A stretch of 64,000 nucleotides of DNA. It comes from Bacteroidales bacterium (GTDB lineage: Bacteria; Bacteroidota; Bacteroidia; Bacteroidales; VadinHA17). Location: assembly GCA_009877105.1 (NCBI GenBank), contig WXFD01000019.1:9355-73354 (forward strand), read 5' to 3'. Numbering within the stretch: position 1 is the stretch's first letter; every line of letters starts with the position of its first letter. Positions 1-64,000 of the stretch are shown piece by piece. Below the pieces are notes generated by a model that was not told the DNA's origin, did not search any database, and saw nothing but the letters and a program-made list of their open reading frames with translations. Made by a program: the position numbers and the translations under genes.

Positions 1-3000
1 TCAGCTGCAGTGATATAGGATCACCGGTGCCTGTAACGCTGACGAGTACAGACGGCTCCGGGAATTCGTCTTCCTGTGTGGCACAGGTAACTGTCCTTGA
101 CACAATAGCCCCGAAAGTGTTTGTTAAAAGTTACGATCTTGTACTTGATGCTGCAGGGAATGGAATTCTCCTACCGGAAAATGTAGATAACGGATCTTTT
201 GACAATTGCGGGTCAGTCAGCCTTTCAGTATTTCCTGACACCTTTACCTGTAGTGATCTGGGTCCGCACACTGTTACCCTCACTGCAACTGATCAGTATG
301 GCAACACAGCTTCGGAAACGGTCCGCATTACGGTCTCATCCACGCTGAAGATCAAAGGAATTTCCCTGAACAGCTGCGACTTGGCTCCGCCATTTTCTCT
401 TTTTCAGGCCGATATTGAGGGAGGCGACCAAAACTATTCCTATTTCTGGAAGGGACTTAATGAAACCAGGAAACCTTTTATGATAATAATATACCCGTCG
501 TGGTTCTTTACTTTCAACTCAAGCACCGATCCCACCCCCATGCTTAACTCCAACCTGGATGACGGACTGTATGATATTGAGCTTGTTGTCACTGACGGTC
601 ATGGATGTGTTGACACGGCAGATATTTCAATAAATTGGACCCGTCCGGACTTCAATAATGTTACAAATCTGAAATCCGAAGCTTGCGAGGGTGAGATCAG
701 GGATTATCATGTAAAATATCACCCGGATGCAACATATTCTTGGACGGTGGTTAACGGCACAATCCTGACTGCCGACCAGGATACTAGTGCAATTACAGTC
801 AGATGGGAAATGGGAGTTCCTTCCGGAACCGTTACGGCAAGACTGGCTTTGCATAATGATGAGTTTCCGGGCGGAGAATGCGAGGCCTCTATAATTGAGA
901 ACGTTACAATCATTCCGGTGCCGGTGCCGGTGTTTGCCGGACCGGCTGTCAGTGTATGTTCCGATTCGGAGCATACATATACCCTATCGGATGTCTACAG
1001 CTATTACACCTGGACCGTTACAGGCGGGATGATCACTGGCGGAGGAACACATTCAGATAATTATGTAACTGTAAGGTGGGGAAGCGGACCTGCAGGAACC
1101 ATTCTTGTCACCGCAGGCAATGCCCTGTCATGCAGCGGTTCCGTGTCTCTCAGCGTGTCTGTAAATGAACTCAGGGGAACTTTGGTACAATCCACAAATG
1201 TGACCTGCAACGGTTATTCCGATGGAACCGCCACCGCGCAGGCAACTCCGGGTACAGGAGTTGGCCCGTATGAATACGCCCTTGACGGAGGAGCATGGCA
1301 GTCATCCGGTTCTTTCAATTCCCTCCCAGCCGGAAACCATACCATAACGATAAAAGATGCAGCTTCCTGTATTTATATACTTTCTTTCACCATAGGCCAG
1401 CCGTCTCCGATTTACGGTTCAGTAACGGCCCTTTCGGATGTAAGCTGCAACGGAGGGTCGGACGGATCGGCCACTATTACTGCGACTGGAGGCGTGCCGC
1501 CTTATCAGTACAGTCTAAATGGCGGTGCTTTTCAGGGATCCAATGTATTCGTAAACCTTGTTGCAGGTTCATATACTGTATCCATTAGGGATAATAACGG
1601 ATGCACCGGGACAGTGTCGTTCACAATTACCCAGCCTCTGATCATGCTTGCAGGTACAATTGCAGTTACCGACGTAAAATGCTACGGTGAGGCAACCGGA
1701 GAAGCCAGCCTCAGTGTTTCAGGCGGAGCACCTCCGTATACTTTCCTGTGGAATAACGGTCAGACAACTCAGAATGCCACAAATCTTGCTGCCGGAAATT
1801 ATTCGGTTGTTATCACTGATTCCAGAAACTGTATGATAACCGTGAATGCATCCGTTTCACAGCCCGATGAAGCAGTGTCTGCCACAGCTTCGGTCGTTAA
1901 TGCAGCATGCTTCGGGGAATCCAGCGGAAGCATTGACCTGACACCTTCAGGCGGTGTGCCGCCATATAGCTACCTCTGGAGCAACGGCAGCACAACACAG
2001 GATATAGCCAGCCTTGCAGCCGGAACTTACACTGTAACCATAACTGATTCGAACGGTTGTATTGCCGATTATACTGCAACCGTAACGCAGCCCGACTCTC
2101 CGGTTGGAGGTACTGTTATTTCGCAAACAACTGTTTCATGCAAGGACGGAAATGATGCAACGGTAACCATTTCAGGGAACGGCGGAACACCTCCTTATTC
2201 CTATAGTATCGACGGAGGCTCATTTCAATCTTCAGGTGCATTTGCCGGGCTTGCAGCCGGGACCCATACGGCAATGGTCAGGGATATTAATATGTGTACT
2301 TATAATTTTACGGTTACCGTTACTGAACCGGCAGCGTCTCTTTCAGGAATTATTGTATCGCAGACTGATGTCGGCTGCTTTGGTGCAAGGACCGGGAGTG
2401 TCAGGGTGCAGGGGACGGGAGGAACATCTCCTTACAATTATTCCATTGATGGAGGAACGTTCCGATCTTCAGGGCAGTTTACCGGCCTGGGAGCCGGAAC
2501 CCATACAATTGTTATAAGGGATTCAAGGTTGTGTCTTTACACATTAATTGTTACGGTGAATCAGCCTGCCAATCCCCTGAGTGTTTCAGCAACGAAGACA
2601 GATGTGATATGCAGGGGAGCATCGACGGGAAGCGCAACAGCTGTTGCGGCCGGGGGTACTGCCCCATATACATACTCATGGAACACAACCCCGGTACAGA
2701 CCGGACCAATAGCTTCCGGGCTCACTGCGGGTACATACACCGTATCAGTTGTTGATCAGAACGGGTGCAGGACCTCAGCAACAGTATCAATCCTTCAACC
2801 TGCCACCGAGCTGACCATATCATCCGATGTTACAAATGCTGACTGTTTCGGAAACTCAACAGGCGCTATAAATCTGACAATTTCCAATGCTGCCGACCCG
2901 GTAACCTTTATCTGGAACACAGGAGCGACCAGTCAGAACCTGAGCGGCATCCCCGCAGGTACATATACTGTTCTTGTGAAAGATTCCAATGGATGCAGTA

Positions 3001-4694
3001 AAAGTGCTGCAATCACGGTAGACCAGCCTGCATTGCTTTCAGCCACCATCCAGGTAACAAATGTAAGCTGCCTGGGCGGCAGTAATGGATCAGCCAACCT
3101 TACTGTGACCGGAGGGACACCGCCCTACAGCTTCCTCTGGAGCAACGGTCATACAACTGAGGATCTGTCCGGTCTTGCTGCAGGGAATTACCTGGTAAAA
3201 GTCAGGGACTCAAGAGACTGTGAGGTTACTTCGACCTGCGTGGTGACCCAGCCGGCAACGGCCCTTGAAGGAACAATTGTTTCCCAATCAGATGTTACCG
3301 TATATGGAGGTAACAACGGAAGCATAACTGTAGCCGGCTCGGGCGGAACACCGCCTTATTCCTATCGTATCAACGGAGGCTCTTTTCAATCCTCAGGTGC
3401 ATTTGTCGGGCTTGCAGCCGGAAGCTATGTTGTAACAGTGCGCGATGCAGGGCTTTGTACCTTCGAAATCAACGTGACAATCAATCAGCCTGCACTGCCA
3501 CTCACGGCAACTGTTGCTGAAACAGATGTGCTTTGCAATGGTGAGGAATCAGGCTCAGTCACAGTAGCCGGATTGGGAGGAAGTCCACCCTATGAGTATT
3601 CAATCGACGGAGTTAATTTCCAACAATCCGGCAGCTTTAACTACCTGCGAGCAGGCTCTTATACAATAACTGTCAGGGATGCCCTGATGGCAACTGTTGA
3701 TCTCGCGGTTGATATCTCCCAGCCGGAACCTATTACATTGTCATTCACGACTGTAAATGTACGATGCAGGAATGAAGCTTCAGGCAGTGCGACTGTTATT
3801 GCTACAGGTGGAACAAGTCCCTATTTCTATTCGTGGGACACGGATCCCGTGCAAACATCAGCTACTGCTACGGGATTAACAGACGGAACCTACAGAGTGT
3901 CCGTTACAGATATCAATGGTTGCAATACTATGGAGAGTGTTGTAATAATCCAGCCAAATTACGAACTCTCGGTTGAAGTAAGTGCGCAGAACGTACTTTG
4001 TACCGGCGGGGAATCAGGCAGAGCCATTGCAACTGTCTTCGGCGGAACTGGACCCTATTCCTATTACTGGAACAGCGTTCCCGAACAAATTTCTGCGGAG
4101 GCAACCGGACTGACGGCAGGAACCTACACTGTTACAATCACCGATATCAACGGATGCACAGTTACGGGTACTGCAGAAATCATGGAACCATCTCCCTTGA
4201 CAATCAGCTACTCCACTAATCCGGCTTCCTGTCCGGATTCCCAGGATGGAGCGATAAGCCTTACCGTGGAGGGAGGAACCGGTCCGTATTATTTCCTGTG
4301 GTCAGATGGGGCAACAACACAAAACAGAATAAATATGCCGCCCGGGACCTTTACAGTTATCGTAACCGATCAAAATTCATGCTCCAGAATGCTGGAGGCT
4401 GAAATTCATTTTACCGGATCATTTGCCTGTATAGAGATTCCCAATATCATTACTCCTAATAATGACGGATTTAACGACACCTGGATAATAAAGAATATCG
4501 GCCTGTATCCTGATGCAGAGATACTGGTGTATAACAGGTGGGGCAAGCTTGTTTTCAGAACAAAAAATATTGCTGAAAATCCCTGGGATGGGCGATCGAA
4601 CGGGAAACCGGTTCCGGCAGATTCATATCATTACATATTGTATCTGAACGATGGATCCGCACCAAAATCGGGAGTAATAAGCGTTATTAGGTAA
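1..4694 (+). CDS. Giant T9SS-secreted cell-surface adhesin (SprB-repeat protein with type-B gliding-motility C-terminal sorting domain); 5' end runs off the window
   Basis: The reading frame is open from nt 3 up to the listed GTG at 27, so the gene starts upstream of the window. It has N-terminal HYR/PKD-like Ig modules, then 14 tandem ~75-78 aa units with the SprB-repeat signature (C-x-G-x3-G ... GG-x-PPY-x-Y/W). The terminal segment IPNIITPNNDGFNDTW...YNRWGKLVF is typical of T9SS type B CTDs. Confidence 0.85.
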   Translation, partial: SCSDIGSPVPVTLTSTDGSGNSSSCVAQVTVLDTIAPKVFVKSYDLVLDAAGNGILLPENVDNGSFDNCGSVSLSVFPDTFTCSDLGPHTVTLTATDQYGNTASETVRITVSSTLKIKGISLNSCDLAPPFSLFQADIEGGDQNYSYFWKGLNETRKPFMIIIYPSWFFTFNSSTDPTPMLNSNLDDGLYDIELVVTDGHGCVDTADISINWTRPDFNNVTNLKSEACEGEIRDYHVKYHPDATYSWTVVNGTILTADQDTSAITVRWEMGVPSGTVTARLALHNDEFPGGECEASIIENVTIIPVPVPVFAGPAVSVCSDSEHTYTLSDVYSYYTWTVTGGMITGGGTHSDNYVTVRWGSGPAGTILVTAGNALSCSGSVSLSVSVNELRGTLVQSTNVTCNGYSDGTATAQATPGTGVGPYEYALDGGAWQSSGSFNSLPAGNHTITIKDAASCIYILSFTIGQPSPIYGSVTALSDVSCNGGSDGSATITATGGVPPYQYSLNGGAFQGSNVFVNLVAGSYTVSIRDNNGCTGTVSFTITQPLIMLAGTIAVTDVKCYGEATGEASLSVSGGAPPYTFLWNNGQTTQNATNLAAGNYSVVITDSRNCMITVNASVSQPDEAVSATASVVNAACFGESSGSIDLTPSGGVPPYSYLWSNGSTTQDIASLAAGTYTVTITDSNGCIADYTATVTQPDSPVGGTVISQTTVSCKDGNDATVTISGNGGTPPYSYSIDGGSFQSSGAFAGLAAGTHTAMVRDINMCTYNFTVTVTEPAASLSGIIVSQTDVGCFGARTGSVRVQGTGGTSPYNYSIDGGTFRSSGQFTGLGAGTHTIVIRDSRLCLYTLIVTVNQPANPLSVSATKTDVICRGASTGSATAVAAGGTAPYTYSWNTTPVQTGPIASGLTAGTYTVSVVDQNGCRTSATVSILQPATELTISSDVTNADCFGNSTGAINLTISNAADPVTFIWNTGATSQNLSGIPAGTYTVLVKDSNGCSKSAAITVDQPALLSATIQVTNVSCLGGSNGSANLTVTGGTPPYSFLWSNGHTTEDLSGLAAGNYLVKVRDSRDCEVTSTCVVTQPATALEGTIVSQSDVTVYGGNNGSITVAGSGGTPPYSYRINGGSFQSSGAFVGLAAGSYVVTVRDAGLCTFEINVTINQPALPLTATVAETDVLCNGEESGSVTVAGLGGSPPYEYSIDGVNFQQSGSFNYLRAGSYTITVRDALMATVDLAVDISQPEPITLSFTTVNVRCRNEASGSATVIATGGTSPYFYSWDTDPVQTSATATGLTDGTYRVSVTDINGCNTMESVVIIQPNYELSVEVSAQNVLCTGGESGRAIATVFGGTGPYSYYWNSVPEQISAEATGLTAGTYTVTITDINGCTVTGTAEIMEPSPLTISYSTNPASCPDSQDGAISLTVEGGTGPYYFLWSDGATTQNRINMPPGTFTVIVTDQNSCSRMLEAEIHFTGSFACIEIPNIITPNNDGFNDTWIIKNIGLYPDAEILVYNRWGKLVFRTKNIAENPWDGRSNGKPVPADSYHYILYLNDGSAPKSGVISVIR
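1170..4410 (+). repeat. Intragenic array of 14 tandem SprB-type coding repeats (~225-235 nt period)
   Basis: The peptide pattern recurs 14 times: (V/Q)(T/S)(D/N)V-x-C-x-G-x2-(T/D/N)G-x-(A/I) ... GG-x-(P)PY-x-(Y/F) ... AG-x-Y-x-V-x-(V/I)-x-D. One unit pair is 74/80 nt identical (2181..2260 vs 3342..3421). Confidence 0.8.
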
Positions 4695-4705
4695 ATCAGT
4701 AATTA

Positions 4706-5725
4706 ATGAAGAAACAGAAAAATATGGTCCGTTTCAGCAAAATAATCCCTGTCCTTTTTCTTGTGCTTGTGCCTGTTGTCACTGATGCTCAGCAGATGCC
4801 GATGTATAGCCAGTACATCATGAATGGATTCCTGGTGAATCCTTCTTTTGCCGGACATGACGGGTCAACTTCCCTGAACCTGACAGTCAGGGAGCAGTGG
4901 GTTGGCCTGAAAGACGCCCCAAGTACCTATGCGCTGAGTTTTCAGACCCGTCTTTTAAAGGACAGCTATATCTCAAAATCCACTACAGTAAAGAAAAAGC
5001 TGATCCGCCCCACCAGGGGCGGCCAGGTCGGACTCGGGGGATACCTTTTCAACGACCAGAATGGAATAATGAGACGGACCGGCCTGCAGGCCGCATATTC
5101 GTACATGATACCATTTGGTGAAAACGAAAATGAACTGAGAAAGAACCTTGCTTTCGGGCTGAGCCTGGTGGCATATCAGTATACGACCAATCTGAACGAC
5201 CAGATCTATGACCCGGACGATCCCCTCCTGAACAGTTACGACAGGTCCGTATTCATCCCTGACTTTAATTTCGGCGTAAATTATACAACTCATAATTATT
5301 TTGTTGGATTCTCCATGACAAACCTGTTGAGAGGATCGGTAATGTTCGGAAATTCATCGGGTCTTAAACATTCAGAGCTGGGTCATTATTACCTGACGGG
5401 AGGCATAAAGGTGCCCCTTGCACCCAACTGGATACTTGAACCGTCCGCATTCATCAAATCGTCAGATATGTTCTTCAGGGCGATTCAGCTCGATCTCACA
5501 ACAAGGGTTTACTACAAGAATGATTATTGGGCAGGATTATCATACCGGACAAATGACGCAGTAATAATGATGTTCGGCTTGAGATACGACCGATTCTTTT
5601 TTGCCTACGCCTTTGACTTTACGCTGACTGATATACGGAAACAGAGTTTCGGCACGCATGAACTGACACTCGCCGTTAAGTTTGGCATAAATGCGAGGAG
5701 ATATCGTTGGATAAATGCATACTGA
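4706..5725 (+). CDS. PorP/SprF-family type IX secretion system membrane protein
   Basis: 339 aa with a signal peptide followed by QQMPMYSQYIMNGFLVNPSFAG, the family N-terminal motif. Beta-barrel-like C-terminus ending in aromatic residues. It starts 11 nt downstream of a type-B CTD cargo gene, which is the canonical pairing. Confidence 0.85.
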   Translation: MKKQKNMVRFSKIIPVLFLVLVPVVTDAQQMPMYSQYIMNGFLVNPSFAGHDGSTSLNLTVREQWVGLKDAPSTYALSFQTRLLKDSYISKSTTVKKKLIRPTRGGQVGLGGYLFNDQNGIMRRTGLQAAYSYMIPFGENENELRKNLAFGLSLVAYQYTTNLNDQIYDPDDPLLNSYDRSVFIPDFNFGVNYTTHNYFVGFSMTNLLRGSVMFGNSSGLKHSELGHYYLTGGIKVPLAPNWILEPSAFIKSSDMFFRAIQLDLTTRVYYKNDYWAGLSYRTNDAVIMMFGLRYDRFFFAYAFDFTLTDIRKQSFGTHELTLAVKFGINARRYRWINAY

Positions 5726-5735
5726 CATATAAGCT

Positions 5736-6770
5736 TTGCGAACCGCTGCCTGCACTCTCGTGCTGATTGTAAATTGCACCCTGACCGCATATCCGCAGGA
5801 AAATGCTGTAAATGTTCCTGTGAGGATATTGTTTTACAATGTGGAAAACCTGTTTGACACATACGATGATATTGCAGGGAAGGATGAAGAATTTCTTCCG
5901 GACGGAACCAGAAGATGGACTAGGAAGAGGTATGAAAACAAAATAAATTCAATTTACAAAACCCTCATGGCTGCCGGCAGCTGGTCACCACCGGCTGTTG
6001 TCGGATTATGTGAGGTGGAAAACCGGCGGGTCCTTGAAGATCTCGTTCACGGCACCTACCTTTCAAGATTTGATTATGACATCGTTCATGAAGATTCGGA
6101 CGATGAAAGGGGCATTGATGTTTGTATGATTTTCAGGCCGGATCAGGCCAGATTACTAAGCTATAGATACCTGAAACCGTACTCCGTCAGCGGGGAGGCT
6201 TTACGGACAAGAAGCGTGCTTTACGCTAAGCTGCTGGTTCTCGGGGATACTCTCCATCTATTGATCAACCACTGGCCTTCAAGGAGGGGAGGTGTCCTGA
6301 CCGGGGAATCATCCCGGTCACGGATTGCTTTGATGATCAGACACGTTACTGATTCACTGGGCAGTATCTCATGCGGTAAAGCCCGGGTTTTAATCATGGG
6401 CGATTTTAATTGCCCTCCGGACGATCATATAATGCAAAGTCTTGCCGGCCAATCTCAGGGAAAGGCAAATGAGAACGGCCTGTCTCTTGTGAATCTTGCT
6501 GTAAAAGCCGGGAAATCAGTTAAAGGAACATATAAATACAGGGGGGCTTGGGAAACAATTGACCAGATGCTGGCATCGGATCATTTATTGGGATGCAGTA
6601 AAGGTTTGGCCGCGGACTCCCTTGGATTTAAAGTGTTCAGTCCTGAATTCCTGTTGTGCAATGATGAAAAATATACCGGTTCAGCACCTTTTTCAACATA
6701 CAGGGGCTACCGGTATCAGGGAGGAATAAGCGATCACCTGCCAGTATTTCTAGATCTGTTCCTGCGATGA
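5736..6770 (+). CDS. Endonuclease/exonuclease/phosphatase (EEP) family protein
   Basis: Motifs LFYNVENLFD near the N-terminus, INHWPSRRGG, MGDFNC and SDHLPV are typical of the EEP fold. The start is TTG at 5736 or GTG at 5760, with no in-frame ATG nearby. Confidence 0.7.
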   Translation: MRTAACTLVLIVNCTLTAYPQENAVNVPVRILFYNVENLFDTYDDIAGKDEEFLPDGTRRWTRKRYENKINSIYKTLMAAGSWSPPAVVGLCEVENRRVLEDLVHGTYLSRFDYDIVHEDSDDERGIDVCMIFRPDQARLLSYRYLKPYSVSGEALRTRSVLYAKLLVLGDTLHLLINHWPSRRGGVLTGESSRSRIALMIRHVTDSLGSISCGKARVLIMGDFNCPPDDHIMQSLAGQSQGKANENGLSLVNLAVKAGKSVKGTYKYRGAWETIDQMLASDHLLGCSKGLAADSLGFKVFSPEFLLCNDEKYTGSAPFSTYRGYRYQGGISDHLPVFLDLFLR

Positions 6771-8186
6771 TTCATCTGCAGGAGTCAGTCCCAGCTCCCT
6801 GCCTTTCCTGAGCATGAGCTCTCTTGCTGCACCATGCTCGTTTGGGATTATACCATCGAGAATTGCCTCCCTGATGGTGTTCTTGATAATACCAATTTCT
6901 TTTCCAGGCTTTATTCCAAAGGTTCTGATAATCTCATTTCCATCCACAGGTGGCTGGAATTTCCTGAGAGCATCCTTCGCCTCAATTTCAACAAGCTTGC
7001 TTCTTACCAATTTGAAATTTTCAAGATGCCTCTTTTTTGTAACTTCATTTTTGGAAGTAATATCAGCTTCACAAAGCAGCATCAGGTCATCAATATCATC
7101 ACCAGCCTCAAAAAGAAGCCTCCTGACAGCTGAATCAGTCACTGTCTCCTGCGATAAAACCATCGGGCGGAGGTGAAGATCGACAAGTTTCTGAACATAT
7201 TTCATCTTCTCGTTTAGTGGAAGCTTGAACCTCTTAAAAATGCCGGGTATCATTTTGCTTCCTATATATTCATGACCATGAAATGACCAGCCGGTTTCGG
7301 GGGTATATTTTTTTGTCTGGGGCTTGGCAATATCGTGCAGCAATGCTGCCCATCGGAGCCATAAATTATCCGTCTTACTGCTGATGTTGTCAAGCACCTT
7401 GACGGAATGCAGAAAGTTGTCCTTGTGTGCCTTCCCTTCCTTTTTCTCAACTCCCTTCAGATTGTCAAGTTCCGGAAAAATCAGTTTCAGAAGGCCGGTC
7501 TTCTCAAGCAGGACAAACCCTTTCGACGGATGATCGCTCATGATTATCCTGTTAAATTCCCCGGCAATCCTTTCGGCCGATACAATATTTATTCTTTCTG
7601 CATTTTTCGCTATCGACTTCAGAGTTACAGGATCTATTGTGAAATTGAGCTGTGCGGCAAACCTTACGGCCCTCATCATCCGAAGAGGATCGTCGGAGAA
7701 AGTGACATCAGGGTCAAGCGGAGTCCGGATAATTTTGTTTTTCAAGTCATTTATACCTCCGAACGGATCGGAAAATTCACCGAATGTCTCCCTGTTTATG
7801 CTTATTGCCAGAGCATTTATTGTAAAATCCCTCCTTTTCTGATCATCTTCGATTGTCCCGGCTTCCACCACCGGCTTTCTTGAGTCGCGGCTATAGGATT
7901 CCTTTCTTGCACCAACAAATTCAATATCAAAATCATTATAGCGGAACATCGCTGTTCCAAAATTCCTGAAAACGCTTACCCTGATCCCCGGCCCGAGCTT
8001 CCTCGCAGATTTCCTGGCTGATTCTATTCCATCTCCCAGAACCACTATGTCCACATCCCTTGCCCCATGCTCCCTTTTAAGAAGGCAGTCCCTTACATAA
8101 CCGCCTGTGACCCATGCTTTAATATTTTCTGATGAAACTGCTTCGGAGAGAGCGGAAATAATTTTGTCATTTAGACATATGTTCAT
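6750..8186 (-). CDS. tRNA nucleotidyltransferase (CCA-adding)/poly(A) polymerase family protein with C-terminal HD domain
   Basis: Motifs GGYVRDCLL...DVDIVV (nucleotidyltransferase head), RRDFTINAL and LLHDIAKP (HD). The listed start at 8201 is TTG. I prefer the ATG at 8186 (MNICLND), which lies downstream of the TAACTTTG box at 8220..8227. Confidence 0.8.
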   Translation of the reverse strand: MNICLNDKIISALSEAVSSENIKAWVTGGYVRDCLLKREHGARDVDIVVLGDGIESARKSARKLGPGIRVSVFRNFGTAMFRYNDFDIEFVGARKESYSRDSRKPVVEAGTIEDDQKRRDFTINALAISINRETFGEFSDPFGGINDLKNKIIRTPLDPDVTFSDDPLRMMRAVRFAAQLNFTIDPVTLKSIAKNAERINIVSAERIAGEFNRIIMSDHPSKGFVLLEKTGLLKLIFPELDNLKGVEKKEGKAHKDNFLHSVKVLDNISSKTDNLWLRWAALLHDIAKPQTKKYTPETGWSFHGHEYIGSKMIPGIFKRFKLPLNEKMKYVQKLVDLHLRPMVLSQETVTDSAVRRLLFEAGDDIDDLMLLCEADITSKNEVTKKRHLENFKLVRSKLVEIEAKDALRKFQPPVDGNEIIRTFGIKPGKEIGIIKNTIREAILDGIIPNEHGAARELMLRKGRELGLTPADESSQEQI

Positions 8187-8219
8187 ATATAAATATGACA
8201 ATTTAATAAATATTCATGA

Positions 8220-8227
8220 CAAAGTTA
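8220..8227 (-). promoter_or_regulatory. Bacteroidota -7 promoter box (TAACTTTG on minus strand) upstream of the nucleotidyltransferase gene
   Basis: Perfect match to TAnnTTTG, 19-34 nt upstream of the candidate start codons. The motif alone is expected by chance several times per strand in 64 kb, so only its position supports the call. Confidence 0.4.
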
Positions 8228-8336
8228 CAATTTATAGGCAATTATCAGTAAATTGACAAAGTATTGACCGGGTGGCACAATGATTGAAGAGGGTAAAACA
8301 GATTTGATTTTACGATGTTATAATTTAACTTAGGAT

Positions 8337-8696
8337 ATGGTAGAGCATTTGACAAAAGAATCATTTTTAAGCAAGGTGTTTAATTATGAAACCAATAAGG
8401 AATGGAAGTTTGAAGGCGAACGGCCATGCATAATTGATTTTTATGCCGACTGGTGCGGACCATGCAAAATGGTGGCACCCATTCTTGAAGAATTGTCCAG
8501 GGAGTATGATGGCAAGGTTGACATATTTAAGGTCGACACGGAGGCTGAACAGGAACTGGCTGCAGTTTTCGGAATCAGAAGCATTCCTTCGATCCTTTTT
8601 GTCCCGGCTGAAGGACAACCGCAGATGGCAATGGGCGCGCTGCCAAAGGACACTTTCATTAAAGCTTTTAAGGATGTCCTGGGCGTTGAAAAATGA
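8337..8696 (+). CDS. Thioredoxin
   Basis: 119 aa with the WCGPCK active site and the thioredoxin-fold pattern (IIDFYADWCGPCKMVAPILEEL ... IRSIPSILF). Confidence 0.9.
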   Translation: MVEHLTKESFLSKVFNYETNKEWKFEGERPCIIDFYADWCGPCKMVAPILEELSREYDGKVDIFKVDTEAEQELAAVFGIRSIPSILFVPAEGQPQMAMGALPKDTFIKAFKDVLGVEK

Positions 8697-8792
8697 ATTG
8701 TTGATAAATAACTCCGATTTTGTTTAAAAATATTATCAGAAAAATGTAACAATCCACATACATCCTGCGTTATATAACCGAAACAGAAGGTA

Positions 8793-8817
8793 GTAACCTC
8801 TCGGTTACATTTTTTTC
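8793..8817 (+). terminator. Intrinsic terminator candidate after thioredoxin gene
   Basis: GTAACC-tctc-GGTTAC hairpin, with an alternative longer stem AACCGA/TCGGTT, followed by ATTTTTTT. Confidence 0.55.
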
Positions 8818-8847
8818 ATGGATTTAGGTTTAGGGTAGTAAGGTAGT

Positions 8848-8879
8848 AAATCAGGACTTCGGTCCTGATTTATTTTTAT
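8848..8879. terminator. 10-bp perfect hairpin (AAATCAGGAC-ttcg-GTCCTGATTT) plus T-run between convergent trx and xseB
   Basis: Perfect stem read directly. The T-run ATTTTTAT follows on the plus strand and overlaps the xseB stop codon. It could act bidirectionally. Confidence 0.45.
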
Positions 8880-9073
8880 CCCATTTCCTTGAAAATTGAA
8901 TTAATTTCATCTTCTGTGGATTTCAGCTTTTTCTGACATTCCCTTATCAGCTCGGAAGCTTTTTTTACTTCGGCAGACAGAATATCTACGTCCAGGCTTC
9001 CGCTTTCAATATTGCGAAGTATTTTTTCAATTTCCTTAACTGCTTCGCTGAACGAAAACTCCTTTTTTGCCAT
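8876..9073 (-). CDS. xseB: Exodeoxyribonuclease VII small subunit
   Basis: 65 aa with a helical-hairpin pattern (FSEAVKEIEKILRNIESGSLDVD...ELIRECQKKLKSTEDEI), located directly downstream of xseA. Confidence 0.85.
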   Translation of the reverse strand: MAKKEFSFSEAVKEIEKILRNIESGSLDVDILSAEVKKASELIRECQKKLKSTEDEINSIFKEMG

Positions 9074-9128
9074 ATTCAGTTATTTTGAAAATTCATGTTT
9101 TTTCGATTTGTGTCTTACAAGTTCCGTG

Positions 9129-10520
9129 TCATGATTTCACCTGGTCTTCAACCCTGCTTTTCACGGATCCGTCGCTGAACCGTGTGGTGATAAGGTCATT
9201 TGTCTTTAACTGGTTGCCTGACCTGAGGATTTTGCCGTTCAATGAGGTGATTGTATATCCGCGTTTCAAAACATTTCGCGGATCAAGGATCTTGAGTGAA
9301 TTTTCCGCACTTTCGGTCTTTTTCTTCATGTTGTCCAAAAGCATCCTGGAAGCATTGACAAGATTTTCTTTTATGTTTTTCAGCTCCGTTGCCTGAGATC
9401 CCAGCAGCGATATCGAAGCAGACATGATCCTGGCCTTGTGTCCGGCGGGCAGCATTCCGGCTTTAAGAATGAATCCCTTTCCTGAATTTACAAGTTCAAT
9501 AATGACACCTGAAAGTTGTTCCTTCAGTTCCGAAATCAAAATCCTTGCAAGCGGAATCAGTTTAATACCGAAGCTTTCCAGGAGCCGCGCGTTTTTTTCG
9601 ATAACTTGTCTGGATATTTCAGTTATGCGGTTGCTGAGGTCTGAAATATGTTCATCCGCTGCCCTCATTCCTTCAATCAGGAAGTCAGCAACTGCCGTTG
9701 GTGTTTTAAGTGCAATGTGGGCAACAAGGTCTGTGACCGACATGTCTTTCTCATGGCCTATGCCGGTAATAACAGGAAGGGGAAACTGGGTTATATGGAA
9801 TGCTATATTGTAATTGTCAAACCAGCTTAGGTCCGTTTGCGACCCGCCACCCCTGATGATTGCCACCACATCGAATGATGACACTTCTTCGGCTATCTTG
9901 TCAAGGGCACTGATCACTCCAGGTTCGGTGTCAGTCCCCTGCATTGGTGTTTCAAAAAGCCGGACATGGAAACCATATCCAAACGGATTATTAGCAAGAT
10001 GTTTCAGGAAATCAATATATCCGGCAGCATTCCTTGAGGAGACAACAGCGATCTTTTGCGGAACCAGCGGGAATCCGAGTTCCTTGTTCATATTGATAAC
10101 ACCCTCCTCTTCCAGTTTCCTGAGTATTTGCTGTCGTTTTACTGCAAGTTCACCAACGGTAAAGGATGGATCAATATCTGTAATTACCAGACTTAGTCCG
10201 TATATTTCATGATATTCGATCCTGGCCTTTACCAGGATTTTGATCCCTGAATAAAGTGTTTCTCCGGTAAGATCTTCGAAAAATGATTTCAGGAATCCAT
10301 AGCGGCTGCTCCAGATTACAGCCCTGATTCTGGCCCTGATATTAATATCGTCCGGATCCTTTTCAACAAGTTCAAGGTAGCAGTGACCTGAATAATTCTC
10401 CTTTATTTCGGATATTTCAGCAATAACCCAGTAGAAATCGGGCAGCGAGAGGTACAGGGAATCCCTGATCAACAGCTGTAGTTCAGTCAGGGAAATCTTG
10501 TTTTTCAGATCGTCACTCAC
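9129..10520 (-). CDS. xseA: Exodeoxyribonuclease VII large subunit
   Basis: 463 aa with an N-terminal OB-fold region (FYWVIAEISEIKENYSGHCYLELVEKD), a catalytic core (IIRGGGSQTDLSWFDN, GIGHEKD) and a long coiled-coil tail. Confidence 0.9.
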   Translation of the reverse strand: MSDDLKNKISLTELQLLIRDSLYLSLPDFYWVIAEISEIKENYSGHCYLELVEKDPDDINIRARIRAVIWSSRYGFLKSFFEDLTGETLYSGIKILVKARIEYHEIYGLSLVITDIDPSFTVGELAVKRQQILRKLEEEGVINMNKELGFPLVPQKIAVVSSRNAAGYIDFLKHLANNPFGYGFHVRLFETPMQGTDTEPGVISALDKIAEEVSSFDVVAIIRGGGSQTDLSWFDNYNIAFHITQFPLPVITGIGHEKDMSVTDLVAHIALKTPTAVADFLIEGMRAADEHISDLSNRITEISRQVIEKNARLLESFGIKLIPLARILISELKEQLSGVIIELVNSGKGFILKAGMLPAGHKARIMSASISLLGSQATELKNIKENLVNASRMLLDNMKKKTESAENSLKILDPRNVLKRGYTITSLNGKILRSGNQLKTNDLITTRFSDGSVKSRVEDQVKS

Positions 10521-11305
10521 CTTATTTGCATTTTTTCCGGATCTTCTGTATTTCTTTTCAGATTCTCGAGAGAATCAATGTAATTTGTTTCATACAGATC
10601 CATTTCACGGCTTTTAGGAACTCCCGCAACGTATTCCGTTTTGAATTTTATGCTTCCATCCTTGTTGTAGATTATCCATGTGCCTTCCTTCCTGTCATTT
10701 TTATACTGGCCGGTAACTTCGGGCCTGCCGCCGTCAGCGAAGAAAGCTTCGAATTTTCCGTTGAGCCTGCCGTTACTGTAAGTAGTATTAAAATGCAATG
10801 ATCCGTCGGGATGATATTTCATCCAGCTGCCGTCCTTAATGCCGGCCATATAATGCTGTTTCTCGGCAACAACGCTGTCAGGATAGTATTTAATCAGCCA
10901 GCCATGCAGTTTATCATTGGTATATTCCTCCTCACTTATAAGCAATCCTTTCGTGAAGAATGAAAAGAATTTCCATCTCCCTTCTTTCATCTGCCTGAAA
11001 TACTTGCCTTCCGACGCCTTGAATCCGTTGGTATAATACAGTACAGCCTCAGCTTCATTACCATCTGGTGAAAAGACAAGCAACGACTTAAGGACATTGT
11101 TCTCATAGTATCTTTTAAATTCACCTGTCGGGTGGTCATCCTTGAAAAAGCCGTCGTACATTATATTGCCATTGGGATATTTTTTGATCCAGCGGCCTTG
11201 TTTTCTTCCCTGGCTGTCGGTCTGATTCAGTGACTTATCGTCTTGGAAAGCATTAATTGCCATAAAACAAAACACCAGGAAAGCAGCTGTAATTTTGAGT
11301 GGCAT
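10517..11305 (-). CDS. MORN-repeat (YwqK-like) protein with signal peptide
   Basis: Repeated G-x-W-x-x-Y-(Y)-x-N/DG units (GRWIKKYPNGN, GEFKRYYENN, GRWKFF, GWLIKYYPD, GSWMKYHPDGS, GTWIIYNKDGS). I chose the ATG at 11305 (MPLKITAAFLVF...) over the listed GTG at 11314. Its stop overlaps the xseA start by 4 nt. Confidence 0.7.
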   Translation of the reverse strand: MPLKITAAFLVFCFMAINAFQDDKSLNQTDSQGRKQGRWIKKYPNGNIMYDGFFKDDHPTGEFKRYYENNVLKSLLVFSPDGNEAEAVLYYTNGFKASEGKYFRQMKEGRWKFFSFFTKGLLISEEEYTNDKLHGWLIKYYPDSVVAEKQHYMAGIKDGSWMKYHPDGSLHFNTTYSNGRLNGKFEAFFADGGRPEVTGQYKNDRKEGTWIIYNKDGSIKFKTEYVAGVPKSREMDLYETNYIDSLENLKRNTEDPEKMQIR

Positions 11306-11455
11306 GGAAAACACAGAGATTAACAGTTAAAATTACAAAATTTACAGGTTCCGGGACGCCCTGACTTCAGAATAAATCGGGGCCTTTCAGTGGAGGTACC
11401 GATTATTGCGGCAGCCGTACCCTTCATATTGATATGAATTTTCAATAATTATAAA

Positions 11456-11509
11456 GGGCCGGTTCAGAAGCCGCTGTACCTCACGGTCAAGCAACTTTTA
11501 AACCGGCCC
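11456..11509 (-). terminator. Possible dnaK terminator (9-bp stem GGGCCGGTT/AACCGGCCC with large loop, then T/A-rich tract on minus strand)
   Basis: Inverted repeat read directly, 28 nt downstream of the dnaK stop. The 36-nt loop makes this atypical. Confidence 0.35.
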
Positions 11510-11536
11510 CGTTCCCTATCTTTTCCCCTGAAAGGT

Positions 11537-13450
11537 TTACTTTACCTCTTCGAAATCAACATCGGTTACTTCATCATTTCCTGACCGGGCTTTCCCGTCA
11601 TCAGTGTGACCCGTTTCGGGTCCCGGTTGTGACGACGCACCGGAGGCCTGTGCATGCTTGTACATTTCTTCTGATGCGGTTTGCCATACTGCATTAAGTT
11701 CTGCAAGAGCCTTGTCGATTTCAGACAGATCCTGTGACTTGTGTGCCTCCTTCAGCCTTGAGAGTGCATTCTCGATAGCACTCTTTTTGTCGGAGGGGAT
11801 CTTGTCACCGAATTCCTTAAGCTGTTTCTCGGTTGTAAAGATCATGCTGTCAGCGGCATTTATTTTATCGGCACGTTCTTTTGCCTTACTGTCAGCTTCG
11901 GCATTTGCCTTTGCTTCTTCCCTCATTCTTTTTATTTCATCATCGCTGAGCCCCGATGATGCTTCGATCCTTATGCGTTGTTCCTTACCTGTACCCCTGT
12001 CCTTGGCAGTAACATGCAAAATTCCGTTTGCGTCAATATCGAATGTTACTTCAATCTGCGGGACTCCCCTTGGAGCAGGCGGGATACCGTCAAGATGAAA
12101 TCGTCCGATCGTTTTGTTGCCAGAAGCGATTGGCCTTTCCCCCTGGAGAACGTGGATCTCAACTGATGGCTGACTGTCTGCAGCAGTGGTAAATACCTCC
12201 ATCTTCTTGGTGGGTATGGTGGTGTTTGCTTCAATGAGTCTTGTCATTACTCCTCCCATGGTTTCAATACCAAGTGAAAGCGGAGTGACGTCAAGCAGCA
12301 ATACATCCTTTACTTCTCCGGTAAGCACACCGCCCTGGATGGCTGCCCCGACAGCCACCACCTCATCCGGATTCACACCCTTTGAAGGTACCCTGCCAAA
12401 GAACTTCTCAACAAGCTGCTGTATTGCAGGTATACGCGTAGATCCTCCCACAAGGAGAACTTCATCAATCTCGGAAGCTTTCAGCCCCGAATCATTCAAT
12501 GCTTTCTGGCACGGTTCAATACATGCCTGGATAAGCTTGTCGCATAGTTTCTCGAAATGTGCCCTTGTAAGTGTTTTTACAAGATGTTTTGGAATTCCGT
12601 CAACCGGCATTATGTAAGGCAGGTTGATCTCTGTGGATGTTGAACTTGAAAGCTCAATTTTTGCTTTCTCAGCTGCTTCCTTCAGCCTTTGCAGGGCCAT
12701 TGGGTCCTTCCTGAGATCAACGCCCTCATCCTTGAGAAATTCCTCTGCAAGCCAGTCGATTATCATATGATCAAAATCATCCCCGCCAAGATGTGTATCG
12801 CCATTGGTTGATTTGACCTCAAATACTCCATCTCCAAGTTCAAGAATGGAAATGTCGAATGTACCTCCGCCAAGATCAAATACAGCAATTTTAAGATCCT
12901 GTGACTTCTTGTCAAGGCCATATGCCAGTGAGGCTGCGGTAGGCTCATTGATTATCCTTTTAACGTTCAGACCTGCAATCTCGCCGGCTTCTTTGGTTGC
13001 CTGCCTCTGTGAATCACTGAAATATGCAGGTACCGTTATAACCGCATCGGTAACCTCCTGCCCGAGATAATCCTCTGCGGTTTTTTTCATTTTCTGAAGG
13101 ATCATTGCAGAGATCTCCTGCGGCGAATACATCCTGTTGTCTATCTTAACCCGGGGTGTATTGTTGTCACCCCTGACCACAGGGAAAGTCATCCGCTTTA
13201 TCTCCTCGTCCACCTTATCGTAAGTTTCACCCATAAAGCGTTTGATCGAGTAAACCGTCTTTTTGGCATTTGTTATGGCCTGACGCTTGGCCGGATCACC
13301 CACCTTGCGTTCGCCATTGTCGAGAAATGCCACAATTGAGGGCGTCGTCCTTTTACCTTCACTGTTGGGAATGATAACCGGTTCATTGCCTTCCATTACA
13401 GCTACGCATGAATTCGTTGTTCCCAGGTCAATTCCTATAATTTTTCCCAT
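11537..13450 (-). CDS. dnaK: Molecular chaperone DnaK (Hsp70)
   Basis: 637 aa, full-length Hsp70 signatures ([33 protein letters not shown]). Confidence 0.98.
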
Positions 13451-13803
13451 TTTATGTTTGTTTTTAAAAAGTATTCTGTTGATGACTCATTTATTAACAA
13501 TGTTTATGCCATTCGGAAAACATGACAAAACGACATGATCCGGACGCCATAACTGTCAATAAAAAGATATATTTTCCGTTGTAACGCTTCCGGGGCAAAT
13601 ATGTAACTTTGCTGAGAATGCCCGGAACACCGGGTATCATGATTGATATTTAAATTTACCTGACAACATTGCTCAAAGATAGGGGAGACGCCGGAGGCCC
13701 GGATGCAGGGAGAGGAAACATCCAGCATAGTTTGCTTTCAGCGATACCGGATACTGCAATTTAAATCCCCGGCACTGATTAATTAACAATAAATTTCCAT
13801 ATT

Positions 13804-14619
13804 ATGTCGAATTCCAGTACAGCCAGGCGGATAACAACTCATGTGCTTTTTGAGATGAAGCTTAAAGGTGAAAAAATTGCGATGCTTACGGGCTATGATT
13901 ATTCCATTGCGAGGATCCTTGATGAAGCTGGTATTGATATTATCCTGGTAGGGGATTCAGCTTCCAATGTCATGGCTGGTTATGAAACCACACTGCCGAT
14001 AACGCTCGAGAACATGATCTACCATGCAGCTTCCGTAGTCCGCGCCGTTAAAAGGGCCATGGTTGTTGTCGATCTTCCTTTCGGGACTTACCAGGGAAAT
14101 TCTAAGGAGGCTCTTGCCTCATCAATAAGGATTATGAAAGAAACTGGCGCACATGCAGTTAAGCTTGAAGGGGGTTACCAGGTTGCGGAATCGGTAGAGC
14201 GGATCCTGTCAGCCGGAATACCTGTAATGGGTCATCTCGGACTCATGCCCCAGTCAATACATAAATTTGGTACTTATGTAGTCAGGGCAAAAGAACAGGA
14301 GGAGGCACGCCGCCTCTTGGAAGATGCCAGGATTCTCGAAAAAACGGGTTGCTTTGCCGTGGTGCTTGAAAAGATCCCTGCCAGACTGGCGGAAGAAGTA
14401 ACCAATACATTAAAAATACCTGTTATTGGAATTGGAGCGGGATCCAAAACGGACGGCCAGGTGCTTGTACTCCACGATATGCTTGGAATCACAAAGGAAT
14501 TTTCTCCAAGATTTCTCAGAAGGTATCATAATCTCTATGACGAAATAAAGGGAGCCGTTCAGGTTTATATCAGTGATGTGAGAACTCTTTCCTTTCCAAA
14601 TGAGAAAGAGCAATATTAG
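13804..14619 (+). CDS. panB: 3-methyl-2-oxobutanoate hydroxymethyltransferase
   Basis: 271 aa with [31 protein letters not shown] and IGIGAG motifs typical of PanB. Confidence 0.92.
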
Positions 14620-14630
14620 TCAAATGCAAT

Positions 14631-15311
14631 ATGATTGAAGTTCTTTATGAAGATAATCATCTGCTTGCGGTGAATAAAAAGGCATCTGACCTTTCTCAGG
14701 GCGATGCATCAGGGGACAGTTCCCTTGATTTACAGATAAAAGATTATTTATCGGCAAAATATAATAAACCGGGCGAGGTTTTCCTGGGAGTCGTACACAG
14801 GCTTGACAGGCCTGTTGGTGGAGTGATCCTTTATGCCCGAACTTCCAAGGCGCTGCGCAGGCTGAATGAATTGTTCCGTAACAGGGAAGTAACGAAGACC
14901 TATCTTGCAATAGTCGGGAACCGGCCTCCCGAAGACAAGGCAACCATAACTCATTTTCTCCGTAAGAATGAAAAACAGAACAGGGCAAACGTTTTCGACA
15001 GGCAGGTAAAAGGATCGCAGGAGGCATCACTTACTTACAGGCTGGCCGGCAGATCGGATCGCTACTTTCTCCTCGAAATAGAACTTCATTCTGGACGCCA
15101 CCATCAGATCAGGGCTCAGCTCTCAAAGATCGGATGCCCGGTTAAAGGCGACCTGAAATACGGATCTCCCAGGTCCAACAATGACGGTAGCATCAGTCTG
15201 TTTGCCAGGCGACTTGAACTTATCCATCCCGTTAGAAAAGAGAAAATTGAGATATGTGCCCCCCTGCCTGAGACTGACGTCTGGAAACATTTCAGCGGAG
15301 TTGAGGTGTGA
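14631..15311 (+). CDS. RluA-family RNA pseudouridine synthase
   Basis: 226 aa with the catalytic HRLDRPVGG motif and HQIRAQL motif. It lacks an S4 domain, like short RluA-type enzymes. Confidence 0.85.
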   Translation: MIEVLYEDNHLLAVNKKASDLSQGDASGDSSLDLQIKDYLSAKYNKPGEVFLGVVHRLDRPVGGVILYARTSKALRRLNELFRNREVTKTYLAIVGNRPPEDKATITHFLRKNEKQNRANVFDRQVKGSQEASLTYRLAGRSDRYFLLEIELHSGRHHQIRAQLSKIGCPVKGDLKYGSPRSNNDGSISLFARRLELIHPVRKEKIEICAPLPETDVWKHFSGVEV

Positions 15312-15552
15312 TGCACCCTCATTTCTGACACAACGAAATGCCACTTGTTGGCTTCATCCCCATTCTTATATTCCTGCGAAACTAACAATGAAAATTGATT
15401 GAGCCGGGAATAAAAGGATATTTTAATATTTTTATAACTTGCTTAATAAGTATATAACCAAAAAATCCCAAACTTGATCCGAACCTCGTTAATATCAGGT
15501 TAATTTGAGTTAATGAAACGTTAAAGCCATGTTTTGAACGAAGGCAATGATT

Positions 15553-15560
15553 TAATTTTG
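15553..15560 (+). promoter_or_regulatory. TAATTTTG -7-type box only 5 nt upstream of the histidine kinase ATG (possible leaderless transcript)
   Basis: Perfect TAnnTTTG match. The spacing would put the transcription start at or next to the start codon, so this is either a leaderless mRNA or a chance match. Confidence 0.3.
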
Positions 15561-15565
15561 CAATC

Positions 15566-17212
15566 ATGAGCCGTAACAAATTTATTGGTCTGATAATAAT
15601 GATGCTGATATCACTTACCGGCATCATATGGGTTCAGATTGTATGGATTCGAAATGCAGTCAATATCCGGAACGAGAATTTTAACAGAACAGTATTTGCA
15701 AGTCTCAATGATGCTGCCAATTCTATAGAATCAAACAGGCGGCTGGGTTTCTTCAACGACTTAATGTTCGGCGAACCGGTTTCACCGCTGAATTTTGAAA
15801 GCGGAATCAGCGGCTATCTTAGTGTGGGAAGCTACTCATCCTCATCCTCCGACGGGAGGAGTTTTAATTTCAGCGTTGCCAGACAATCAGTGGTCAGTTC
15901 CGTTGGCTCTGAATCCAGGGTAAGCGTAAAAAATTCATCGGTCATACGCTCTGATACTACTTTTTTCGCCGACACCGGTACAATAATGATCAGGTATCCG
16001 TCCGGCCGGACGCCTGCAGGTGCTGCCAGGGAACCTGACAGATATCCCAATAATTCACAGTCAATATTTGTTAACCGCCAGGAATTCCTCGATTGGGTAA
16101 GAAGGAGGGCAAGCCAGTTCCAGAACATGAGTGATCAGATGATATCGGAGGTTTATCAGTGGGAAAAAAGCATGGAACTCGACAACAATGAGATAGGAGC
16201 TGCATTGCAGAGGGCATTCCTGTTTTCAGGCATCGAAACTCCTTTTGAATTTGCAGTTATCAAAGATGGCAGGATTGAGGAAAATACTACCGCAAAATCG
16301 GCCAGAAACGATTTTCTGAAAAGCATTTATAAGGTTCAGCTCTTTCCCGACAATATAATAAGCCAGAATCTGATCCTTTCGGTGGTATTTCCTGGGCGCA
16401 CCAATTATGTTCTCAGGTCTATGGCCTGGCTGCTGGGCGGATCCCTTTTATTTTCGTTCATAATTCTGGCTACTTTTGCACTGAGTCTTTTCTTCATAAT
16501 AAGACAAAAAAAGATTTCGGAAATGAAATCCGACTTTTTGAACAACATGACCCACGAGTTTAAAACCCCGATTGCCACAATTTCACTGGCTGCAGATACA
16601 ATAACAAACCCGAAGATAATCAGGGATGAATCGAGTATTCGTCATTTCATAGGAATGATAAAGAAGGAAAACAGCAGGATGAACAAAAAGGTGGAAACCA
16701 TCCTGCAGATTGCTTCACTCGACAAGAAAGAAATTAATTTCAACTATGATAACCTGTCACTGCATAACATAATTGAAAGGGCAGCCGAGACAATCGAAAT
16801 ACACCTGCATCAGAAAAAGGGAAAACTGAAGCTTCAGCTTGATGCAACTGACCCGGTAATTTATGGTGATCAGGAGCATCTTACAAATCTTGTCAGCAAC
16901 CTTCTCGACAACGCTGTAAAATATTCTCCCGAATATCCCGATATCACTGTCCTGACATATAATACCGATGGCGGAATAATGATGTCGGTGCTGGACAAGG
17001 GAATAGGTATGACAAAAAGCGTTCAAAGCAGGATTTTTGAAAGATTTTACCGTCAGGGTTCGGGGAATGTACATGATGTTAAGGGTTTTGGCCTGGGACT
17101 GAATTATGTAAAAGCGATTATCGATGCACACAGGGGGTCAATTAGCGTTTTCAGTGAACCTGGTAAAGGCAGCAGGTTCGATATATTCCTGCCATCAAAC
17201 TGGGAAAATTAA
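15566..17212 (+). CDS. Two-component sensor histidine kinase
   Basis: 548 aa with an N-terminal TM helix, a Ser-rich periplasmic region, a second TM, a HisKA H-box (MTHEFKTPIATI) and HATPase_c N/G boxes (LLDNAVKYSP, DKGIGM, GFGLGL). Confidence 0.92.
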   Translation: MSRNKFIGLIIMMLISLTGIIWVQIVWIRNAVNIRNENFNRTVFASLNDAANSIESNRRLGFFNDLMFGEPVSPLNFESGISGYLSVGSYSSSSSDGRSFNFSVARQSVVSSVGSESRVSVKNSSVIRSDTTFFADTGTIMIRYPSGRTPAGAAREPDRYPNNSQSIFVNRQEFLDWVRRRASQFQNMSDQMISEVYQWEKSMELDNNEIGAALQRAFLFSGIETPFEFAVIKDGRIEENTTAKSARNDFLKSIYKVQLFPDNIISQNLILSVVFPGRTNYVLRSMAWLLGGSLLFSFIILATFALSLFFIIRQKKISEMKSDFLNNMTHEFKTPIATISLAADTITNPKIIRDESSIRHFIGMIKKENSRMNKKVETILQIASLDKKEINFNYDNLSLHNIIERAAETIEIHLHQKKGKLKLQLDATDPVIYGDQEHLTNLVSNLLDNAVKYSPEYPDITVLTYNTDGGIMMSVLDKGIGMTKSVQSRIFERFYRQGSGNVHDVKGFGLGLNYVKAIIDAHRGSISVFSEPGKGSRFDIFLPSNWEN

Positions 17213-17217
17213 TAAAA

Positions 17218-17913
17218 ATGAAATTAGCAAAAATCTTTCTTGTTGAGGATGACCTGAGTTTCGGCTCGGTGTTGAAATCCTATCTTGAACTGAATGAATA
17301 CGAGGTTGTATGGGTGGATGACGGGAAAAATGCGATTGAACATTTCAAGCAGGATGTGTTCGATATCTGCATACTCGATGTGATGCTGCCCCACGTGGAT
17401 GGTTTTACCCTGGCAACCGAGATAAGAAATATCAACCCTGCCGTTCCAATAGTCTTTCTCACCGCAAAAAAGTTAAAGGAGGATGTTCTTAAAGGCTATG
17501 GAGCAGGAGGGGATGATTACATTACTAAACCTTTCGACACCGATATCCTGATTGCAAAGATACGGGCAATCCTTTCAAGGCGCGATTTTCAGACGGGCCA
17601 TAAAGATATATTCGAGATTGGCAAGTTTATTTTCAATGCCAAGCTCAGGACACTTACATCCGGAGACGAGGAAAAAAAGCTGTCTCCCAAGGAAGCTCAG
17701 CTTCTCGAACTTCTGGCACTGAATCCCAATGAGCTGATAGGTAGGGAAATGGCCCTGAAAAGAATATGGGGTTCCGATGATTACTTTACTGCCAGAAGCA
17801 TGGATGTATACATTACAAAGCTCAGGAAATTTTTATCGGAGGATGACAGGATCAATATTAAAAATGTTCATGGAGCCGGTTTCCAGCTGATTATAAGGAG
17901 TGATGAAGGCTGA
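17218..17913 (+). CDS. OmpR/PhoB-type response regulator
   Basis: 231 aa with a receiver domain (FLVEDD ... ICILDVMLPHVDG ... LTAK) and a winged-helix output domain (LSPKEAQLLELL ... YITKLRKFL). It starts 6 nt after the kinase gene. Confidence 0.93.
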   Translation: MKLAKIFLVEDDLSFGSVLKSYLELNEYEVVWVDDGKNAIEHFKQDVFDICILDVMLPHVDGFTLATEIRNINPAVPIVFLTAKKLKEDVLKGYGAGGDDYITKPFDTDILIAKIRAILSRRDFQTGHKDIFEIGKFIFNAKLRTLTSGDEEKKLSPKEAQLLELLALNPNELIGREMALKRIWGSDDYFTARSMDVYITKLRKFLSEDDRINIKNVHGAGFQLIIRSDEG

Positions 17914-18391
17914 GGCTTCCCTTGTCAAATTGGAGCGGGAGGAGCGAGGCGGCACTTTCAATAATGAGTATCTTTTCTTCCCCGTAAAGTAAAATCCTGA
18001 TCTCTTTCTTATTTCGGTATTCTTCCTCAATGATCATCTGTCTGCAGTTACCGCAGGGTGAAACAGGAGCTGAGGTAAATACAGTTCCATTCATTGCAGC
18101 TATGGCAATTGCCGATGGCCTGTCGCCGGCATGATTTGCCACCGCATAAGCCAGGGCAGTCCTCTCGGCACAGATTCCTGACGGGAATGCCGCATTTTCA
18201 ACATTAGATCCGTGTACGATAATACCGGATTCAAGCATGACAGCTGCACCAACCCTGAAGCCGGAGTATGGAGCATAGGCGTTTTCTGCAGCCCTTTTTG
18301 CCTCTGTTATAAGCCGGGAGTCTTCACTTTCAAGATCGCTGAAACTTTCATGTTCCACGTATTTGAAAGTGATTTTTTTAATTTTTGTCAT
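17891..18391 (-). CDS. cdd: Cytidine deaminase
   Basis: 166 aa with zinc motifs CAERTAL and PCGNCRQ. Its 3' end overlaps the convergent response regulator gene by 23 nt. Confidence 0.88.
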   Translation of the reverse strand: MTKIKKITFKYVEHESFSDLESEDSRLITEAKRAAENAYAPYSGFRVGAAVMLESGIIVHGSNVENAAFPSGICAERTALAYAVANHAGDRPSAIAIAAMNGTVFTSAPVSPCGNCRQMIIEEEYRNKKEIRILLYGEEKILIIESAASLLPLQFDKGSLSLHHSL

Positions 18392-18515
18392 AGTACAGCC
18401 TGTCGGGATCAGATGATAAAATTAACAAAATTCGTGTTAAACAGGGTGTAAATTCATTTCTTTCAATGATTTTACCAAGACTGTCCCAGACTGCATTCCC
18501 TTTGAATTCTTTTTG

Positions 18516-18523
18516 TATTTTTG
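18516..18523 (+). promoter_or_regulatory. TATTTTTG -7 promoter box upstream of the glucosaminidase/LysM gene
   Basis: Perfect TAnnTTTG match. It overlaps the listed TTG start at 18521, which argues for a downstream start at 18542. Confidence 0.4.
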
Positions 18524-18541
18524 CCTGAAACAGAAAAAAGG

Positions 18542-19603
18542 TTGAAATTGCGCATACCATTTATTTTCCTGTTAGTTGCGCTGCTTTTCCTGCTTTCGTG
18601 CAGGGCCGCAAGGCAGCCTGTATCCTCACACGTCGTCGTTTCCGGCACCTCTCATGCCCCTGTTACTGCCCCTGCCGCTGCCTACATCCAGTCCTACAAG
18701 GATCTGGCTATAAATGAAATGAAAAGAACCGGAGTACCTGCAAGCATTACCCTGGCACAGGGTATGCTTGAATCGGATTACGGACGGAGCACTCTTGCCA
18801 GGACAGCCAACAATCATTTCGGGATAAAATGCCATAATGACTGGAAAGGTCAGTCTGTACGGCAACATGATGACAGGAGGAATGAATGCTTCAGGAAATA
18901 CCAGAAGATAGAGGATTCATTCTATGATCATTCTGACTTTTTAAGATCGGGTTCCCGCTACAGTTTTCTTTTCGAACTGAATCCCCTGGATTACAAAGCC
19001 TGGGCGCATGGACTAAAAAAGGCTGGTTACGCTACTAACCCCGATTATGCACATTTACTCATCAGGAAAATTGAGGAGAATAAACTTCATGTTTATGACG
19101 AAATGTATACTGCCTCAGCCGGCAGGGCCAGAATAAAGGCTCCTCCGAGGGAGCCGGCCTCATCCGTCCCGGCAGGAACTGCGGAAAAACCGGCAGCTGC
19201 TACCACAGATGAAACTGTTACTTTTGCCGCTGTTCTGGCAAGGGTTCCCGCTATTAAGGAAAAAAACAAGATTCAATATATTATTGTAGCTGAAGGCGAT
19301 ACCCGTGAGAAGCTTGAAAACGAATTTCAGCTTCTTCGATGGGAACTGCCAAGATATAATGAACTTAAGGAGGATTTTGTCCCGTTTCCAGGGCAGATCC
19401 TCTACCTTCAGCCAAAAAGGGACAAGGCTGAGGCCGGTAATGATTTTCACACTGCCGCAGAAGGGGAAACCATGTATTCAATTTCACAGCAGTATGGTAT
19501 AAGACTGGGCGATCTGCTTGAAATGAACAGGATGGCACCGGGCACGGAACCCACAGCCGGCCAGAAGATATGGCTAAGGAGCATGAAGCCGGCGGGAGGA
19601 TGA
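18542..19603 (+). CDS. Peptidoglycan hydrolase: N-acetylglucosaminidase (GH73-type) domain plus C-terminal LysM, lipoprotein signal
   Basis: Motifs ASITLAQGMLESDYGRS, NNHFGIK and GYATNPDY indicate a glucosaminidase domain. The C-terminal YTAAEGETMYSISQQYGIRLGDLLEMN is LysM. There is no in-frame ATG. A TTG at 18542 gives MKLRIPFIFLLVALLFLLSC; the listed alternative is the TTG at 18521. Confidence 0.8.
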   Translation: MKLRIPFIFLLVALLFLLSCRAARQPVSSHVVVSGTSHAPVTAPAAAYIQSYKDLAINEMKRTGVPASITLAQGMLESDYGRSTLARTANNHFGIKCHNDWKGQSVRQHDDRRNECFRKYQKIEDSFYDHSDFLRSGSRYSFLFELNPLDYKAWAHGLKKAGYATNPDYAHLLIRKIEENKLHVYDEMYTASAGRARIKAPPREPASSVPAGTAEKPAAATTDETVTFAAVLARVPAIKEKNKIQYIIVAEGDTREKLENEFQLLRWELPRYNELKEDFVPFPGQILYLQPKRDKAEAGNDFHTAAEGETMYSISQQYGIRLGDLLEMNRMAPGTEPTAGQKIWLRSMKPAGG

Positions 19604-19607
19604 GTTT

Positions 19608-20564
19608 TCAGCTTCTGAATCCGTCAATCCTGAAGCCGCGCAGGAATTCCTGAATATCAAGCCGTTTTCTTCCTTCAGCCTGGATGCTGAATAATCTTAC
19701 AAATCCTCCCTTACAGGCAACCTTAAGGAAACTTTTACCATCAGAGACGATCGCACCGGGTACAAGATCGTGTTCTCCTTCCTCGGGCAAACTTTCAAAT
19801 ATCTTGTATGTTACCCTATTATTTCCCCTTATGAATTCTGATCTTGCAGCGGGACTCGGAGAGAGCCCCCTGATCAGGTTGTGAATTTTTACAGGAGGAC
19901 TGTTCCAGTCAACAATACATTGTTCGGGAAAGATTTTAGGAGCCGTTTTGAGAATTTCCCCGGGAATCATGAAGTTTGACTGGGGTTGCGGGCTGATTTT
20001 ATTTTCAGCCATTGCTGCGAGGGTCCTGATGATGAGCCTTGCACCGTATTTCATGAGCCTGTCGTGAAGGCTGCCTGCAGTTTCATTAGGGAGAATGGGC
20101 ACTTCTTCTCTTAGAAGAATATTCCCCGTATCTATCTTATCGTCGATAAGGAAAGTTGTCAGACCGGTAACTGATTCACCATTGATAATGGCATGGTTAA
20201 CAGGTGCCGATCCCCGGTATTGCGGAAGCAGCGATGCATGAAGGTTCACAGTGCCCATTGGCGGTATTTTCCATACTGCTTCCGGTAGCATTCTGAAAGC
20301 TACGACAACAAAGATATCGGGATTCAGGTCAATCAGATTCCTGATGAATACGGGATCTTTAAGATTATGAGGCTGAAGTAGATGAAGACAATGTGATTCA
20401 GCAAATTCCCTGACCGGGGATTTGGACAAAACCCGGCCTCTTCCGGCAGGCTTGTCGGGAGCCGTCACAACGGCAATCACATTGTATTCATTTATGAGAA
20501 TTGAGCCAAGAGAAGCAACTGCAAACCCGGGAGTTCCCATAAAAACTACCCTGAGATCTTTCAT
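19608..20564 (-). CDS. fmt: Methionyl-tRNA formyltransferase
   Basis: 318 aa with VVFMGTPGFAV and HASLLPQYRGSAPVNHAIING motifs. Confidence 0.93.
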   Translation of the reverse strand: MKDLRVVFMGTPGFAVASLGSILINEYNVIAVVTAPDKPAGRGRVLSKSPVREFAESHCLHLLQPHNLKDPVFIRNLIDLNPDIFVVVAFRMLPEAVWKIPPMGTVNLHASLLPQYRGSAPVNHAIINGESVTGLTTFLIDDKIDTGNILLREEVPILPNETAGSLHDRLMKYGARLIIRTLAAMAENKISPQPQSNFMIPGEILKTAPKIFPEQCIVDWNSPPVKIHNLIRGLSPSPAARSEFIRGNNRVTYKIFESLPEEGEHDLVPGAIVSDGKSFLKVACKGGFVRLFSIQAEGRKRLDIQEFLRGFRIDGFRS

Positions 20565-20590
20565 AGACTGTAGACATTCCTTGTGTCATA

Positions 20591-20598
20591 CAAATCTA
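20591..20598 (-). promoter_or_regulatory. TAGATTTG -7 promoter box upstream of fmt
   Basis: Perfect TAnnTTTG match on the minus strand, 27 nt upstream of the fmt ATG, in the 43-nt gap after ribBA. Confidence 0.4.
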
Positions 20599-20607
20599 CT
20601 AAAAATA

Positions 20608-21843
20608 TCAATCCTTGACAATATGCTTGTGGCAGGTCAGGTTATGCCCCATTTTGCTGGCTTTGGTTCTCAGATAAAACTCATTGTATGGGTTGGATTG
20701 TATCACGAGAGGGATTGTTTCAACAATGCTGATACCATAACCTTCGAGACCGGCCCTTTTAACCGGATTATTCGATATGAGCCTTACCTTTCCGAGGCCC
20801 AGTTCCCTCATGATGCTGGCCCCGACACCATAGTCCCTTTCGTCTTCGCCAAATCCGAGCTTGAGATTTGCCTGTACGGTATCCATTCCTTCATCCTGAA
20901 GCTTGTACGCCTTGATCTTGTTGAAAAGTCCGATTCCACGGCCCTCCTGGCTAAGATATATCACAACACCCTTTCCTTCGGCCTCCACCATCTGCATTGC
21001 CTTGTGGAGCTGCGGTCCGCAGTCGCACCGCATTGAACCGAAGATATCGCCAGTGAAACACGAGGAATGGAGCCTTACAAGCACTGGCTCATCCCGAGTC
21101 CATGATCCCTTCACAAGGGCCGCATGTTCCAGTCCGTTGCTTGTCTGCCTGAAAGGGATGAATTCAAATTCTCCATATTCGGTGGGAAGTTTGACCTTTT
21201 CACCTTTTTCAATGATGGAATCCCTTTCCAGTTTATATCTGATCAGATCCCTGATGGCCACTATTTTGATATTGAATTTATTTTTCAGCATTTCCAGGTC
21301 GGGCAGCCGTGCCATCGAGCCGTCATCATTCATTATTTCCACAAGTGCGCCGCCCGGGTTTAATCCGGCCAGCCTGGTCAGGTCGACAACCGCTTCCGTG
21401 TGACCGGCTCTCCTGAGTACCCCCTTGGTTTTCGCCTTTAACGGGAAAATATGACCGGGCCGCCCGAGATCCGAGGGTTTTGTTTTGGGATCAACCAGTG
21501 CCTTTATGGTAAGTGCCCGGTCCCTGGCTGAAACGCCTGTGGTCGTTTCAGGACCGAGGAGATCGACCGATACGGTAAACTGTGTTTCATGAAGCGACGT
21601 GTTAATTCCTACCATCAGATCGAGCTCAAGTTCTTCGCATCTCTCTTCCGGCAGTGCTGCACATATGAGCCCGCGTCCATGCGTGGCCATGAAATTCACA
21701 ATTTCAGGTGTAATGAGCTCGGCTGCACAAACAAAATCTCCTTCATTCTCCCTGTCCTCATCATCCACAACTATCAGCAGCTTCCCGTTTTTTATGTCTT
21801 CAATAGCCTCTTCAATTGTATTAAGCTTAATTTGTTCCATCAT
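20608..21843 (-). CDS. ribBA: Bifunctional 3,4-dihydroxy-2-butanone-4-phosphate synthase / GTP cyclohydrolase II
   Basis: 411 aa. The N-terminal half has [10 protein letters not shown]-type and HTE motifs (RibB). The C-terminal half has CDCG plus EGRGIGL (RibA). Confidence 0.95.
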
Positions 21844-23356
21844 TAAAGAAATTTTGAGTTGTTACCCGGGGCCTCCTTTTTGTTCCGGTGATTATGATCC
21901 TGTACAGGTAATCCTTTGTCTTTTTAAGGAAGGCCGTATATGTTTCCACATTCATCATTACTGAATCGTTTGATGCCTTGTATACAAGAAACAGACCAAT
22001 CGGAAGAAGAATGTATGAAGAGGCCCACATTCCTGCGAACGTGCTTATCAGGTCCTCTTCGACCAGCTTTTCTCCGGAAAGTGAAATGACGTACCATATC
22101 ACGAAAAAAAGAACGGAGATAACTGCGGGGGTTCCAAGGCCTCCTTTTCTTATTATTGCACCAAGAGGCGCTCCGATAAAGAAAAAAACCAGGCATGCGA
22201 ACGAAAGGGTAAATTTTTTGTTCCAGTTCACCTCGTAGCCTTTGATATATCTAACCTCAGAGTGCAGCGATTCGTTCTTCGAGGTAAGGAAATTGCTTGC
22301 GTCCTTCACTACATTAATGGCCCTAATCAGTGCAGCTTTCTTATCTATGTCGGGAAGTGTATTGAATAATTCTCCGGCAATTAATGGACCGGCATTTTTG
22401 TTTCGGGTTGAGTCTTCCCTGACATGGCGGTACAGGGTAATAATCCTTCTTCTTCCCGTGTAAAGGTTATTCATGTTGAATTCATCATAATAGCTTTCGA
22501 CCCGGGAGTTGTATCTCCGGTTAAGCGAATCTATGTCGTGTGTAAGCTGAGCTATGTTTTTCATTGCCGAATGCGACTTGAAAAGATCTATTTCGGTGCG
22601 TTCCAGGTCAAATCCCGAAAGTGAAACAAGAATTGTCTGTTCCCGGAAATAGTCTTTCCTGAATGGATATTTCTTTTCCTGCAGGGCATCAGTCTTTTCA
22701 GGCATCTCGTTATAGGAGTAACCGTTGTAGAGGATCATGCTCATAGCCGTCTCATCCTGCGTAATTCTCATGTAACCTGAATCTGCAAAGGTGACGGATA
22801 CGTTTCCCTTGTTGTCACGGTGGTCGTAGATATAAAGCCGGTCGAGCCGGTTGGTTACCGGATCCTTCGATGTTATCTTAATGCTGAAACCGTCAATGTC
22901 GTTGTTGAAGGTACCTGCCTGAAGGTTGATATCGGGCCGTTTGCGGCGAATGTCGTAGAGAAGGGTTCTGGCCTTCTTGTTGGAATACGGGAGCACATTA
23001 TTGGAAAAGAAGAAAGAAATCACAGAGATAATCCCGACAAGGATAATCAGTGACCTCATGATTCTTTTCAGCGGTATCCCCGATGACTTGAGGGCAGTCA
23101 GCTCACTGTATTCACCCATGTTCCCGAAAGTCATGAGTGAGGCAAGCAGGATTGCCAGGGGCAGGGCCATGGGAACGAACGACAGGGAGAACTGAAAAAG
23201 GAGTTCGGCAAGTATTTTAAATTCGAGTCCTTTTCCTGCAAGTTCATCAACATACATCCACAGGAATTGAAGTATAAGGATGATAAGGACTATGAAAAAA
23301 GTAAGGATCAGTGGTCCTATAAATGATTTTAAAACGAATCTGTCAAGTTTCTTCAT
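21827..23356 (-). CDS. LptF/LptG (YjgP/YjgQ) family permease
   Basis: Starts [20 protein letters not shown], with three N-terminal TM helices, a large periplasmic insert and C-terminal TM helices. I chose the ATG at 23356 over the listed TTG at 23371 because the TAATTTTG box sits at 23376..23383. Its 3' end overlaps the ribBA start by 17 nt. Confidence 0.8.
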
Positions 23357-23375
23357 AGCCTTAATTTTCAAGATG

Positions 23376-23383
23376 CAAAATTA
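23376..23383 (-). promoter_or_regulatory. TAATTTTG -7 promoter box upstream of the LptF/G-like gene
   Basis: Perfect TAnnTTTG match on the minus strand, 20 nt upstream of the ATG at 23356. Confidence 0.4.
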
Positions 23384-23466
23384 CTTGATTTTTTGCAATA
23401 ACCTGCAGTCAGGCTTTGCCAATTATGAATAACACAGGCAGTCTGGAAGGAAATGCATTTTTAATA

Positions 23467-23850
23467 TCAGAGCCCGAGGGCTCTCTTGAGATCTGATATC
23501 TGGGTGTCCCACAGATAAATGGCGTCTTCCTTCTCGTCGGGTTCGGCGAAATCGGTGATTATCAGGGCCAAATCACCCGTAAGATCATGAACTGATATTT
23601 TAAATTCAAAATAATTGGATTCCTTTTCTTCCGGTTCATCTGCCCATTCGAATCTGACAAGTTTGTTTTCCCTCAATGTCACAATCCGGGCTTTGATTTC
23701 GCTCTTGTTCCAGTTAAAGGTATAAATGTCCCCGTCAATTGTTACGTCATCTGCGAACCATTCACTGAGTCCTTCAGGGGTGCTGAGCCGTGGAAACAAT
23801 GTTTTTGGTGAGCAGTTCAGAGTATATTCCAGTTCGTACTTCAACCTCAT
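23467..23850 (-). CDS. START-like/SRPBCC (AHSA1-type) domain protein
   Basis: ~127 aa with LEYTLNCSPKTLFPRLSTPEGLSEWFADDV, typical of the Bacteroidota START-like family. The alternative upstream ATG is at 23877. Confidence 0.6.
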   Translation of the reverse strand: MRLKYELEYTLNCSPKTLFPRLSTPEGLSEWFADDVTIDGDIYTFNWNKSEIKARIVTLRENKLVRFEWADEPEEKESNYFEFKISVHDLTGDLALIITDFAEPDEKEDAIYLWDTQISDLKRALGL

Positions 23851-23916
23851 TTTATTAGCAGCAATTAGCCCTTGCATTCTGCAATATAGAAAAAAATATC
23901 AAAAGAAAAAATCATA

Positions 23917-23947
23917 TTGGAATTTTGATGGCAACTCCTTATATTTG
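23917..23947 (+). promoter_or_regulatory. Candidate tRNA-Met promoter (TTG at 23917 or 23925, TATATTTG at 23940..23947)
   Basis: Perfect TAnnTTTG match 46 nt upstream of the mature tRNA 5' end, with upstream TTG elements. Confidence 0.45.
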
Positions 23948-23992
23948 CACCCTCAAAAAGTACCTCCCTCGCTGAAGCTGCTGAGGTCAAAT

Positions 23993-24066
23993 GGCGAGAT
24001 AGCTCAGATGGTTAGAGCGCATGATTCATAATCATGAGGTCGGGGGTTCAATTCCCCCTCTCGCTA
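23993..24066 (+). tRNA. tRNA-Met (anticodon CAT), elongator-type; a lysidine-modified tRNA-Ile2 cannot be excluded from sequence alone
   Basis: 74-nt cloverleaf folded by hand: acceptor GGCGAGA/TCTCGCT (G1-U72 wobble), D-arm GCTC-AGATGGTTA-GAGC, anticodon arm CATGA-TTCATAA-TCATG, variable loop AGGTC, T-arm GGGGG-TTCAATT-CCCCC, discriminator A. No CCA is encoded. There are no three consecutive G-C pairs in the anticodon stem, so it is not an initiator. Confidence 0.92.
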
Positions 24067-24071
24067 CAATC

Positions 24072-24116
24072 AAAAGCCCTGTGAAAGCCGAAGGCTGACA
24101 CAGGGCTTTTTTGTTT
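24072..24116 (+). terminator. Intrinsic terminator after tRNA-Met
   Basis: Perfect 12-bp stem AAAAGCCCTGTG/CACAGGGCTTTT with an inner AGCC/GGCT pairing, followed by TTGTTT. Confidence 0.65.
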
Positions 24117-24163
24117 GAAGCGCGTGAGCTTGCTCACAGGGTTGAAAAACTAAAAAGCCCGTA

Positions 24164-24190
24164 GTCAGGCCCCAGCCTGACAGGGTTTTT
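24164..24190 (+). terminator. Second terminator-like hairpin (GTCAGGC-ccca-GCCTGAC then AGGGTTTTT)
   Basis: 7-bp perfect stem read directly, with the T-run 4 nt after the stem. Confidence 0.4.
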
Positions 24191-24224
24191 GGTTGTTAAG
24201 CTCCGCCCTGTGAATCGCCTCCGG

Positions 24225-24245
24225 ACAATTACCCCTCTCTCTACA
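24225..24245 (+). repeat. 21-nt direct repeat of the tRNA-Met 3' end (18/21 identical to 24048..24068)
   Basis: acaattacccctctctctaca vs tcaattccccctctcgctaca. It has the same orientation and lies 177 nt downstream of the tRNA copy. Confidence 0.45.
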
Positions 24246-24439
24246 CGGAAAATCAACCACTTCCATAGTCAAACATGGAGGTGATATTTGTTTTGTGCCA
24301 GGTTTTTATGAAAAGATTAATTGAGAGATGATATCTGGTATCTTAGAAATGGAGACCATTTCATTCACCAGTGAGGTTTTATGCAATAGTTCATCCAAGT
24401 ATTTATCTTCAATTTCTCAAAATAGTGCCATATCAGATT

Positions 24440-25348
24440 TTACTCGAAATTCTTCTTCTCAACTAACATACCGTTGTTGATAGTCTGCCATATTGTATTG
24501 CCTTCGTGTGGGACGCAATCCTGCACCCAGGTCCACCAGAAATAGCCGCCTATATAATTTGATACATATTTTGGCATGGTGTAGTAATGTAAAGCCATTT
24601 GGGTTTTGCTTTCGGTAGTGGCATTATCTGCCGTGTTGCCACATTCGCTGAAACCAACCTTTGAATGGGGGAACATTGTCTGAAGTTGGTTAAAAACCTG
24701 CTGCCAATTGGGCTGAAATCCGTGGTTGTCATCTTCATAATAGCTGACGATCATATAATCAAGATTATCCTTCATATCCTGAGGGACATATTTATTCAAC
24801 CATTCAAACATGCTCATTTCATGGCTGTCAGGTTCTGTCTCGTAGCCTGTAACTGCTGCTCTGGCCTTCTTTCCTTTAATATATTTAAAAGCCGCGTACA
24901 TTTTATCGGCATTAAATTGCCGGTCATCGCCAATCCAGCCTTCACCATTGATTTCATTGGCTACTTCCCAGATGTCAGTATAAGCAGCAAGTGCTTGATA
25001 TGATTCCTTAAACCGCTTCAAATAATCGTCAATAGTTGTATATGATTCCATGTAATATGAATCAACCGGGCTGGCCATAACATAAGCAACTTTGTGGATT
25101 TCCCTGAAGGTGGTAATATACTCCTTTGGTTCAATTTTGTTTGACATGACAATGCGGACGGTCGGCTTTACAGGCATGGCTTTGATGGCAGCTATGATCT
25201 GGTTAAGTTTGGTTTGGCCTGTCCAACTGTCATCAACAGTTATCCCGTATAAGGGGACCGGTAATTCAGCTGATGATTTTTTGTTGCTTTCCCGGCTTGT
25301 GCAGCATGAAAGGGAAATAGTTAAAAGAATGAACAGTAATCTTTTCAT
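24440..25348 (-). CDS. Lipoprotein, putative small clan GH-A-like glycoside hydrolase (family not assignable)
   Basis: 302 aa with lipoprotein signal LLTISLSCC. WEVANEINGEGW (NE acid/base-like) and KVGFSECG (nucleophile-like) are spaced as in (beta/alpha)8 clan GH-A enzymes. The call rests on motifs only. Confidence 0.4.
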   Translation of the reverse strand: MKRLLFILLTISLSCCTSRESNKKSSAELPVPLYGITVDDSWTGQTKLNQIIAAIKAMPVKPTVRIVMSNKIEPKEYITTFREIHKVAYVMASPVDSYYMESYTTIDDYLKRFKESYQALAAYTDIWEVANEINGEGWIGDDRQFNADKMYAAFKYIKGKKARAAVTGYETEPDSHEMSMFEWLNKYVPQDMKDNLDYMIVSYYEDDNHGFQPNWQQVFNQLQTMFPHSKVGFSECGNTADNATTESKTQMALHYYTMPKYVSNYIGGYFWWTWVQDCVPHEGNTIWQTINNGMLVEKKNFE

Positions 25349-25452
25349 GATATTAATAGTTATAGTTAATGTTACCTCGCGAATTCTATTAGCTTCCTTT
25401 CAGTGTAATTGAGAAGGCCTGAAATTAACCTGCTTATAAATTTATGCGGTAT

Positions 25453-27021
25453 TTAAGATTTTGTCAACATCTCGGTTATATGCCTCCTGACTTTTGGTTC
25501 TGTTCCTTTTGCAATAAGGGTATTACGGCCTTCATAGCCGCCTTCATCAATCATCTTGTCGGTGGGCATATATGATAAGGTACCCCCAGTAAGGCTTACA
25601 ATCCATGGTTTTTGCGTTTTAAATTGCTCACGAAGGGCGAGGGATGTTTCAACTGAAACTTCAGAATTCATAAATACAATTGGCGTTTCGTTTAGCCTTA
25701 ACACAGAGTAGGGGGCAGGCTTAAAGCCATTGATCCTATCGGTTTGGGTAATAAGCCCAAGGGCATAATAAGCGCCCCAGTCAAGCCAGTTGAGTACATT
25801 TGCCAGCCTCCTGAGTTCACTAAGATCTCCGTTAGCAGCCAGAAAGTTGTAATATTCCCTGGTGAGAGCTTTGCGAATGACCTCGATTTCTTCTGCTGAT
25901 GCGGGAAGTGATGGATCTAAGGGAACGTCGAACATTGAAAATTTATAGCGAAATCCGTTGAGCCTGGTAAAATGTGCTCTTTGGAGAGCAGTGATGGCTG
26001 CACTGGCTATTTCTTTCCCGATACGGTCAATGTCGGCAAGCAGCTCATTTTCGTCAATTGCATGAAATTCGCTCAGGGGACCGAGGTACACTTCATTGAA
26101 TTTATAATCATCCCATAATTGGTATTTTACACGTTCTTTTGGCACAAGGTTGCCACTTCCGCCTTGAAGGAACAAGCAATGTCCGCCAAGTTCCTTTTCA
26201 AGGTAATTCCTAGTTCGTCCGGGAAAATCGGGATCCCACATTGACTCTCTGAAGAATGATGCCTGGTGAGGATGTGCCGAGAATCTGACAATGCTTCCTA
26301 ATGGCTTGTCCTTGAGATCAACGAAATACATGACCTGCACCCAGGGATCCACTTCGCGGTCGAAATATACCTTTTCTTCACAACTTTTATAATTACCCAA
26401 TTTGCCCATCCATCGCGATGACATTTCATTAATCAATGCCGACGCTTCCGGCCGGTCATCGCCTTCATTATATTCGTAACCAAACCAGTACGTTTGTATG
26501 CCCATGCCTGTGTTGGTATCGCCCCGCCGATGGACGCTTAACCGTTTACCAACATTTTCTTCTCCGATCTTCAGTTTGGCAGGCTTGGCATTTGAAAAGG
26601 CATTGTTTGCTGTTTGTGTCAGTAATTCAACCAGTTTGGTGGCATCGATCATCCGTTCGCCCTGCCCATGGTCCCAGGGGCCACTATGCGTATGCGTAGT
26701 GTGGAGCAGGATTGATTCGGGACTGATATTAAATGTTCGTCCAATTTTTGCCTGAACGTCTTCACAAAATCCCAAATGAACCTCTCCAAAATCAAGCGCA
26801 TACAAAAGAACGTTTAGTTTGCCTTCTTCCAAGACCATGCACTTTGCTTCAAGCGGGTAACGGTATCCGGTATCGCTTATGATGCAATCCCTGAGATCAA
26901 CCGTTGAAAAACCGACTTTAATATCGCTTTTCCCTTTACTTTCAATGTTGAAATCAGGCGAAAACAATGGAAGCGCGATGCTGCCCAATGCTGCTTTATT
27001 AATAAATTCCCTGCGTTTCAT
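25453..27021 (-). CDS. Neutral/alkaline ceramidase-like N-terminal-domain protein with Tat-type signal
   Basis: 522 aa. MKRREFINKAALGSIALPLFS is a Tat-like signal, and HTTHTHSGPW resembles the zinc-site motif of neutral ceramidases. The remainder was not assignable by eye. Confidence 0.5.
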   Translation of the reverse strand: MKRREFINKAALGSIALPLFSPDFNIESKGKSDIKVGFSTVDLRDCIISDTGYRYPLEAKCMVLEEGKLNVLLYALDFGEVHLGFCEDVQAKIGRTFNISPESILLHTTHTHSGPWDHGQGERMIDATKLVELLTQTANNAFSNAKPAKLKIGEENVGKRLSVHRRGDTNTGMGIQTYWFGYEYNEGDDRPEASALINEMSSRWMGKLGNYKSCEEKVYFDREVDPWVQVMYFVDLKDKPLGSIVRFSAHPHQASFFRESMWDPDFPGRTRNYLEKELGGHCLFLQGGSGNLVPKERVKYQLWDDYKFNEVYLGPLSEFHAIDENELLADIDRIGKEIASAAITALQRAHFTRLNGFRYKFSMFDVPLDPSLPASAEEIEVIRKALTREYYNFLAANGDLSELRRLANVLNWLDWGAYYALGLITQTDRINGFKPAPYSVLRLNETPIVFMNSEVSVETSLALREQFKTQKPWIVSLTGGTLSYMPTDKMIDEGGYEGRNTLIAKGTEPKVRRHITEMLTKS

Positions 27022-27192
27022 GTTTTAGTTTTTTGGACTATTGTCAAATTGAATCTTAATATTTTCCTACTCTTATATTGCCACTCCAAAGAGTCGCAAG
27101 TCTAAAGTTAAAGTATTGAGTCACAATTTGTTAATTAGACAGCAATGATGAAATACTTCATGTTTCAAACTCCATACTTCAGGCCCCATTGG

Positions 27193-30030
27193 CTAAAAAT
27201 CCTTATCCAATACCATCATTGCTTCTTTCCCATCGAGGTCTTGTTTGGCAAAGCGCGCAGTCAATACTTTTTCCTCCCCTGGAAACAACGTAACGAAATT
27301 ATCGCTCCAGAACGTTGGCCATACTTCATCGCCGCCTTCCCCTTTGGTGATCATGAACCGGTTAAAGAATGAAACTTTGTTGCTGTTGTTTTTTATTCGT
27401 GCAATGACCATGTATTCTTCGCCATCCGATTTGATAACGTGCGAAATATCAAGTTCAGTTTTGGATAGTCCTGCTATAGCACGAAGATCGACTTGTTCTT
27501 TATTCGATGACAACCAATACAAGTTATCTGAAACGACATCTCCCTTATTGTTTTTTAGCTGGAGCCTTACAAAATAAGCCAAATTCAAACCTTGCAGCTC
27601 AGGAATTTTAAAGAGCTCCTTATAACGGTCGGCTTCAATAGTGAATTTCTGTTCTTTATGCCATTGTTCTGTCATGTCGAGGTTGAATACTTTCACAATT
27701 GCTGTAAGGTTTTTATGGCTCTTGTGCCGGGTGTTTATTACCGAAACTGTATAATCGAGTTCATTCAGCTGTATATGAAGAGGTTCCAGTGCTTTTTTGG
27801 TATAATAATAAGCTGCATTGGGGTTCAAAAACCAATCGTAAATTTGCCAGAGCACCTGTGGCCACACGGCATTCAGTTTCCATATCATAACCCCCGAAGT
27901 AATATCCCACATACGGTGGTTGGCCGCTTCGAACATGGCCCGATAGCTCCCTGCATTAACGTATTGAGCCCATCGCAAATAGTCTTCAACAGTTTGCGGT
28001 TGGCCATATTGAGAACGGATGGCATTGTCATATGTGCTGTAGATATCGTCATCACCATCTACGGCATCATGGTAAGCCCATGCTTTGTCAAGCGGGTAGA
28101 GACTGTCTTTTGGCCCAGAACCGAGGTCGAAAATGTATTTTTTCATGCTCCCCAGGGTAGAAACTGCAGGGACGCCCATTTCATTCCGGAACATCTGATC
28201 CTTAACTTCCAGTACCTTGCGATAATAGTAATCATGAGGATACCAAGTATAATCGGGCGGCCCCTCATCGGTCATCCCGGTTGGCAGATCAGGCTTTATG
28301 TAAGGGGTGAGCTTGTCAACATCCCAGCCTATACTTGAAGAAGCAATAAAAATACGGGTTGTGTCATGTTCCTTGATGTATTTTCTTAATGGTACATATA
28401 AATCTTCACGTATCATGGTTTCGCACTGCATGGCCCAGATTGTAAGGCTTGGGTGGTTGCGATACCTTTTCACGATATCAAAAGAGTTTTCAAGCGAAAG
28501 CTTGGTATCGACAGGGTTGTTAAAAGTCTCAGTACCAGGGTAGCTTGTCCAGCATTGGTAAAATGTTTCCCACATCATCAGGCCGTACTTGTCATATGTT
28601 TCCATTACGTATTCGGGCGGGGCAGGCATATCTTCATTAGCTATCATGTTTACCCCCGATTCTGCAAGTAAGCGTGCTTCATCGTACATGCGTTTCTTAC
28701 TCATGTCGAGCATCATATCTGGTTGTATCCACCCGCCACGGCAAAATACCCGTTGACCGTTTACTAAAAACACCCTTCCAAACTCCCCATTAAGTTCTTT
28801 CAACGTGCTCCCAAGCTCACGGATACCGAAGGTCGTATTTTTAACATCAGAAGATGTACCGTTCGTCTCGAATGTAAGATTGAGGTTATGCAGGTACTGC
28901 TTGCCATATCCGTTGGGCCACCACAAATGCGGATTTTTGATAGTTAACTGCTTGAAATCCTTGGGTGAAAATGAAACTTTTACCGTTTGCCCGGCAGGGA
29001 TTTCAATTGCTTTCTCGAATGTTACTGTATTCATGTTGCCCGGCATCTCTTTTTTGTAGGTGCAGAAGTCAATGACTTTCAACATGTCAATACTACCCCT
29101 GAGAACACCTTTTTGTGCTATGGTTCCTGAGTTTTTCAGCCCGGCGGAAATGTAAATTTCAGCCTTGGTCGTGTCAGGGAGTGGCAAATCGGTAATAATA
29201 TACGGGTCAACAATGGTAACATCACCAGAGTAGGTAAGGAATACATCCTGGTAAAGACCCATGTTGCGATCGCGTACGACCGGGGCACAATCCCATCCTG
29301 CCATAAATTTTATTGTAACGTCTTTAAAAATGTCCTCAGCCCAACCGCGGCTTGGACCAAAAACTTCAAACTGGTAGCCGGGATTTGGCGTACCAACATG
29401 GTCAACCTGGTGTATTTTGACTGCAAGTACGTTTTGTCCTTCAAAATTCACCTGATCGCTAATATCATATTGAAACCTCCTGAACATACCGGCCATGTCA
29501 GTTGAACTGGCAATTTGTTTGCTATTCAGCCAAACATCGGCCCGGTAATTGATGCCGTCAAAGTTCAGCCACACCCGTTTGCCTTTCTTTTCGGCAGGTA
29601 TTCTGAATGTCGTCCTGAACCAGTACGGATCTTTAAACGGGTTGTCAACACCTTTGATATGGCTATATTTTGCCAGACCCATTTTTTCATTGAATGTATC
29701 GCAGGCATCAGGGATTTGCAGGTCATTCAGGTCGAAATGCGGGTCGGGGTAAATACCTGCTTTTACCAGAGCATTCAGCACGGATGTGGGCACTTCAGCC
29801 TTTACCCAGGCAGAATCATTGAATCCAGCTGTTGATATAGTTGATCCATCGGAAGAATCCTGCGTGGTAGATTCAATCCGCCATTGTTTTAAGAATTGCT
29901 TTTCGTTTTCTGACAAAACGAAACCGGAGTTTTGTTGGTGCTTACAGGATTGGAATGTCAGGGCTGTTGACAGAACAGTGCAAGCCATCAGTACTGCTGA
30001 ATTTCTAAAGAATACTTCTCCTATTTTCAT
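27193..30030 (-). CDS. Glycoside hydrolase family 2 lipoprotein (beta-mannosidase / exo-beta-D-glucosaminidase branch)
   Basis: 945 aa with signal ending FQSC. N-terminal W-x-KAEVPTSVLNALVKAGIYPDPHFDLN, plus PHLWWPNGYGKQYL, LVNGQRVFCRGGWIQPD and GLMMWETF fit the GH2 sugar-binding/Ig/TIM architecture of BmnA/CsxA-like enzymes. Confidence 0.75.
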   Translation of the reverse strand: MKIGEVFFRNSAVLMACTVLSTALTFQSCKHQQNSGFVLSENEKQFLKQWRIESTTQDSSDGSTISTAGFNDSAWVKAEVPTSVLNALVKAGIYPDPHFDLNDLQIPDACDTFNEKMGLAKYSHIKGVDNPFKDPYWFRTTFRIPAEKKGKRVWLNFDGINYRADVWLNSKQIASSTDMAGMFRRFQYDISDQVNFEGQNVLAVKIHQVDHVGTPNPGYQFEVFGPSRGWAEDIFKDVTIKFMAGWDCAPVVRDRNMGLYQDVFLTYSGDVTIVDPYIITDLPLPDTTKAEIYISAGLKNSGTIAQKGVLRGSIDMLKVIDFCTYKKEMPGNMNTVTFEKAIEIPAGQTVKVSFSPKDFKQLTIKNPHLWWPNGYGKQYLHNLNLTFETNGTSSDVKNTTFGIRELGSTLKELNGEFGRVFLVNGQRVFCRGGWIQPDMMLDMSKKRMYDEARLLAESGVNMIANEDMPAPPEYVMETYDKYGLMMWETFYQCWTSYPGTETFNNPVDTKLSLENSFDIVKRYRNHPSLTIWAMQCETMIREDLYVPLRKYIKEHDTTRIFIASSSIGWDVDKLTPYIKPDLPTGMTDEGPPDYTWYPHDYYYRKVLEVKDQMFRNEMGVPAVSTLGSMKKYIFDLGSGPKDSLYPLDKAWAYHDAVDGDDDIYSTYDNAIRSQYGQPQTVEDYLRWAQYVNAGSYRAMFEAANHRMWDITSGVMIWKLNAVWPQVLWQIYDWFLNPNAAYYYTKKALEPLHIQLNELDYTVSVINTRHKSHKNLTAIVKVFNLDMTEQWHKEQKFTIEADRYKELFKIPELQGLNLAYFVRLQLKNNKGDVVSDNLYWLSSNKEQVDLRAIAGLSKTELDISHVIKSDGEEYMVIARIKNNSNKVSFFNRFMITKGEGGDEVWPTFWSDNFVTLFPGEEKVLTARFAKQDLDGKEAMMVLDKDF

Positions 30031-30934
30031 AATAAGTATTATTATTCTGAATAATTAAACATGCAGCACCAATAAAGCCTGCATAATCACCAAGTGTTGC
30101 TTTTACAATTCTCGTTTTTTCAGCGGGAATCGGGCATATCCATTTTCTTAGCATTTTCTCCATTGAAGCCTTAAAAAAATCGTAAGCATATGTAATCGAT
30201 CCGCCTAGTACCACAACCTCAGGATCTAAAAGGTTAATGGTCCAGGCAAGCGGAACTGCAAGGTGTTCACCAAATGCTTTCCATGCCTGTAAGGCTTCTT
30301 TATCGCCTTGCTCTGCAAGTTGATACACTTCCAAAGAGCTTCTTTCCTTGCCTGCAACCTCCCTGAAAAGCCTTGTTACACCCCGTCCGGAAATATAGTC
30401 TTCAATTATCCCGTTCTTGTAGGGCGACGGCCATATTTCGGCAGCCGTTCCGGTTGCGCCATTAAAAATATTTTGATTGAGGACGATGGCGCAACCCAGG
30501 CCTGTGCCTAAAGTAAATCCAACCACGTTTTTTTTATCCTTGGCTGCCCCATAAATACATTCAGCCAGGATAAGGCAGTTGGCATCGTTGTTTAGCTCAA
30601 CCGGAATATTAAAATGGCTTTGAATAGCTTCACGCAAATTGAAAAAGTGCATGTTAGGTAGTTGCGGGCATTCCAGTATTTCTCCCTTTAAGCTGTCAAC
30701 CGGTCCGGTTGCACCAACGCCAATACCCAGAACCTCGCTGATGTTCGCATCAATAGTATTCAGGCTTTGCTCAATGGAACCAATAATGCGCTGAACAATT
30801 ACTTCGGCATGATCATTGCCCCCGGTAGGGACCCTTATCGGTGTGCCGCAAACATTTCCTTCACGGTCTATTACACCGGTCATTATTTTGGTACCTCCTA
30901 AGTCAACACCTATTAAAAGTTTTTTCAGACTCAT
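30005..30934 (-). CDS. ROK-family sugar kinase-like protein (no HTH; zinc Cys motif absent)
   Basis: 309 aa with the GVDLGGTK ATP motif, NDANC and GTGLGCAIV. The canonical G-H...C-x-C-G-x2-G-C-x-E segment is replaced by AAEIWPSPYKNGIIEDY. Its 3' end overlaps the GH2 start by 26 nt. Confidence 0.75.
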   Translation of the reverse strand: MSLKKLLIGVDLGGTKIMTGVIDREGNVCGTPIRVPTGGNDHAEVIVQRIIGSIEQSLNTIDANISEVLGIGVGATGPVDSLKGEILECPQLPNMHFFNLREAIQSHFNIPVELNNDANCLILAECIYGAAKDKKNVVGFTLGTGLGCAIVLNQNIFNGATGTAAEIWPSPYKNGIIEDYISGRGVTRLFREVAGKERSSLEVYQLAEQGDKEALQAWKAFGEHLAVPLAWTINLLDPEVVVLGGSITYAYDFFKASMEKMLRKWICPIPAEKTRIVKATLGDYAGFIGAACLIIQNNNTYYENRRSIL

Positions 30935-31153
30935 AAATTACGGAATATCATATTTTGCATGCTTTTGTACATACATAACTTAATTTCTCTTTGTTTAGTA
31001 ATTCCCGCTTACCGTAGCATCCCCTTAATGTCAGTCGTCAGGCCGGAAACCCTGAACCGGATTTGCACGACTTCCCTTTTTAAACGGTATTCCTTCTGAA
31101 AGGGAATGTGGATAATATAATACTATGTACAACTAAACGACATTGAAAGACAT

Positions 31154-32419
31154 TTAATAGTTTCGAATGTCTGCTTCCGCATTGCTGTTGGCTTCTCTTA
31201 TTCTACCGATGTCCAATTTCCCTTTTCCCCACAATGCCAGGACAGTAACGTATAAAAATGCAACTACATTAACGGCCATTCCCCATTTCATACCTGCATG
31301 CTGGCCGGTAAAACCTACCAGCCATCCGAGAAAAGCCCCACCAACAATGGCTGTACCTAAAATGCCTGATATGGTTCCATGATATTCACCAAAACTATTT
31401 ATAGCGGCGCTGAATATAGATGTAAATGATGCACAGGTGAAATAACCAACCAGGGCAAATGCAACAAGTGCAGTATTGGCATTGCCGGTAATGGCAACCA
31501 ATAACGCAAGAACAGTACCCAAACTATGAAAAATAAATATCTTTTTTTCGCTGAAATACCTCATCATAACTGAAATAATAAGCCTGCCCATTGCCTGTAA
31601 CAGCCAGAACAGGGCTACTACCAATGCAGTTTTTGAAGGAAATATAGCATTCATGAAGGTCCCTTCTGCCCAGAACGATTGGCTGTTAATCACACCGTGA
31701 ATTCTATTCATGTATATAATAATGTAAGATGAAACACCCACTTCAGCGCCTACATACAGAAATATACCCAAACTATAGGTAATGATGACGGGGTGTTTCA
31801 GTAATAAACCAATACTGGAATAATTGATTTTTTCTTCTTCGTTCAGTTTCACCCTCGGGAAACTGGCCATTGCCAATACAATAAGCAAAACAGTGTTAAA
31901 AAACCCAAACAAAAGATAGACAGTTTTCCATGAGAAGCCATTGGCCTGCATTATAGGAACAAGCAACGGGCTAAATGCATAACCGAGTGAACCGATACCA
32001 ATAATAATGGTAAGGTTTGCCGTGTAATTATCAGGTTTATCAAGCTCCCTGATAAAGGGGTTGCCGGCAACCTGGATGGCTGTTACGCCTACTCCAACAA
32101 GGAATATAACCAGTATAACAACCAAATAGTTTGAGCTTATAAAACAGAGGAACGACCCAAGGGCCATCAGCAAAGTTCCCAGAAGTAAAATCCGCTTTGC
32201 TCCGAACTTGTCCATTGCCAGGCCGAATGGTACCGAAGTAAGTCCATAGGCTACGTAAAAGGCAAATGGCAAAAGTGCAGCAATACTCAATGATACATTG
32301 TAATCATTCTCGAATCGATCAATAATAACACCAATAACTGAAGTGAGCAGGCCAAACGAAATATACAGCAGCACTGTTACAACAAATAAAAGCCTGGATT
32401 TTGGTTTTGCAGACATCAC
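31154..32419 (-). CDS. MFS sugar transporter of the FucP/GlcP/NagP type
   Basis: 421 aa with 12 predicted TM helices. The short hydrophilic N-terminus and GAKRILLLG-type loop are typical of glucose/galactose/fucose:H+ symporters. Confidence 0.8.
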   Translation of the reverse strand: MMSAKPKSRLLFVVTVLLYISFGLLTSVIGVIIDRFENDYNVSLSIAALLPFAFYVAYGLTSVPFGLAMDKFGAKRILLLGTLLMALGSFLCFISSNYLVVILVIFLVGVGVTAIQVAGNPFIRELDKPDNYTANLTIIIGIGSLGYAFSPLLVPIMQANGFSWKTVYLLFGFFNTVLLIVLAMASFPRVKLNEEEKINYSSIGLLLKHPVIITYSLGIFLYVGAEVGVSSYIIIYMNRIHGVINSQSFWAEGTFMNAIFPSKTALVVALFWLLQAMGRLIISVMMRYFSEKKIFIFHSLGTVLALLVAITGNANTALVAFALVGYFTCASFTSIFSAAINSFGEYHGTISGILGTAIVGGAFLGWLVGFTGQHAGMKWGMAVNVVAFLYVTVLALWGKGKLDIGRIREANSNAEADIRNY

Positions 32420-33472
32420 TTACTCAATTTCCGTCACTTTCGCTCCTTTTGAAAAACTTCCGGCTTCATAACCTTTAGTTTTGGCATACTCATCAACAAA
32501 TAGCTGAACTGGAAGAATACTTTGGATCGAAAAGAGGTATTCATCGGGTTGATTAATATAAAATTGTGCCATGTTTTTGGACTCGCAATACAGTTTCTCA
32601 TTCGTGATGACCAATACTTTTCCTCCAAAAGCAACAATGTCTTTGGCCATTTTAACACTCTGCTCTTGTGTTCTTCCTTTAGGTATGAATAAAATCGATT
32701 TAAAACCTTCGTTAACCATTTCCATGGGCCCGTGACGAAATTCGCCTCCTAATATTCCTGCTGCCGGAATCTGAAGTGCTTCTTTGAACATGAGTGCACT
32801 TTGACATGCTGTTGAAAATGATGGACCACGAGCAATTATTTGAATCGTTTGAAGGTCGCCTAGAAAATCAACAATCTCATTCAGCCAGTTCTTATATTCT
32901 TTAAGGGATTCTGTAAAACTGCATTTCAGTTGTTCAATTCCCATCAGAATTTTGTTGTTAAAAGAGTTGTTAATGGCATGAGCAAGAATATAGGTTACCA
33001 AAGATGTAAGTACATATGTTTTAGTTGAAGTCATTTCCTCTTTTCCCCCTTTGGTGAAAAGGGCTACATTTGCATTTTTTGCCAGTGTACTGTTTTCTTC
33101 ATTCATAATTCCTATTGAACAGACAGTATCGGGCAGTTTTCTTAGTATTTCCCTGATCTCAAAACTTTCGCCTGACTGCGAAATACAAACCAATAGGGTT
33201 TTTCTGTTTAGAATCGAAAGATTGTAGTGGAGGAGTTCGCTGGTGTTGATTACGAACGAAAGTATATTCATCTCGTTAAACAATCCGGAAGCTGCGTGGG
33301 AAATAAAAAATGAGCTACCCATTCCTGTAAATACAACTTGTTGGATATCATTTTCCTTCAGCAATTTCTCCGCTTCAATTAACGATAGTTTTCCATACTC
33401 ACTTCTGTAATAATCAAGTAAGTTCTGTATGGCTAAAGGCTGTTCCAGAATTTCAGATAGAAATTTATTCAT
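32420..33472 (-). CDS. Two-SIS-domain sugar-phosphate isomerase/deaminase (GlmS C-terminal / AgaS / NagB-II / FrlB-like)
   Basis: ~350 aa with GMGSSF and SQSGES motifs in the first SIS domain and a second SIS domain (IIARGPS...). Its stop codon abuts the MFS start codon with no gap. I preferred the ATG at 33472; the listed start at 33478 is GTG. Confidence 0.8.
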   Translation of the reverse strand: MNKFLSEILEQPLAIQNLLDYYRSEYGKLSLIEAEKLLKENDIQQVVFTGMGSSFFISHAASGLFNEMNILSFVINTSELLHYNLSILNRKTLLVCISQSGESFEIREILRKLPDTVCSIGIMNEENSTLAKNANVALFTKGGKEEMTSTKTYVLTSLVTYILAHAINNSFNNKILMGIEQLKCSFTESLKEYKNWLNEIVDFLGDLQTIQIIARGPSFSTACQSALMFKEALQIPAAGILGGEFRHGPMEMVNEGFKSILFIPKGRTQEQSVKMAKDIVAFGGKVLVITNEKLYCESKNMAQFYINQPDEYLFSIQSILPVQLFVDEYAKTKGYEAGSFSKGAKVTEIE

Positions 33473-33478
33473 ATTCAC

Positions 33479-34045
33479 CTAGTTTTAAACATGTGCATTA
33501 CCCAATTACCTTTTTCAAGATTCAGACAATGAATATATAACATAAAGATTCCCGTCAGAAACATATTGAGAAGCACAGGCATTATTTTGCGATAATATGG
33601 GGTTGTTTGTGACACGCGGGTAAGCTTTGTCAACCTCGTCGGATTGGAAAACAGTGGTACCCCATTTATCATTTGTCTTGTTAAGTTTCTTTGCCAGAAG
33701 ATAATAGAAGTTGTTATAAAAAGCTACATCCGGAGCTGCGAGCGACTTTTCCGAGCGGAGGACCTCGTATGGCTTGTTTGTTAGCAAGTCATTCGGGTTA
33801 TTGCCCTTTTTTACATATACACTCCATCCCTGGTTATTTTGAGAACGCTCTGTCCCATTGCAATAAAAAAGGTAAAAATTGTTGATCATTTTGATAATGA
33901 TTTAAACCGCAATATCCCCGGTATTTGTAACCATCATGATTGACTTCCTCTATTGATAATGTATGGACTGCATCTGCATCCCAACTGTACTTATTCCCCC
34001 GAATAACAAATTGATCTTCGTTAATTTCGGGGCAAAGTCATTTCT
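33479..34045 (-). pseudogene. Decayed ORF remnant (frameshifted; possibly a beta-propeller GH43-like hydrolase fragment)
   Basis: Gene-free 640-nt gap in an otherwise tight operon. My minus-strand translation gives ...FVIRGNKYSWDADAVHTLSIEEVNHDGYKYRGYCG in one frame. This continues in another frame as NNFYLFYCNG...LAAPDVAFYNNFYYLLA...DGNLYVIYSL. There is no usable start, and the total length is far too short for the fold. Confidence 0.4.
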
Positions 34046-34119
34046 GTGTATTTATTGAAAATAAGAAGTTAATAAACATATTATTGAAAATGCATGTTTT
34101 GTGTTCATTCTTGAAATTG

Positions 34120-34911
34120 TTATGCAATAATCACTTCAATTCCATTGTTATTAAGCTGTTGTAATTCCTGTTCCGACAGCTTTTTAGTGGTAACAATAGT
34201 ATTTATCTTTGTTAGCGGTGAGATCACGCCCAGGCTCCTTCTTCCGAATTTTGACGCATCCACAACCAGGATTGTTTCTCCTGAGATTTCCATCATCACC
34301 CGGCTTGTTTTTGCCTCATGAATGTTTGGGGTAGTGAGACCTACTTTAAAATCTATTCCGTCAACGCCCATAAATAGTTTGTCGGCGGTAACCTGTCTTA
34401 ACATGTTGTCTGCCAAAGGGCCGACCAAGGTCGAGCTTTCCTTTAGCAGGTTGCCCCCAACCAGGATCACAGATATTTCGCTGTTTTGTAGTTCAATGGC
34501 AATATTCATGGCGTTCGTAATAACGGTAATTCGATTCCTGTTTTTAATCTCCTTTGCCAACAAGCTTGTGGTTGACCCGGAATCGAGGATAATTGTATCA
34601 CCGTCGAGGATCATTTTGGCTGCCTGCTTCGCTATTCGGACTTTCTCCTCCCTGTTTATCTTTTCTTTTTCGTTTAGTGCCAGGCCCGGATATAATTTCT
34701 TTGTTATAATAGCCCCGCCGTGAGTGCGCCTTAACAAACCTCTTTGTTCGAGCAATGCAAGATCTTTGCGAATAGTAACCGAAGTAGTATTCAGAATCGA
34801 TATCAAGTTTTTAGTTAGAATGCGGCCTTCTTTTTCAAGCATGTCCATAATTTTCCCCAGGCGTTCTTCCTGAAATACAAGATTATTGTTCATTTTTACT
34901 TCTCGGTTCAT
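34120..34911 (-). CDS. DeoR/GlpR-family transcriptional regulator
   Basis: 263 aa with an N-terminal HTH (ISILNTTSVTIRKDLALLEQRGLLRRTHGGA) and a C-terminal DeoR sugar-phosphate sensor domain (IILDSGSTT ... FMGVDGI). Confidence 0.9.
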   Translation of the reverse strand: MNREVKMNNNLVFQEERLGKIMDMLEKEGRILTKNLISILNTTSVTIRKDLALLEQRGLLRRTHGGAIITKKLYPGLALNEKEKINREEKVRIAKQAAKMILDGDTIILDSGSTTSLLAKEIKNRNRITVITNAMNIAIELQNSEISVILVGGNLLKESSTLVGPLADNMLRQVTADKLFMGVDGIDFKVGLTTPNIHEAKTSRVMMEISGETILVVDASKFGRRSLGVISPLTKINTIVTTKKLSEQELQQLNNNGIEVIIA

Positions 34912-35022
34912 TGGTGATGTCTAACAAAATTTGCCCTGGCTAAAATACACCAAATGAATTTCTTTTTCTTGCATTTACTTTCGCTTTTATTAACAATTAA
35001 TAATGCCTATTTAAGAATGGTT

Positions 35023-35862
35023 TTAATCTGGAGGATTGTAGCCCTTTCGTTTGAAACTCCATGACCAGCCTGTTTCGTCCTCATCTTTCTGATCCTGCCA
35101 AAGTACCATCTCGTCGTCGGTAAGAAGAACAATACGGTAAGTTCCTTTTGATGTTACGGCGGGATTGGTACATTCTATGTCATGGTCGAGGATATATGGA
35201 TCTTTAATGGTGATAGTCATTTTTTCGGCGTCAAGGATAAATGTTCCTTTCACTCCCTCGTCTCCAGCCTCGTGGTGGTAGGTGTAATTGATACCACCGT
35301 CTAAGTCGAATACCATTTCACCTTTAATATCAGGCGTAATTTGGACACATTGCCCCCAACTATTTTGTGGCATCCAGCAATCAGGCTCTTCAACGATGTT
35401 AAACCAGGTTTGGTAACAATAGTCAGGAATTCCGGTTTCGGGATCGGTGTTATATACCCATGTTTTACCAGCTCCCTCGCCTGTTAATTCTCTCCATACC
35501 GGTCTGGTAAAAACTGTAGGGTCAGTATTTTCAACCGTAAAAGTTATTTCCGCTGTAGTGCTGGCAGCGCCTTCGCCGTAAACTGTTACAACAACAGTAT
35601 ATGTGCCCTCAAAGGGATAATAGGAAGTTTCTGTGGGTTTGCCAGGCTTAATGATTTGTTTGTTACCCATGTCCCAGTGATAGATGTATCCGTTATCTGC
35701 TGTTACCGTAAAAACCGGGTTATAGGGATCGTCGGTATTCACGGTTAATTTTGCATTAGCTGGCGCCGGGCCCACTTTACCTATTTCATCCATCTGCGGT
35801 GTACAGTATGTAACAAAAAATAATGTGGCGCAGATAGAAACAGTTTTAAGTATGTTTTTCAT
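35023..35862 (-). CDS. PKD-like domain surface lipoprotein (SusE/F-position glycan-binding protein candidate)
   Basis: 279 aa with lipoprotein signal FFVTYC and an Ig/PKD-like segment (FTVTADNGYIYHWDMGN...GTYTVVVTVYGEGAAS). It lies immediately downstream of SusD. Confidence 0.5.
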   Translation of the reverse strand: MKNILKTVSICATLFFVTYCTPQMDEIGKVGPAPANAKLTVNTDDPYNPVFTVTADNGYIYHWDMGNKQIIKPGKPTETSYYPFEGTYTVVVTVYGEGAASTTAEITFTVENTDPTVFTRPVWRELTGEGAGKTWVYNTDPETGIPDYCYQTWFNIVEEPDCWMPQNSWGQCVQITPDIKGEMVFDLDGGINYTYHHEAGDEGVKGTFILDAEKMTITIKDPYILDHDIECTNPAVTSKGTYRIVLLTDDEMVLWQDQKDEDETGWSWSFKRKGYNPPD

Positions 35863-35897
35863 TTTATTCTTAATTTATATGATCTGAAGTGCATGAA

Positions 35898-37391
35898 TTA
35901 ATAAGGATTCTGTTCCAGGTTCGGATTTAAATTGATCTCAACCTGAGGTATAGGGAAATACCGTTTATTATCAGTATAGCCTTCCATGAGGTTTCCTCTT
36001 CCTGTTCTCACCAGGTCCCAATAGCGGTGGCTTTCAAGAGCCAGTTCCACCCGACGTTCATGATATATGGCTTTCAATGGGTCACTTCTGAACGGCGAAG
36101 GCCCTAAGCCAACCCTTGCTCTTACTTTGTTTAAAGGAGTTTCCCAATCATTGCCATTATGAAATGCAGCTTCCGATTGCCACAGAAGTACATCAGCGAA
36201 ACGGATTACCCTTACGTTGAGTCCGGCAGCATCGATCATGCCGGGGCGCTGGCTCAATGGCAAGGTACCTTTACGTTTGTTGTAACCTGTCATAGGCTTA
36301 TTGTCGTTGTGTACAGGGTCCCACTTAGTATAAATAATTTCTTCATCATCAGTTCCTTTCCACAAGGTGTCCCCATCCGAAATGATTGTCCATTTTCTAC
36401 GAATGTCACCCGGTTCAAATTCGTCATACAAATCTTGAGTGGGTTGGTCAAATCCCCATCCGCCATTCCGGTCATCCCGGCTGCGCTGGTATATTTCCAC
36501 CTGACTTCCTTCATTTTCGTCTCCCCAGGCTGTCATGTTGAAGTCTTTTTGCTGCACATCGAAAACCGACTCAATTCCATTGTCAGTAGCAATGGTAAAC
36601 AGGTCGCCGTAATTTTTCTCAAGTTCGTAGTCACCAGACTCGACAATTTGCCTGGCCAGGGGTTCTGCTTCTTTCCACTTTTCCTGAAATATATAAGCTT
36701 TTGTAAGAAAGGCTGCGGCAGCACCCCATGTAGCCCTTCCGATTTCTGCTGCAGGCATGTCCTTTTTGTTTGGCAGTCCTTCCATAGCGTCCTTAAAGTC
36801 ATTTTCTATGGCAGTCCAGCATTCTTCAAGGGTATTGCGAGGCTTGCTGTATTCTGTTACGAGTAAAATGTGGTCAACAATTGGAAATGCCCCGAAAACT
36901 TTGATAAGGCAAAAGTTGTAATATCCTCTTATAAATTTCGCTTCGGCAATAATACGTTTCTGCCCATCAGGTGTTATGTTTTCATTGTCAGTAACCCCTT
37001 CAATAACACGGTTTGCCCTGTTAATACCTATATAAAGCTGCCTCCAGACAATTGCAAGCGAAGGGTTTTCAGCATTTGTTTTAAAATGCTCCATATCATA
37101 TATGGTTTGTTGGTCGCCATCTCCACCACCACCTTTTGCAGCATCGTCAGATACTACATCGCCGATTACCCAGTCGAGGTATTGGATATATTCCATCCAT
37201 CCCATAGGGTCGTAAGCACCTACCAGTGCTGTAAGTGCTGTCTTGTCAGAAGAAAAGAATGAACTCTGATCAATGCTTGGGACGTTAGTGTCCAGAAAAT
37301 TATCAGGATTACAAGCCTGGAAACCAAGGATAAGCAATAAAGCAATTGAAATAAAACAAAATATCTTTCTCATAGTTGTAAAATTTTTCAT
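35898..37391 (-). CDS. susD: SusD/RagB-family nutrient-binding outer-membrane lipoprotein
   Basis: 497 aa with lipoprotein signal (LGFQAC), TPR-like helical core motifs (RAEAKFIRGYYNFCLIKVFG, YHERRVELALESHRYWDLVR) and a C-terminal FPIPQ motif. It starts 6 nt after SusC. Confidence 0.9.
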   Translation of the reverse strand: MKNFTTMRKIFCFISIALLLILGFQACNPDNFLDTNVPSIDQSSFFSSDKTALTALVGAYDPMGWMEYIQYLDWVIGDVVSDDAAKGGGGDGDQQTIYDMEHFKTNAENPSLAIVWRQLYIGINRANRVIEGVTDNENITPDGQKRIIAEAKFIRGYYNFCLIKVFGAFPIVDHILLVTEYSKPRNTLEECWTAIENDFKDAMEGLPNKKDMPAAEIGRATWGAAAAFLTKAYIFQEKWKEAEPLARQIVESGDYELEKNYGDLFTIATDNGIESVFDVQQKDFNMTAWGDENEGSQVEIYQRSRDDRNGGWGFDQPTQDLYDEFEPGDIRRKWTIISDGDTLWKGTDDEEIIYTKWDPVHNDNKPMTGYNKRKGTLPLSQRPGMIDAAGLNVRVIRFADVLLWQSEAAFHNGNDWETPLNKVRARVGLGPSPFRSDPLKAIYHERRVELALESHRYWDLVRTGRGNLMEGYTDNKRYFPIPQVEINLNPNLEQNPY

Positions 37392-37397
37392 CCAGGA

Positions 37398-40300
37398 TTA
37401 TAGACTAATATTTATTCCAATACTGTACATTCTGGCCGGGGGATAATATCCACGGTCAACGCCTACGTCGAATGGATCGTCGTTACGCATTCCTACCTCA
37501 GGATCGAGTCCGGTATATTTGGTAAAGGTAAACAGGTTTTGGGCATTGATAAATGCACGTATTAAATCGATTTTTATCTTTCTCGTGAGAACCTGAGGCA
37601 GGGTGTATCCAAGCTGAACGTTTTTTATCCTCAGGAAAGAGCCGTCTTCCAGCAACCTGTCGGACTGAAGAATTGAATTATTGTCCATGGTGCCGCCCAT
37701 CCTCGGATATTTCGGGTTATTTTGTGTACCTTCTCCATGCCAGCGTTTAATCATGTCTCTTGAAAGATTATTGTATCCTCCGAGCCCTGATAATGTGTAC
37801 ATCGAAACACCATTATATACTTTGTTGCCGTAAACGCCCTGGAAGAAACAACTAAAATCGAATCCCTTATAAGCACAACTGCCGGAAATCGAGTATGTTA
37901 GTTTTGGCAGCGGGCTTCCAAGAATGAAGAAGTCATTCGCATCAAGTACCCCGTCGTTGTTTTTATCAACGTATTTTACATCGCCCGGAGCAACTCCTTC
38001 CTGTGCCGTCTGGGCGCTTATCTCATCCCAGTTCTGGAACAATCCATCTGTCTTATATCCAAAAAATTGTGCAATGGGTGTGCCTACCTGCGTCCTGGTT
38101 AAGTACACAGTGTTATAGAAAAAAGCACCATCAATAAATGCATTATCAGCCCCAAGATCTAAAACTTTGTTTACAATTTTTGATAAAGTACCGCTAATAG
38201 TATATGTAAATGCATGGTGGTAGTTTCTGTATTGCAGGCTTAGTTCAACTCCTTTGTTGCTGAATTTGCCTTTATTCTGGAACGGGGAATCCAGTAATCC
38301 CGCCTGACCTGGCGTAGGTACGCGCAGCAACATGTTGTCTGTTATTTTCTTGAAGTAATCGACACTACCCGAAATTTTTCCCTTGAAAAACTCGAAATCG
38401 ATTCCAGCATTTATTGTTTCAGTAGTTTCCCATTTAAGTTGAGGGTTCCCGGTGCCGTTAAAACTGAAACCCGAGGTAAGGATACCACCCCATACGTAAT
38501 TCGCATCGGGAGAAGCAAATGTTGAATACTGATATCCAATTACACTTTGCTCGTTTCCTATTCTTCCCCAACCTGCGCGGAGTTTCAGATTGTCAATCTT
38601 GTCATATTGTTCCATAAACGGCTCCTCCGACAACCTCCAACCAACCGAAAATGAAGGGAAGTAATCCCAGCGTTTTCCACGGACAAACTTTGACGATCCG
38701 TCTGCCCTGAAATTTGCAGTTAACAAGTAACGCTCTTTGAAGTTGTAGTTTATCCTGGCCAATCCGGAAAGTTGTTTTACTCTTGTAGTAATACCTGATG
38801 ATTCACCGGCATTTTTTCCAATGGCATTATCGATGAAAAATAAATTGGGATCATTGCTGGGAATATCCTGAACCGACACGCCAAGGCTCTTGTATGTTTG
38901 AGAATACGATTCACCACCAGCCATTATAGAGAACTCGTGCCCGCCTATTTTCTTCTCAAATGTCAGGGTATTCGACCATTGATTGATAAGACTGCTGTAT
39001 GTTGAATTGGTCAAATTACTTTGATTCGGGTTTTGCTGTGCCGCGAATACATAATATACAGGAGTGTAGTTTGAATATTCAACGTTTGAATATTCTGCAG
39101 ATATGTTTGTACGAAAGATGAGTCCTTTAAGGAGTGTAACATCTGCAAAAATATTTCCCAGGCCCCTGTAATTTATACTTCTGGGATTGTCGTATTCAAT
39201 CACGGCGAGCGGGTTCCAGATGTCGCTGTAAATAGCTTTGTTGAATTTGCCGTCATCGCTCAAGGGCGGGGTTACCGGGTCGCGTGTAAAAGACGTTAAA
39301 ATGGGGCTGGTCCATTCATCATTTTCGTATTGCGACTTATAATTGGTCTTAACAAGCGTGATATTTTCCCCGATCTTCAACCATGGCTTCACATTAAAAT
39401 CACTGTTTGCCCTAACTGTAATCCTCTCAAAACCTGTTTTTTTTATGATGCCATTCTGTGCGAACTGACTGGCGCTTAAAAAATAAGTGCCCTTATCAGA
39501 TCCACCTGAAAATGACAAGTCGTTCTTTTTGATAGGCGCATTTTTTTCGCAAATTGCTTCAAAATAATTATAAGTAGGCAGTTTGGAAGGATCTTCAAAA
39601 AGCGGCTCCTGACCAGTTGCCACAGCAGCTTCGTTGCTCAGGTATCCCCATGTAGGCCCGTCAAGCATGTTGGAAGAACGCCATGGATTTTGGATGCCAT
39701 AATAGCTGGAGAAACTTACATTACCATCGCCGCTTTTCCCTTTTTTGGTAGTAATAATGATAACGCCATTGGCGCCCCTGGAACCATAAATTGCTGTTGC
39801 CGAAGCATCTTTTAGAACCTGAAGCGTTTCAATATCGTTAGGATTGAGAAAATTAATGTCATTTAGCATCATTCCGTCAACCACAAACAAGGGATCAGAA
39901 TTATTAATCGTCCCGACCCCGCGCACGCGGATCATCATATTAGAGCCTGGCGTGCCTGAGTTTGTCGTTACATCCACACCTGCGACCTGCCCTTGTAGTG
40001 CCTGGTCGAGTGTGGCTACTGCGCGTTGGTTAATTTCTTTTATGTTAACGGTTGAGATGGCCCCGGTAAGGTCGCTTTTCTTTTGCGTACCAAATCCTAC
40101 TACAACTACATCTTCAAGGCTATGAATGTCTTCGGTAAGCTCTACGTTTACTTCGTTTAGGCCTGTAATATTCTTTGTTTCAGAAATAAATCCAATAAAT
40201 GAGAACTGAAGTTCCCTGTCAGTAGCACTAACCGGGATTTCATATTTCCCATCCGCATTGGTTGTTGTTCCTTTTGTAGAACCAGGTATAAAAACGTTGA

Positions 40301-40424
40301 CGCCAGCCAAGGCCTCATTCGTTTTTTTAATAGTAACCGTGCCATGAATGACTCTGTTTGTCTGAGCATTTAACAACAATGGCATAAAAACCAGGCAAAT
40401 TAAAAAGCACTTTAGTTTTTTCAT
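37398..40424 (-). CDS. susC: SusC/RagA-family TonB-dependent outer-membrane transporter
   Basis: 1008 aa with a CarboxypepD_reg N-terminal domain (IHGTVT...GVNVFIPGS...TNADGKYEI), a plug (VVVGFGTQKKSDLTGAIS, ALQGQVAGV, IRVRG) and a barrel with a terminal aromatic motif. Confidence 0.95.
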   Translation of the reverse strand: MKKLKCFLICLVFMPLLLNAQTNRVIHGTVTIKKTNEALAGVNVFIPGSTKGTTTNADGKYEIPVSATDRELQFSFIGFISETKNITGLNEVNVELTEDIHSLEDVVVVGFGTQKKSDLTGAISTVNIKEINQRAVATLDQALQGQVAGVDVTTNSGTPGSNMMIRVRGVGTINNSDPLFVVDGMMLNDINFLNPNDIETLQVLKDASATAIYGSRGANGVIIITTKKGKSGDGNVSFSSYYGIQNPWRSSNMLDGPTWGYLSNEAAVATGQEPLFEDPSKLPTYNYFEAICEKNAPIKKNDLSFSGGSDKGTYFLSASQFAQNGIIKKTGFERITVRANSDFNVKPWLKIGENITLVKTNYKSQYENDEWTSPILTSFTRDPVTPPLSDDGKFNKAIYSDIWNPLAVIEYDNPRSINYRGLGNIFADVTLLKGLIFRTNISAEYSNVEYSNYTPVYYVFAAQQNPNQSNLTNSTYSSLINQWSNTLTFEKKIGGHEFSIMAGGESYSQTYKSLGVSVQDIPSNDPNLFFIDNAIGKNAGESSGITTRVKQLSGLARINYNFKERYLLTANFRADGSSKFVRGKRWDYFPSFSVGWRLSEEPFMEQYDKIDNLKLRAGWGRIGNEQSVIGYQYSTFASPDANYVWGGILTSGFSFNGTGNPQLKWETTETINAGIDFEFFKGKISGSVDYFKKITDNMLLRVPTPGQAGLLDSPFQNKGKFSNKGVELSLQYRNYHHAFTYTISGTLSKIVNKVLDLGADNAFIDGAFFYNTVYLTRTQVGTPIAQFFGYKTDGLFQNWDEISAQTAQEGVAPGDVKYVDKNNDGVLDANDFFILGSPLPKLTYSISGSCAYKGFDFSCFFQGVYGNKVYNGVSMYTLSGLGGYNNLSRDMIKRWHGEGTQNNPKYPRMGGTMDNNSILQSDRLLEDGSFLRIKNVQLGYTLPQVLTRKIKIDLIRAFINAQNLFTFTKYTGLDPEVGMRNDDPFDVGVDRGYYPPARMYSIGINISL

Positions 40425-40560
40425 TCGATTAGTAGTAATTTATTATTAACACTATAAAGATCAGCCACTTTAGAATATACATTACATATAAGTAATAATC
40501 ATAATAATGCTCACTCCTTAATGAGTTTTATTGATCTCTCATTGCAATATTAAAATAATA

Positions 40561-40592
40561 ATCATAAAAAAGCAAACGAAATCATAAAAAAG
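40561..40592. repeat. Direct repeat atcataaaaaag x2 with 20-nt period in the SusC upstream region
   Basis: Exact 12-mers at 40561..40572 and 40581..40592, with a related aatcataataatg at about 40497. Confidence 0.5.
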
Positions 40593-40860
40593 TTACGAAT
40601 TTATTTTCATAATTGAATTATGAAGCGTCTCAATTATTAATTAGTTAAATACATACTAACCCGTAATCTCAACCAACATGAAAAGAATGACTATTATACA
40701 GCTGATAAAGAGAGATATATATAAATTCTGATTGAAACAGGATGATCTATTTAAATAAAAAGAGGATGTATTTAATTAAATAGTTTCCTTATTTAAAGTC
40801 CTGGAATAAAGAAACTAAAAGAAATCAACTGCTGTTAATCCTGATCAAGGCTTAATTAAA

Positions 40861-40908
40861 TGAATGGCCGGGAAATGACCAAAAAATGGCCAGAAAATGG
40901 CCAGAAAA
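40861..40908. repeat. Iteron-like tandem array: four imperfect copies of aaTGGCCag with ~11-nt period
   Basis: gaatggccg / aaatgacca / aaaatggccag / aaaatggccag. The last two units are exact 11-mers (40883..40904). Confidence 0.5.
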
Positions 40909-40996
40909 TAAAACTTCAAAATTAAGGATGGATTAGGTCTGCCCTTTTTCAACTCATTTAATATATTATCAAATAATTGGACATATTTATTGATTT

Positions 40997-41046
40997 GCAT
41001 GATTCATAATCACCAGGCCGGGGGTTCAATCCACCTGTAAATCGCT
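40997..41046 (+). repeat. Degenerate copy of the 3' half of tRNA-Met (att-like direct repeat; not a functional tRNA)
   Basis: 40997..41030 matches 24019..24052 (anticodon stem through T-loop) at 31/34 nt. The tail decays but ends in tcgct. There is no acceptor 5' strand or D-arm, and the anticodon and T stems are broken. Confidence 0.7.
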
Positions 41047-41123
41047 GCCGGCAATTCTACCTCTCCTCAACTAAGAATCCTGTGAAGGCTGTTATGAAAG
41101 CTTCCCCAACAGGAATATCACAG

Positions 41124-43349
41124 TCAGCCGGGCCTGAAGGTATAGCTGTATTTGAGCAGAACCGCCCTGTTCTTCATGGCGGGAAGTACCGGGGTTTCCC
41201 TGTACCTGTTGGTATTGAGCCCTTCATCATAGACAATGTAAAGATCGTGGCCCTCGGTGGGATTAAAATGATACCTGATATTGGAAAAGACACTGTTGCC
41301 TGAACTGTTGTATTGGGCAATTACCGTAACCGAATGCTTTACGTTAAGGGATGCATCAATTTTGAGTTTCCCGATATGATTCCTGAATTTCTCATTGCGG
41401 TTGGAGAACTCGACAAAATTATACTGGTAAGTTCCTTCCAGCTGCAGGTATTCTGAAATAAAGGCCATTGGCGTTATGGAAGTTGAAATGTGCCAGCCAT
41501 CATAGAAACCTCCGGTCCTTATGTTTACTCCTGCCCTGTACGGATCATTCAATCGCGGGTCGAAGTTCAGCGACACCTGGTAAAATGTGTATCTTCCTGC
41601 CGGGATTTCAGCCTCCGGTGAAAGACGGAAGGATTCGGCAACATCCTCGGTGTTCCGGTGCAACCTGACAGAGCCCGAGGAATTTTGTTTTGTGGTAAAT
41701 TTCCATCCGGGGCCGAAATTCGCTGTTTCAATTTTCCCGTCATTATTCCGGTAATAGGCGGTGCCGGCCAGGAAGATCTGATGATTGAGCAGCCTGCTCC
41801 TTTCTCCCGGTATCCATCCAAACTGGACCTGGTCACCGATCCGGGTAAAATTGTCGATCAGCTCAAAACCCGACTGAGGATTGAAATCTTCTCCCGATCT
41901 TGAGTAGCTCAAATTGTAGCCCAGACCTTTCCTGCCCCTTCTTTCCCATACAGAATAAATGCGGGAATTCCTGAAATCCAGGATATTGTTTGGTTTCCCG
42001 TTTTCAAAGCTCTGCGCCCATTTGAATGTAAAATAATCATCACCGAACAGCCGGAATATACCATCCAGCCCGTATACAGTGTTCCATAAGTCTTTGCTCC
42101 CGATCCTGGAAGTGATCATGGTTCCGATGTAAGAATACGGATTAAGTACCTGTCTCCTGAATCTCAGGACATTAAAGTTCTCCGACGGTGTATTTCCGTG
42201 TTTCTCTGTCTGCATATTAAGTAATCCGACATCCCATGGTCCGACCCTGCCAACCAGCCTGGCACCTCCGTATATTCCTACCTTTTCCCCGTTGTCGATG
42301 CCAATCCGCCGGCTGTAGAAGAGATAATCATTTCCCTCAAACCTGAACTCAAAATTACCCGAACGCTCCTGGAAGAATATTCTTTTTTCGGGAAAGAACA
42401 GCGAGTACCTTGTGAGATTAACCTTCTGATCATCAACTTCAACCTGTGCAAAATCGGGATATATCGTAAAATCGGCGGTCAGGTTTTTCGCAAGCCCGAT
42501 TTTTATGTCCCCGCCAAACCCTTTGACAAAATTGTCTGTCCGTTCGTAGGAAGTACCCTCATTGTTCAATCTGGTTTCCTGCCCCAGGCCCATCAAAACA
42601 TAGGGAGTGATATACAATGGATTATGTTTCGGAATGCCTTCCAGGAGGATTTTCCGGGTCTCAGACGGCATATAAACTCCGTCGTAACCGAATTTCTGCT
42701 GGGTCAGGGGATAACTGTAAACCTCGTTTCTTTTTGCAAACCACCTGTGAACCGTTAACCCCATTATTACCTGTCCGTTTTTGGGCTCATACCGGAGGCT
42801 CGAAAATGGTATCCTCATTTCAGCAAACCATCCTGAGTCGCTCCTGGTGACTGCAACATCCCAGAATGTGTTCCAGCTGATATTCGGATCTTTCGAAAAG
42901 TCGTTAAGGATGTTGATATCCGTGCGTGTTCCTGCGGGTGAAGTAAGGAACATGAGTCCGTTCTCATTGTCATTGAAGGAATCGAGCAGGATCCCAAGGA
43001 AATCAGTTGCATATGCCCAGTTGTCCCGTTGGAATGAAGTAACCTGGATATCCCGGGGATTCCTGTTGTATAAACGTCCTGCGACATAAAAATAGTTATT
43101 ATCATACCCTGCGAATACCTCGGTCCTTTCGCCCGGATCTGCTCCGTAAACAGGCTGTATCATTTTCATGGGGAGGGACTTCAGGCCTTTCCAGCATGCC
43201 TCGTCAAGCCTGCCGTCAATCCTGACGGGTGAGTTGAACCTGTCAATCCTTAGATGCACATGATTCCCGGTCGTATCATTCTCCTGTGGAACCAGGGTTT
43301 GACAGGGCAGTAGTATCAATATGGAAACGATAATTATAAAGACTCTCAT
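41124..43349 (-). CDS. CBM9-like / DUF5916-type secreted or outer-membrane protein
   Basis: ~741 aa from the ATG at 43349 (MRVFIIIVSILILL signal). The N-terminal IDGRLDEACW motif resembles CBM9-like modules, and the long C-terminal region is rich in beta strands and aromatics. The listed start at 43436 adds 29 non-signal residues. Confidence 0.55.
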   Translation of the reverse strand: MRVFIIIVSILILLPCQTLVPQENDTTGNHVHLRIDRFNSPVRIDGRLDEACWKGLKSLPMKMIQPVYGADPGERTEVFAGYDNNYFYVAGRLYNRNPRDIQVTSFQRDNWAYATDFLGILLDSFNDNENGLMFLTSPAGTRTDINILNDFSKDPNISWNTFWDVAVTRSDSGWFAEMRIPFSSLRYEPKNGQVIMGLTVHRWFAKRNEVYSYPLTQQKFGYDGVYMPSETRKILLEGIPKHNPLYITPYVLMGLGQETRLNNEGTSYERTDNFVKGFGGDIKIGLAKNLTADFTIYPDFAQVEVDDQKVNLTRYSLFFPEKRIFFQERSGNFEFRFEGNDYLFYSRRIGIDNGEKVGIYGGARLVGRVGPWDVGLLNMQTEKHGNTPSENFNVLRFRRQVLNPYSYIGTMITSRIGSKDLWNTVYGLDGIFRLFGDDYFTFKWAQSFENGKPNNILDFRNSRIYSVWERRGRKGLGYNLSYSRSGEDFNPQSGFELIDNFTRIGDQVQFGWIPGERSRLLNHQIFLAGTAYYRNNDGKIETANFGPGWKFTTKQNSSGSVRLHRNTEDVAESFRLSPEAEIPAGRYTFYQVSLNFDPRLNDPYRAGVNIRTGGFYDGWHISTSITPMAFISEYLQLEGTYQYNFVEFSNRNEKFRNHIGKLKIDASLNVKHSVTVIAQYNSSGNSVFSNIRYHFNPTEGHDLYIVYDEGLNTNRYRETPVLPAMKNRAVLLKYSYTFRPG

Positions 43350-43743
43350 AAATGATCTCTCTGAATGAGCAATAGAAATTTCCAATATAATGAATATTGG
43401 CTTTGCTGTTGCGGATTTTTCCATACACATAAACAAAAAATATTATATGGCAGGCGGAAATATTTATTGAATTTCAAATGATCCTATAAAATTGATTTGA
43501 AAGAAGCATTATCCAGACTATATAAATAACTGCCTGATGACGGCAGGAAGTACTTCCATTATTTTTCCTGACTGTGGGAACCAATGATGATCTGTGGCAG
43601 ATCAGGCAGATCTCGCATAAATTATTCAGCATCCGCCAGTTTTTGCCGGGTTCCGGCAGAGGGAAATGAGCGTTGCAATGACACAAAATGCCACAATTGG
43701 CATGTGAATCAGAATCTACCGGTTTTATGAACCGAAGAACCTG

Positions 43744-44226
43744 TCAGTTTTCTGCTGAATATATCCATGCGTCGTTCCCCATGGTCCGCCTGATTTCGGG
43801 AATAACGGCTTCAGCTTCTCCGTAAGTGGAATATCTGCCGTAGCTGAGCCTGAAGTAGCCCTCTGCTGAAAGGGGGAGTACAATAAATTCAGCATTGATT
43901 GTTTTTTTTAACATGGCTGCTTTTTCCCGGGCAGAATCAAGATTCCTGAAACTCTCAATTATGATATAGTAAGTCCGGGTTTTATGTCCGGCATTGATGC
44001 TGTCTTTTGTCACCATTTCTCCGGCCAGTTCCGGCAGGTCCTTCATTTGTGCTGAATGTCTATATCCGGCATTTGCATGTTGCAGATCTTTAAGTGAGAC
44101 TTCCCTTGCAAGGAAAATATCAATGATTGACATCCCTTCCCTGATCTGAATCAGCAGTGCAGTAACAATGGACAAAACAATAATGATTCCCAGAATGGCA
44201 GTTATTATTTGAGCAGAGTTCCTCAC
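43744..44226 (-). CDS. SPOR-domain (peptidoglycan-binding) membrane-anchored protein
   Basis: 160 aa with an N-terminal TM helix. The C-terminal YYIIIESFRNLDSAREKAAMLKK...GYFRLSYGRYSTYGEAEAVIPEIR matches the SPOR repeat pattern. Confidence 0.7.
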   Translation of the reverse strand: MRNSAQIITAILGIIIVLSIVTALLIQIREGMSIIDIFLAREVSLKDLQHANAGYRHSAQMKDLPELAGEMVTKDSINAGHKTRTYYIIIESFRNLDSAREKAAMLKKTINAEFIVLPLSAEGYFRLSYGRYSTYGEAEAVIPEIRRTMGNDAWIYSAEN

Positions 44227-44515
44227 AGGGCCTGTTATTTCGGATTTACCCGGGAATACCCGAAGATCCGTTTATTACTGATTCAGGAAGACCTTATATA
44301 TTGACAGCACTGTTTTGCTTTCCGCTCTAAAAATAATGATTTTTACGGATTATTACATTTGTATGCTGCAAAAGAATATAATCAACCGGTAACTTTCCGG
44401 ATTCCATGGATTTACGTCCGGTTCATTACTGCTTCCGCAGGAATGCTGAAATTTTTGACTCTATGCCCAGGAAGAGAATCAATTTCCTTCCTTTCATTAC
44501 ACTGTCAGGAGGTAG

Positions 44516-45181
44516 CTATGATTGTACATATGGCCTTATCCTTGAGCTCAGATACTGAAGGTATGTTTCAGGGAGATCATTGCCGGCCCTGTTTCTCTGA
44601 TCGTATTCCTCCTCGGTCAGAATGGTGCCACCGTCGTCAAGTTTAACCTTGTAAAGAGCAAAAATATAACCGATTATACATAAGGAACGCCAGGGTGAGA
44701 ATTTTTCCTCCGTGGACAGTTCATTGTAAAGTTCTGTCGCTACTTTTTTCAGGATAAGAGACGATGTTTCTTTCTTTTGGGACCCCTTGCCCTTGATGAT
44801 GCTGTGTGAATCAATAAGATTGATCATCGACATGAACATCCGCTCGATGAGAAAGGGGTTCTTGATTTCAATCGATTTGTTTTTTCCTGCAAATATCAGT
44901 TTCTCAAAAGTGTCATGTTCTTTCTCAAACTCGGCAATTTGTTTCAGATCAGAATAATTAAGCTGCAGTTCTCTTTCATTGCCCAGGCTGAGTGCCACAT
45001 CGGTATATATGATCAGACGAAGGATGTTGCCAAGGGGTATGCCATAACTTTTATTGAGTTTCTGGGCCAAAACTGTCTGTTTGTTATTGGCAGTGTATGG
45101 ATGAATGTAGGGATTGTAACGAAAGTTTTTCAGCGGTTTAAAGTAATCGCTTTCAGTGCTTCCTTCAGGTTTCTTTACCAT
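44516..45181 (-). CDS. Hypothetical protein (orphan, no recognisable domain)
   Basis: 221-aa ORF with an ATG start, visibly AT-richer than its neighbours and flanked by 170-290 nt non-coding AT-rich DNA. I recognise no motif. Confidence 0.5.
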   Translation of the reverse strand: MVKKPEGSTESDYFKPLKNFRYNPYIHPYTANNKQTVLAQKLNKSYGIPLGNILRLIIYTDVALSLGNERELQLNYSDLKQIAEFEKEHDTFEKLIFAGKNKSIEIKNPFLIERMFMSMINLIDSHSIIKGKGSQKKETSSLILKKVATELYNELSTEEKFSPWRSLCIIGYIFALYKVKLDDGGTILTEEEYDQRNRAGNDLPETYLQYLSSRIRPYVQS

Positions 45182-45350
45182 CTCTTTCCCGGTTTTGAAT
45201 GATGTTACGCTTTAAGGCCTTTTATTGGGATAAATACAAAGCCCTGCCATTAATTTTAACCTGTATTATTATTTCATCGCGTCTTAAAGATACATCGATA
45301 TTAATAATTTTTTTCAAAGAAATGAATAAAATATTACCTGACATTATCAT

Positions 45351-45569
45351 TCAGCACATTGGTCTCTTTCCGGATATCATGGAAAGGCTCTTTCCTTGTT
45401 CCTGCAAGCAATAGTCAAACCGGTAACCTTTGCGTTCCCATGCCGTGCACTGTCCTCCTGTGACAGTATGCATCTCAATTATCCCGGTATCAGATCCGTT
45501 GAGTCTTGAGCAGATCCCTGCCGAAAGCCCGGCAATGCCTCCGTCGATAATTACTATTTTCTTACTCAT
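45351..45569 (-). pseudogene. 5' remnant of an NAD(P)/FAD-dependent oxidoreductase (phytoene-desaturase-like family), truncated after ~54 codons
   Basis: MSKKIVIIDGGIAGLSAG...GGQCTAWERKGYRFDYC is the Rossmann GxGxxG N-terminus of ~500-aa enzymes. The frame then reads unrelated sequence and stops at codon 73, and AT-rich non-coding DNA follows. Confidence 0.55.
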
Positions 45570-45823
45570 GATCCTGCTCCTGGATTAAGAAGTTAACTGA
45601 GAAAATCAGATTGCCTTCAGGGAAAACTGAGATATAGTTCCAAATGAATGATTATTCGGTGAATGGAGGAATAATACGGATAAACAGTACTTTCAGGGGT
45701 ATAATGCAGCAGTCTGTCCAGCTTATTTCATCCTTTTAATAAATTTCAGATCAATTAAGGATATTAACTTCTTTTCTGTTACCTTTCAGCCTAAGTTAGA
45801 AATCTTATTCAATCGGTTAAATT

Positions 45824-46903
45824 ATGCCAACTCCGGGTGAAGACCTTCTCAGATGCCTCCGCAGGCAGGGTTTTGACAGGGTTCATATGGATTTTGTTTT
45901 CTGCCCGGCACAGATTGAGTCTTTCAGAAGACGTTTCGGGCATGAGGATTATGAGACATATTTTGGACTTAGCCACAGAAAAATTGAAATCCCCGTAAAG
46001 AAAAATTTTACTGACGGCAGAACACTATATCACAGGGAAGTCCTTCCGGAAGCCACCGTATTTGATGAGTACGGGATAGGACATTCAAAAGGCTCCGAAC
46101 TGGCATTCCATATGACAAGGATGCACCACCCCCTTTACGGCGCCGACATAAATGAGGTCATCAGTTACCCATACCCGGAAGTAGATAAATCACAACTGCC
46201 TGATTTCCTGAGTAAAATAAAGTCTATACACAAAGCCGGACTGGCCACCCTGGGATTTATGCAAATGACTGTTTTTGAAGCTTCATGGTATTTGCGGTCG
46301 ATGGAACAGCTAATGATGGATATGATGACTGAAAATGAGGCCGGCATAATCCTTCTCGATAAAATAACTGATTTTGCCTGCTCCAAGGCAAAAGCCTACG
46401 CTGAAGCCGGCATCCAGATACTTTCACTGGGAGATGACATTGGTACCCAGACTTCCCTTATGATGGATACAGCAACATGGGAGAAATGGCTTAAACCCCG
46501 GTTAAAAAAAGTTATTGACACTGCCAGGAAAATCAATCCGGATATACTGATCTTTTATCATTCCTGCGGTTATATCACACCATTCGTCGGAAGTCTAATT
46601 GGTACGGGTGTTGATATTATTAACCCCATACAACCTGAGTGTATGTCTTTTGATGAGGTGCATGAGATGTATGGAAGTATGGTGTCATTCTGGGGTACTC
46701 TTGGCACTCAGCAGCTCCTTCCCTATGGTTCCAGGGAGGAGGTCATGAAAACAGCTCTTGCAAGACTTGAAAAGTGCGGCAGATCAGGCGGAATAGTGAT
46801 TGGTCCCACTCATATGGTCGAGCCGGAGGTGCCATGGGAGAACCTGACAGCTATTGTTGACGCAGCCCGGGAGTTTGAAAAAGGAATCGGCATTTTATTA
46901 TGA
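45824..46903 (+). CDS. Uroporphyrinogen decarboxylase (URO-D) family protein (MtaA/CmuA-like fold; not HemE by context)
   Basis: 359 aa with DDIGTQTSLMM, FYHSCGYITPF...GVDIINPIQPECM, FWGTLGTQQLLPYGS and GGIVIGPTHMVEPEVPWEN, which follow the URO-D family pattern. Confidence 0.75.
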   Translation: MPTPGEDLLRCLRRQGFDRVHMDFVFCPAQIESFRRRFGHEDYETYFGLSHRKIEIPVKKNFTDGRTLYHREVLPEATVFDEYGIGHSKGSELAFHMTRMHHPLYGADINEVISYPYPEVDKSQLPDFLSKIKSIHKAGLATLGFMQMTVFEASWYLRSMEQLMMDMMTENEAGIILLDKITDFACSKAKAYAEAGIQILSLGDDIGTQTSLMMDTATWEKWLKPRLKKVIDTARKINPDILIFYHSCGYITPFVGSLIGTGVDIINPIQPECMSFDEVHEMYGSMVSFWGTLGTQQLLPYGSREEVMKTALARLEKCGRSGGIVIGPTHMVEPEVPWENLTAIVDAAREFEKGIGILL

Positions 46904-48468
46904 ATCTGTCCATTGCTGATATAACAGTTTTCTTTGTCTATTGTGCCCTGATTATCGGTACTGGTATATTGATCTCAAGGAAAGCGGGCAGAAGGAAGGA
47001 TTCCACCGGATATTTCATGGCAGGTAACACGCTGCCCTGGTATATTGTAGGCAGTTCCGTAATCGCTGCAAACATATCTGCCGAACAGTTTATCGGCATG
47101 TCAGGTTCAGGTTTTTCAATGGGACTGGCCATTGCTTCCTATGAGTGGCTCGCATCAATAATGCTGATAATGGTGGCATTGTGGTTCCTTCCTGTCTTTG
47201 TCCGGAAAAAAATTCTGACAATGCCTCAGTTCCTTGAACTTAGGTATAACAGGAGGATAAAAACAGTCCTGGCTGTTTTCTGGCTTTTGCTGTTTATCTT
47301 TGTGAACCTTACGTCGATACTTTATCTGGGTGCATTATCGATAAAAACGGTTATTGGAATAAAAATGGGGTATGCAATTGCCGGACTTGCCCTTTTTTCT
47401 TTGCTCCTCACCGTCGGAGGAGGACTCAGGACTATCGCCGGAACCGATATGATCCAGGTGGGTTTCCTTATTCTTGGAGGACTCATAACAACCTTTCTCG
47501 CCCTTAATGCTGTTTCAGATGGCGCAGGTGCTTTTGAGGGATTATCGCTGATGCTGGAAAAAGCTCCGGAAAAGTTTCATATGATACTGAGCAGGTCTGA
47601 TCCAAACTATAAATATATGCCTGGTATAAGATCTGTATTCGGCGGGATCTGGATTGCAGGAATATACTATTTCGGTGCAAACCAGTATATCATACAGAAA
47701 GCGCTTGGCGCTAAAAGTCTGAGGGAAGCTCAGAGGGGGATGGTGTTTGCCGCATATCTTAAGCTGCTGATACCAGTGCTTGTCGTGCTGCCAGGCATAG
47801 CTGCCTTTGTACTTAATGCTGATATAGCAAAACCGGATGAGGCGTACCCGTGGCTGCTTCATAAATTTGTGCCAAAAGGGATAAGGGGAATTGTTTTCGC
47901 CGCACTTATTGCTGCTATTGTCTCCTCACTTGCAGCAATAATCAACAGCGCTTCAACCATTTTTTCGATGGATATATATAAAGCTCATTTGAAAAAAAAC
48001 ACTTCTGATGCAGAAACGGTCCGGGCAGGGAAAATTGCCTGTCTTATAATCGTCGTTGTTGCATCCCTCCTGGCTTCAACACTCTCAGGGATAAACCAGG
48101 TTTTTCAGTTCATTCAGGAATACACCGGACTGGTAAGCCCCGGGATAACCGCATTGTTCGTTCTCGGTATCTTCTGGAAAAGGACCACTTCAAAAGCTGC
48201 CTGGATAGCAGTTCTTTTAACCTTCCCGGTACCACTTCTTGCCAAATGGATCTTCCCTTCCATGCCATTCCTCGACAACATGCTGCTGTCTTTTCTTATT
48301 ATAAGCCTGCAGATGATCTTAGTGTCGCTTGCAGACCGGAAGAAACCACATGATGAAAAGAAGTGGGAATTGCCTGAGAGAATCTTCAGGAATGATGATC
48401 CCGTTTTTAAATGGGCTTCACTGGTCATATTGCTTATTCTTTTTCTGCTCTATTACACTTTCTGGTAG
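46900..48468 (+). CDS. Sodium:solute symporter (SSS/SGLT) family transporter
   Basis: 522 aa, about 13-14 TM helices. Motifs include FMAGNTLPWYIVGSSVIAANISAEQFIGMSG. Its ATG overlaps the URO-D stop (ATGA). Confidence 0.9.
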   Translation: MNLSIADITVFFVYCALIIGTGILISRKAGRRKDSTGYFMAGNTLPWYIVGSSVIAANISAEQFIGMSGSGFSMGLAIASYEWLASIMLIMVALWFLPVFVRKKILTMPQFLELRYNRRIKTVLAVFWLLLFIFVNLTSILYLGALSIKTVIGIKMGYAIAGLALFSLLLTVGGGLRTIAGTDMIQVGFLILGGLITTFLALNAVSDGAGAFEGLSLMLEKAPEKFHMILSRSDPNYKYMPGIRSVFGGIWIAGIYYFGANQYIIQKALGAKSLREAQRGMVFAAYLKLLIPVLVVLPGIAAFVLNADIAKPDEAYPWLLHKFVPKGIRGIVFAALIAAIVSSLAAIINSASTIFSMDIYKAHLKKNTSDAETVRAGKIACLIIVVVASLLASTLSGINQVFQFIQEYTGLVSPGITALFVLGIFWKRTTSKAAWIAVLLTFPVPLLAKWIFPSMPFLDNMLLSFLIISLQMILVSLADRKKPHDEKKWELPERIFRNDDPVFKWASLVILLILFLLYYTFW

Positions 48469-48572
48469 ATCCGGCTGAAATAAAAATAAGTCACCTGAGA
48501 TCCGAACCTTTAATATGGAAAAATCAATAAACCCTAACTCATAATCCCGGAAACCTTTAAACCTTTAACCTC

Positions 48573-51539
48573 ATGAAAAGAAGCACTCTTCTGATTGTCA
48601 CCGGATTTATATTGATAAATTTATCCTGCAGGAATAGCAATGATCTTTTCGTCAGAGATGTCAGGCATCCGGTAATAAGCCTTGATGGAACATGGGATGT
48701 CTGTCTGGTTCCTTACGATACTGTCTTGAAGTGTGATCCCTCTTCCCTTAAATGGTATAAGGCAGAAGTGCCCGGGGAATGTATGATGCAGGGCATCCCC
48801 GTGATGCACGACAAGCCCTTTGTTTACATGATCCGTTTCTTCATCCCGGACGACTTCACGGATAAACTTGTAAAATTAAGGTTAGAAGGTGTATATAGCT
48901 ATTCAAGAGTTTGGGTCAATGGTAATTACATAGGTGACCATCAGGGCGGATTCACAGCATGGGATTGTGATATCACCCGGGCAGTCAATCCCGGTGAAGA
49001 GGCGGTTTTACATGTGGAAGTCACCGACAGGGCTGACGAAATATCCTATGCCAGCGGATATGCAAAACATCAGATCGGAGGTATATTGAGAAAAGTCAGC
49101 CTTCTTGCATTACCTGAAAACTTTCCTGAATCAGTTATCATAACCACCGACCTGGATGATAATTATGTTAATGCCATTCTAAAAGTGAGAGGAAGTACAA
49201 GATTAATCAGGAAGAATGGCGTAATATCAATAGAATTACGCGATCCTGATAACAGGAAAATTAAACTTAATAATCCTCACTTCAAACTTTCAGGCAGGGA
49301 TTTTACCATAACCAATAATATTGAAGCACCTCATAAATGGGAAGCAGAACATCCTGTGCTGTACAGGTTAACTATTGAATATTCAGAAAAGGGAAAGGTT
49401 GAATGGAGGAAAGATTATATGATTGGCTTCAGGGAAGTTGAAGTGGATGGCAACAGGCTTCTTGTTAATGGGAGGCAGGTAAAGCTAAGAGGTGCATGCC
49501 GTCATGATATTCATCCTATGAGGGGGAGAATGACCACTCCGGAATATGACCTTAAGGACGTACTCCTGGCAAAAGAAGCCAATATGAACTTTATAAGAAC
49601 ATCACACTACCCGCCAGTTGAAAATTTCCTGAACCTTTGCGACAGGTACGGATTGTTTGTTGAAGATGAAACAGCAGTGTGTTTTGTCGGATCCCACCGG
49701 ACATCTGATTACTATCCGGGTTCAACTGAAAATTCCGCGGAATTTACAGACAGGTATTTGTCACAGTTACAGGAAATGGTTAACAATCATCGTAACCATC
49801 CCTCTGTGATAATATGGTCGATTGGTAACGAAAACCGGTTCGGAAGCAACTTTAAAAGATCATACGACTGGGTTAAAGTCAACGATCCTACCAGGCCAGT
49901 AATTTACAGCTATCCGGGACTTGTCCCCGACAGTATTAGCGCGTATGATATCATCAGCATGCATTATCCCGGAATAAATGGTGATATGGATCAATACGGA
50001 ATGAAAACAAGCGGTTTCGGACACGAAAAAATGCCTGTGCTGTTCGATGAATGGGCTCACGTCCCGTGCTATAATATTGAAACGGTCCGGGAAGATCCTA
50101 ATATACGTGATTTCTGGGGAATGAGCCTTGATTCCATGTGGCAGAAGACCTACGATTCAGATGGTGGACTGGGGGGTGCCATATGGGGAATGATAGATGA
50201 AACATTCATGCTTCCAGCCGACCTGCCAGGATTTTCCCGGTTATGGGGGAAAATTGATGAAAATGTGATTCCGGGAAAGTTTGCCGGGCCAACCGTTGGT
50301 TACGGAGAATGGGGGATTGTCGATACCTGGCGCCGTAAAAAGCCTGAGTTCTGGAGTGTGAAAAAGGCTTATTCTCCGGTGCGTTTATTGAAAACAAGCG
50401 GGTATGAATTTGTTCCGGGGAAAACCATAAAATTACCGGTGTATAACCGCCATGATTTCACAAATCTTGAAGAACTTGAAATGAAGCTTACCCTTAACGG
50501 TAAAAACCACATGATAAAATTGCCAGATGTTGCTCCTCATTCTAAAGGCAACATCAAGGTAAAAATTGACGAAAAACCTTCAAATGATGTCATCCTTGTT
50601 GAATTTATCAACAGGGAAGGCAATCTTGTCGATTCATATAAACTTGCGGGACAGGTCAGTCCCGCCACACCTGATAGAAAATCAGGAACAGCAAAAGCCG
50701 GTTTTGAGGAGAATGGGAATGAATATCTGATAAAATGCAATAATCTGGTTATCGGTATAAATAAATCTACAGGTCTTATAAGTCATTTCATGAATAATTC
50801 CGGAAAGTGGAACCTCGCAGGGCCTTTTATGAATGTAAGGCTGATGGTGAAGAGCGGACACAATCAGCAGGATTCCATAAAAAATCTGTGCCGGGATTGG
50901 ACCCTCGTCTCAATGGAGATACAAGAGGCGGGCGAAGATGTTCTGGTTATTGCTGATGGGAAATACAGAACTGGAATAAAGGCTGCTTTTGACATGCTGA
51001 TCAGTTGCAATGGGGAGATTAGGATTGGTTACACGACACAAGGCCTTCCGGAAGGTTTGATAAGAGAGGTTGGAATCGGCTTTGGAACTGATTATGGGAA
51101 CTTTGATACCCTGTATTGGAACAGAGATACCTATTGGGCGGGATATCCTGAAAACCATCTGTCGGCTCCTGCAGGAAGAGTTCCATTGTTTATTACCGGC
51201 AATAATACCTACAGAACTGTTCCCGATAAGGACTGGCAATATGACAAAAAGAGTTTCTTTTATGACGGGATGGATGATGAGACGGACCATCAGCTTGTTA
51301 ACATTGCCAGATCGACGAAGGAGAATATCAACGAATATTGTCTCAGTTCCAAAACAGGAACAAAAATCAAAGTTCATGGAGATGGTCACAAATCATGCAG
51401 GATCTTGATAACCGGAAATTCACTGCAATTAATGATCAGCGAGCTCGTTGACTATCCGGATATCAGCTGGGGTAATTATTCAAGGAATTATCAGATAAGG
51501 GATTTGTTTTCGGGCCAGGCTTTATTGACTCTGCGCTGA
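48573..51539 (+). CDS. Glycoside hydrolase family 2 (beta-galactosidase-like, with C-terminal domain-5-type module)
   Basis: 988 aa with a signal peptide and a sugar-binding domain (YSYSRVWVNGNYIGDHQGGFTAWDCDIT). The TIM barrel has NFIRTSHYPP and WSIGNE (acid/base), with DEWAH as nucleophile-region candidate. Confidence 0.85.
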   Translation: MKRSTLLIVTGFILINLSCRNSNDLFVRDVRHPVISLDGTWDVCLVPYDTVLKCDPSSLKWYKAEVPGECMMQGIPVMHDKPFVYMIRFFIPDDFTDKLVKLRLEGVYSYSRVWVNGNYIGDHQGGFTAWDCDITRAVNPGEEAVLHVEVTDRADEISYASGYAKHQIGGILRKVSLLALPENFPESVIITTDLDDNYVNAILKVRGSTRLIRKNGVISIELRDPDNRKIKLNNPHFKLSGRDFTITNNIEAPHKWEAEHPVLYRLTIEYSEKGKVEWRKDYMIGFREVEVDGNRLLVNGRQVKLRGACRHDIHPMRGRMTTPEYDLKDVLLAKEANMNFIRTSHYPPVENFLNLCDRYGLFVEDETAVCFVGSHRTSDYYPGSTENSAEFTDRYLSQLQEMVNNHRNHPSVIIWSIGNENRFGSNFKRSYDWVKVNDPTRPVIYSYPGLVPDSISAYDIISMHYPGINGDMDQYGMKTSGFGHEKMPVLFDEWAHVPCYNIETVREDPNIRDFWGMSLDSMWQKTYDSDGGLGGAIWGMIDETFMLPADLPGFSRLWGKIDENVIPGKFAGPTVGYGEWGIVDTWRRKKPEFWSVKKAYSPVRLLKTSGYEFVPGKTIKLPVYNRHDFTNLEELEMKLTLNGKNHMIKLPDVAPHSKGNIKVKIDEKPSNDVILVEFINREGNLVDSYKLAGQVSPATPDRKSGTAKAGFEENGNEYLIKCNNLVIGINKSTGLISHFMNNSGKWNLAGPFMNVRLMVKSGHNQQDSIKNLCRDWTLVSMEIQEAGEDVLVIADGKYRTGIKAAFDMLISCNGEIRIGYTTQGLPEGLIREVGIGFGTDYGNFDTLYWNRDTYWAGYPENHLSAPAGRVPLFITGNNTYRTVPDKDWQYDKKSFFYDGMDDETDHQLVNIARSTKENINEYCLSSKTGTKIKVHGDGHKSCRILITGNSLQLMISELVDYPDISWGNYSRNYQIRDLFSGQALLTLR

Positions 51540-51921
51540 GTCCAGTACTTTAAATTAAAAACACTGATTATCAGGCCGTTATACATCAATGCCTATATTG
51601 ATATATGTCATTTATTTAATTGATATATAGCAATGAACCCAATATTTTATATCAAAAAACGGATGATATGATTCAATCCAAATGGTGATAAATATAGACT
51701 TCTTAAGGTCAGACTACCTGTTAATCAATTCTCAGGGCCTCCCGTTGTGATCAAGATGTAAAATAAGTGCAAGGGGTTTTGAAAAATCCCTGCCGAATGC
51801 TCTTACCTGTGTCTCGTCGCGACGGAAATTATAACCCCAGGCTGTCAGATTTTTTCAATCCACAGATCTGCTTCCTCAAGTGTGGACAGCGAATGATCCG
51901 GCAGCATCGTTAACAGCCGTC

Positions 51922-54066
51922 TCATCCTTCTCTTGATATGACATACCATAGTGTCTTATATTGAGAACCTATTCCGAAGGATAGATTTTTGCCTTTCCTG
52001 GTGACAGGGATTTCATCCCCGGGATTCCTGTATGCATCGAGCGGCCGGATTTTAAAATTATCCATATTGCTGAAAGTAAATTTTGCAGGGATACCTTCCA
52101 CCCGGGTCGGGGCATTCCCCCAGTTCTCTCCCAGGCTTGTTTTGTTTTCATTCCATTGCCAGTCAGTGTTTTCAGCTTTTCCTGCGGCTACGAGAAGTAT
52201 CCTGGATGATTTTTCAATGGGTTTTGCGTCGAGGGAAGTCAGGGTAATGGCAGCCCAGTTCCCCGGGATTGAATTCATTTCTATTGCTACATTGCCAAGC
52301 TCAATTCTTCTGCCGCCAATATACCCTATGGCACCTTTTGCGGTTGGAGCATCGATCCTGAATACAGCCCTGGTTGAATCAGTATTGTCCCACTTTAATT
52401 CTCCTGTCCCGCTTATCCATTCCCCGGCTGGCTTAGCAACTGGTTCCGACAATTTCAGTTCATTCCCGCCGATCCTGACATTCATCGGGCGCAGGGTAAT
52501 AAGAGCAGCCGGCGCTCCGGCTTCTTCCCATATATATCTCATATTGGAAACGTGGAGCCTTAGTTTATCGCCATACTTCACAAGATTTCCAACCACAGCT
52601 TCCTCAGGAAGACTGAGCTGAACCGGATCCTGTCCCGGACTCACGGCCCCCATACGGAACAAAACAGCTCCGACGGGGACGAAGACCTGTTTCAGGGGAT
52701 GACCGGCATTTGAGAAGAAATTGGCAATACGGCCCTTGTCATAAGGCTGATCAAATGTGAAATGATAAATACCGTCAAAATCCTGGAAAGCTGAAACAGC
52801 ATTGAGCATCGGGAACATTTCAGCACAAAAGAATGAGGGAGCCGGATGATCATATTCGCTTATGGTTAGCGGCATTCCTTCAACCCTGTGCATGGCAAAG
52901 TTATTAAGGGTGCCTCCTCTCTTGTCGGATACCATCGATGAGTTCCTTATCAGCCAGTCAGTCGGCGACCAGCTTCTTCCCGGAAAAGAAGGGTGCTCCC
53001 AATAGGCATGCATGTCAATGAAATCGGCAACCACAGCTTCTCTTTTTACTCCTGCAACCCCACTGTAGTAAGCCTGGGTTTCAGACAGCAATGCCTTGAT
53101 CTTGAGTTCATTTCTGAAAAAGTCGGCCATCTCCACGGCATAAGCCATTTCAGTATCGAAAAGGAAGCTCCACATCATCTCTTTTGCAGTTTCCGTTGAA
53201 CCGGTTCCATAGTTTGTGATTATTGACATCAGGTCTGCGCTGAAACCATCCCTGTGTCTGAGCCCGGGCTTAGAACTTAGCCAGACCCTCCATTGTTTCA
53301 GCAATTCAGCCTTGTGAACATTGTTAAGTTTCGGCAGCAGCGCCCAGTTTGACAGCAGGGAATTTTCGTTGTTTATCTCAACGAAAGCAACTGCCGGCTC
53401 CTCGCAGTACGTTTTTCCGGTATAGGGATTGCGATGCGTAAGGAGTTTCCTTGCATATTCCTTCTGCATTTCAATGTACGGGGGGTAAAACTGGTCGATC
53501 GACTTACCGAAATTGAACTGTTCAACATCCTCATACTGAGCCCCCGGATATGTAAATGACACGTGCGTGTTAATGTTGCTGTATATTCCGTGAATCTTAA
53601 GCTGATAGATCAGCCAGTCAAGCCTGTCAAGCTGATCCGGATCGAGATCTTTTTTATCCTTGTCCCATATACCTTGTGGTGTTGAATGGTAATCCATATG
53701 ATGGAACCGTACCACATTCATGCCCAGGACTTTTAATCTTCCTGCCACATTTTTTGCCGTCTCTTTGTCGGGAAAACATGACGAGAATGTCAGGTTGGTT
53801 CCGAAAAATCTTATCCTGTTCCCGTTTCCATCCGCAAAATGGCCGTCTTTCAGGGTTACATAACCGGAACCCCCGGCAACCTTTTCATTCAGGAACGACA
53901 TGTCAACCGCCATGCTGAGCGTGTCGGAATCGGGTATGACAAATTCAAACCAGCCGTATTCACCGGGTGCGTCAGTCTTATCACGGCATGATATGGCAAA
54001 CATAAGGACAAATGCAGCTATTGCTATCAGCGATGAGCGGAGAAATCCTGTATTTTCCGGTTTCAT
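51922..54066 (-). CDS. Lipoprotein, putative clan GH-A (GH5-like) glycoside hydrolase with large C-terminal beta-rich region
   Basis: ~714 aa from the ATG at 54066 (MKPENTG...FAISC lipobox). GNRIRFFGTNLTFSSCFPDKETAKNVAGRLKVLGMNVVRFHHMD and INNENS resemble GH5-type TIM-barrel starts. The listed start at 54126 adds 20 residues and would overlap the upstream gene. Confidence 0.45.
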   Translation of the reverse strand: MKPENTGFLRSSLIAIAAFVLMFAISCRDKTDAPGEYGWFEFVIPDSDTLSMAVDMSFLNEKVAGGSGYVTLKDGHFADGNGNRIRFFGTNLTFSSCFPDKETAKNVAGRLKVLGMNVVRFHHMDYHSTPQGIWDKDKKDLDPDQLDRLDWLIYQLKIHGIYSNINTHVSFTYPGAQYEDVEQFNFGKSIDQFYPPYIEMQKEYARKLLTHRNPYTGKTYCEEPAVAFVEINNENSLLSNWALLPKLNNVHKAELLKQWRVWLSSKPGLRHRDGFSADLMSIITNYGTGSTETAKEMMWSFLFDTEMAYAVEMADFFRNELKIKALLSETQAYYSGVAGVKREAVVADFIDMHAYWEHPSFPGRSWSPTDWLIRNSSMVSDKRGGTLNNFAMHRVEGMPLTISEYDHPAPSFFCAEMFPMLNAVSAFQDFDGIYHFTFDQPYDKGRIANFFSNAGHPLKQVFVPVGAVLFRMGAVSPGQDPVQLSLPEEAVVGNLVKYGDKLRLHVSNMRYIWEEAGAPAALITLRPMNVRIGGNELKLSEPVAKPAGEWISGTGELKWDNTDSTRAVFRIDAPTAKGAIGYIGGRRIELGNVAIEMNSIPGNWAAITLTSLDAKPIEKSSRILLVAAGKAENTDWQWNENKTSLGENWGNAPTRVEGIPAKFTFSNMDNFKIRPLDAYRNPGDEIPVTRKGKNLSFGIGSQYKTLWYVISREG

Positions 54067-54122
54067 GGTTTTGGGAGCAATAAAGTGATTAATACTTGTT
54101 AAAACTAAGAAAATTCTATTGG

Positions 54123-55208
54123 TCAATTTAACGGCTTCAATGATTCTTTTGCTGTTTCCATCCTTACCGGATCTTTTTCGAACAGGGGCCAGGAGAAAAA
54201 CACAACGCCGAGCGAGGGCGGTTTAAGGGCTTCATTAAGGCACTCCCTGAAGTCATCCGGGGTAAAGGAGTCGTCAATATATTCGGCGAATACCTGGATA
54301 CTGGGCAGCACCTGTCCCGGACACCGGCGGTCCATATCCTGTACAACACTGGCTATCCATCGGGCATCCTGCCTTAGCATCTGCGAGTAGCACATCGGGG
54401 AGACGTAATCAGTCAGAGGGCTGATCGCCTCAAGATCCTGAGCGGCAACATGGATCCCGGCACCACCGAAATCGCTTTCCCTCCATGGCACTGCATGCAC
54501 GTTGATTTTAACATCCGGTTTTATGCTCCTGGCCGCATCAGCCAGTTCTTTTACCATTGAGGTAATCAGGTCGCATCTGAATGTATCCCAGCTTTTTCCA
54601 TGGGAATTCAGAATAAAAGCAGCCTTACCTGCAGTTGTAGCACATGAATCCGGCAACCGGAGATTATTTTCTCCCAGGAACCTGGAAATACAGCTGTCGC
54701 AATAGCATGCGCTCGCAATGGTTTGGGGATCACGATCGGGATAGATCATCTCCCAGTACACAAACTGACGGATGAAATCAATGCTCACCCCGTCGGGATC
54801 CAGTTCCTTCATCAAATGCATCAGTTCCTCAGCCCTTCCTTTTCTGAATAATGATCGTGACGGACACACGAAATTCACCCAGTCTTCCCTTGCAATGCTG
54901 CCGTCATTTCTTATTGAATACATGGAACTGTCAGCTTGAAGGATTTCAGGATCCTGAAAAACGGGAAAGATTATGTAGACCCTGATATTGTTTTCTGACA
55001 GGAGTTTTCTGAAGCTCTTGTCGGAAGCAAGAGAGATACTTATAAAACAGGTATTTATCCCCATGTCTTTCCATTTTGATACCAGGCCGGCATAATCCCC
55101 ATTGTAATCATACAGCTTTATGCCAATTATCCTGTGGTCTTCCTTTAAACTGCAGGCCTGGAGAAGACAGAAAGCAACCAGTATTAATATGAATCTGAAT
55201 CGTTGCAT
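54123..55208 (-). CDS. Lipoprotein, putative glycoside-hydrolase-like (GHL/DUF4015-type) TIM-barrel protein
   Basis: 361 aa with lipobox LLQAC. DPDGVSIDFIRQF resembles the D-Y/F-I-R motif of GH-like families 10/13. The call is weak and rests on motifs only. Confidence 0.35.
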   Translation of the reverse strand: MQRFRFILILVAFCLLQACSLKEDHRIIGIKLYDYNGDYAGLVSKWKDMGINTCFISISLASDKSFRKLLSENNIRVYIIFPVFQDPEILQADSSMYSIRNDGSIAREDWVNFVCPSRSLFRKGRAEELMHLMKELDPDGVSIDFIRQFVYWEMIYPDRDPQTIASACYCDSCISRFLGENNLRLPDSCATTAGKAAFILNSHGKSWDTFRCDLITSMVKELADAARSIKPDVKINVHAVPWRESDFGGAGIHVAAQDLEAISPLTDYVSPMCYSQMLRQDARWIASVVQDMDRRCPGQVLPSIQVFAEYIDDSFTPDDFRECLNEALKPPSLGVVFFSWPLFEKDPVRMETAKESLKPLN

Positions 55209-55407
55209 ACGTTTGAAGACTTAATTATCACTAAAAATAGCCATTTTTTACATGTGCCTGTTTTACAGGTATCAGTTGCAGGGTGAAGCTATGAAAAATT
55301 AACAAAAATTAACACAATGGCTGACAATGATTTTTGCAACCCGTCAAATTGAAATCAATAAAATATTACTTTAGCTTCTCTCTATAACCTGTTTTACCTT
55401 TTCCACA

Positions 55408-56658
55408 ATGAATGCCCGAATAAATTTTGATCCGCCGGAAGGCATGTCATCCGGCCGTGATAAGACCACAAATGTTCCGATACAGAGAGTACTTTCTATT
55501 GATATAGTCAGGGCTCTTACCATGGTCCTGATGATTTTTGTAAATGATCTCTGGACCCTGAAGGACATACCGGGTTGGCTGGGTCATGTGGAGTGGGGTG
55601 TGGATGGAATCGGCCTGGCTGATGTGGTGTTTCCGGCGTTCCTTTTCATTGTGGGGTTATCACTCCCGTATGCAGTAAACAACAGGCGAAGAAAGGGTGA
55701 CAGCGAATGGCAGCTGGTTCAGCATGTAGTGCTGAGATCGCTGGCCCTGCTGGTAATGGGAGTGTTCCTGGTGAACGGGGAAACATTCAATGCAGAGGCA
55801 ACCGGAATGGCACGTTGGTTATGGAATCCTCTCTGCTGTCTTTCATTCATTCTTATCTGGAACAGTTACCCGGCTTCAGCCGGCAAAAAACTGGTATGGA
55901 CTCTGAGAATACTGGGTATGGTTATCCTTGTCGTTCTGGCGATTATATACAAGGGCGGCCGCGGCGATCACATAATGCGTTTCTCCCCCCAGTGGTGGGG
56001 TATTCTCGGACTGATCGGTTGGGCCTACCTCGTAAGCGGTCTGATCACTGTTTTCTCAAGGAACAATTTTTTTGTCATCCTCGGGGGATGGGTATTTTTT
56101 TGTATTCTGAGCATGGTATACCTTTCGGGGATGATACCCAGGGACAGCTTTATCAATATCATTCCCAACGCGATACTTGGAGGAACCCTTACAGGCCTCA
56201 CCATGGGAGGAGTTCTCACTTCTCTTATTTTCCAGTATTTCGTACGGCAGAAAAAGAACATCAGTCTCACAATTATCCTGTTGCTTTTTTCGGCTGTATT
56301 GATTGGATTATCAATTCTGACCAGGCCCTACTGGGGCTTGTCCAAGCTCGGGGCAACAACTGCATGGCTTTTCCTGTGCAGCGCCTTTACGATCCTCGCT
56401 TTCCTTGTGATATACTGGATAGCTGATATCGGAGGCAGGGGCAACTGGTTTAATATAATCAAGCCTGCCGGAACGGCAACCCTGCTGTGCTACCTGGTAC
56501 CGTATTTTCTCTATGCCGCCAGAACGGCCTTTTCAATAAAACTGCCCGACGTTCTGGTAACAGGCGGGGCAGGGCTGGTGAAATCATTTCTGTTTGCCCT
56601 GTTATGTACTTCAGTTACAGGTCTGCTTATCCGGGCTGGTTTGAGGCTGAAACTTTGA
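55408..56658 (+). CDS. DUF5009 / heparan-alpha-glucosaminide N-acetyltransferase-like (NagX-type) integral membrane protein
   Basis: 416 aa, about 11 TM helices. The N-terminal RVLSIDIVRALTMVLMIFVN matches the R-x-x-S-x-D-x-x-R-G/A motif of the DUF1624/DUF5009 family. Confidence 0.6.
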   Translation: MNARINFDPPEGMSSGRDKTTNVPIQRVLSIDIVRALTMVLMIFVNDLWTLKDIPGWLGHVEWGVDGIGLADVVFPAFLFIVGLSLPYAVNNRRRKGDSEWQLVQHVVLRSLALLVMGVFLVNGETFNAEATGMARWLWNPLCCLSFILIWNSYPASAGKKLVWTLRILGMVILVVLAIIYKGGRGDHIMRFSPQWWGILGLIGWAYLVSGLITVFSRNNFFVILGGWVFFCILSMVYLSGMIPRDSFINIIPNAILGGTLTGLTMGGVLTSLIFQYFVRQKKNISLTIILLLFSAVLIGLSILTRPYWGLSKLGATTAWLFLCSAFTILAFLVIYWIADIGGRGNWFNIIKPAGTATLLCYLVPYFLYAARTAFSIKLPDVLVTGGAGLVKSFLFALLCTSVTGLLIRAGLRLKL

Positions 56659-56886
56659 ATTCACGGTTCGTATTAGTGATTTTTGTATTATATTGGTATT
56701 TTTAATAATAAATAGCATTAAAGCAGAGTTGCATATTCATATAACCGGGACGACTGACCATAGATATGACCGATAATGAGAGCATATCTGCAAAGACTAT
56801 TTGATCATTATGCATTGCAGCGATAACGTGCAATGATTTAATTAAAGATAATTATCATGTGCCACCTTAAATAGAGTTATTAACCC

Positions 56887-58428
56887 ATGAAAAAATACTC
56901 AGTATATCTATTAACCATACTTCGTATTCTGATAGGATGGCATTTCCTTTATGAAGGAATAACAAAGCTCATTATTCCGGAATGGACCTCAAAGTATTAC
57001 CTGCTGGGATCAAAATGGATCTTTGCCGGTTTTTTCCACTGGATCGCATCCACTCCGGCAGTTTTGAAGATAGTTGATTTCATGAATGTCTGGGGATTGA
57101 TCCTTATAGGGATATCCCTGTTCATAGGATTGTATGTAAGGTGGTCATCCATTGCAGGAGCCTTGCTTCTTTTATTGTATTACGTGGCCTATCCGCCATT
57201 GCTTGGATTTACATTTGGGTCAATACTGGAAGGTAATTACCAGTGGGTTGACAAAAACCTGATAGAACTGGCGGCGCTTGTTGTTTTCGCTTCATTGCCT
57301 GTTGGTTATTTTTTCGGACTCGACCGCTGGATAAAAAGATGGAAGGAAGAAAGGCCTATGGCACCTGTTCCGGGCCCTACCAATGCCGAAGTTGAGGGAA
57401 ATTATTCCAACAAACGCCGTGAGCTGATCCGAGATCTTATCAGCGTTCCTTTCCTGGGAGCTTTTGCCTACGTTGCATACAGGAAGAACAAATGGGTAAG
57501 CTTTGAAAAGAAGCTGCTTGCCGAAAGTGTGGATGCTGTTACCAGCGCCACAGTCAAAAGCTTTCAGTTCACTTCGCTTGATGATCTCAAGGGAACCCTG
57601 CCCAAAGGCAGAATCGGCGACATGGAGCTCAGCAGGCTCATCATGGGCGGCAACCTGATAGGAGGGTGGGGGCATGCCCGTGACCTTATCTACGTTGACG
57701 AACTTATAAAGAAATATCATACCGATGAAAAGGTAATGCAGACTTTTGAACTTGCCGAGCGATGCGGTATTAATTCCATTATAGTCAATCCAGCAACCTT
57801 CAGGATAATTAATAAATACTGGCACGAAACGGGAGGAAAGATCAGGATCATATCCGATTGCGGCGTTGGAAAGGATTTCCTGGAAGGAATCGAACTTTCC
57901 GCCAGGGGAGGAGCATCAGCCATGTACAGCCATGGAGGCAAGACCGATGCCCGTGTTTTTGCAAACGATCATTCAATTTACGATGAGCTGGCCAGGGGGC
58001 TTGAGCTTATCCGCAGTTATGGAAAGCCTGCAGGTATAGGGGCCCACAGGATTGAAACGATCCAGGCTTGTGTGGAACACGGCATTAAACCCGATTTCTG
58101 GGTAAAAACACTTCACAGTCATGATTACTGGTCGGCTAAGCTTGATCTTGAAAAACTGGATGTGACCGATCCGGGGTGGAAAGACAATAACTTCTGCCTG
58201 AAGCCGCAGGAAACAATTGATTTCATGAGCAGGCTGGAACAGCCATGGATTGCCTATAAGGTACTGGCTGCCGGTGCATTGAAACCAGAGGAAGGATTCA
58301 GGTATGCATTTGATAACGGTGCTGATTTCATCTGTGTGGGCATGTATGATTTCCAGATTGTGGCCGATGTCAACATTACCCTTGACTGCCTGGCGAATGT
58401 CAGCAGAACAAGGCCATGGCGCGGCTGA
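56887..58428 (+). CDS. Fusion protein: N-terminal DoxX-family membrane domain + ~330-aa C-terminal soluble domain of unknown family
   Basis: 513 aa. Residues 1-150 have four TM helices with LRILIGWHFLYEGITKL (DoxX-like). After a further TM helix comes a domain with LSRLIMGGNLIGGWGHARDLIYV and alternating beta/alpha character, which I cannot assign. Confidence 0.55.
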   Translation: MKKYSVYLLTILRILIGWHFLYEGITKLIIPEWTSKYYLLGSKWIFAGFFHWIASTPAVLKIVDFMNVWGLILIGISLFIGLYVRWSSIAGALLLLLYYVAYPPLLGFTFGSILEGNYQWVDKNLIELAALVVFASLPVGYFFGLDRWIKRWKEERPMAPVPGPTNAEVEGNYSNKRRELIRDLISVPFLGAFAYVAYRKNKWVSFEKKLLAESVDAVTSATVKSFQFTSLDDLKGTLPKGRIGDMELSRLIMGGNLIGGWGHARDLIYVDELIKKYHTDEKVMQTFELAERCGINSIIVNPATFRIINKYWHETGGKIRIISDCGVGKDFLEGIELSARGGASAMYSHGGKTDARVFANDHSIYDELARGLELIRSYGKPAGIGAHRIETIQACVEHGIKPDFWVKTLHSHDYWSAKLDLEKLDVTDPGWKDNNFCLKPQETIDFMSRLEQPWIAYKVLAAGALKPEEGFRYAFDNGADFICVGMYDFQIVADVNITLDCLANVSRTRPWRG

Positions 58429-58551
58429 TCCATTTCAGGATCACGATAATTCAGGAAAAATTTTCTCATGAAAAGGGATTCTGAATCTCATTACTGATTA
58501 AGATCCTTATATTGAATATAAAACCATAATCTCTAACCTAACCTTAATCTG

Positions 58552-59748
58552 ATGAAAACCAGAACCGGCATTATACTTGCCTCGATGATGTTCCTGCAAT
58601 ATTATGTGTGGGGCTCATGGTATGTTACAATGGGTACATTCATGACCAAAATTCTTGGTTCCACCGGTATCCAGATCGGTGCTGCGTACAGCGCACTGGC
58701 CATTGCAACTATGATATCACCTTTTTTCGTAGGCATGATTGCCGACCGTTTTTTTGCAGCCCAGAAAGTGATGGGGGTTTTGCACCTGGTTGGCGCCGGG
58801 CTGTTGTTCCTGGCATCAAGGATCACAACCAATGCACCGTTTTACTGGGTGATCATGCTTTATTCCCTGGCTTACATGCCTACGATAGCCCTCTCAAACA
58901 GCGTTGCCTTCAGGCAGATGACCGATCCGGGCAGGCAGTTCCCTGTTATAAGAGTTTTCGGTACCATCGGGTGGGTTATTTCCGGATTCATGATAGCACT
59001 GTTCGGAATTGAACAGACTCCGGGAACCTTTTATATGGCCGCCCTGGTGTCACTGGCACTTGGAATTTACAGCTTCATGCTTCCCGATACTCCCCCGCAG
59101 GCAAAAACTCCTTCTTCAGCAAGGTCGATATTGGGTATCGATGCCTTTATCCTTTTCAGGGACAAACCTTACCTGATCTTCTTTGTGGCGGCAATATTTG
59201 TTTGTATTCCCCTCTCATTCTACTTCGGTTTTGCCAACCTCTTCCTTAACCAGGCAGGGATGCCAAATGCAGCCGGAAAAATGGTTTACGGGCAGATTTC
59301 GGAAGCTCTTTTTATCCTTGCCATTCCTTTCCTTTTCAACAGGATCGGGGTTAAGAAAATGCTGCTCATCGGAATGACAGCCTGGCTCCTCCGCTACCTT
59401 TGCTTTGCATTCGGAAATATGGGGCCAAACCTGTGGATGCTGTACACCGGTATCATCCTTCATGGTGTCTGCTATGACTTCTTCTTCGTAACGGGTTACA
59501 TGTATACTGAAAAGAAATCGAACGAAAGGATCAAAAACGCAGCCCAGGGCCTGTTTACTTTCGTTACCTATGGCCTGGGCATGTTCATTGGCACCTGGGT
59601 CTCAGGTTTTGTGACAACATATTATTCAGTGGGCCAGGTTTACCAGTGGCGCGAGATCTGGTTCGTACCTGCATATATCGCTGTTGCAGTCCTGATTTGC
59701 TTCATATTCTTCTTCAGGGAGAAAAAGAGTATTGAAGTTGTGAAATGA
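58552..59748 (+). CDS. NupG/XapB-family nucleoside:H+ symporter-like MFS permease
   Basis: 398 aa. It resembles E. coli NupG throughout as I remember that sequence: FLQYYVWGSWYVTMGTFM, PVIRVFGTIGWVISGFM, LGIDAFILFRDK, ISEALFILAIPFLFNRIGVKKML. Confidence 0.8.
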   Translation: MKTRTGIILASMMFLQYYVWGSWYVTMGTFMTKILGSTGIQIGAAYSALAIATMISPFFVGMIADRFFAAQKVMGVLHLVGAGLLFLASRITTNAPFYWVIMLYSLAYMPTIALSNSVAFRQMTDPGRQFPVIRVFGTIGWVISGFMIALFGIEQTPGTFYMAALVSLALGIYSFMLPDTPPQAKTPSSARSILGIDAFILFRDKPYLIFFVAAIFVCIPLSFYFGFANLFLNQAGMPNAAGKMVYGQISEALFILAIPFLFNRIGVKKMLLIGMTAWLLRYLCFAFGNMGPNLWMLYTGIILHGVCYDFFFVTGYMYTEKKSNERIKNAAQGLFTFVTYGLGMFIGTWVSGFVTTYYSVGQVYQWREIWFVPAYIAVAVLICFIFFFREKKSIEVVK

Positions 59749-59811
59749 ATTAAAATTCAGTTCCGGTTCTGCCACTGCAGAACAGTTTAACTTTAGAATT
59801 AAAACTGCATT

Positions 59812-60120
59812 ATGATAGTTACTTGTGTTTACGTAAGTGTAAAACCTGATTGCATTGAAAGCTTTGTACGGGAAACCATAGCAAACCACAGGGAATCGGT
59901 GAAGGAACCGGGTAACCTTCGCTTTGACCTTCTCGGCCAGGCTGATGACCCTTCACGGTTCATGGTGTATGAAGCCTACGAATCTGAAGAGGCTGCAGCG
60001 GAGCACAAAAATACGGCTCACTATCTGAAATGGCGCGATGCTGTCAAAGATATGATGGCTGCACCCAGGCAGGGAGTACGGTATAATGTCATTGAACCGC
60101 ACGATCGGTCGGAATGGTGA
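59812..60120 (+). CDS. ABM-domain protein, LsrG/YgiN-like (antibiotic-biosynthesis-monooxygenase fold)
   Basis: 102 aa. NHRESVKEPGNLRFDLL...SRFMVYEAYESEEAAAEHKNTAHY closely parallels E. coli LsrG as I remember it (NHLGSVQEEGNLRFDVL...[24 protein letters not shown]). Confidence 0.75.
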   Translation: MIVTCVYVSVKPDCIESFVRETIANHRESVKEPGNLRFDLLGQADDPSRFMVYEAYESEEAAAEHKNTAHYLKWRDAVKDMMAAPRQGVRYNVIEPHDRSEW

Positions 60121-61286
60121 AGCCATTTAATTTCTCCAGGCTTCCGGCTATCAGCTTTGGACCCGGTAAATTAAAGCTGCTTCCAGATATGATCCGGCAA
60201 TACGGCAGGAACATTGTCCTGGTAACCGGCGGAAGTTCATTTGTCAATTCATCTCATTACCAGTCTTTAATCGGGGCATTTAATGATGCCGTCATCATTT
60301 TCAACCATGTGACCATATCCACTGAACCATCACCCGAAATTATTGATGAAGCAGTTGGCTGTTTGTCCGCCCTGGCTGCCGATGTTGTTGTCTCAATTGG
60401 CGGGGGAAGCGTGGTTGATGCTGGCAAGGCGATCTCGGCCATGCTTACCGTGAAGGATTCAGTGAAGTGTTACCTTGAAGGGGTGGGAACAAAGGACCAT
60501 CCGGGGACCAGGCTTCCTTTCATTGCTGTTCCGACAACGGCCGGGACCGGCAGCGAGGCGACAAAGAATGCGGTTATATCGGATGTGGGAAAAGTTGGAT
60601 TCAAAAAGTCGCTGCGGCATGATAATTTTGTTCCGGATATGGCGGTGATTGACCCGGAACTCACTTTAAGCTGCCCGGAAAATATCACTGCAGCAAGCGG
60701 AATGGATTGTTTTACCCAGCTTACCGAAGCATTTTTATCTGACAGGGCAAATGAATTTACGGATGCATTTGCATTGGAAGGACTGAAAGCGGTGGCAAAT
60801 TCATTGGTGGCGGTTTTTGAAGACGGGTCAAATCTGGAAGCCCGGAGCGGAATGTCATTTGCCGCACTGACCTCTGGTATCTGTCTTGCCAATGCAGGTT
60901 TGGGTGTGGTTCACGGATTCGCTTCATCGGCCGGAGGCATGTTCCGGATTCCGCATGGGATGCTGTGCGGTACACTGATGGCGGTGGCCAATGAGATTAA
61001 TGTCAGGGAATTGAGAAGAAGAAACGACAATCCCACGGCACTAAGGAAATATGCGTCACTGGGCAGATTATTCATTGATGCTGACGCAAAGCCTGATGAC
61101 TACTTCATCGACGGATTTATCCGGTTCCTGTATGAGATCACCGACAGGTTCGCCCTTCCAAGGCTTTCAGAGTTCGGTATTGCAAGGGATGATGTCGGAT
61201 CAGTCTGCAGCCAGACCGAAATAAAAAACAATCCTGTGAAACTGGGAAGGGAAGAACTTGAAGAAATACTAGTCAGCCGACTGTGA
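60114..61286 (+). CDS. Iron-containing (group III) alcohol dehydrogenase
   Basis: 390 aa with GGGSVVDAGKA, AVPTTAGTGSE and the GVVHGFAS...HG histidine cluster. It overlaps the ABM gene by 7 nt. Confidence 0.9.
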   Translation: MVKPFNFSRLPAISFGPGKLKLLPDMIRQYGRNIVLVTGGSSFVNSSHYQSLIGAFNDAVIIFNHVTISTEPSPEIIDEAVGCLSALAADVVVSIGGGSVVDAGKAISAMLTVKDSVKCYLEGVGTKDHPGTRLPFIAVPTTAGTGSEATKNAVISDVGKVGFKKSLRHDNFVPDMAVIDPELTLSCPENITAASGMDCFTQLTEAFLSDRANEFTDAFALEGLKAVANSLVAVFEDGSNLEARSGMSFAALTSGICLANAGLGVVHGFASSAGGMFRIPHGMLCGTLMAVANEINVRELRRRNDNPTALRKYASLGRLFIDADAKPDDYFIDGFIRFLYEITDRFALPRLSEFGIARDDVGSVCSQTEIKNNPVKLGREELEEILVSRL

Positions 61287-61326
61287 TACTGAGTTTTCCG
61301 GCTAACTGCCACTGACGCTTAATCCA

Positions 61327-62085
61327 ATGAACAGGCTAATGGACGATAACCGGGTTTTGTTCAGGTTTTATGAGGAGCTGAATGATTTTCTCCCTCCATC
61401 AAGGAGAAAAATATCATTTCCATATTCCTACAAGGGAACGCCTTCAGTGAAGGATGCTATTGAATCCCTGGGTGTTCCCCACGTCGAGGTCGATCTGATA
61501 CTTGTTAACAGTAAACCGGTGGATTTCTCATATTTGCTTGAAAACGGTGATGTAATATCTGTTTATCCTGTTTTTGAAAGTATTGATATAAGCGCAGCAA
61601 ACAGACTGAGGCCAAAGCCACTCAGAAATTCCAGGTTCATCCTCGATGCACATCTGGGAAAACTGGCAAAATACCTCCGTTTACTGGGATTTGATACATT
61701 ATTTTTCAACCATATCAGTGACAATGAAATAATCTCAATCTCCCTGCAGGAAAGAAGGATCATTCTTACGCGTGACAGAAACCTTCTGAAACACAAACAG
61801 GTAACTCACGGATACTGGGTAAGGTCGCAGAAACCAAAAAAACAGCTTGAAGAGATTGCAGGCAGACTTGACCTGAAAAACTCTGCCATTCCATTCACCC
61901 GGTGCATGGAATGCAACAGTATAATAACCATGATCAGCAAGGATGCTGTCCTGGAAAACTTGCAGCAGAAGACCAGGGAATATTACAATAATTTCCGGAA
62001 ATGTCAGGGTTGCGGACGGATATACTGGGAAGGTTCTCATTTTGAAAGCATGCAAAAGCTCGTGGATTCGATCCTGTCAGGGTGA
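61327..62085 (+). CDS. Mut7-C RNase-domain protein with N-terminal ubiquitin-like (Ub-Mut7C) domain and C-terminal zinc ribbon
   Basis: 252 aa. FRFYEELNDFLP...GDVISVYP is the beta-grasp N-terminus. RFILDAHLGKLAKYLRLLGFDT is the PIN-like Mut7-C core. CMECNS...CQGCGRIYWEGSH is a zinc ribbon. Confidence 0.75.
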   Translation: MNRLMDDNRVLFRFYEELNDFLPPSRRKISFPYSYKGTPSVKDAIESLGVPHVEVDLILVNSKPVDFSYLLENGDVISVYPVFESIDISAANRLRPKPLRNSRFILDAHLGKLAKYLRLLGFDTLFFNHISDNEIISISLQERRIILTRDRNLLKHKQVTHGYWVRSQKPKKQLEEIAGRLDLKNSAIPFTRCMECNSIITMISKDAVLENLQQKTREYYNNFRKCQGCGRIYWEGSHFESMQKLVDSILSG

Positions 62086-62273
62086 ATCCGGTCTGACTGG
62101 TCCCATATTGATTTGCGGCTCATTTTCGGATCCTGGTGCAATTGATCAGTATCAAAGTAAAACCGATGAAATTGATCTGTTCCTGGAAAATTCCGTAACC
62201 GGATAACCGGGAATTTTGATTAATTTTATTAATGTTTTTGATAACTGACAAGGCATAACGAATTTTATCTTCA

Positions 62274-62287
62274 CGGATAATTATCCG
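62274..62287. promoter_or_regulatory. Perfect 14-bp palindrome CGGATAATTATCCG, 34 nt upstream of the GH29 start (candidate operator); extra half-site CGGATAA at 62200..62206
   Basis: Read directly. The palindrome is followed by GTTTT, so a loop-less hairpin or terminator reading is also possible. Confidence 0.3.
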
Positions 62288-62320
62288 GTTTTAAGAAACC
62301 AGTAACCAACCAATACCGAT

Positions 62321-63676
62321 ATGAAAGCGATAATTCCAACTATCAAAACCCTGATCATTTGTTTGTTAATGATTTCACAGATGGGTTGGGCCCAGCTTCC
62401 GAAGGAGACAGAGGCTCAGAAAGCAGAAAGGATGAAATGGTGGACCGAAGCGCGGTTCGGGATGTTCATTCACTGGGGTCTTTATGCCCTGCCGGCCCGT
62501 CATGAGTGGGTCAAACACCATGAGCGTATGACAAATGAACAATACCAGAAATATTTTGAAAATTTCGACCCTGATCTGTATGATCCAAAGGAATGGGCCA
62601 GGATGGCAAAGGAAGCCGGGATGAAATATGTGGTGCTCACGTCGAAACATCATGAGGGCTTTTGCCTCTGGGATACAAGATACACCGATTATAAATCCAC
62701 TAACACGCCTATCGGAAAGGATCTGATAAGGGAATTTGTGGAGGCCTTCAGGGCAGAAGGCCTTAAAGTGGGGTTTTATTATTCACTTCTCGACTGGCAT
62801 CATCCTGATTACACGATCGACAGGAACCATCCGCAGCGTCAGGAGTCGGATGCCGACTACAACAGGCTTAACAAGGGAAAAGACATGAACAGGTACCGGG
62901 CCTACATGAAGGACCAGGTGCGGGAGCTGCTTACAAATTATGGCGAGATCAGTATTATATGGTTCGATTTCTCATTCCCGGGAAAAAATGGCAAGGGGCG
63001 TGATGACTGGGATTCGGAAGGGCTTCTTAAGCTTGCACGATCGCTTCAGCCGGGAATAATTGTCGACGACCGTCTTGATCTTAAGGATGTTGAAGGCGGA
63101 TGGGATTTCACCACTCCCGAACAGGTGAAGGTTGCAAAATGGCCGGAGTATAACGGAAAGAAGATTCCGTGGGAGACATGCCAGACGTTTTCCGGATCGT
63201 GGGGATATTACCGCGATGAAACGACCTGGAAAAGCCCGGCACAGCTCATTGAACTCCTTGTGGAATCAGTGAGCAAGGGCGGCAATCTCCTCCTGAATGT
63301 CGGGCCTACGGCGAGAGGTATTTTTGATTACAGGGCACGGGAGAGGCTGGAAGCAATCGGAGAGTGGATGAAGTACAACAGCCGTTCGATTTATAACTGC
63401 ACCGAGGCTCCTGCAGGCTTCAGGGCTCCGGCAAATACGCTGCTTACCTACAATCCCGCAACAAAAAGGCTGTATATACATCTGCTGGCGTATCCCATGG
63501 GTGCCATGACCCTTGAGAATATGGCTGACAAGGTCAGGTACATTCAGTTTCTGCACGATGCCTCCGAGATCCGCTTTACCGCAGGCAGCAATGAACAGAA
63601 AAACAATCTCAACCTTCAGCTCCCGGTGATGAAGCCCCCGGTGGAGATCCCGGTGCTGGAGGTGATCCTTAAATAA
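62321..63676 (+). CDS. Alpha-L-fucosidase, glycoside hydrolase family 29
   Basis: 451 aa with a signal peptide. RFGMFIHWGLYA, KYVVLTSKHHEGFCLWDT, IWFDFS and GGNLLLNVGP are GH29 hallmarks. Confidence 0.9.
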   Translation: MKAIIPTIKTLIICLLMISQMGWAQLPKETEAQKAERMKWWTEARFGMFIHWGLYALPARHEWVKHHERMTNEQYQKYFENFDPDLYDPKEWARMAKEAGMKYVVLTSKHHEGFCLWDTRYTDYKSTNTPIGKDLIREFVEAFRAEGLKVGFYYSLLDWHHPDYTIDRNHPQRQESDADYNRLNKGKDMNRYRAYMKDQVRELLTNYGEISIIWFDFSFPGKNGKGRDDWDSEGLLKLARSLQPGIIVDDRLDLKDVEGGWDFTTPEQVKVAKWPEYNGKKIPWETCQTFSGSWGYYRDETTWKSPAQLIELLVESVSKGGNLLLNVGPTARGIFDYRARERLEAIGEWMKYNSRSIYNCTEAPAGFRAPANTLLTYNPATKRLYIHLLAYPMGAMTLENMADKVRYIQFLHDASEIRFTAGSNEQKNNLNLQLPVMKPPVEIPVLEVILK

Positions 63677-63725
63677 TGTCTGTCCGGGTGCCGGATCAGT
63701 CAGTGATTTTCATGTGATTTTCCGG

Positions 63726-64000
63726 TCAGGTTTCAAGAACCAGTACCGTATCCGTGTCATCTGTAACTGCCGGCGGAACGGAGATTGTTATGCCATAGGC
63801 ATCCTGCCTGAATTTAAGCTTTGTTCCCGAATTGAAGACGGTAATACTTTTCACCTTCCTGCCGAAGTCAGGGAGCAGTAAATTATTGTCTTCCAGATCA
63901 AGCAGGTGGACATAAACCTTGTTTCCCTTCCGGGTTGTGACACCCCACGACCGGGGTGTTATGGGACCGCCCCTTGTGCCGTATATGGTCTCTCCGTATT
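63726..64000 (-). CDS. C-terminal ~90 codons of a second alpha-L-fucosidase-like (GH29 C-terminal domain) gene; 5' part lies beyond the window
   Basis: Not in the ORF track, because no start codon lies inside the window. My minus-strand translation reads ...YGTRGGPITPRSWGVTTRKGNKVYVHLLDLEDNNLLLPDFGRKVKSITVFNSGTKLKFRQDAYGITISVPPAVTDDTDTVLVLET*, with the stop at 63726..63728. This pattern is typical of the GH29 C-terminal beta-sandwich. Confidence 0.55.
   Translation of the reverse strand, partial: YGETIYGTRGGPITPRSWGVTTRKGNKVYVHLLDLEDNNLLLPDFGRKVKSITVFNSGTKLKFRQDAYGITISVPPAVTDDTDTVLVLET

Follow-up and report, generated by a model that had tools for sequence, protein, structure and literature searches.

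Gene content of the tRNA-Met locus

The window, by which we mean the whole 64-kb stretch of Bacteroidales DNA that was analysed, contains a single tRNA gene, tRNA-Met(CAT), according to both ARAGORN and Rfam. Partial copies of the 3' half of this tRNA lie downstream on the same strand, and every gene between the tRNA gene and its distant copy is encoded on the minus strand and forms part of one SusC/SusD locus (PUL). The sequence-only reading had recognised this minus-strand PUL and counted 11 ORFs plus one decayed ORF; the number is corrected here to 10 intact genes and one pseudogene with a frameshift, to which the 124-aa ORF at 33515-33889 belongs. The genes are as follows.

24440..25348, minus strand: PUL gene encoding 302 aa, without a family match
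25453..27021, minus strand: PUL gene encoding 522 aa, without a family match
27193..30030, minus strand: GH2 glycosidase (Pfam; PDB)
30005..30934, minus strand: ROK-family sugar kinase
31154..32419, minus strand: MFS sugar transporter
32420..33478, minus strand: SIS-domain protein resembling the isomerase half of GlmS
33478..34100, minus strand: frameshifted pseudogene (tblastn, two frames)
34120..34911, minus strand: DeoR/AgaR-like repressor
35023..35862, minus strand: 279-aa protein downstream of SusD, kept in homologous PULs
35898..37391, minus strand: SusD-like lipoprotein (Pfam)
37398..40424, minus strand: SusC-like TonB-dependent transporter

The features that define a PUL are present, namely an adjacent susC/susD pair with a linked GH2 gene and a DeoR regulator, and the gene order is kept in two other contigs (L095 and L097). 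In the PULs of Petrimonas and L097 the intact form of the pseudogene, of 308/309 aa, occupies the same place, and a counterpart of the 522-aa protein (62% aa identity) comes after GH2 in the Petrimonas PUL. Sequence searches of the PDB with the 522-aa and 302-aa proteins gave no matches. The best solved relative of the GH2 enzyme is the exo-beta-D-glucosaminidase CsxA (PDB 2vzs, E = 1e-67), and the SIS protein is probably an amino-sugar-6-phosphate deaminase or isomerase. The cargo is a complete SusC/SusD locus, and its substrate is probably a glucosamine-containing glycan, such as chitosan. The glycan would be imported via SusC/D and the sugar released by the CsxA-like GH2 exo-glucosaminidase; the released sugar would then be taken up through the MFS transporter and phosphorylated by the ROK kinase, and the SIS deaminase/isomerase would pass the product to central metabolism. 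The whole gene set may be controlled by the DeoR repressor.

Copies of the tRNA-Met 3' end

The features at the two edges of the PUL are listed below; L085 is a contig from a sister species.

23993..24067, plus strand: intact gene for tRNA-Met(CAT), live and serving as attachment site (ARAGORN; Rfam, 74.6 bits; comparison across relatives)
24068..24225, plus strand: apparent residue of a separate small insertion, from the tRNA 3' end to its displaced copy (repeat search, terminator scan, blastn against L085)
24205..24245, plus strand: 41-nt direct repeat bounding the PUL indel, left copy (overlapping blastn matches to the single L085 copy)
24226..24247, plus strand: scar 1, the right half of the left repeat, a decayed T-loop-to-3'-end tRNA copy, CAATTACCCCTCTCTCTACA
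24248..24310, plus strand: terminator hairpin and then GTGCCAGGTTT; formerly the trailer of the tRNA, at present the left end of the island (multiple alignment)
40425..40996, no strand assigned: AT-rich stretch upstream of susC, the expected place of an integrase and arm, none being detectable there
40997..41046, plus strand: scar 2, a 3'-half copy of tRNA-Met that runs from the anticodon stem into a decayed 'tcgct' tail, an anticodon-centred att remnant
41031..41071, plus strand: 41-nt direct repeat, right copy (blastn against L085, alignment)
41052..41071, plus strand: scar 3, the right half of the right repeat, a second decayed T-loop-to-3'-end copy, adjoining the conserved DUF5916 flank

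Scar 2 is not called as a tRNA by ARAGORN or Rfam. Positions 40997-41030 match 24019-24052 of the tRNA on the same strand at 31 of 34 nt (three mismatches), which is the sole recurrence of this 34-mer in the window, and the gapped alignment continues past the T-arm into the 'tcgct' tail. The repeat search independently paired the tRNA with this fragment (87% over 39 nt). Chance resemblance, or membership in a dispersed repeat, has the short length of the fragment in its favour and nothing else, and its probability is negligible: not one of 100 shuffled sequences yielded another match to the 34-mer, an HMM built from the tRNA-Met 3' halves of relatives matches 40997-41034 with E = 6.7e-8, and the single extra copy in 64 kb has the right orientation and lies at one end of an indel. 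The similarity begins abruptly at the anticodon stem; counted by hand, only 6 of 26 positions upstream match the 5' half of the tRNA, and then 16 of 16 match.

Two additional partial copies of the tRNA 3' end, at 24226-24247 and 41052-41071, had been overlooked by the sequence-only reading. Positions 24226-24252 are 81% identical to the tRNA-Met 3' end in the repeat search, and the local alignment has a z of about 6.9. Both T-loop-type fragments are preceded by the same 20-nt motif. The site therefore bears three scars, one of an anticodon-centred crossover type and two of a T-loop type.

A tyrosine-integrase family targeting tRNA-Met

L085 carries, at the same tRNA-Met, a decayed member of a tyrosine integrase family (a 74-aa fragment). 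With this fragment we recovered nine contigs (L099-L107), three of which encode a full-length integrase of 403 aa. In eight of the nine, all except L106, a tRNA-Met 3' half starting TTCATAA is present. It begins at the anticodon loop and sits about 125 nt past the integrase stop codon; the layout of the family is the integrase, then GTGCTAGG arm repeats, then the tRNA-Met 3' half. Thus, tRNA-Met is a genuine attB for a tyrosine-integrase family. Among relatives the upstream 12 kb is collinear, while the T-arm and the downstream cargo vary; the 5' half of the tRNA is nearly constant, and the T-arm differs between most relatives and is identical only in L093 and L094, which are near-duplicate contigs. 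These patterns suggest that the site is an integration hot spot that has been used repeatedly.

Tandem tRNA genes are common, and scar 2 retains the anticodon arm and the 5' strand of the T-stem. It could accordingly be read as a decayed second tandem tRNA-Met, with the PUL inserted later between the two genes by another route. We consider this very improbable, since the 5' half is untraceable across the sharp boundary described above and the two T-loop-type fragments with their shared motif would be left unexplained. Scar 2 breaks off within the anticodon arm, where the attR of the integrase family also begins; the two are of the same general type, but scar 2 starts at the stem and the family attR 6 nt further 3', at the loop. 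The copy is unique in the window, has a sharp start and lacks a 5' half, which speaks against both alternatives to the island first proposed for this DNA, a dispersed repeat and a decayed tRNA gene in tandem.

Comparison with the sister species and conspecific strains

L085, the closest relative found (LptFG 92% aa identity, flanks about 85% nt identity), is collinear with the window on both sides and does not contain the PUL. In blastn alignments, collinearity stops exactly at the tRNA 3' end (24067) and restarts at 24144-24245; the 41 nt at 6087-6047 of L085 also align to 41031-41071, continuing into the DUF5916 gene. From these alignments, the indel is a block of 16.8 kb (24246-41030) with a 41-nt repeat at either edge, of which L085 has one copy. 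The check for an empty site proposed with the original reading thus came out in its favour. The L085 site is not bare, however, as a different, decayed element of 3.1 kb adjoins its tRNA.

The left edge had been placed at the live tRNA-Met. Since the left repeat ends in a decayed tRNA copy, the actual left edge is a second scar, the displaced 3' end at 24205-24247, which lies 177 nt 3' of the live tRNA (start to start). In L085, the position corresponding to 24226-24252 reads CAATTCCCCCTCTCGCT, identical to the T-loop-to-acceptor segment of the window tRNA. Canonical one-step integration into the tRNA fails to explain this layout, because the left edge is a scar and not the tRNA. By Islander-type criteria, an intact tRNA is present at one end, though 177 nt beyond the precise left limit of the indel, and same-orientation displaced tRNA fragments (40997-41046 and 41052-41071) are present at the other.

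The interval between the tRNA and its displaced copy contains two terminator-like hairpins (about 24073-24112 and 24150-24191), and its part at 24144-24204 is common to the window and the att-distal side of the L085 island. On the other side of the displaced copy, 24248-24310 is collinear with the sequence directly 3' of tRNA-Met in relatives and 3' of attR in L107, and its GTGCCAGGTTT motif occurs once in the window. The likeness of this segment to the left end of the L085 island (z of about 7.5) had suggested an element arm; we dropped this reading, as the multiple alignment shows a common tRNA trailer that is present at chromosomal attR flanks too. The alignment of the right end of the window island with that of the L085 island was no better than with shuffled sequences.

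The PUL is present in all conspecific contigs. One conspecific strain (L108) has deleted about 100 nt comprising most of the right scar, which shows that this scar is unconstrained.

Search for mobility genes

Among the 40 main ORFs (at least 90 aa) of the whole 64-kb window, Pfam detected no integrase, transposase, transfer/conjugation or relaxase domain, and the island and its immediate surroundings are likewise free of an excisionase. A tblastn search with the 74-aa integrase fragment of L085 against 40300-41100 and 24060-24460 gave nothing, and with the three full-length integrases and the truncated L102 fragment all matches in the whole window had E > 0.1, none of them near the island. 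The claim of the sequence-only reading that no integrase remains is thus borne out.

The stretch at 40425..40996 (GC of 32% at 40001-41000) holds the only GGAATAAAGAAA in the window (40803-40814) and AATGGCCAGAAA repeats (about 40860-40910). Matches of an nhmmer profile of the family's integrase-end-to-attR arm to the window were limited to the tRNA-like parts. In pairwise comparisons, the right end of the island showed no significant similarity to the family arms; the best alignment, that with L085, was equalled by 20 of 500 shuffles. One motif matching at 14 of 15 positions is common to the island right end and a family arm (p of about 0.04), and given the shuffles we regard the GGAATAAAGAAA motif as a mere hint.

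Composition and distribution of the PUL

The island genes have a mean GC3 of 0.42, compared with 0.49 for the flanks (Mann-Whitney p = 9e-5), and their codon usage is farther from that of the flanks (p = 9e-4); the tetranucleotide deviation is mild. The interval is therefore discordant with its flanks, and the AT-richness first noticed by eye is real and mild.

Collinear PULs (60-78% aa identity) occur in unrelated contexts in Petrimonas and in another lineage (L097), and among the other loci examined no copy adjoined a tRNA or was accompanied by an integrase. In the best-match lists, the nearest non-conspecific relative of SusC is 64% identical (Petrimonas), compared with LptFG relatives at 92, 88 and 83%; at this SusC identity, no relative stands out as the donor. 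In the outgroup lineages L088, L091 and L093/L094 (75-80% LptFG identity), which share the upstream synteny, other genes follow the tRNA and the PUL was not seen in the recovered DNA, which extends past the tRNA for about 9 kb in L091 and L093/L094 and just about 1 kb in L088. A profile scan of contigs with the DUF5916 alignment gave only distant relatives (at most 57%), none with an adjoining tRNA-Met, and next to a 61% DUF5916 homolog the synteny with the window is gone.

An alternative history is that the PUL is ancestral 3' of tRNA-Met and was never mobile, that the scars were left by unrelated elements, and that L085 lost the PUL by deletion via the two 41-nt scars. The ordinary tRNA trailer at 24248-24310 would fit such a history, deletions between short repeats do occur at this site (as in L108), and mobility genes accompany the PUL nowhere. 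Against it stand the other genes after the tRNA in three outgroup lineages (subject to the 1 kb of L088), the GC3 and codon usage of the block, which differ from both flanks, and the exact att-like bounding repeats, whose joined ends would combine a tRNA 3' half with a terminator, as in an attP. We consider the ancestral history unlikely. That the PUL was gained is instead suggested by parsimony with distant outgroups.

Origin of the island

The tRNA-derived repeats, the clean indel relative to L085, the tRNA-targeting integrase family, the compositional offset and the lack of any integrase remnant in the window make it likely that 24246-41030 is a genomic island that entered by site-specific, tyrosine-integrase-type recombination at an att site derived from the tRNA-Met 3' end, and that it has since lost its recombinase. 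An integrase would have moved this very block, and the recombinase and any transfer genes would have been deleted afterwards, leaving the island immobile by itself and fixed in its species. A small insertion, before or after that of the PUL block, may have rebuilt the tRNA 3' end and thereby shifted the older 3' end and terminator downstream to what is now the left edge. The right edge would be a double scar, the anticodon-centred fragment followed by the T-loop-type fragment; this order of events is our reconstruction. As for the immobilised tRNA-Met island first proposed, the island itself stands on the indel, the repeats and the composition, and we infer its delivery by an element.

There is also an outside chance that the PUL block is a cargo-only cassette mobilisable in trans. 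Its att-like ends, once joined, would restore the 3' half of a tRNA-Met together with a terminator and are possibly recombinable by co-resident integrases of the L103-L105 family; PULs could then hitchhike between genomes without a recombinase of their own. We favour a real genomic island of a fairly ordinary sort whose integrase has been lost.

The gain and loss of PULs underlies niche differences among Bacteroidota, and variable PULs outside a few gut ICEs are usually without a trace of their arrival route. The island in the window with its surviving att scars, the PUL-less sister site and the tRNA-Met integrase family together provide a concrete example from an environmental (digester/sewage) Bacteroidales of one proposed route, an integrative element at a tRNA followed by the loss of its mobile genes. 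The principle is not new; the value is that of a worked example, and island finders that require an integrase would overlook such islands.

Comparison with known systems

NBU elements are small mobilizable elements of Bacteroides with a tyrosine integrase that targets tRNA 3' ends. Compared with this general description, the window island would be alike in its targeting of a tRNA 3' end within Bacteroidales; it differs in that NBU elements have int and mob genes and insert at tRNA-Leu or tRNA-Ser.

In human-gut Bacteroides, PULs for porphyran, carrageenan and alpha-mannan are borne on ICEs at tRNA-Lys, at tRNA-Phe or adjoining dnaK (bioRxiv 10.1101/2020.06.09.142968). As in those elements, a whole SusC/D locus is the cargo at or near a tRNA gene, short direct repeats are present, and the lineage without the trait keeps a single copy of the repeat. 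The gut ICEs are large, have retained tra genes as well as an integrase and are still able to excise, whereas here the 16.8 kb is cargo only and free of mobility genes, with tRNA-Met as the target and an uncultured Bacteroidales of digesters and sewage as the host.

Islander tDNA islands have a regenerated tRNA gene at one end and, at the other, a displaced 3' fragment in the same orientation (PMC4383910). Both crossover classes of these islands (anticodon-centred and T-stem region), as well as the tandem use of one tDNA, are seen here. Unlike in Islander islands, the bounding repeat is a scar near the tRNA and not the tRNA itself, and as Islander demands an integrase gene within each island, the window island would be filtered out.

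In B. ovatus and B. xylanisolvens, variable PUL islands without mobility functions lie among core genes, and one possible route was proposed in which ICEs deliver them at tRNAs and the mobile DNA is deleted afterwards (PMC8845570). The window island resembles these in that a PUL is present or absent amid collinear core genes without mobile-DNA genes; it differs in that predicted att scars are still readable and that an integrase family for the same tRNA is identified.

Comparison with a sister species

A search with LptFG, encoded two genes upstream of tRNA-Met, gave a graded series of relatives, and the 92% relative lay on L085, an 86-kb MAG contig (GCA_964435015.1) from a sister species. L085 matches the window on the upstream side (DnaK ... 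Fmt-RibBA-LptFG-START-tRNA-Met) and on the far side (DUF5916-SPOR-221-aa gene). Its tRNA-to-DUF5916 gap is only about 3.2 kb and lacks the PUL; the sequence-only reading had looked to relatives for such a site, and other genes were found there. Blastn of the window against L085 gave three blocks of about 85% identity.

Blastn blocks (window; L085)
11821-24067; up to the tRNA 3' end
24144-24245; 6146-6047
41031-43422; 6087-3693

Because the second and third blocks share 41 nt of L085, a sequence present once in L085 is duplicated here, at 24205-24245 and 41031-41071; within the window the two copies align with z of about 6.9. The PUL block (24246-41030, 16.8 kb) is a clean indel between the 41-nt repeats.

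The L085 gap holds a 3.1-kb decayed element (5990-9265) with HTH_3 and RelB-like genes and a CHC2 primase zinc-finger fragment (CPFHEDKEPSLKIYPETNTYNCFGCG). Separately, L085 lacks 45766-52303 (about 6.5 kb; a URO-D-like gene, an SSF transporter and a second GH2) and has there about 1.1 kb with a DUF6444 (transposase-associated) ORF. All conspecific contigs examined on that side (L001, L002, L108, L110) retain the three genes.

Gene content

All genes between tRNA-Met and its fragment at 40997-41046 (scar 2) are on the minus strand, and gene calls and domain matches agree with the earlier view of one carbohydrate locus.

Features of the locus
23993-24067, plus: tRNA-Met(CAT), by ARAGORN and Rfam
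24440-25348, minus: 302-aa protein, no family match
25453-27021, minus: 522-aa protein, no family match
27193-30030, minus: GH2, CsxA-like
30005-30934, minus: ROK kinase
31154-32419, minus: MFS transporter
32420-33478, minus: SIS protein (GlmS isomerase-like)
33478-34100, minus: frameshifted pseudogene (two-frame match to an intact homologue)
34120-34911, minus: DeoR/AgaR-like repressor
35023-35862, minus: 279-aa protein
35898-37391, minus: SusD
37398-40424, minus: SusC

The closest solved relative of the GH2 is the exo-beta-D-glucosaminidase CsxA (E = 1e-67, near full length), and the gene set would suit the import and breakdown of a glycan that contains glucosamine, e.g. chitosan. The two frames of the pseudogene align to a 308/309-aa gene that is intact in homologous loci. 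This gene gives a weak GH43-like signal in L097, a homologous PUL elsewhere, and the 124-aa remnant is annotated alike in all conspecific contigs examined. Short tandem AATGGCCAGAAA-like repeats occupy 40860-40910, in the AT-rich region upstream of susC, about 90 nt before scar 2; a regulator or a recombinase may bind there, or the repeats may be simple low complexity.

Remnants of tRNA-Met

ARAGORN and Rfam each found a single tRNA, tRNA-Met(CAT), in the 64-kb window, and neither called one at scar 2, which the first reading had taken for a scar and not a gene. Its proposed origin as a same-strand partial copy was confirmed: 24019-24052 has one further copy, at 40997-41030, with three mismatches, and no second match arose in 100 dinucleotide-preserving shuffles. 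A separate repeat search recovered the same pair (87% over 39 nt), and an HMM of relatives' tRNA-Met 3' halves matched 40997-41034 (E = 6.7e-8). The similarity sets in sharply with the 5' half of the anticodon stem (by direct count, 6 of the 26 nt before scar 2 are identical to the tRNA 5' half), and the gapped alignment continues across the T-arm to the decayed 'tcgct' tail, as first described.

The right half of either 41-nt repeat is itself a decayed T-loop-to-3'-end copy of tRNA-Met (scar 1, 24226-24247; scar 3, 41052-41071). Identity is 81% between 24226-24252 and 24049-24075, and at this part of the repeat L085 has CAATTCCCCCTCTCGCT, with no difference from the window tRNA. A 20-nt motif, CCTGTRAATCG..CCGG, precedes each such copy; by eye, the CTGTAAATCA motif also lies immediately 5' of attR in L105 and L107, two contigs described below. 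After the left repeat copy, 24248-24310 contains a terminator hairpin and GTGCCAGGTTT and is collinear with the sequence directly 3' of tRNA-Met in L091, L085 and L093, and 3' of the L107 attR. Because of this trailer and the tRNA-like right half, we read 24226-24310 as probably the former 3' end of the tRNA, trailer included, which was pushed 177 nt away when a small insertion (24068-24225) arrived later; this insertion would have supplied the present tRNA 3' end along with terminators of its own. The order from left to right is live tRNA, 177-nt remnant, scar 1 with the old trailer, PUL, scar 2, scar 3 and the DUF5916 flank. Scar 2 is anticodon-centred and scar 3 of the T-loop type; tDNA islands with either class of crossover have been described (PMC4383910).

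Probable gain, fixation and composition

Downstream of tRNA-Met, three outgroup lineages (75-80% in LptFG) have other genes in place of the PUL over the DNA recovered, which is about 9 kb in L091 and L093/L094 and only about 1 kb in L088; therefore, parsimony favours gain in the window lineage. The PUL is at the same place in all conspecific contigs recovered (L001-L003, L108, L110-L112), from several digester and sewage samples, and the right junction is identical in six of the seven. In L108, which is more divergent (93-97% nt), a deletion of about 100 nt, equivalent to 41020-41117, took out the greater part of scar 2, scar 3 and the terminator hairpin of the DUF5916 flank; the scars are thus unconstrained relics. 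Short GCCGGG-type microhomologies lie at its endpoints.

The nearest non-conspecific relatives of SusC share 64% (Petrimonas) and 60% (a large ENA group). Gene order is conserved in L095 (Petrimonas) and L097 at 60-78% amino acid identity, but the chromosomal surroundings are unrelated and contain neither a tRNA nor an integrase near the PULs. This type of PUL is old, with a patchy distribution; no donor or mobile copy was found among the homologous loci examined.

The compositional offset of the island is real but mild. Mean GC3 is 0.42 in the 11 interval ORFs and 0.49 in 30 flanking genes (Mann-Whitney p = 9e-5), so the AT-richness suspected by eye held in direction and is small in size. Total GC (0.42 vs 0.46, p = 5e-4) and codon usage (greater distance from the flank pool, p = 9e-4) are likewise discordant, and tetranucleotide distance rises modestly across 24-38 kb. 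The GC of 40001-41000 is 32%. The window's most deviant stretch by tetranucleotides is 27-4694, where a gene for a SprB-repeat protein of 1555 aa, which has a CHU_C/T9SS sorting domain, precedes PorP/SprF. About 930 nt of low GC (0.39) at 8201-9129, between a CCA-adding/poly(A) polymerase-like gene and xseA, had no ORF of at least 120 aa and no Rfam match.

Integrases and the tRNA-Met site

The L085 element retains a 74-aa C-terminal integrase fragment (last ~100 codons). A metagenome scan with it gave nine loci at 81-85% identity (L099-L107, e.g. L105 9014-10393), which represent a family of integrative elements specific to tRNA-Met in environmental Bacteroidota. Three of the nine encode full-length 403-aa tyrosine integrases (Phage_integrase and SAM_5 in Pfam for L105); the L102 integrase is interrupted by an IS21-like insertion. 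In eight, tandem GTGCTAGG-type repeats follow the integrase stop codon, and about 125 nt beyond it lies a tRNA-Met 3' half, from exactly the anticodon loop to CTCGCTAC, then a terminator. This arrangement is that of a classical attR, and tRNA-Met is a genuine attachment site. The L085 island belongs to the family as a decayed member.

The 5' half of tRNA-Met is near-invariant in the window and its relatives, and nearly every lineage has a T-arm of its own. Likewise, the 12 kb upstream are collinear and the downstream genes are unlike in every lineage.

T-stem of tRNA-Met
Window: GGGGG/CCCCC
L085: CCGAG/CTCGG
L088: CCGGG/CCCGG
L093: CGGGG/CCCCG
L091: as in the window, with a different T-loop

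Cargo downstream of tRNA-Met
L091: FG-GAP/ASPIC and ECF sigma/FecR/SusC
L093, L094: cupin and MR_MLE genes
L088: AT-rich small ORFs

An unusual T-loop, GATCATTCC instead of the usual GTTCAATTCC, occurs in the tRNA-Met of L091 (9088-9162) and L093 (9098-9172), both still called by ARAGORN, and in the attR fragments of L099, L103 and L107. The site is a recombination hot spot and has served for insertion more than once.

As first reported, no integrase was found in the island. None of 40 main ORFs (at least 90 aa; every long ORF not overlapping a longer one, save one 252-aa ORF) scanned in the 64-kb window had an integrase, transposase or transfer domain, and tblastn with the L085 fragment and three full-length integrases found no remnant in or beside the island. 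A profile of the integrase-family arm matched only tRNA-like parts of the window. GTGCYAGGWTT has one window copy (24295-24305), which belongs to the common tRNA trailer. GGAATAAAGAAA, which in L085 and L105 comes after the stop codon of the integrase, also has one (40803-40814, some 185 nt ahead of scar 2); the surrounding alignment was not significant (equalled by 20 of 500 shuffles), and the motif is only a hint.

Comparison with known systems

The reading of a fixed, integrase-less island with an entire PUL as cargo at a tRNA-Met hot spot stands; its edges had to be redrawn, as the true ones are the 41-nt repeats and on the left a displaced scar takes the place of the live tRNA. That an integrase moved this particular block is our inference, as is the sequence of events at the site. 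The phenomenon is already known in kind: displaced tDNA fragments are a standard island marker (PMC4383910), and loss of the mobile DNA after PUL delivery is a route already proposed (PMC8845570). ICE-borne PULs at tRNA genes have been described in gut Bacteroides (10.1101/2020.06.09.142968), and the present island shares with them the location of a PUL at a tRNA gene.
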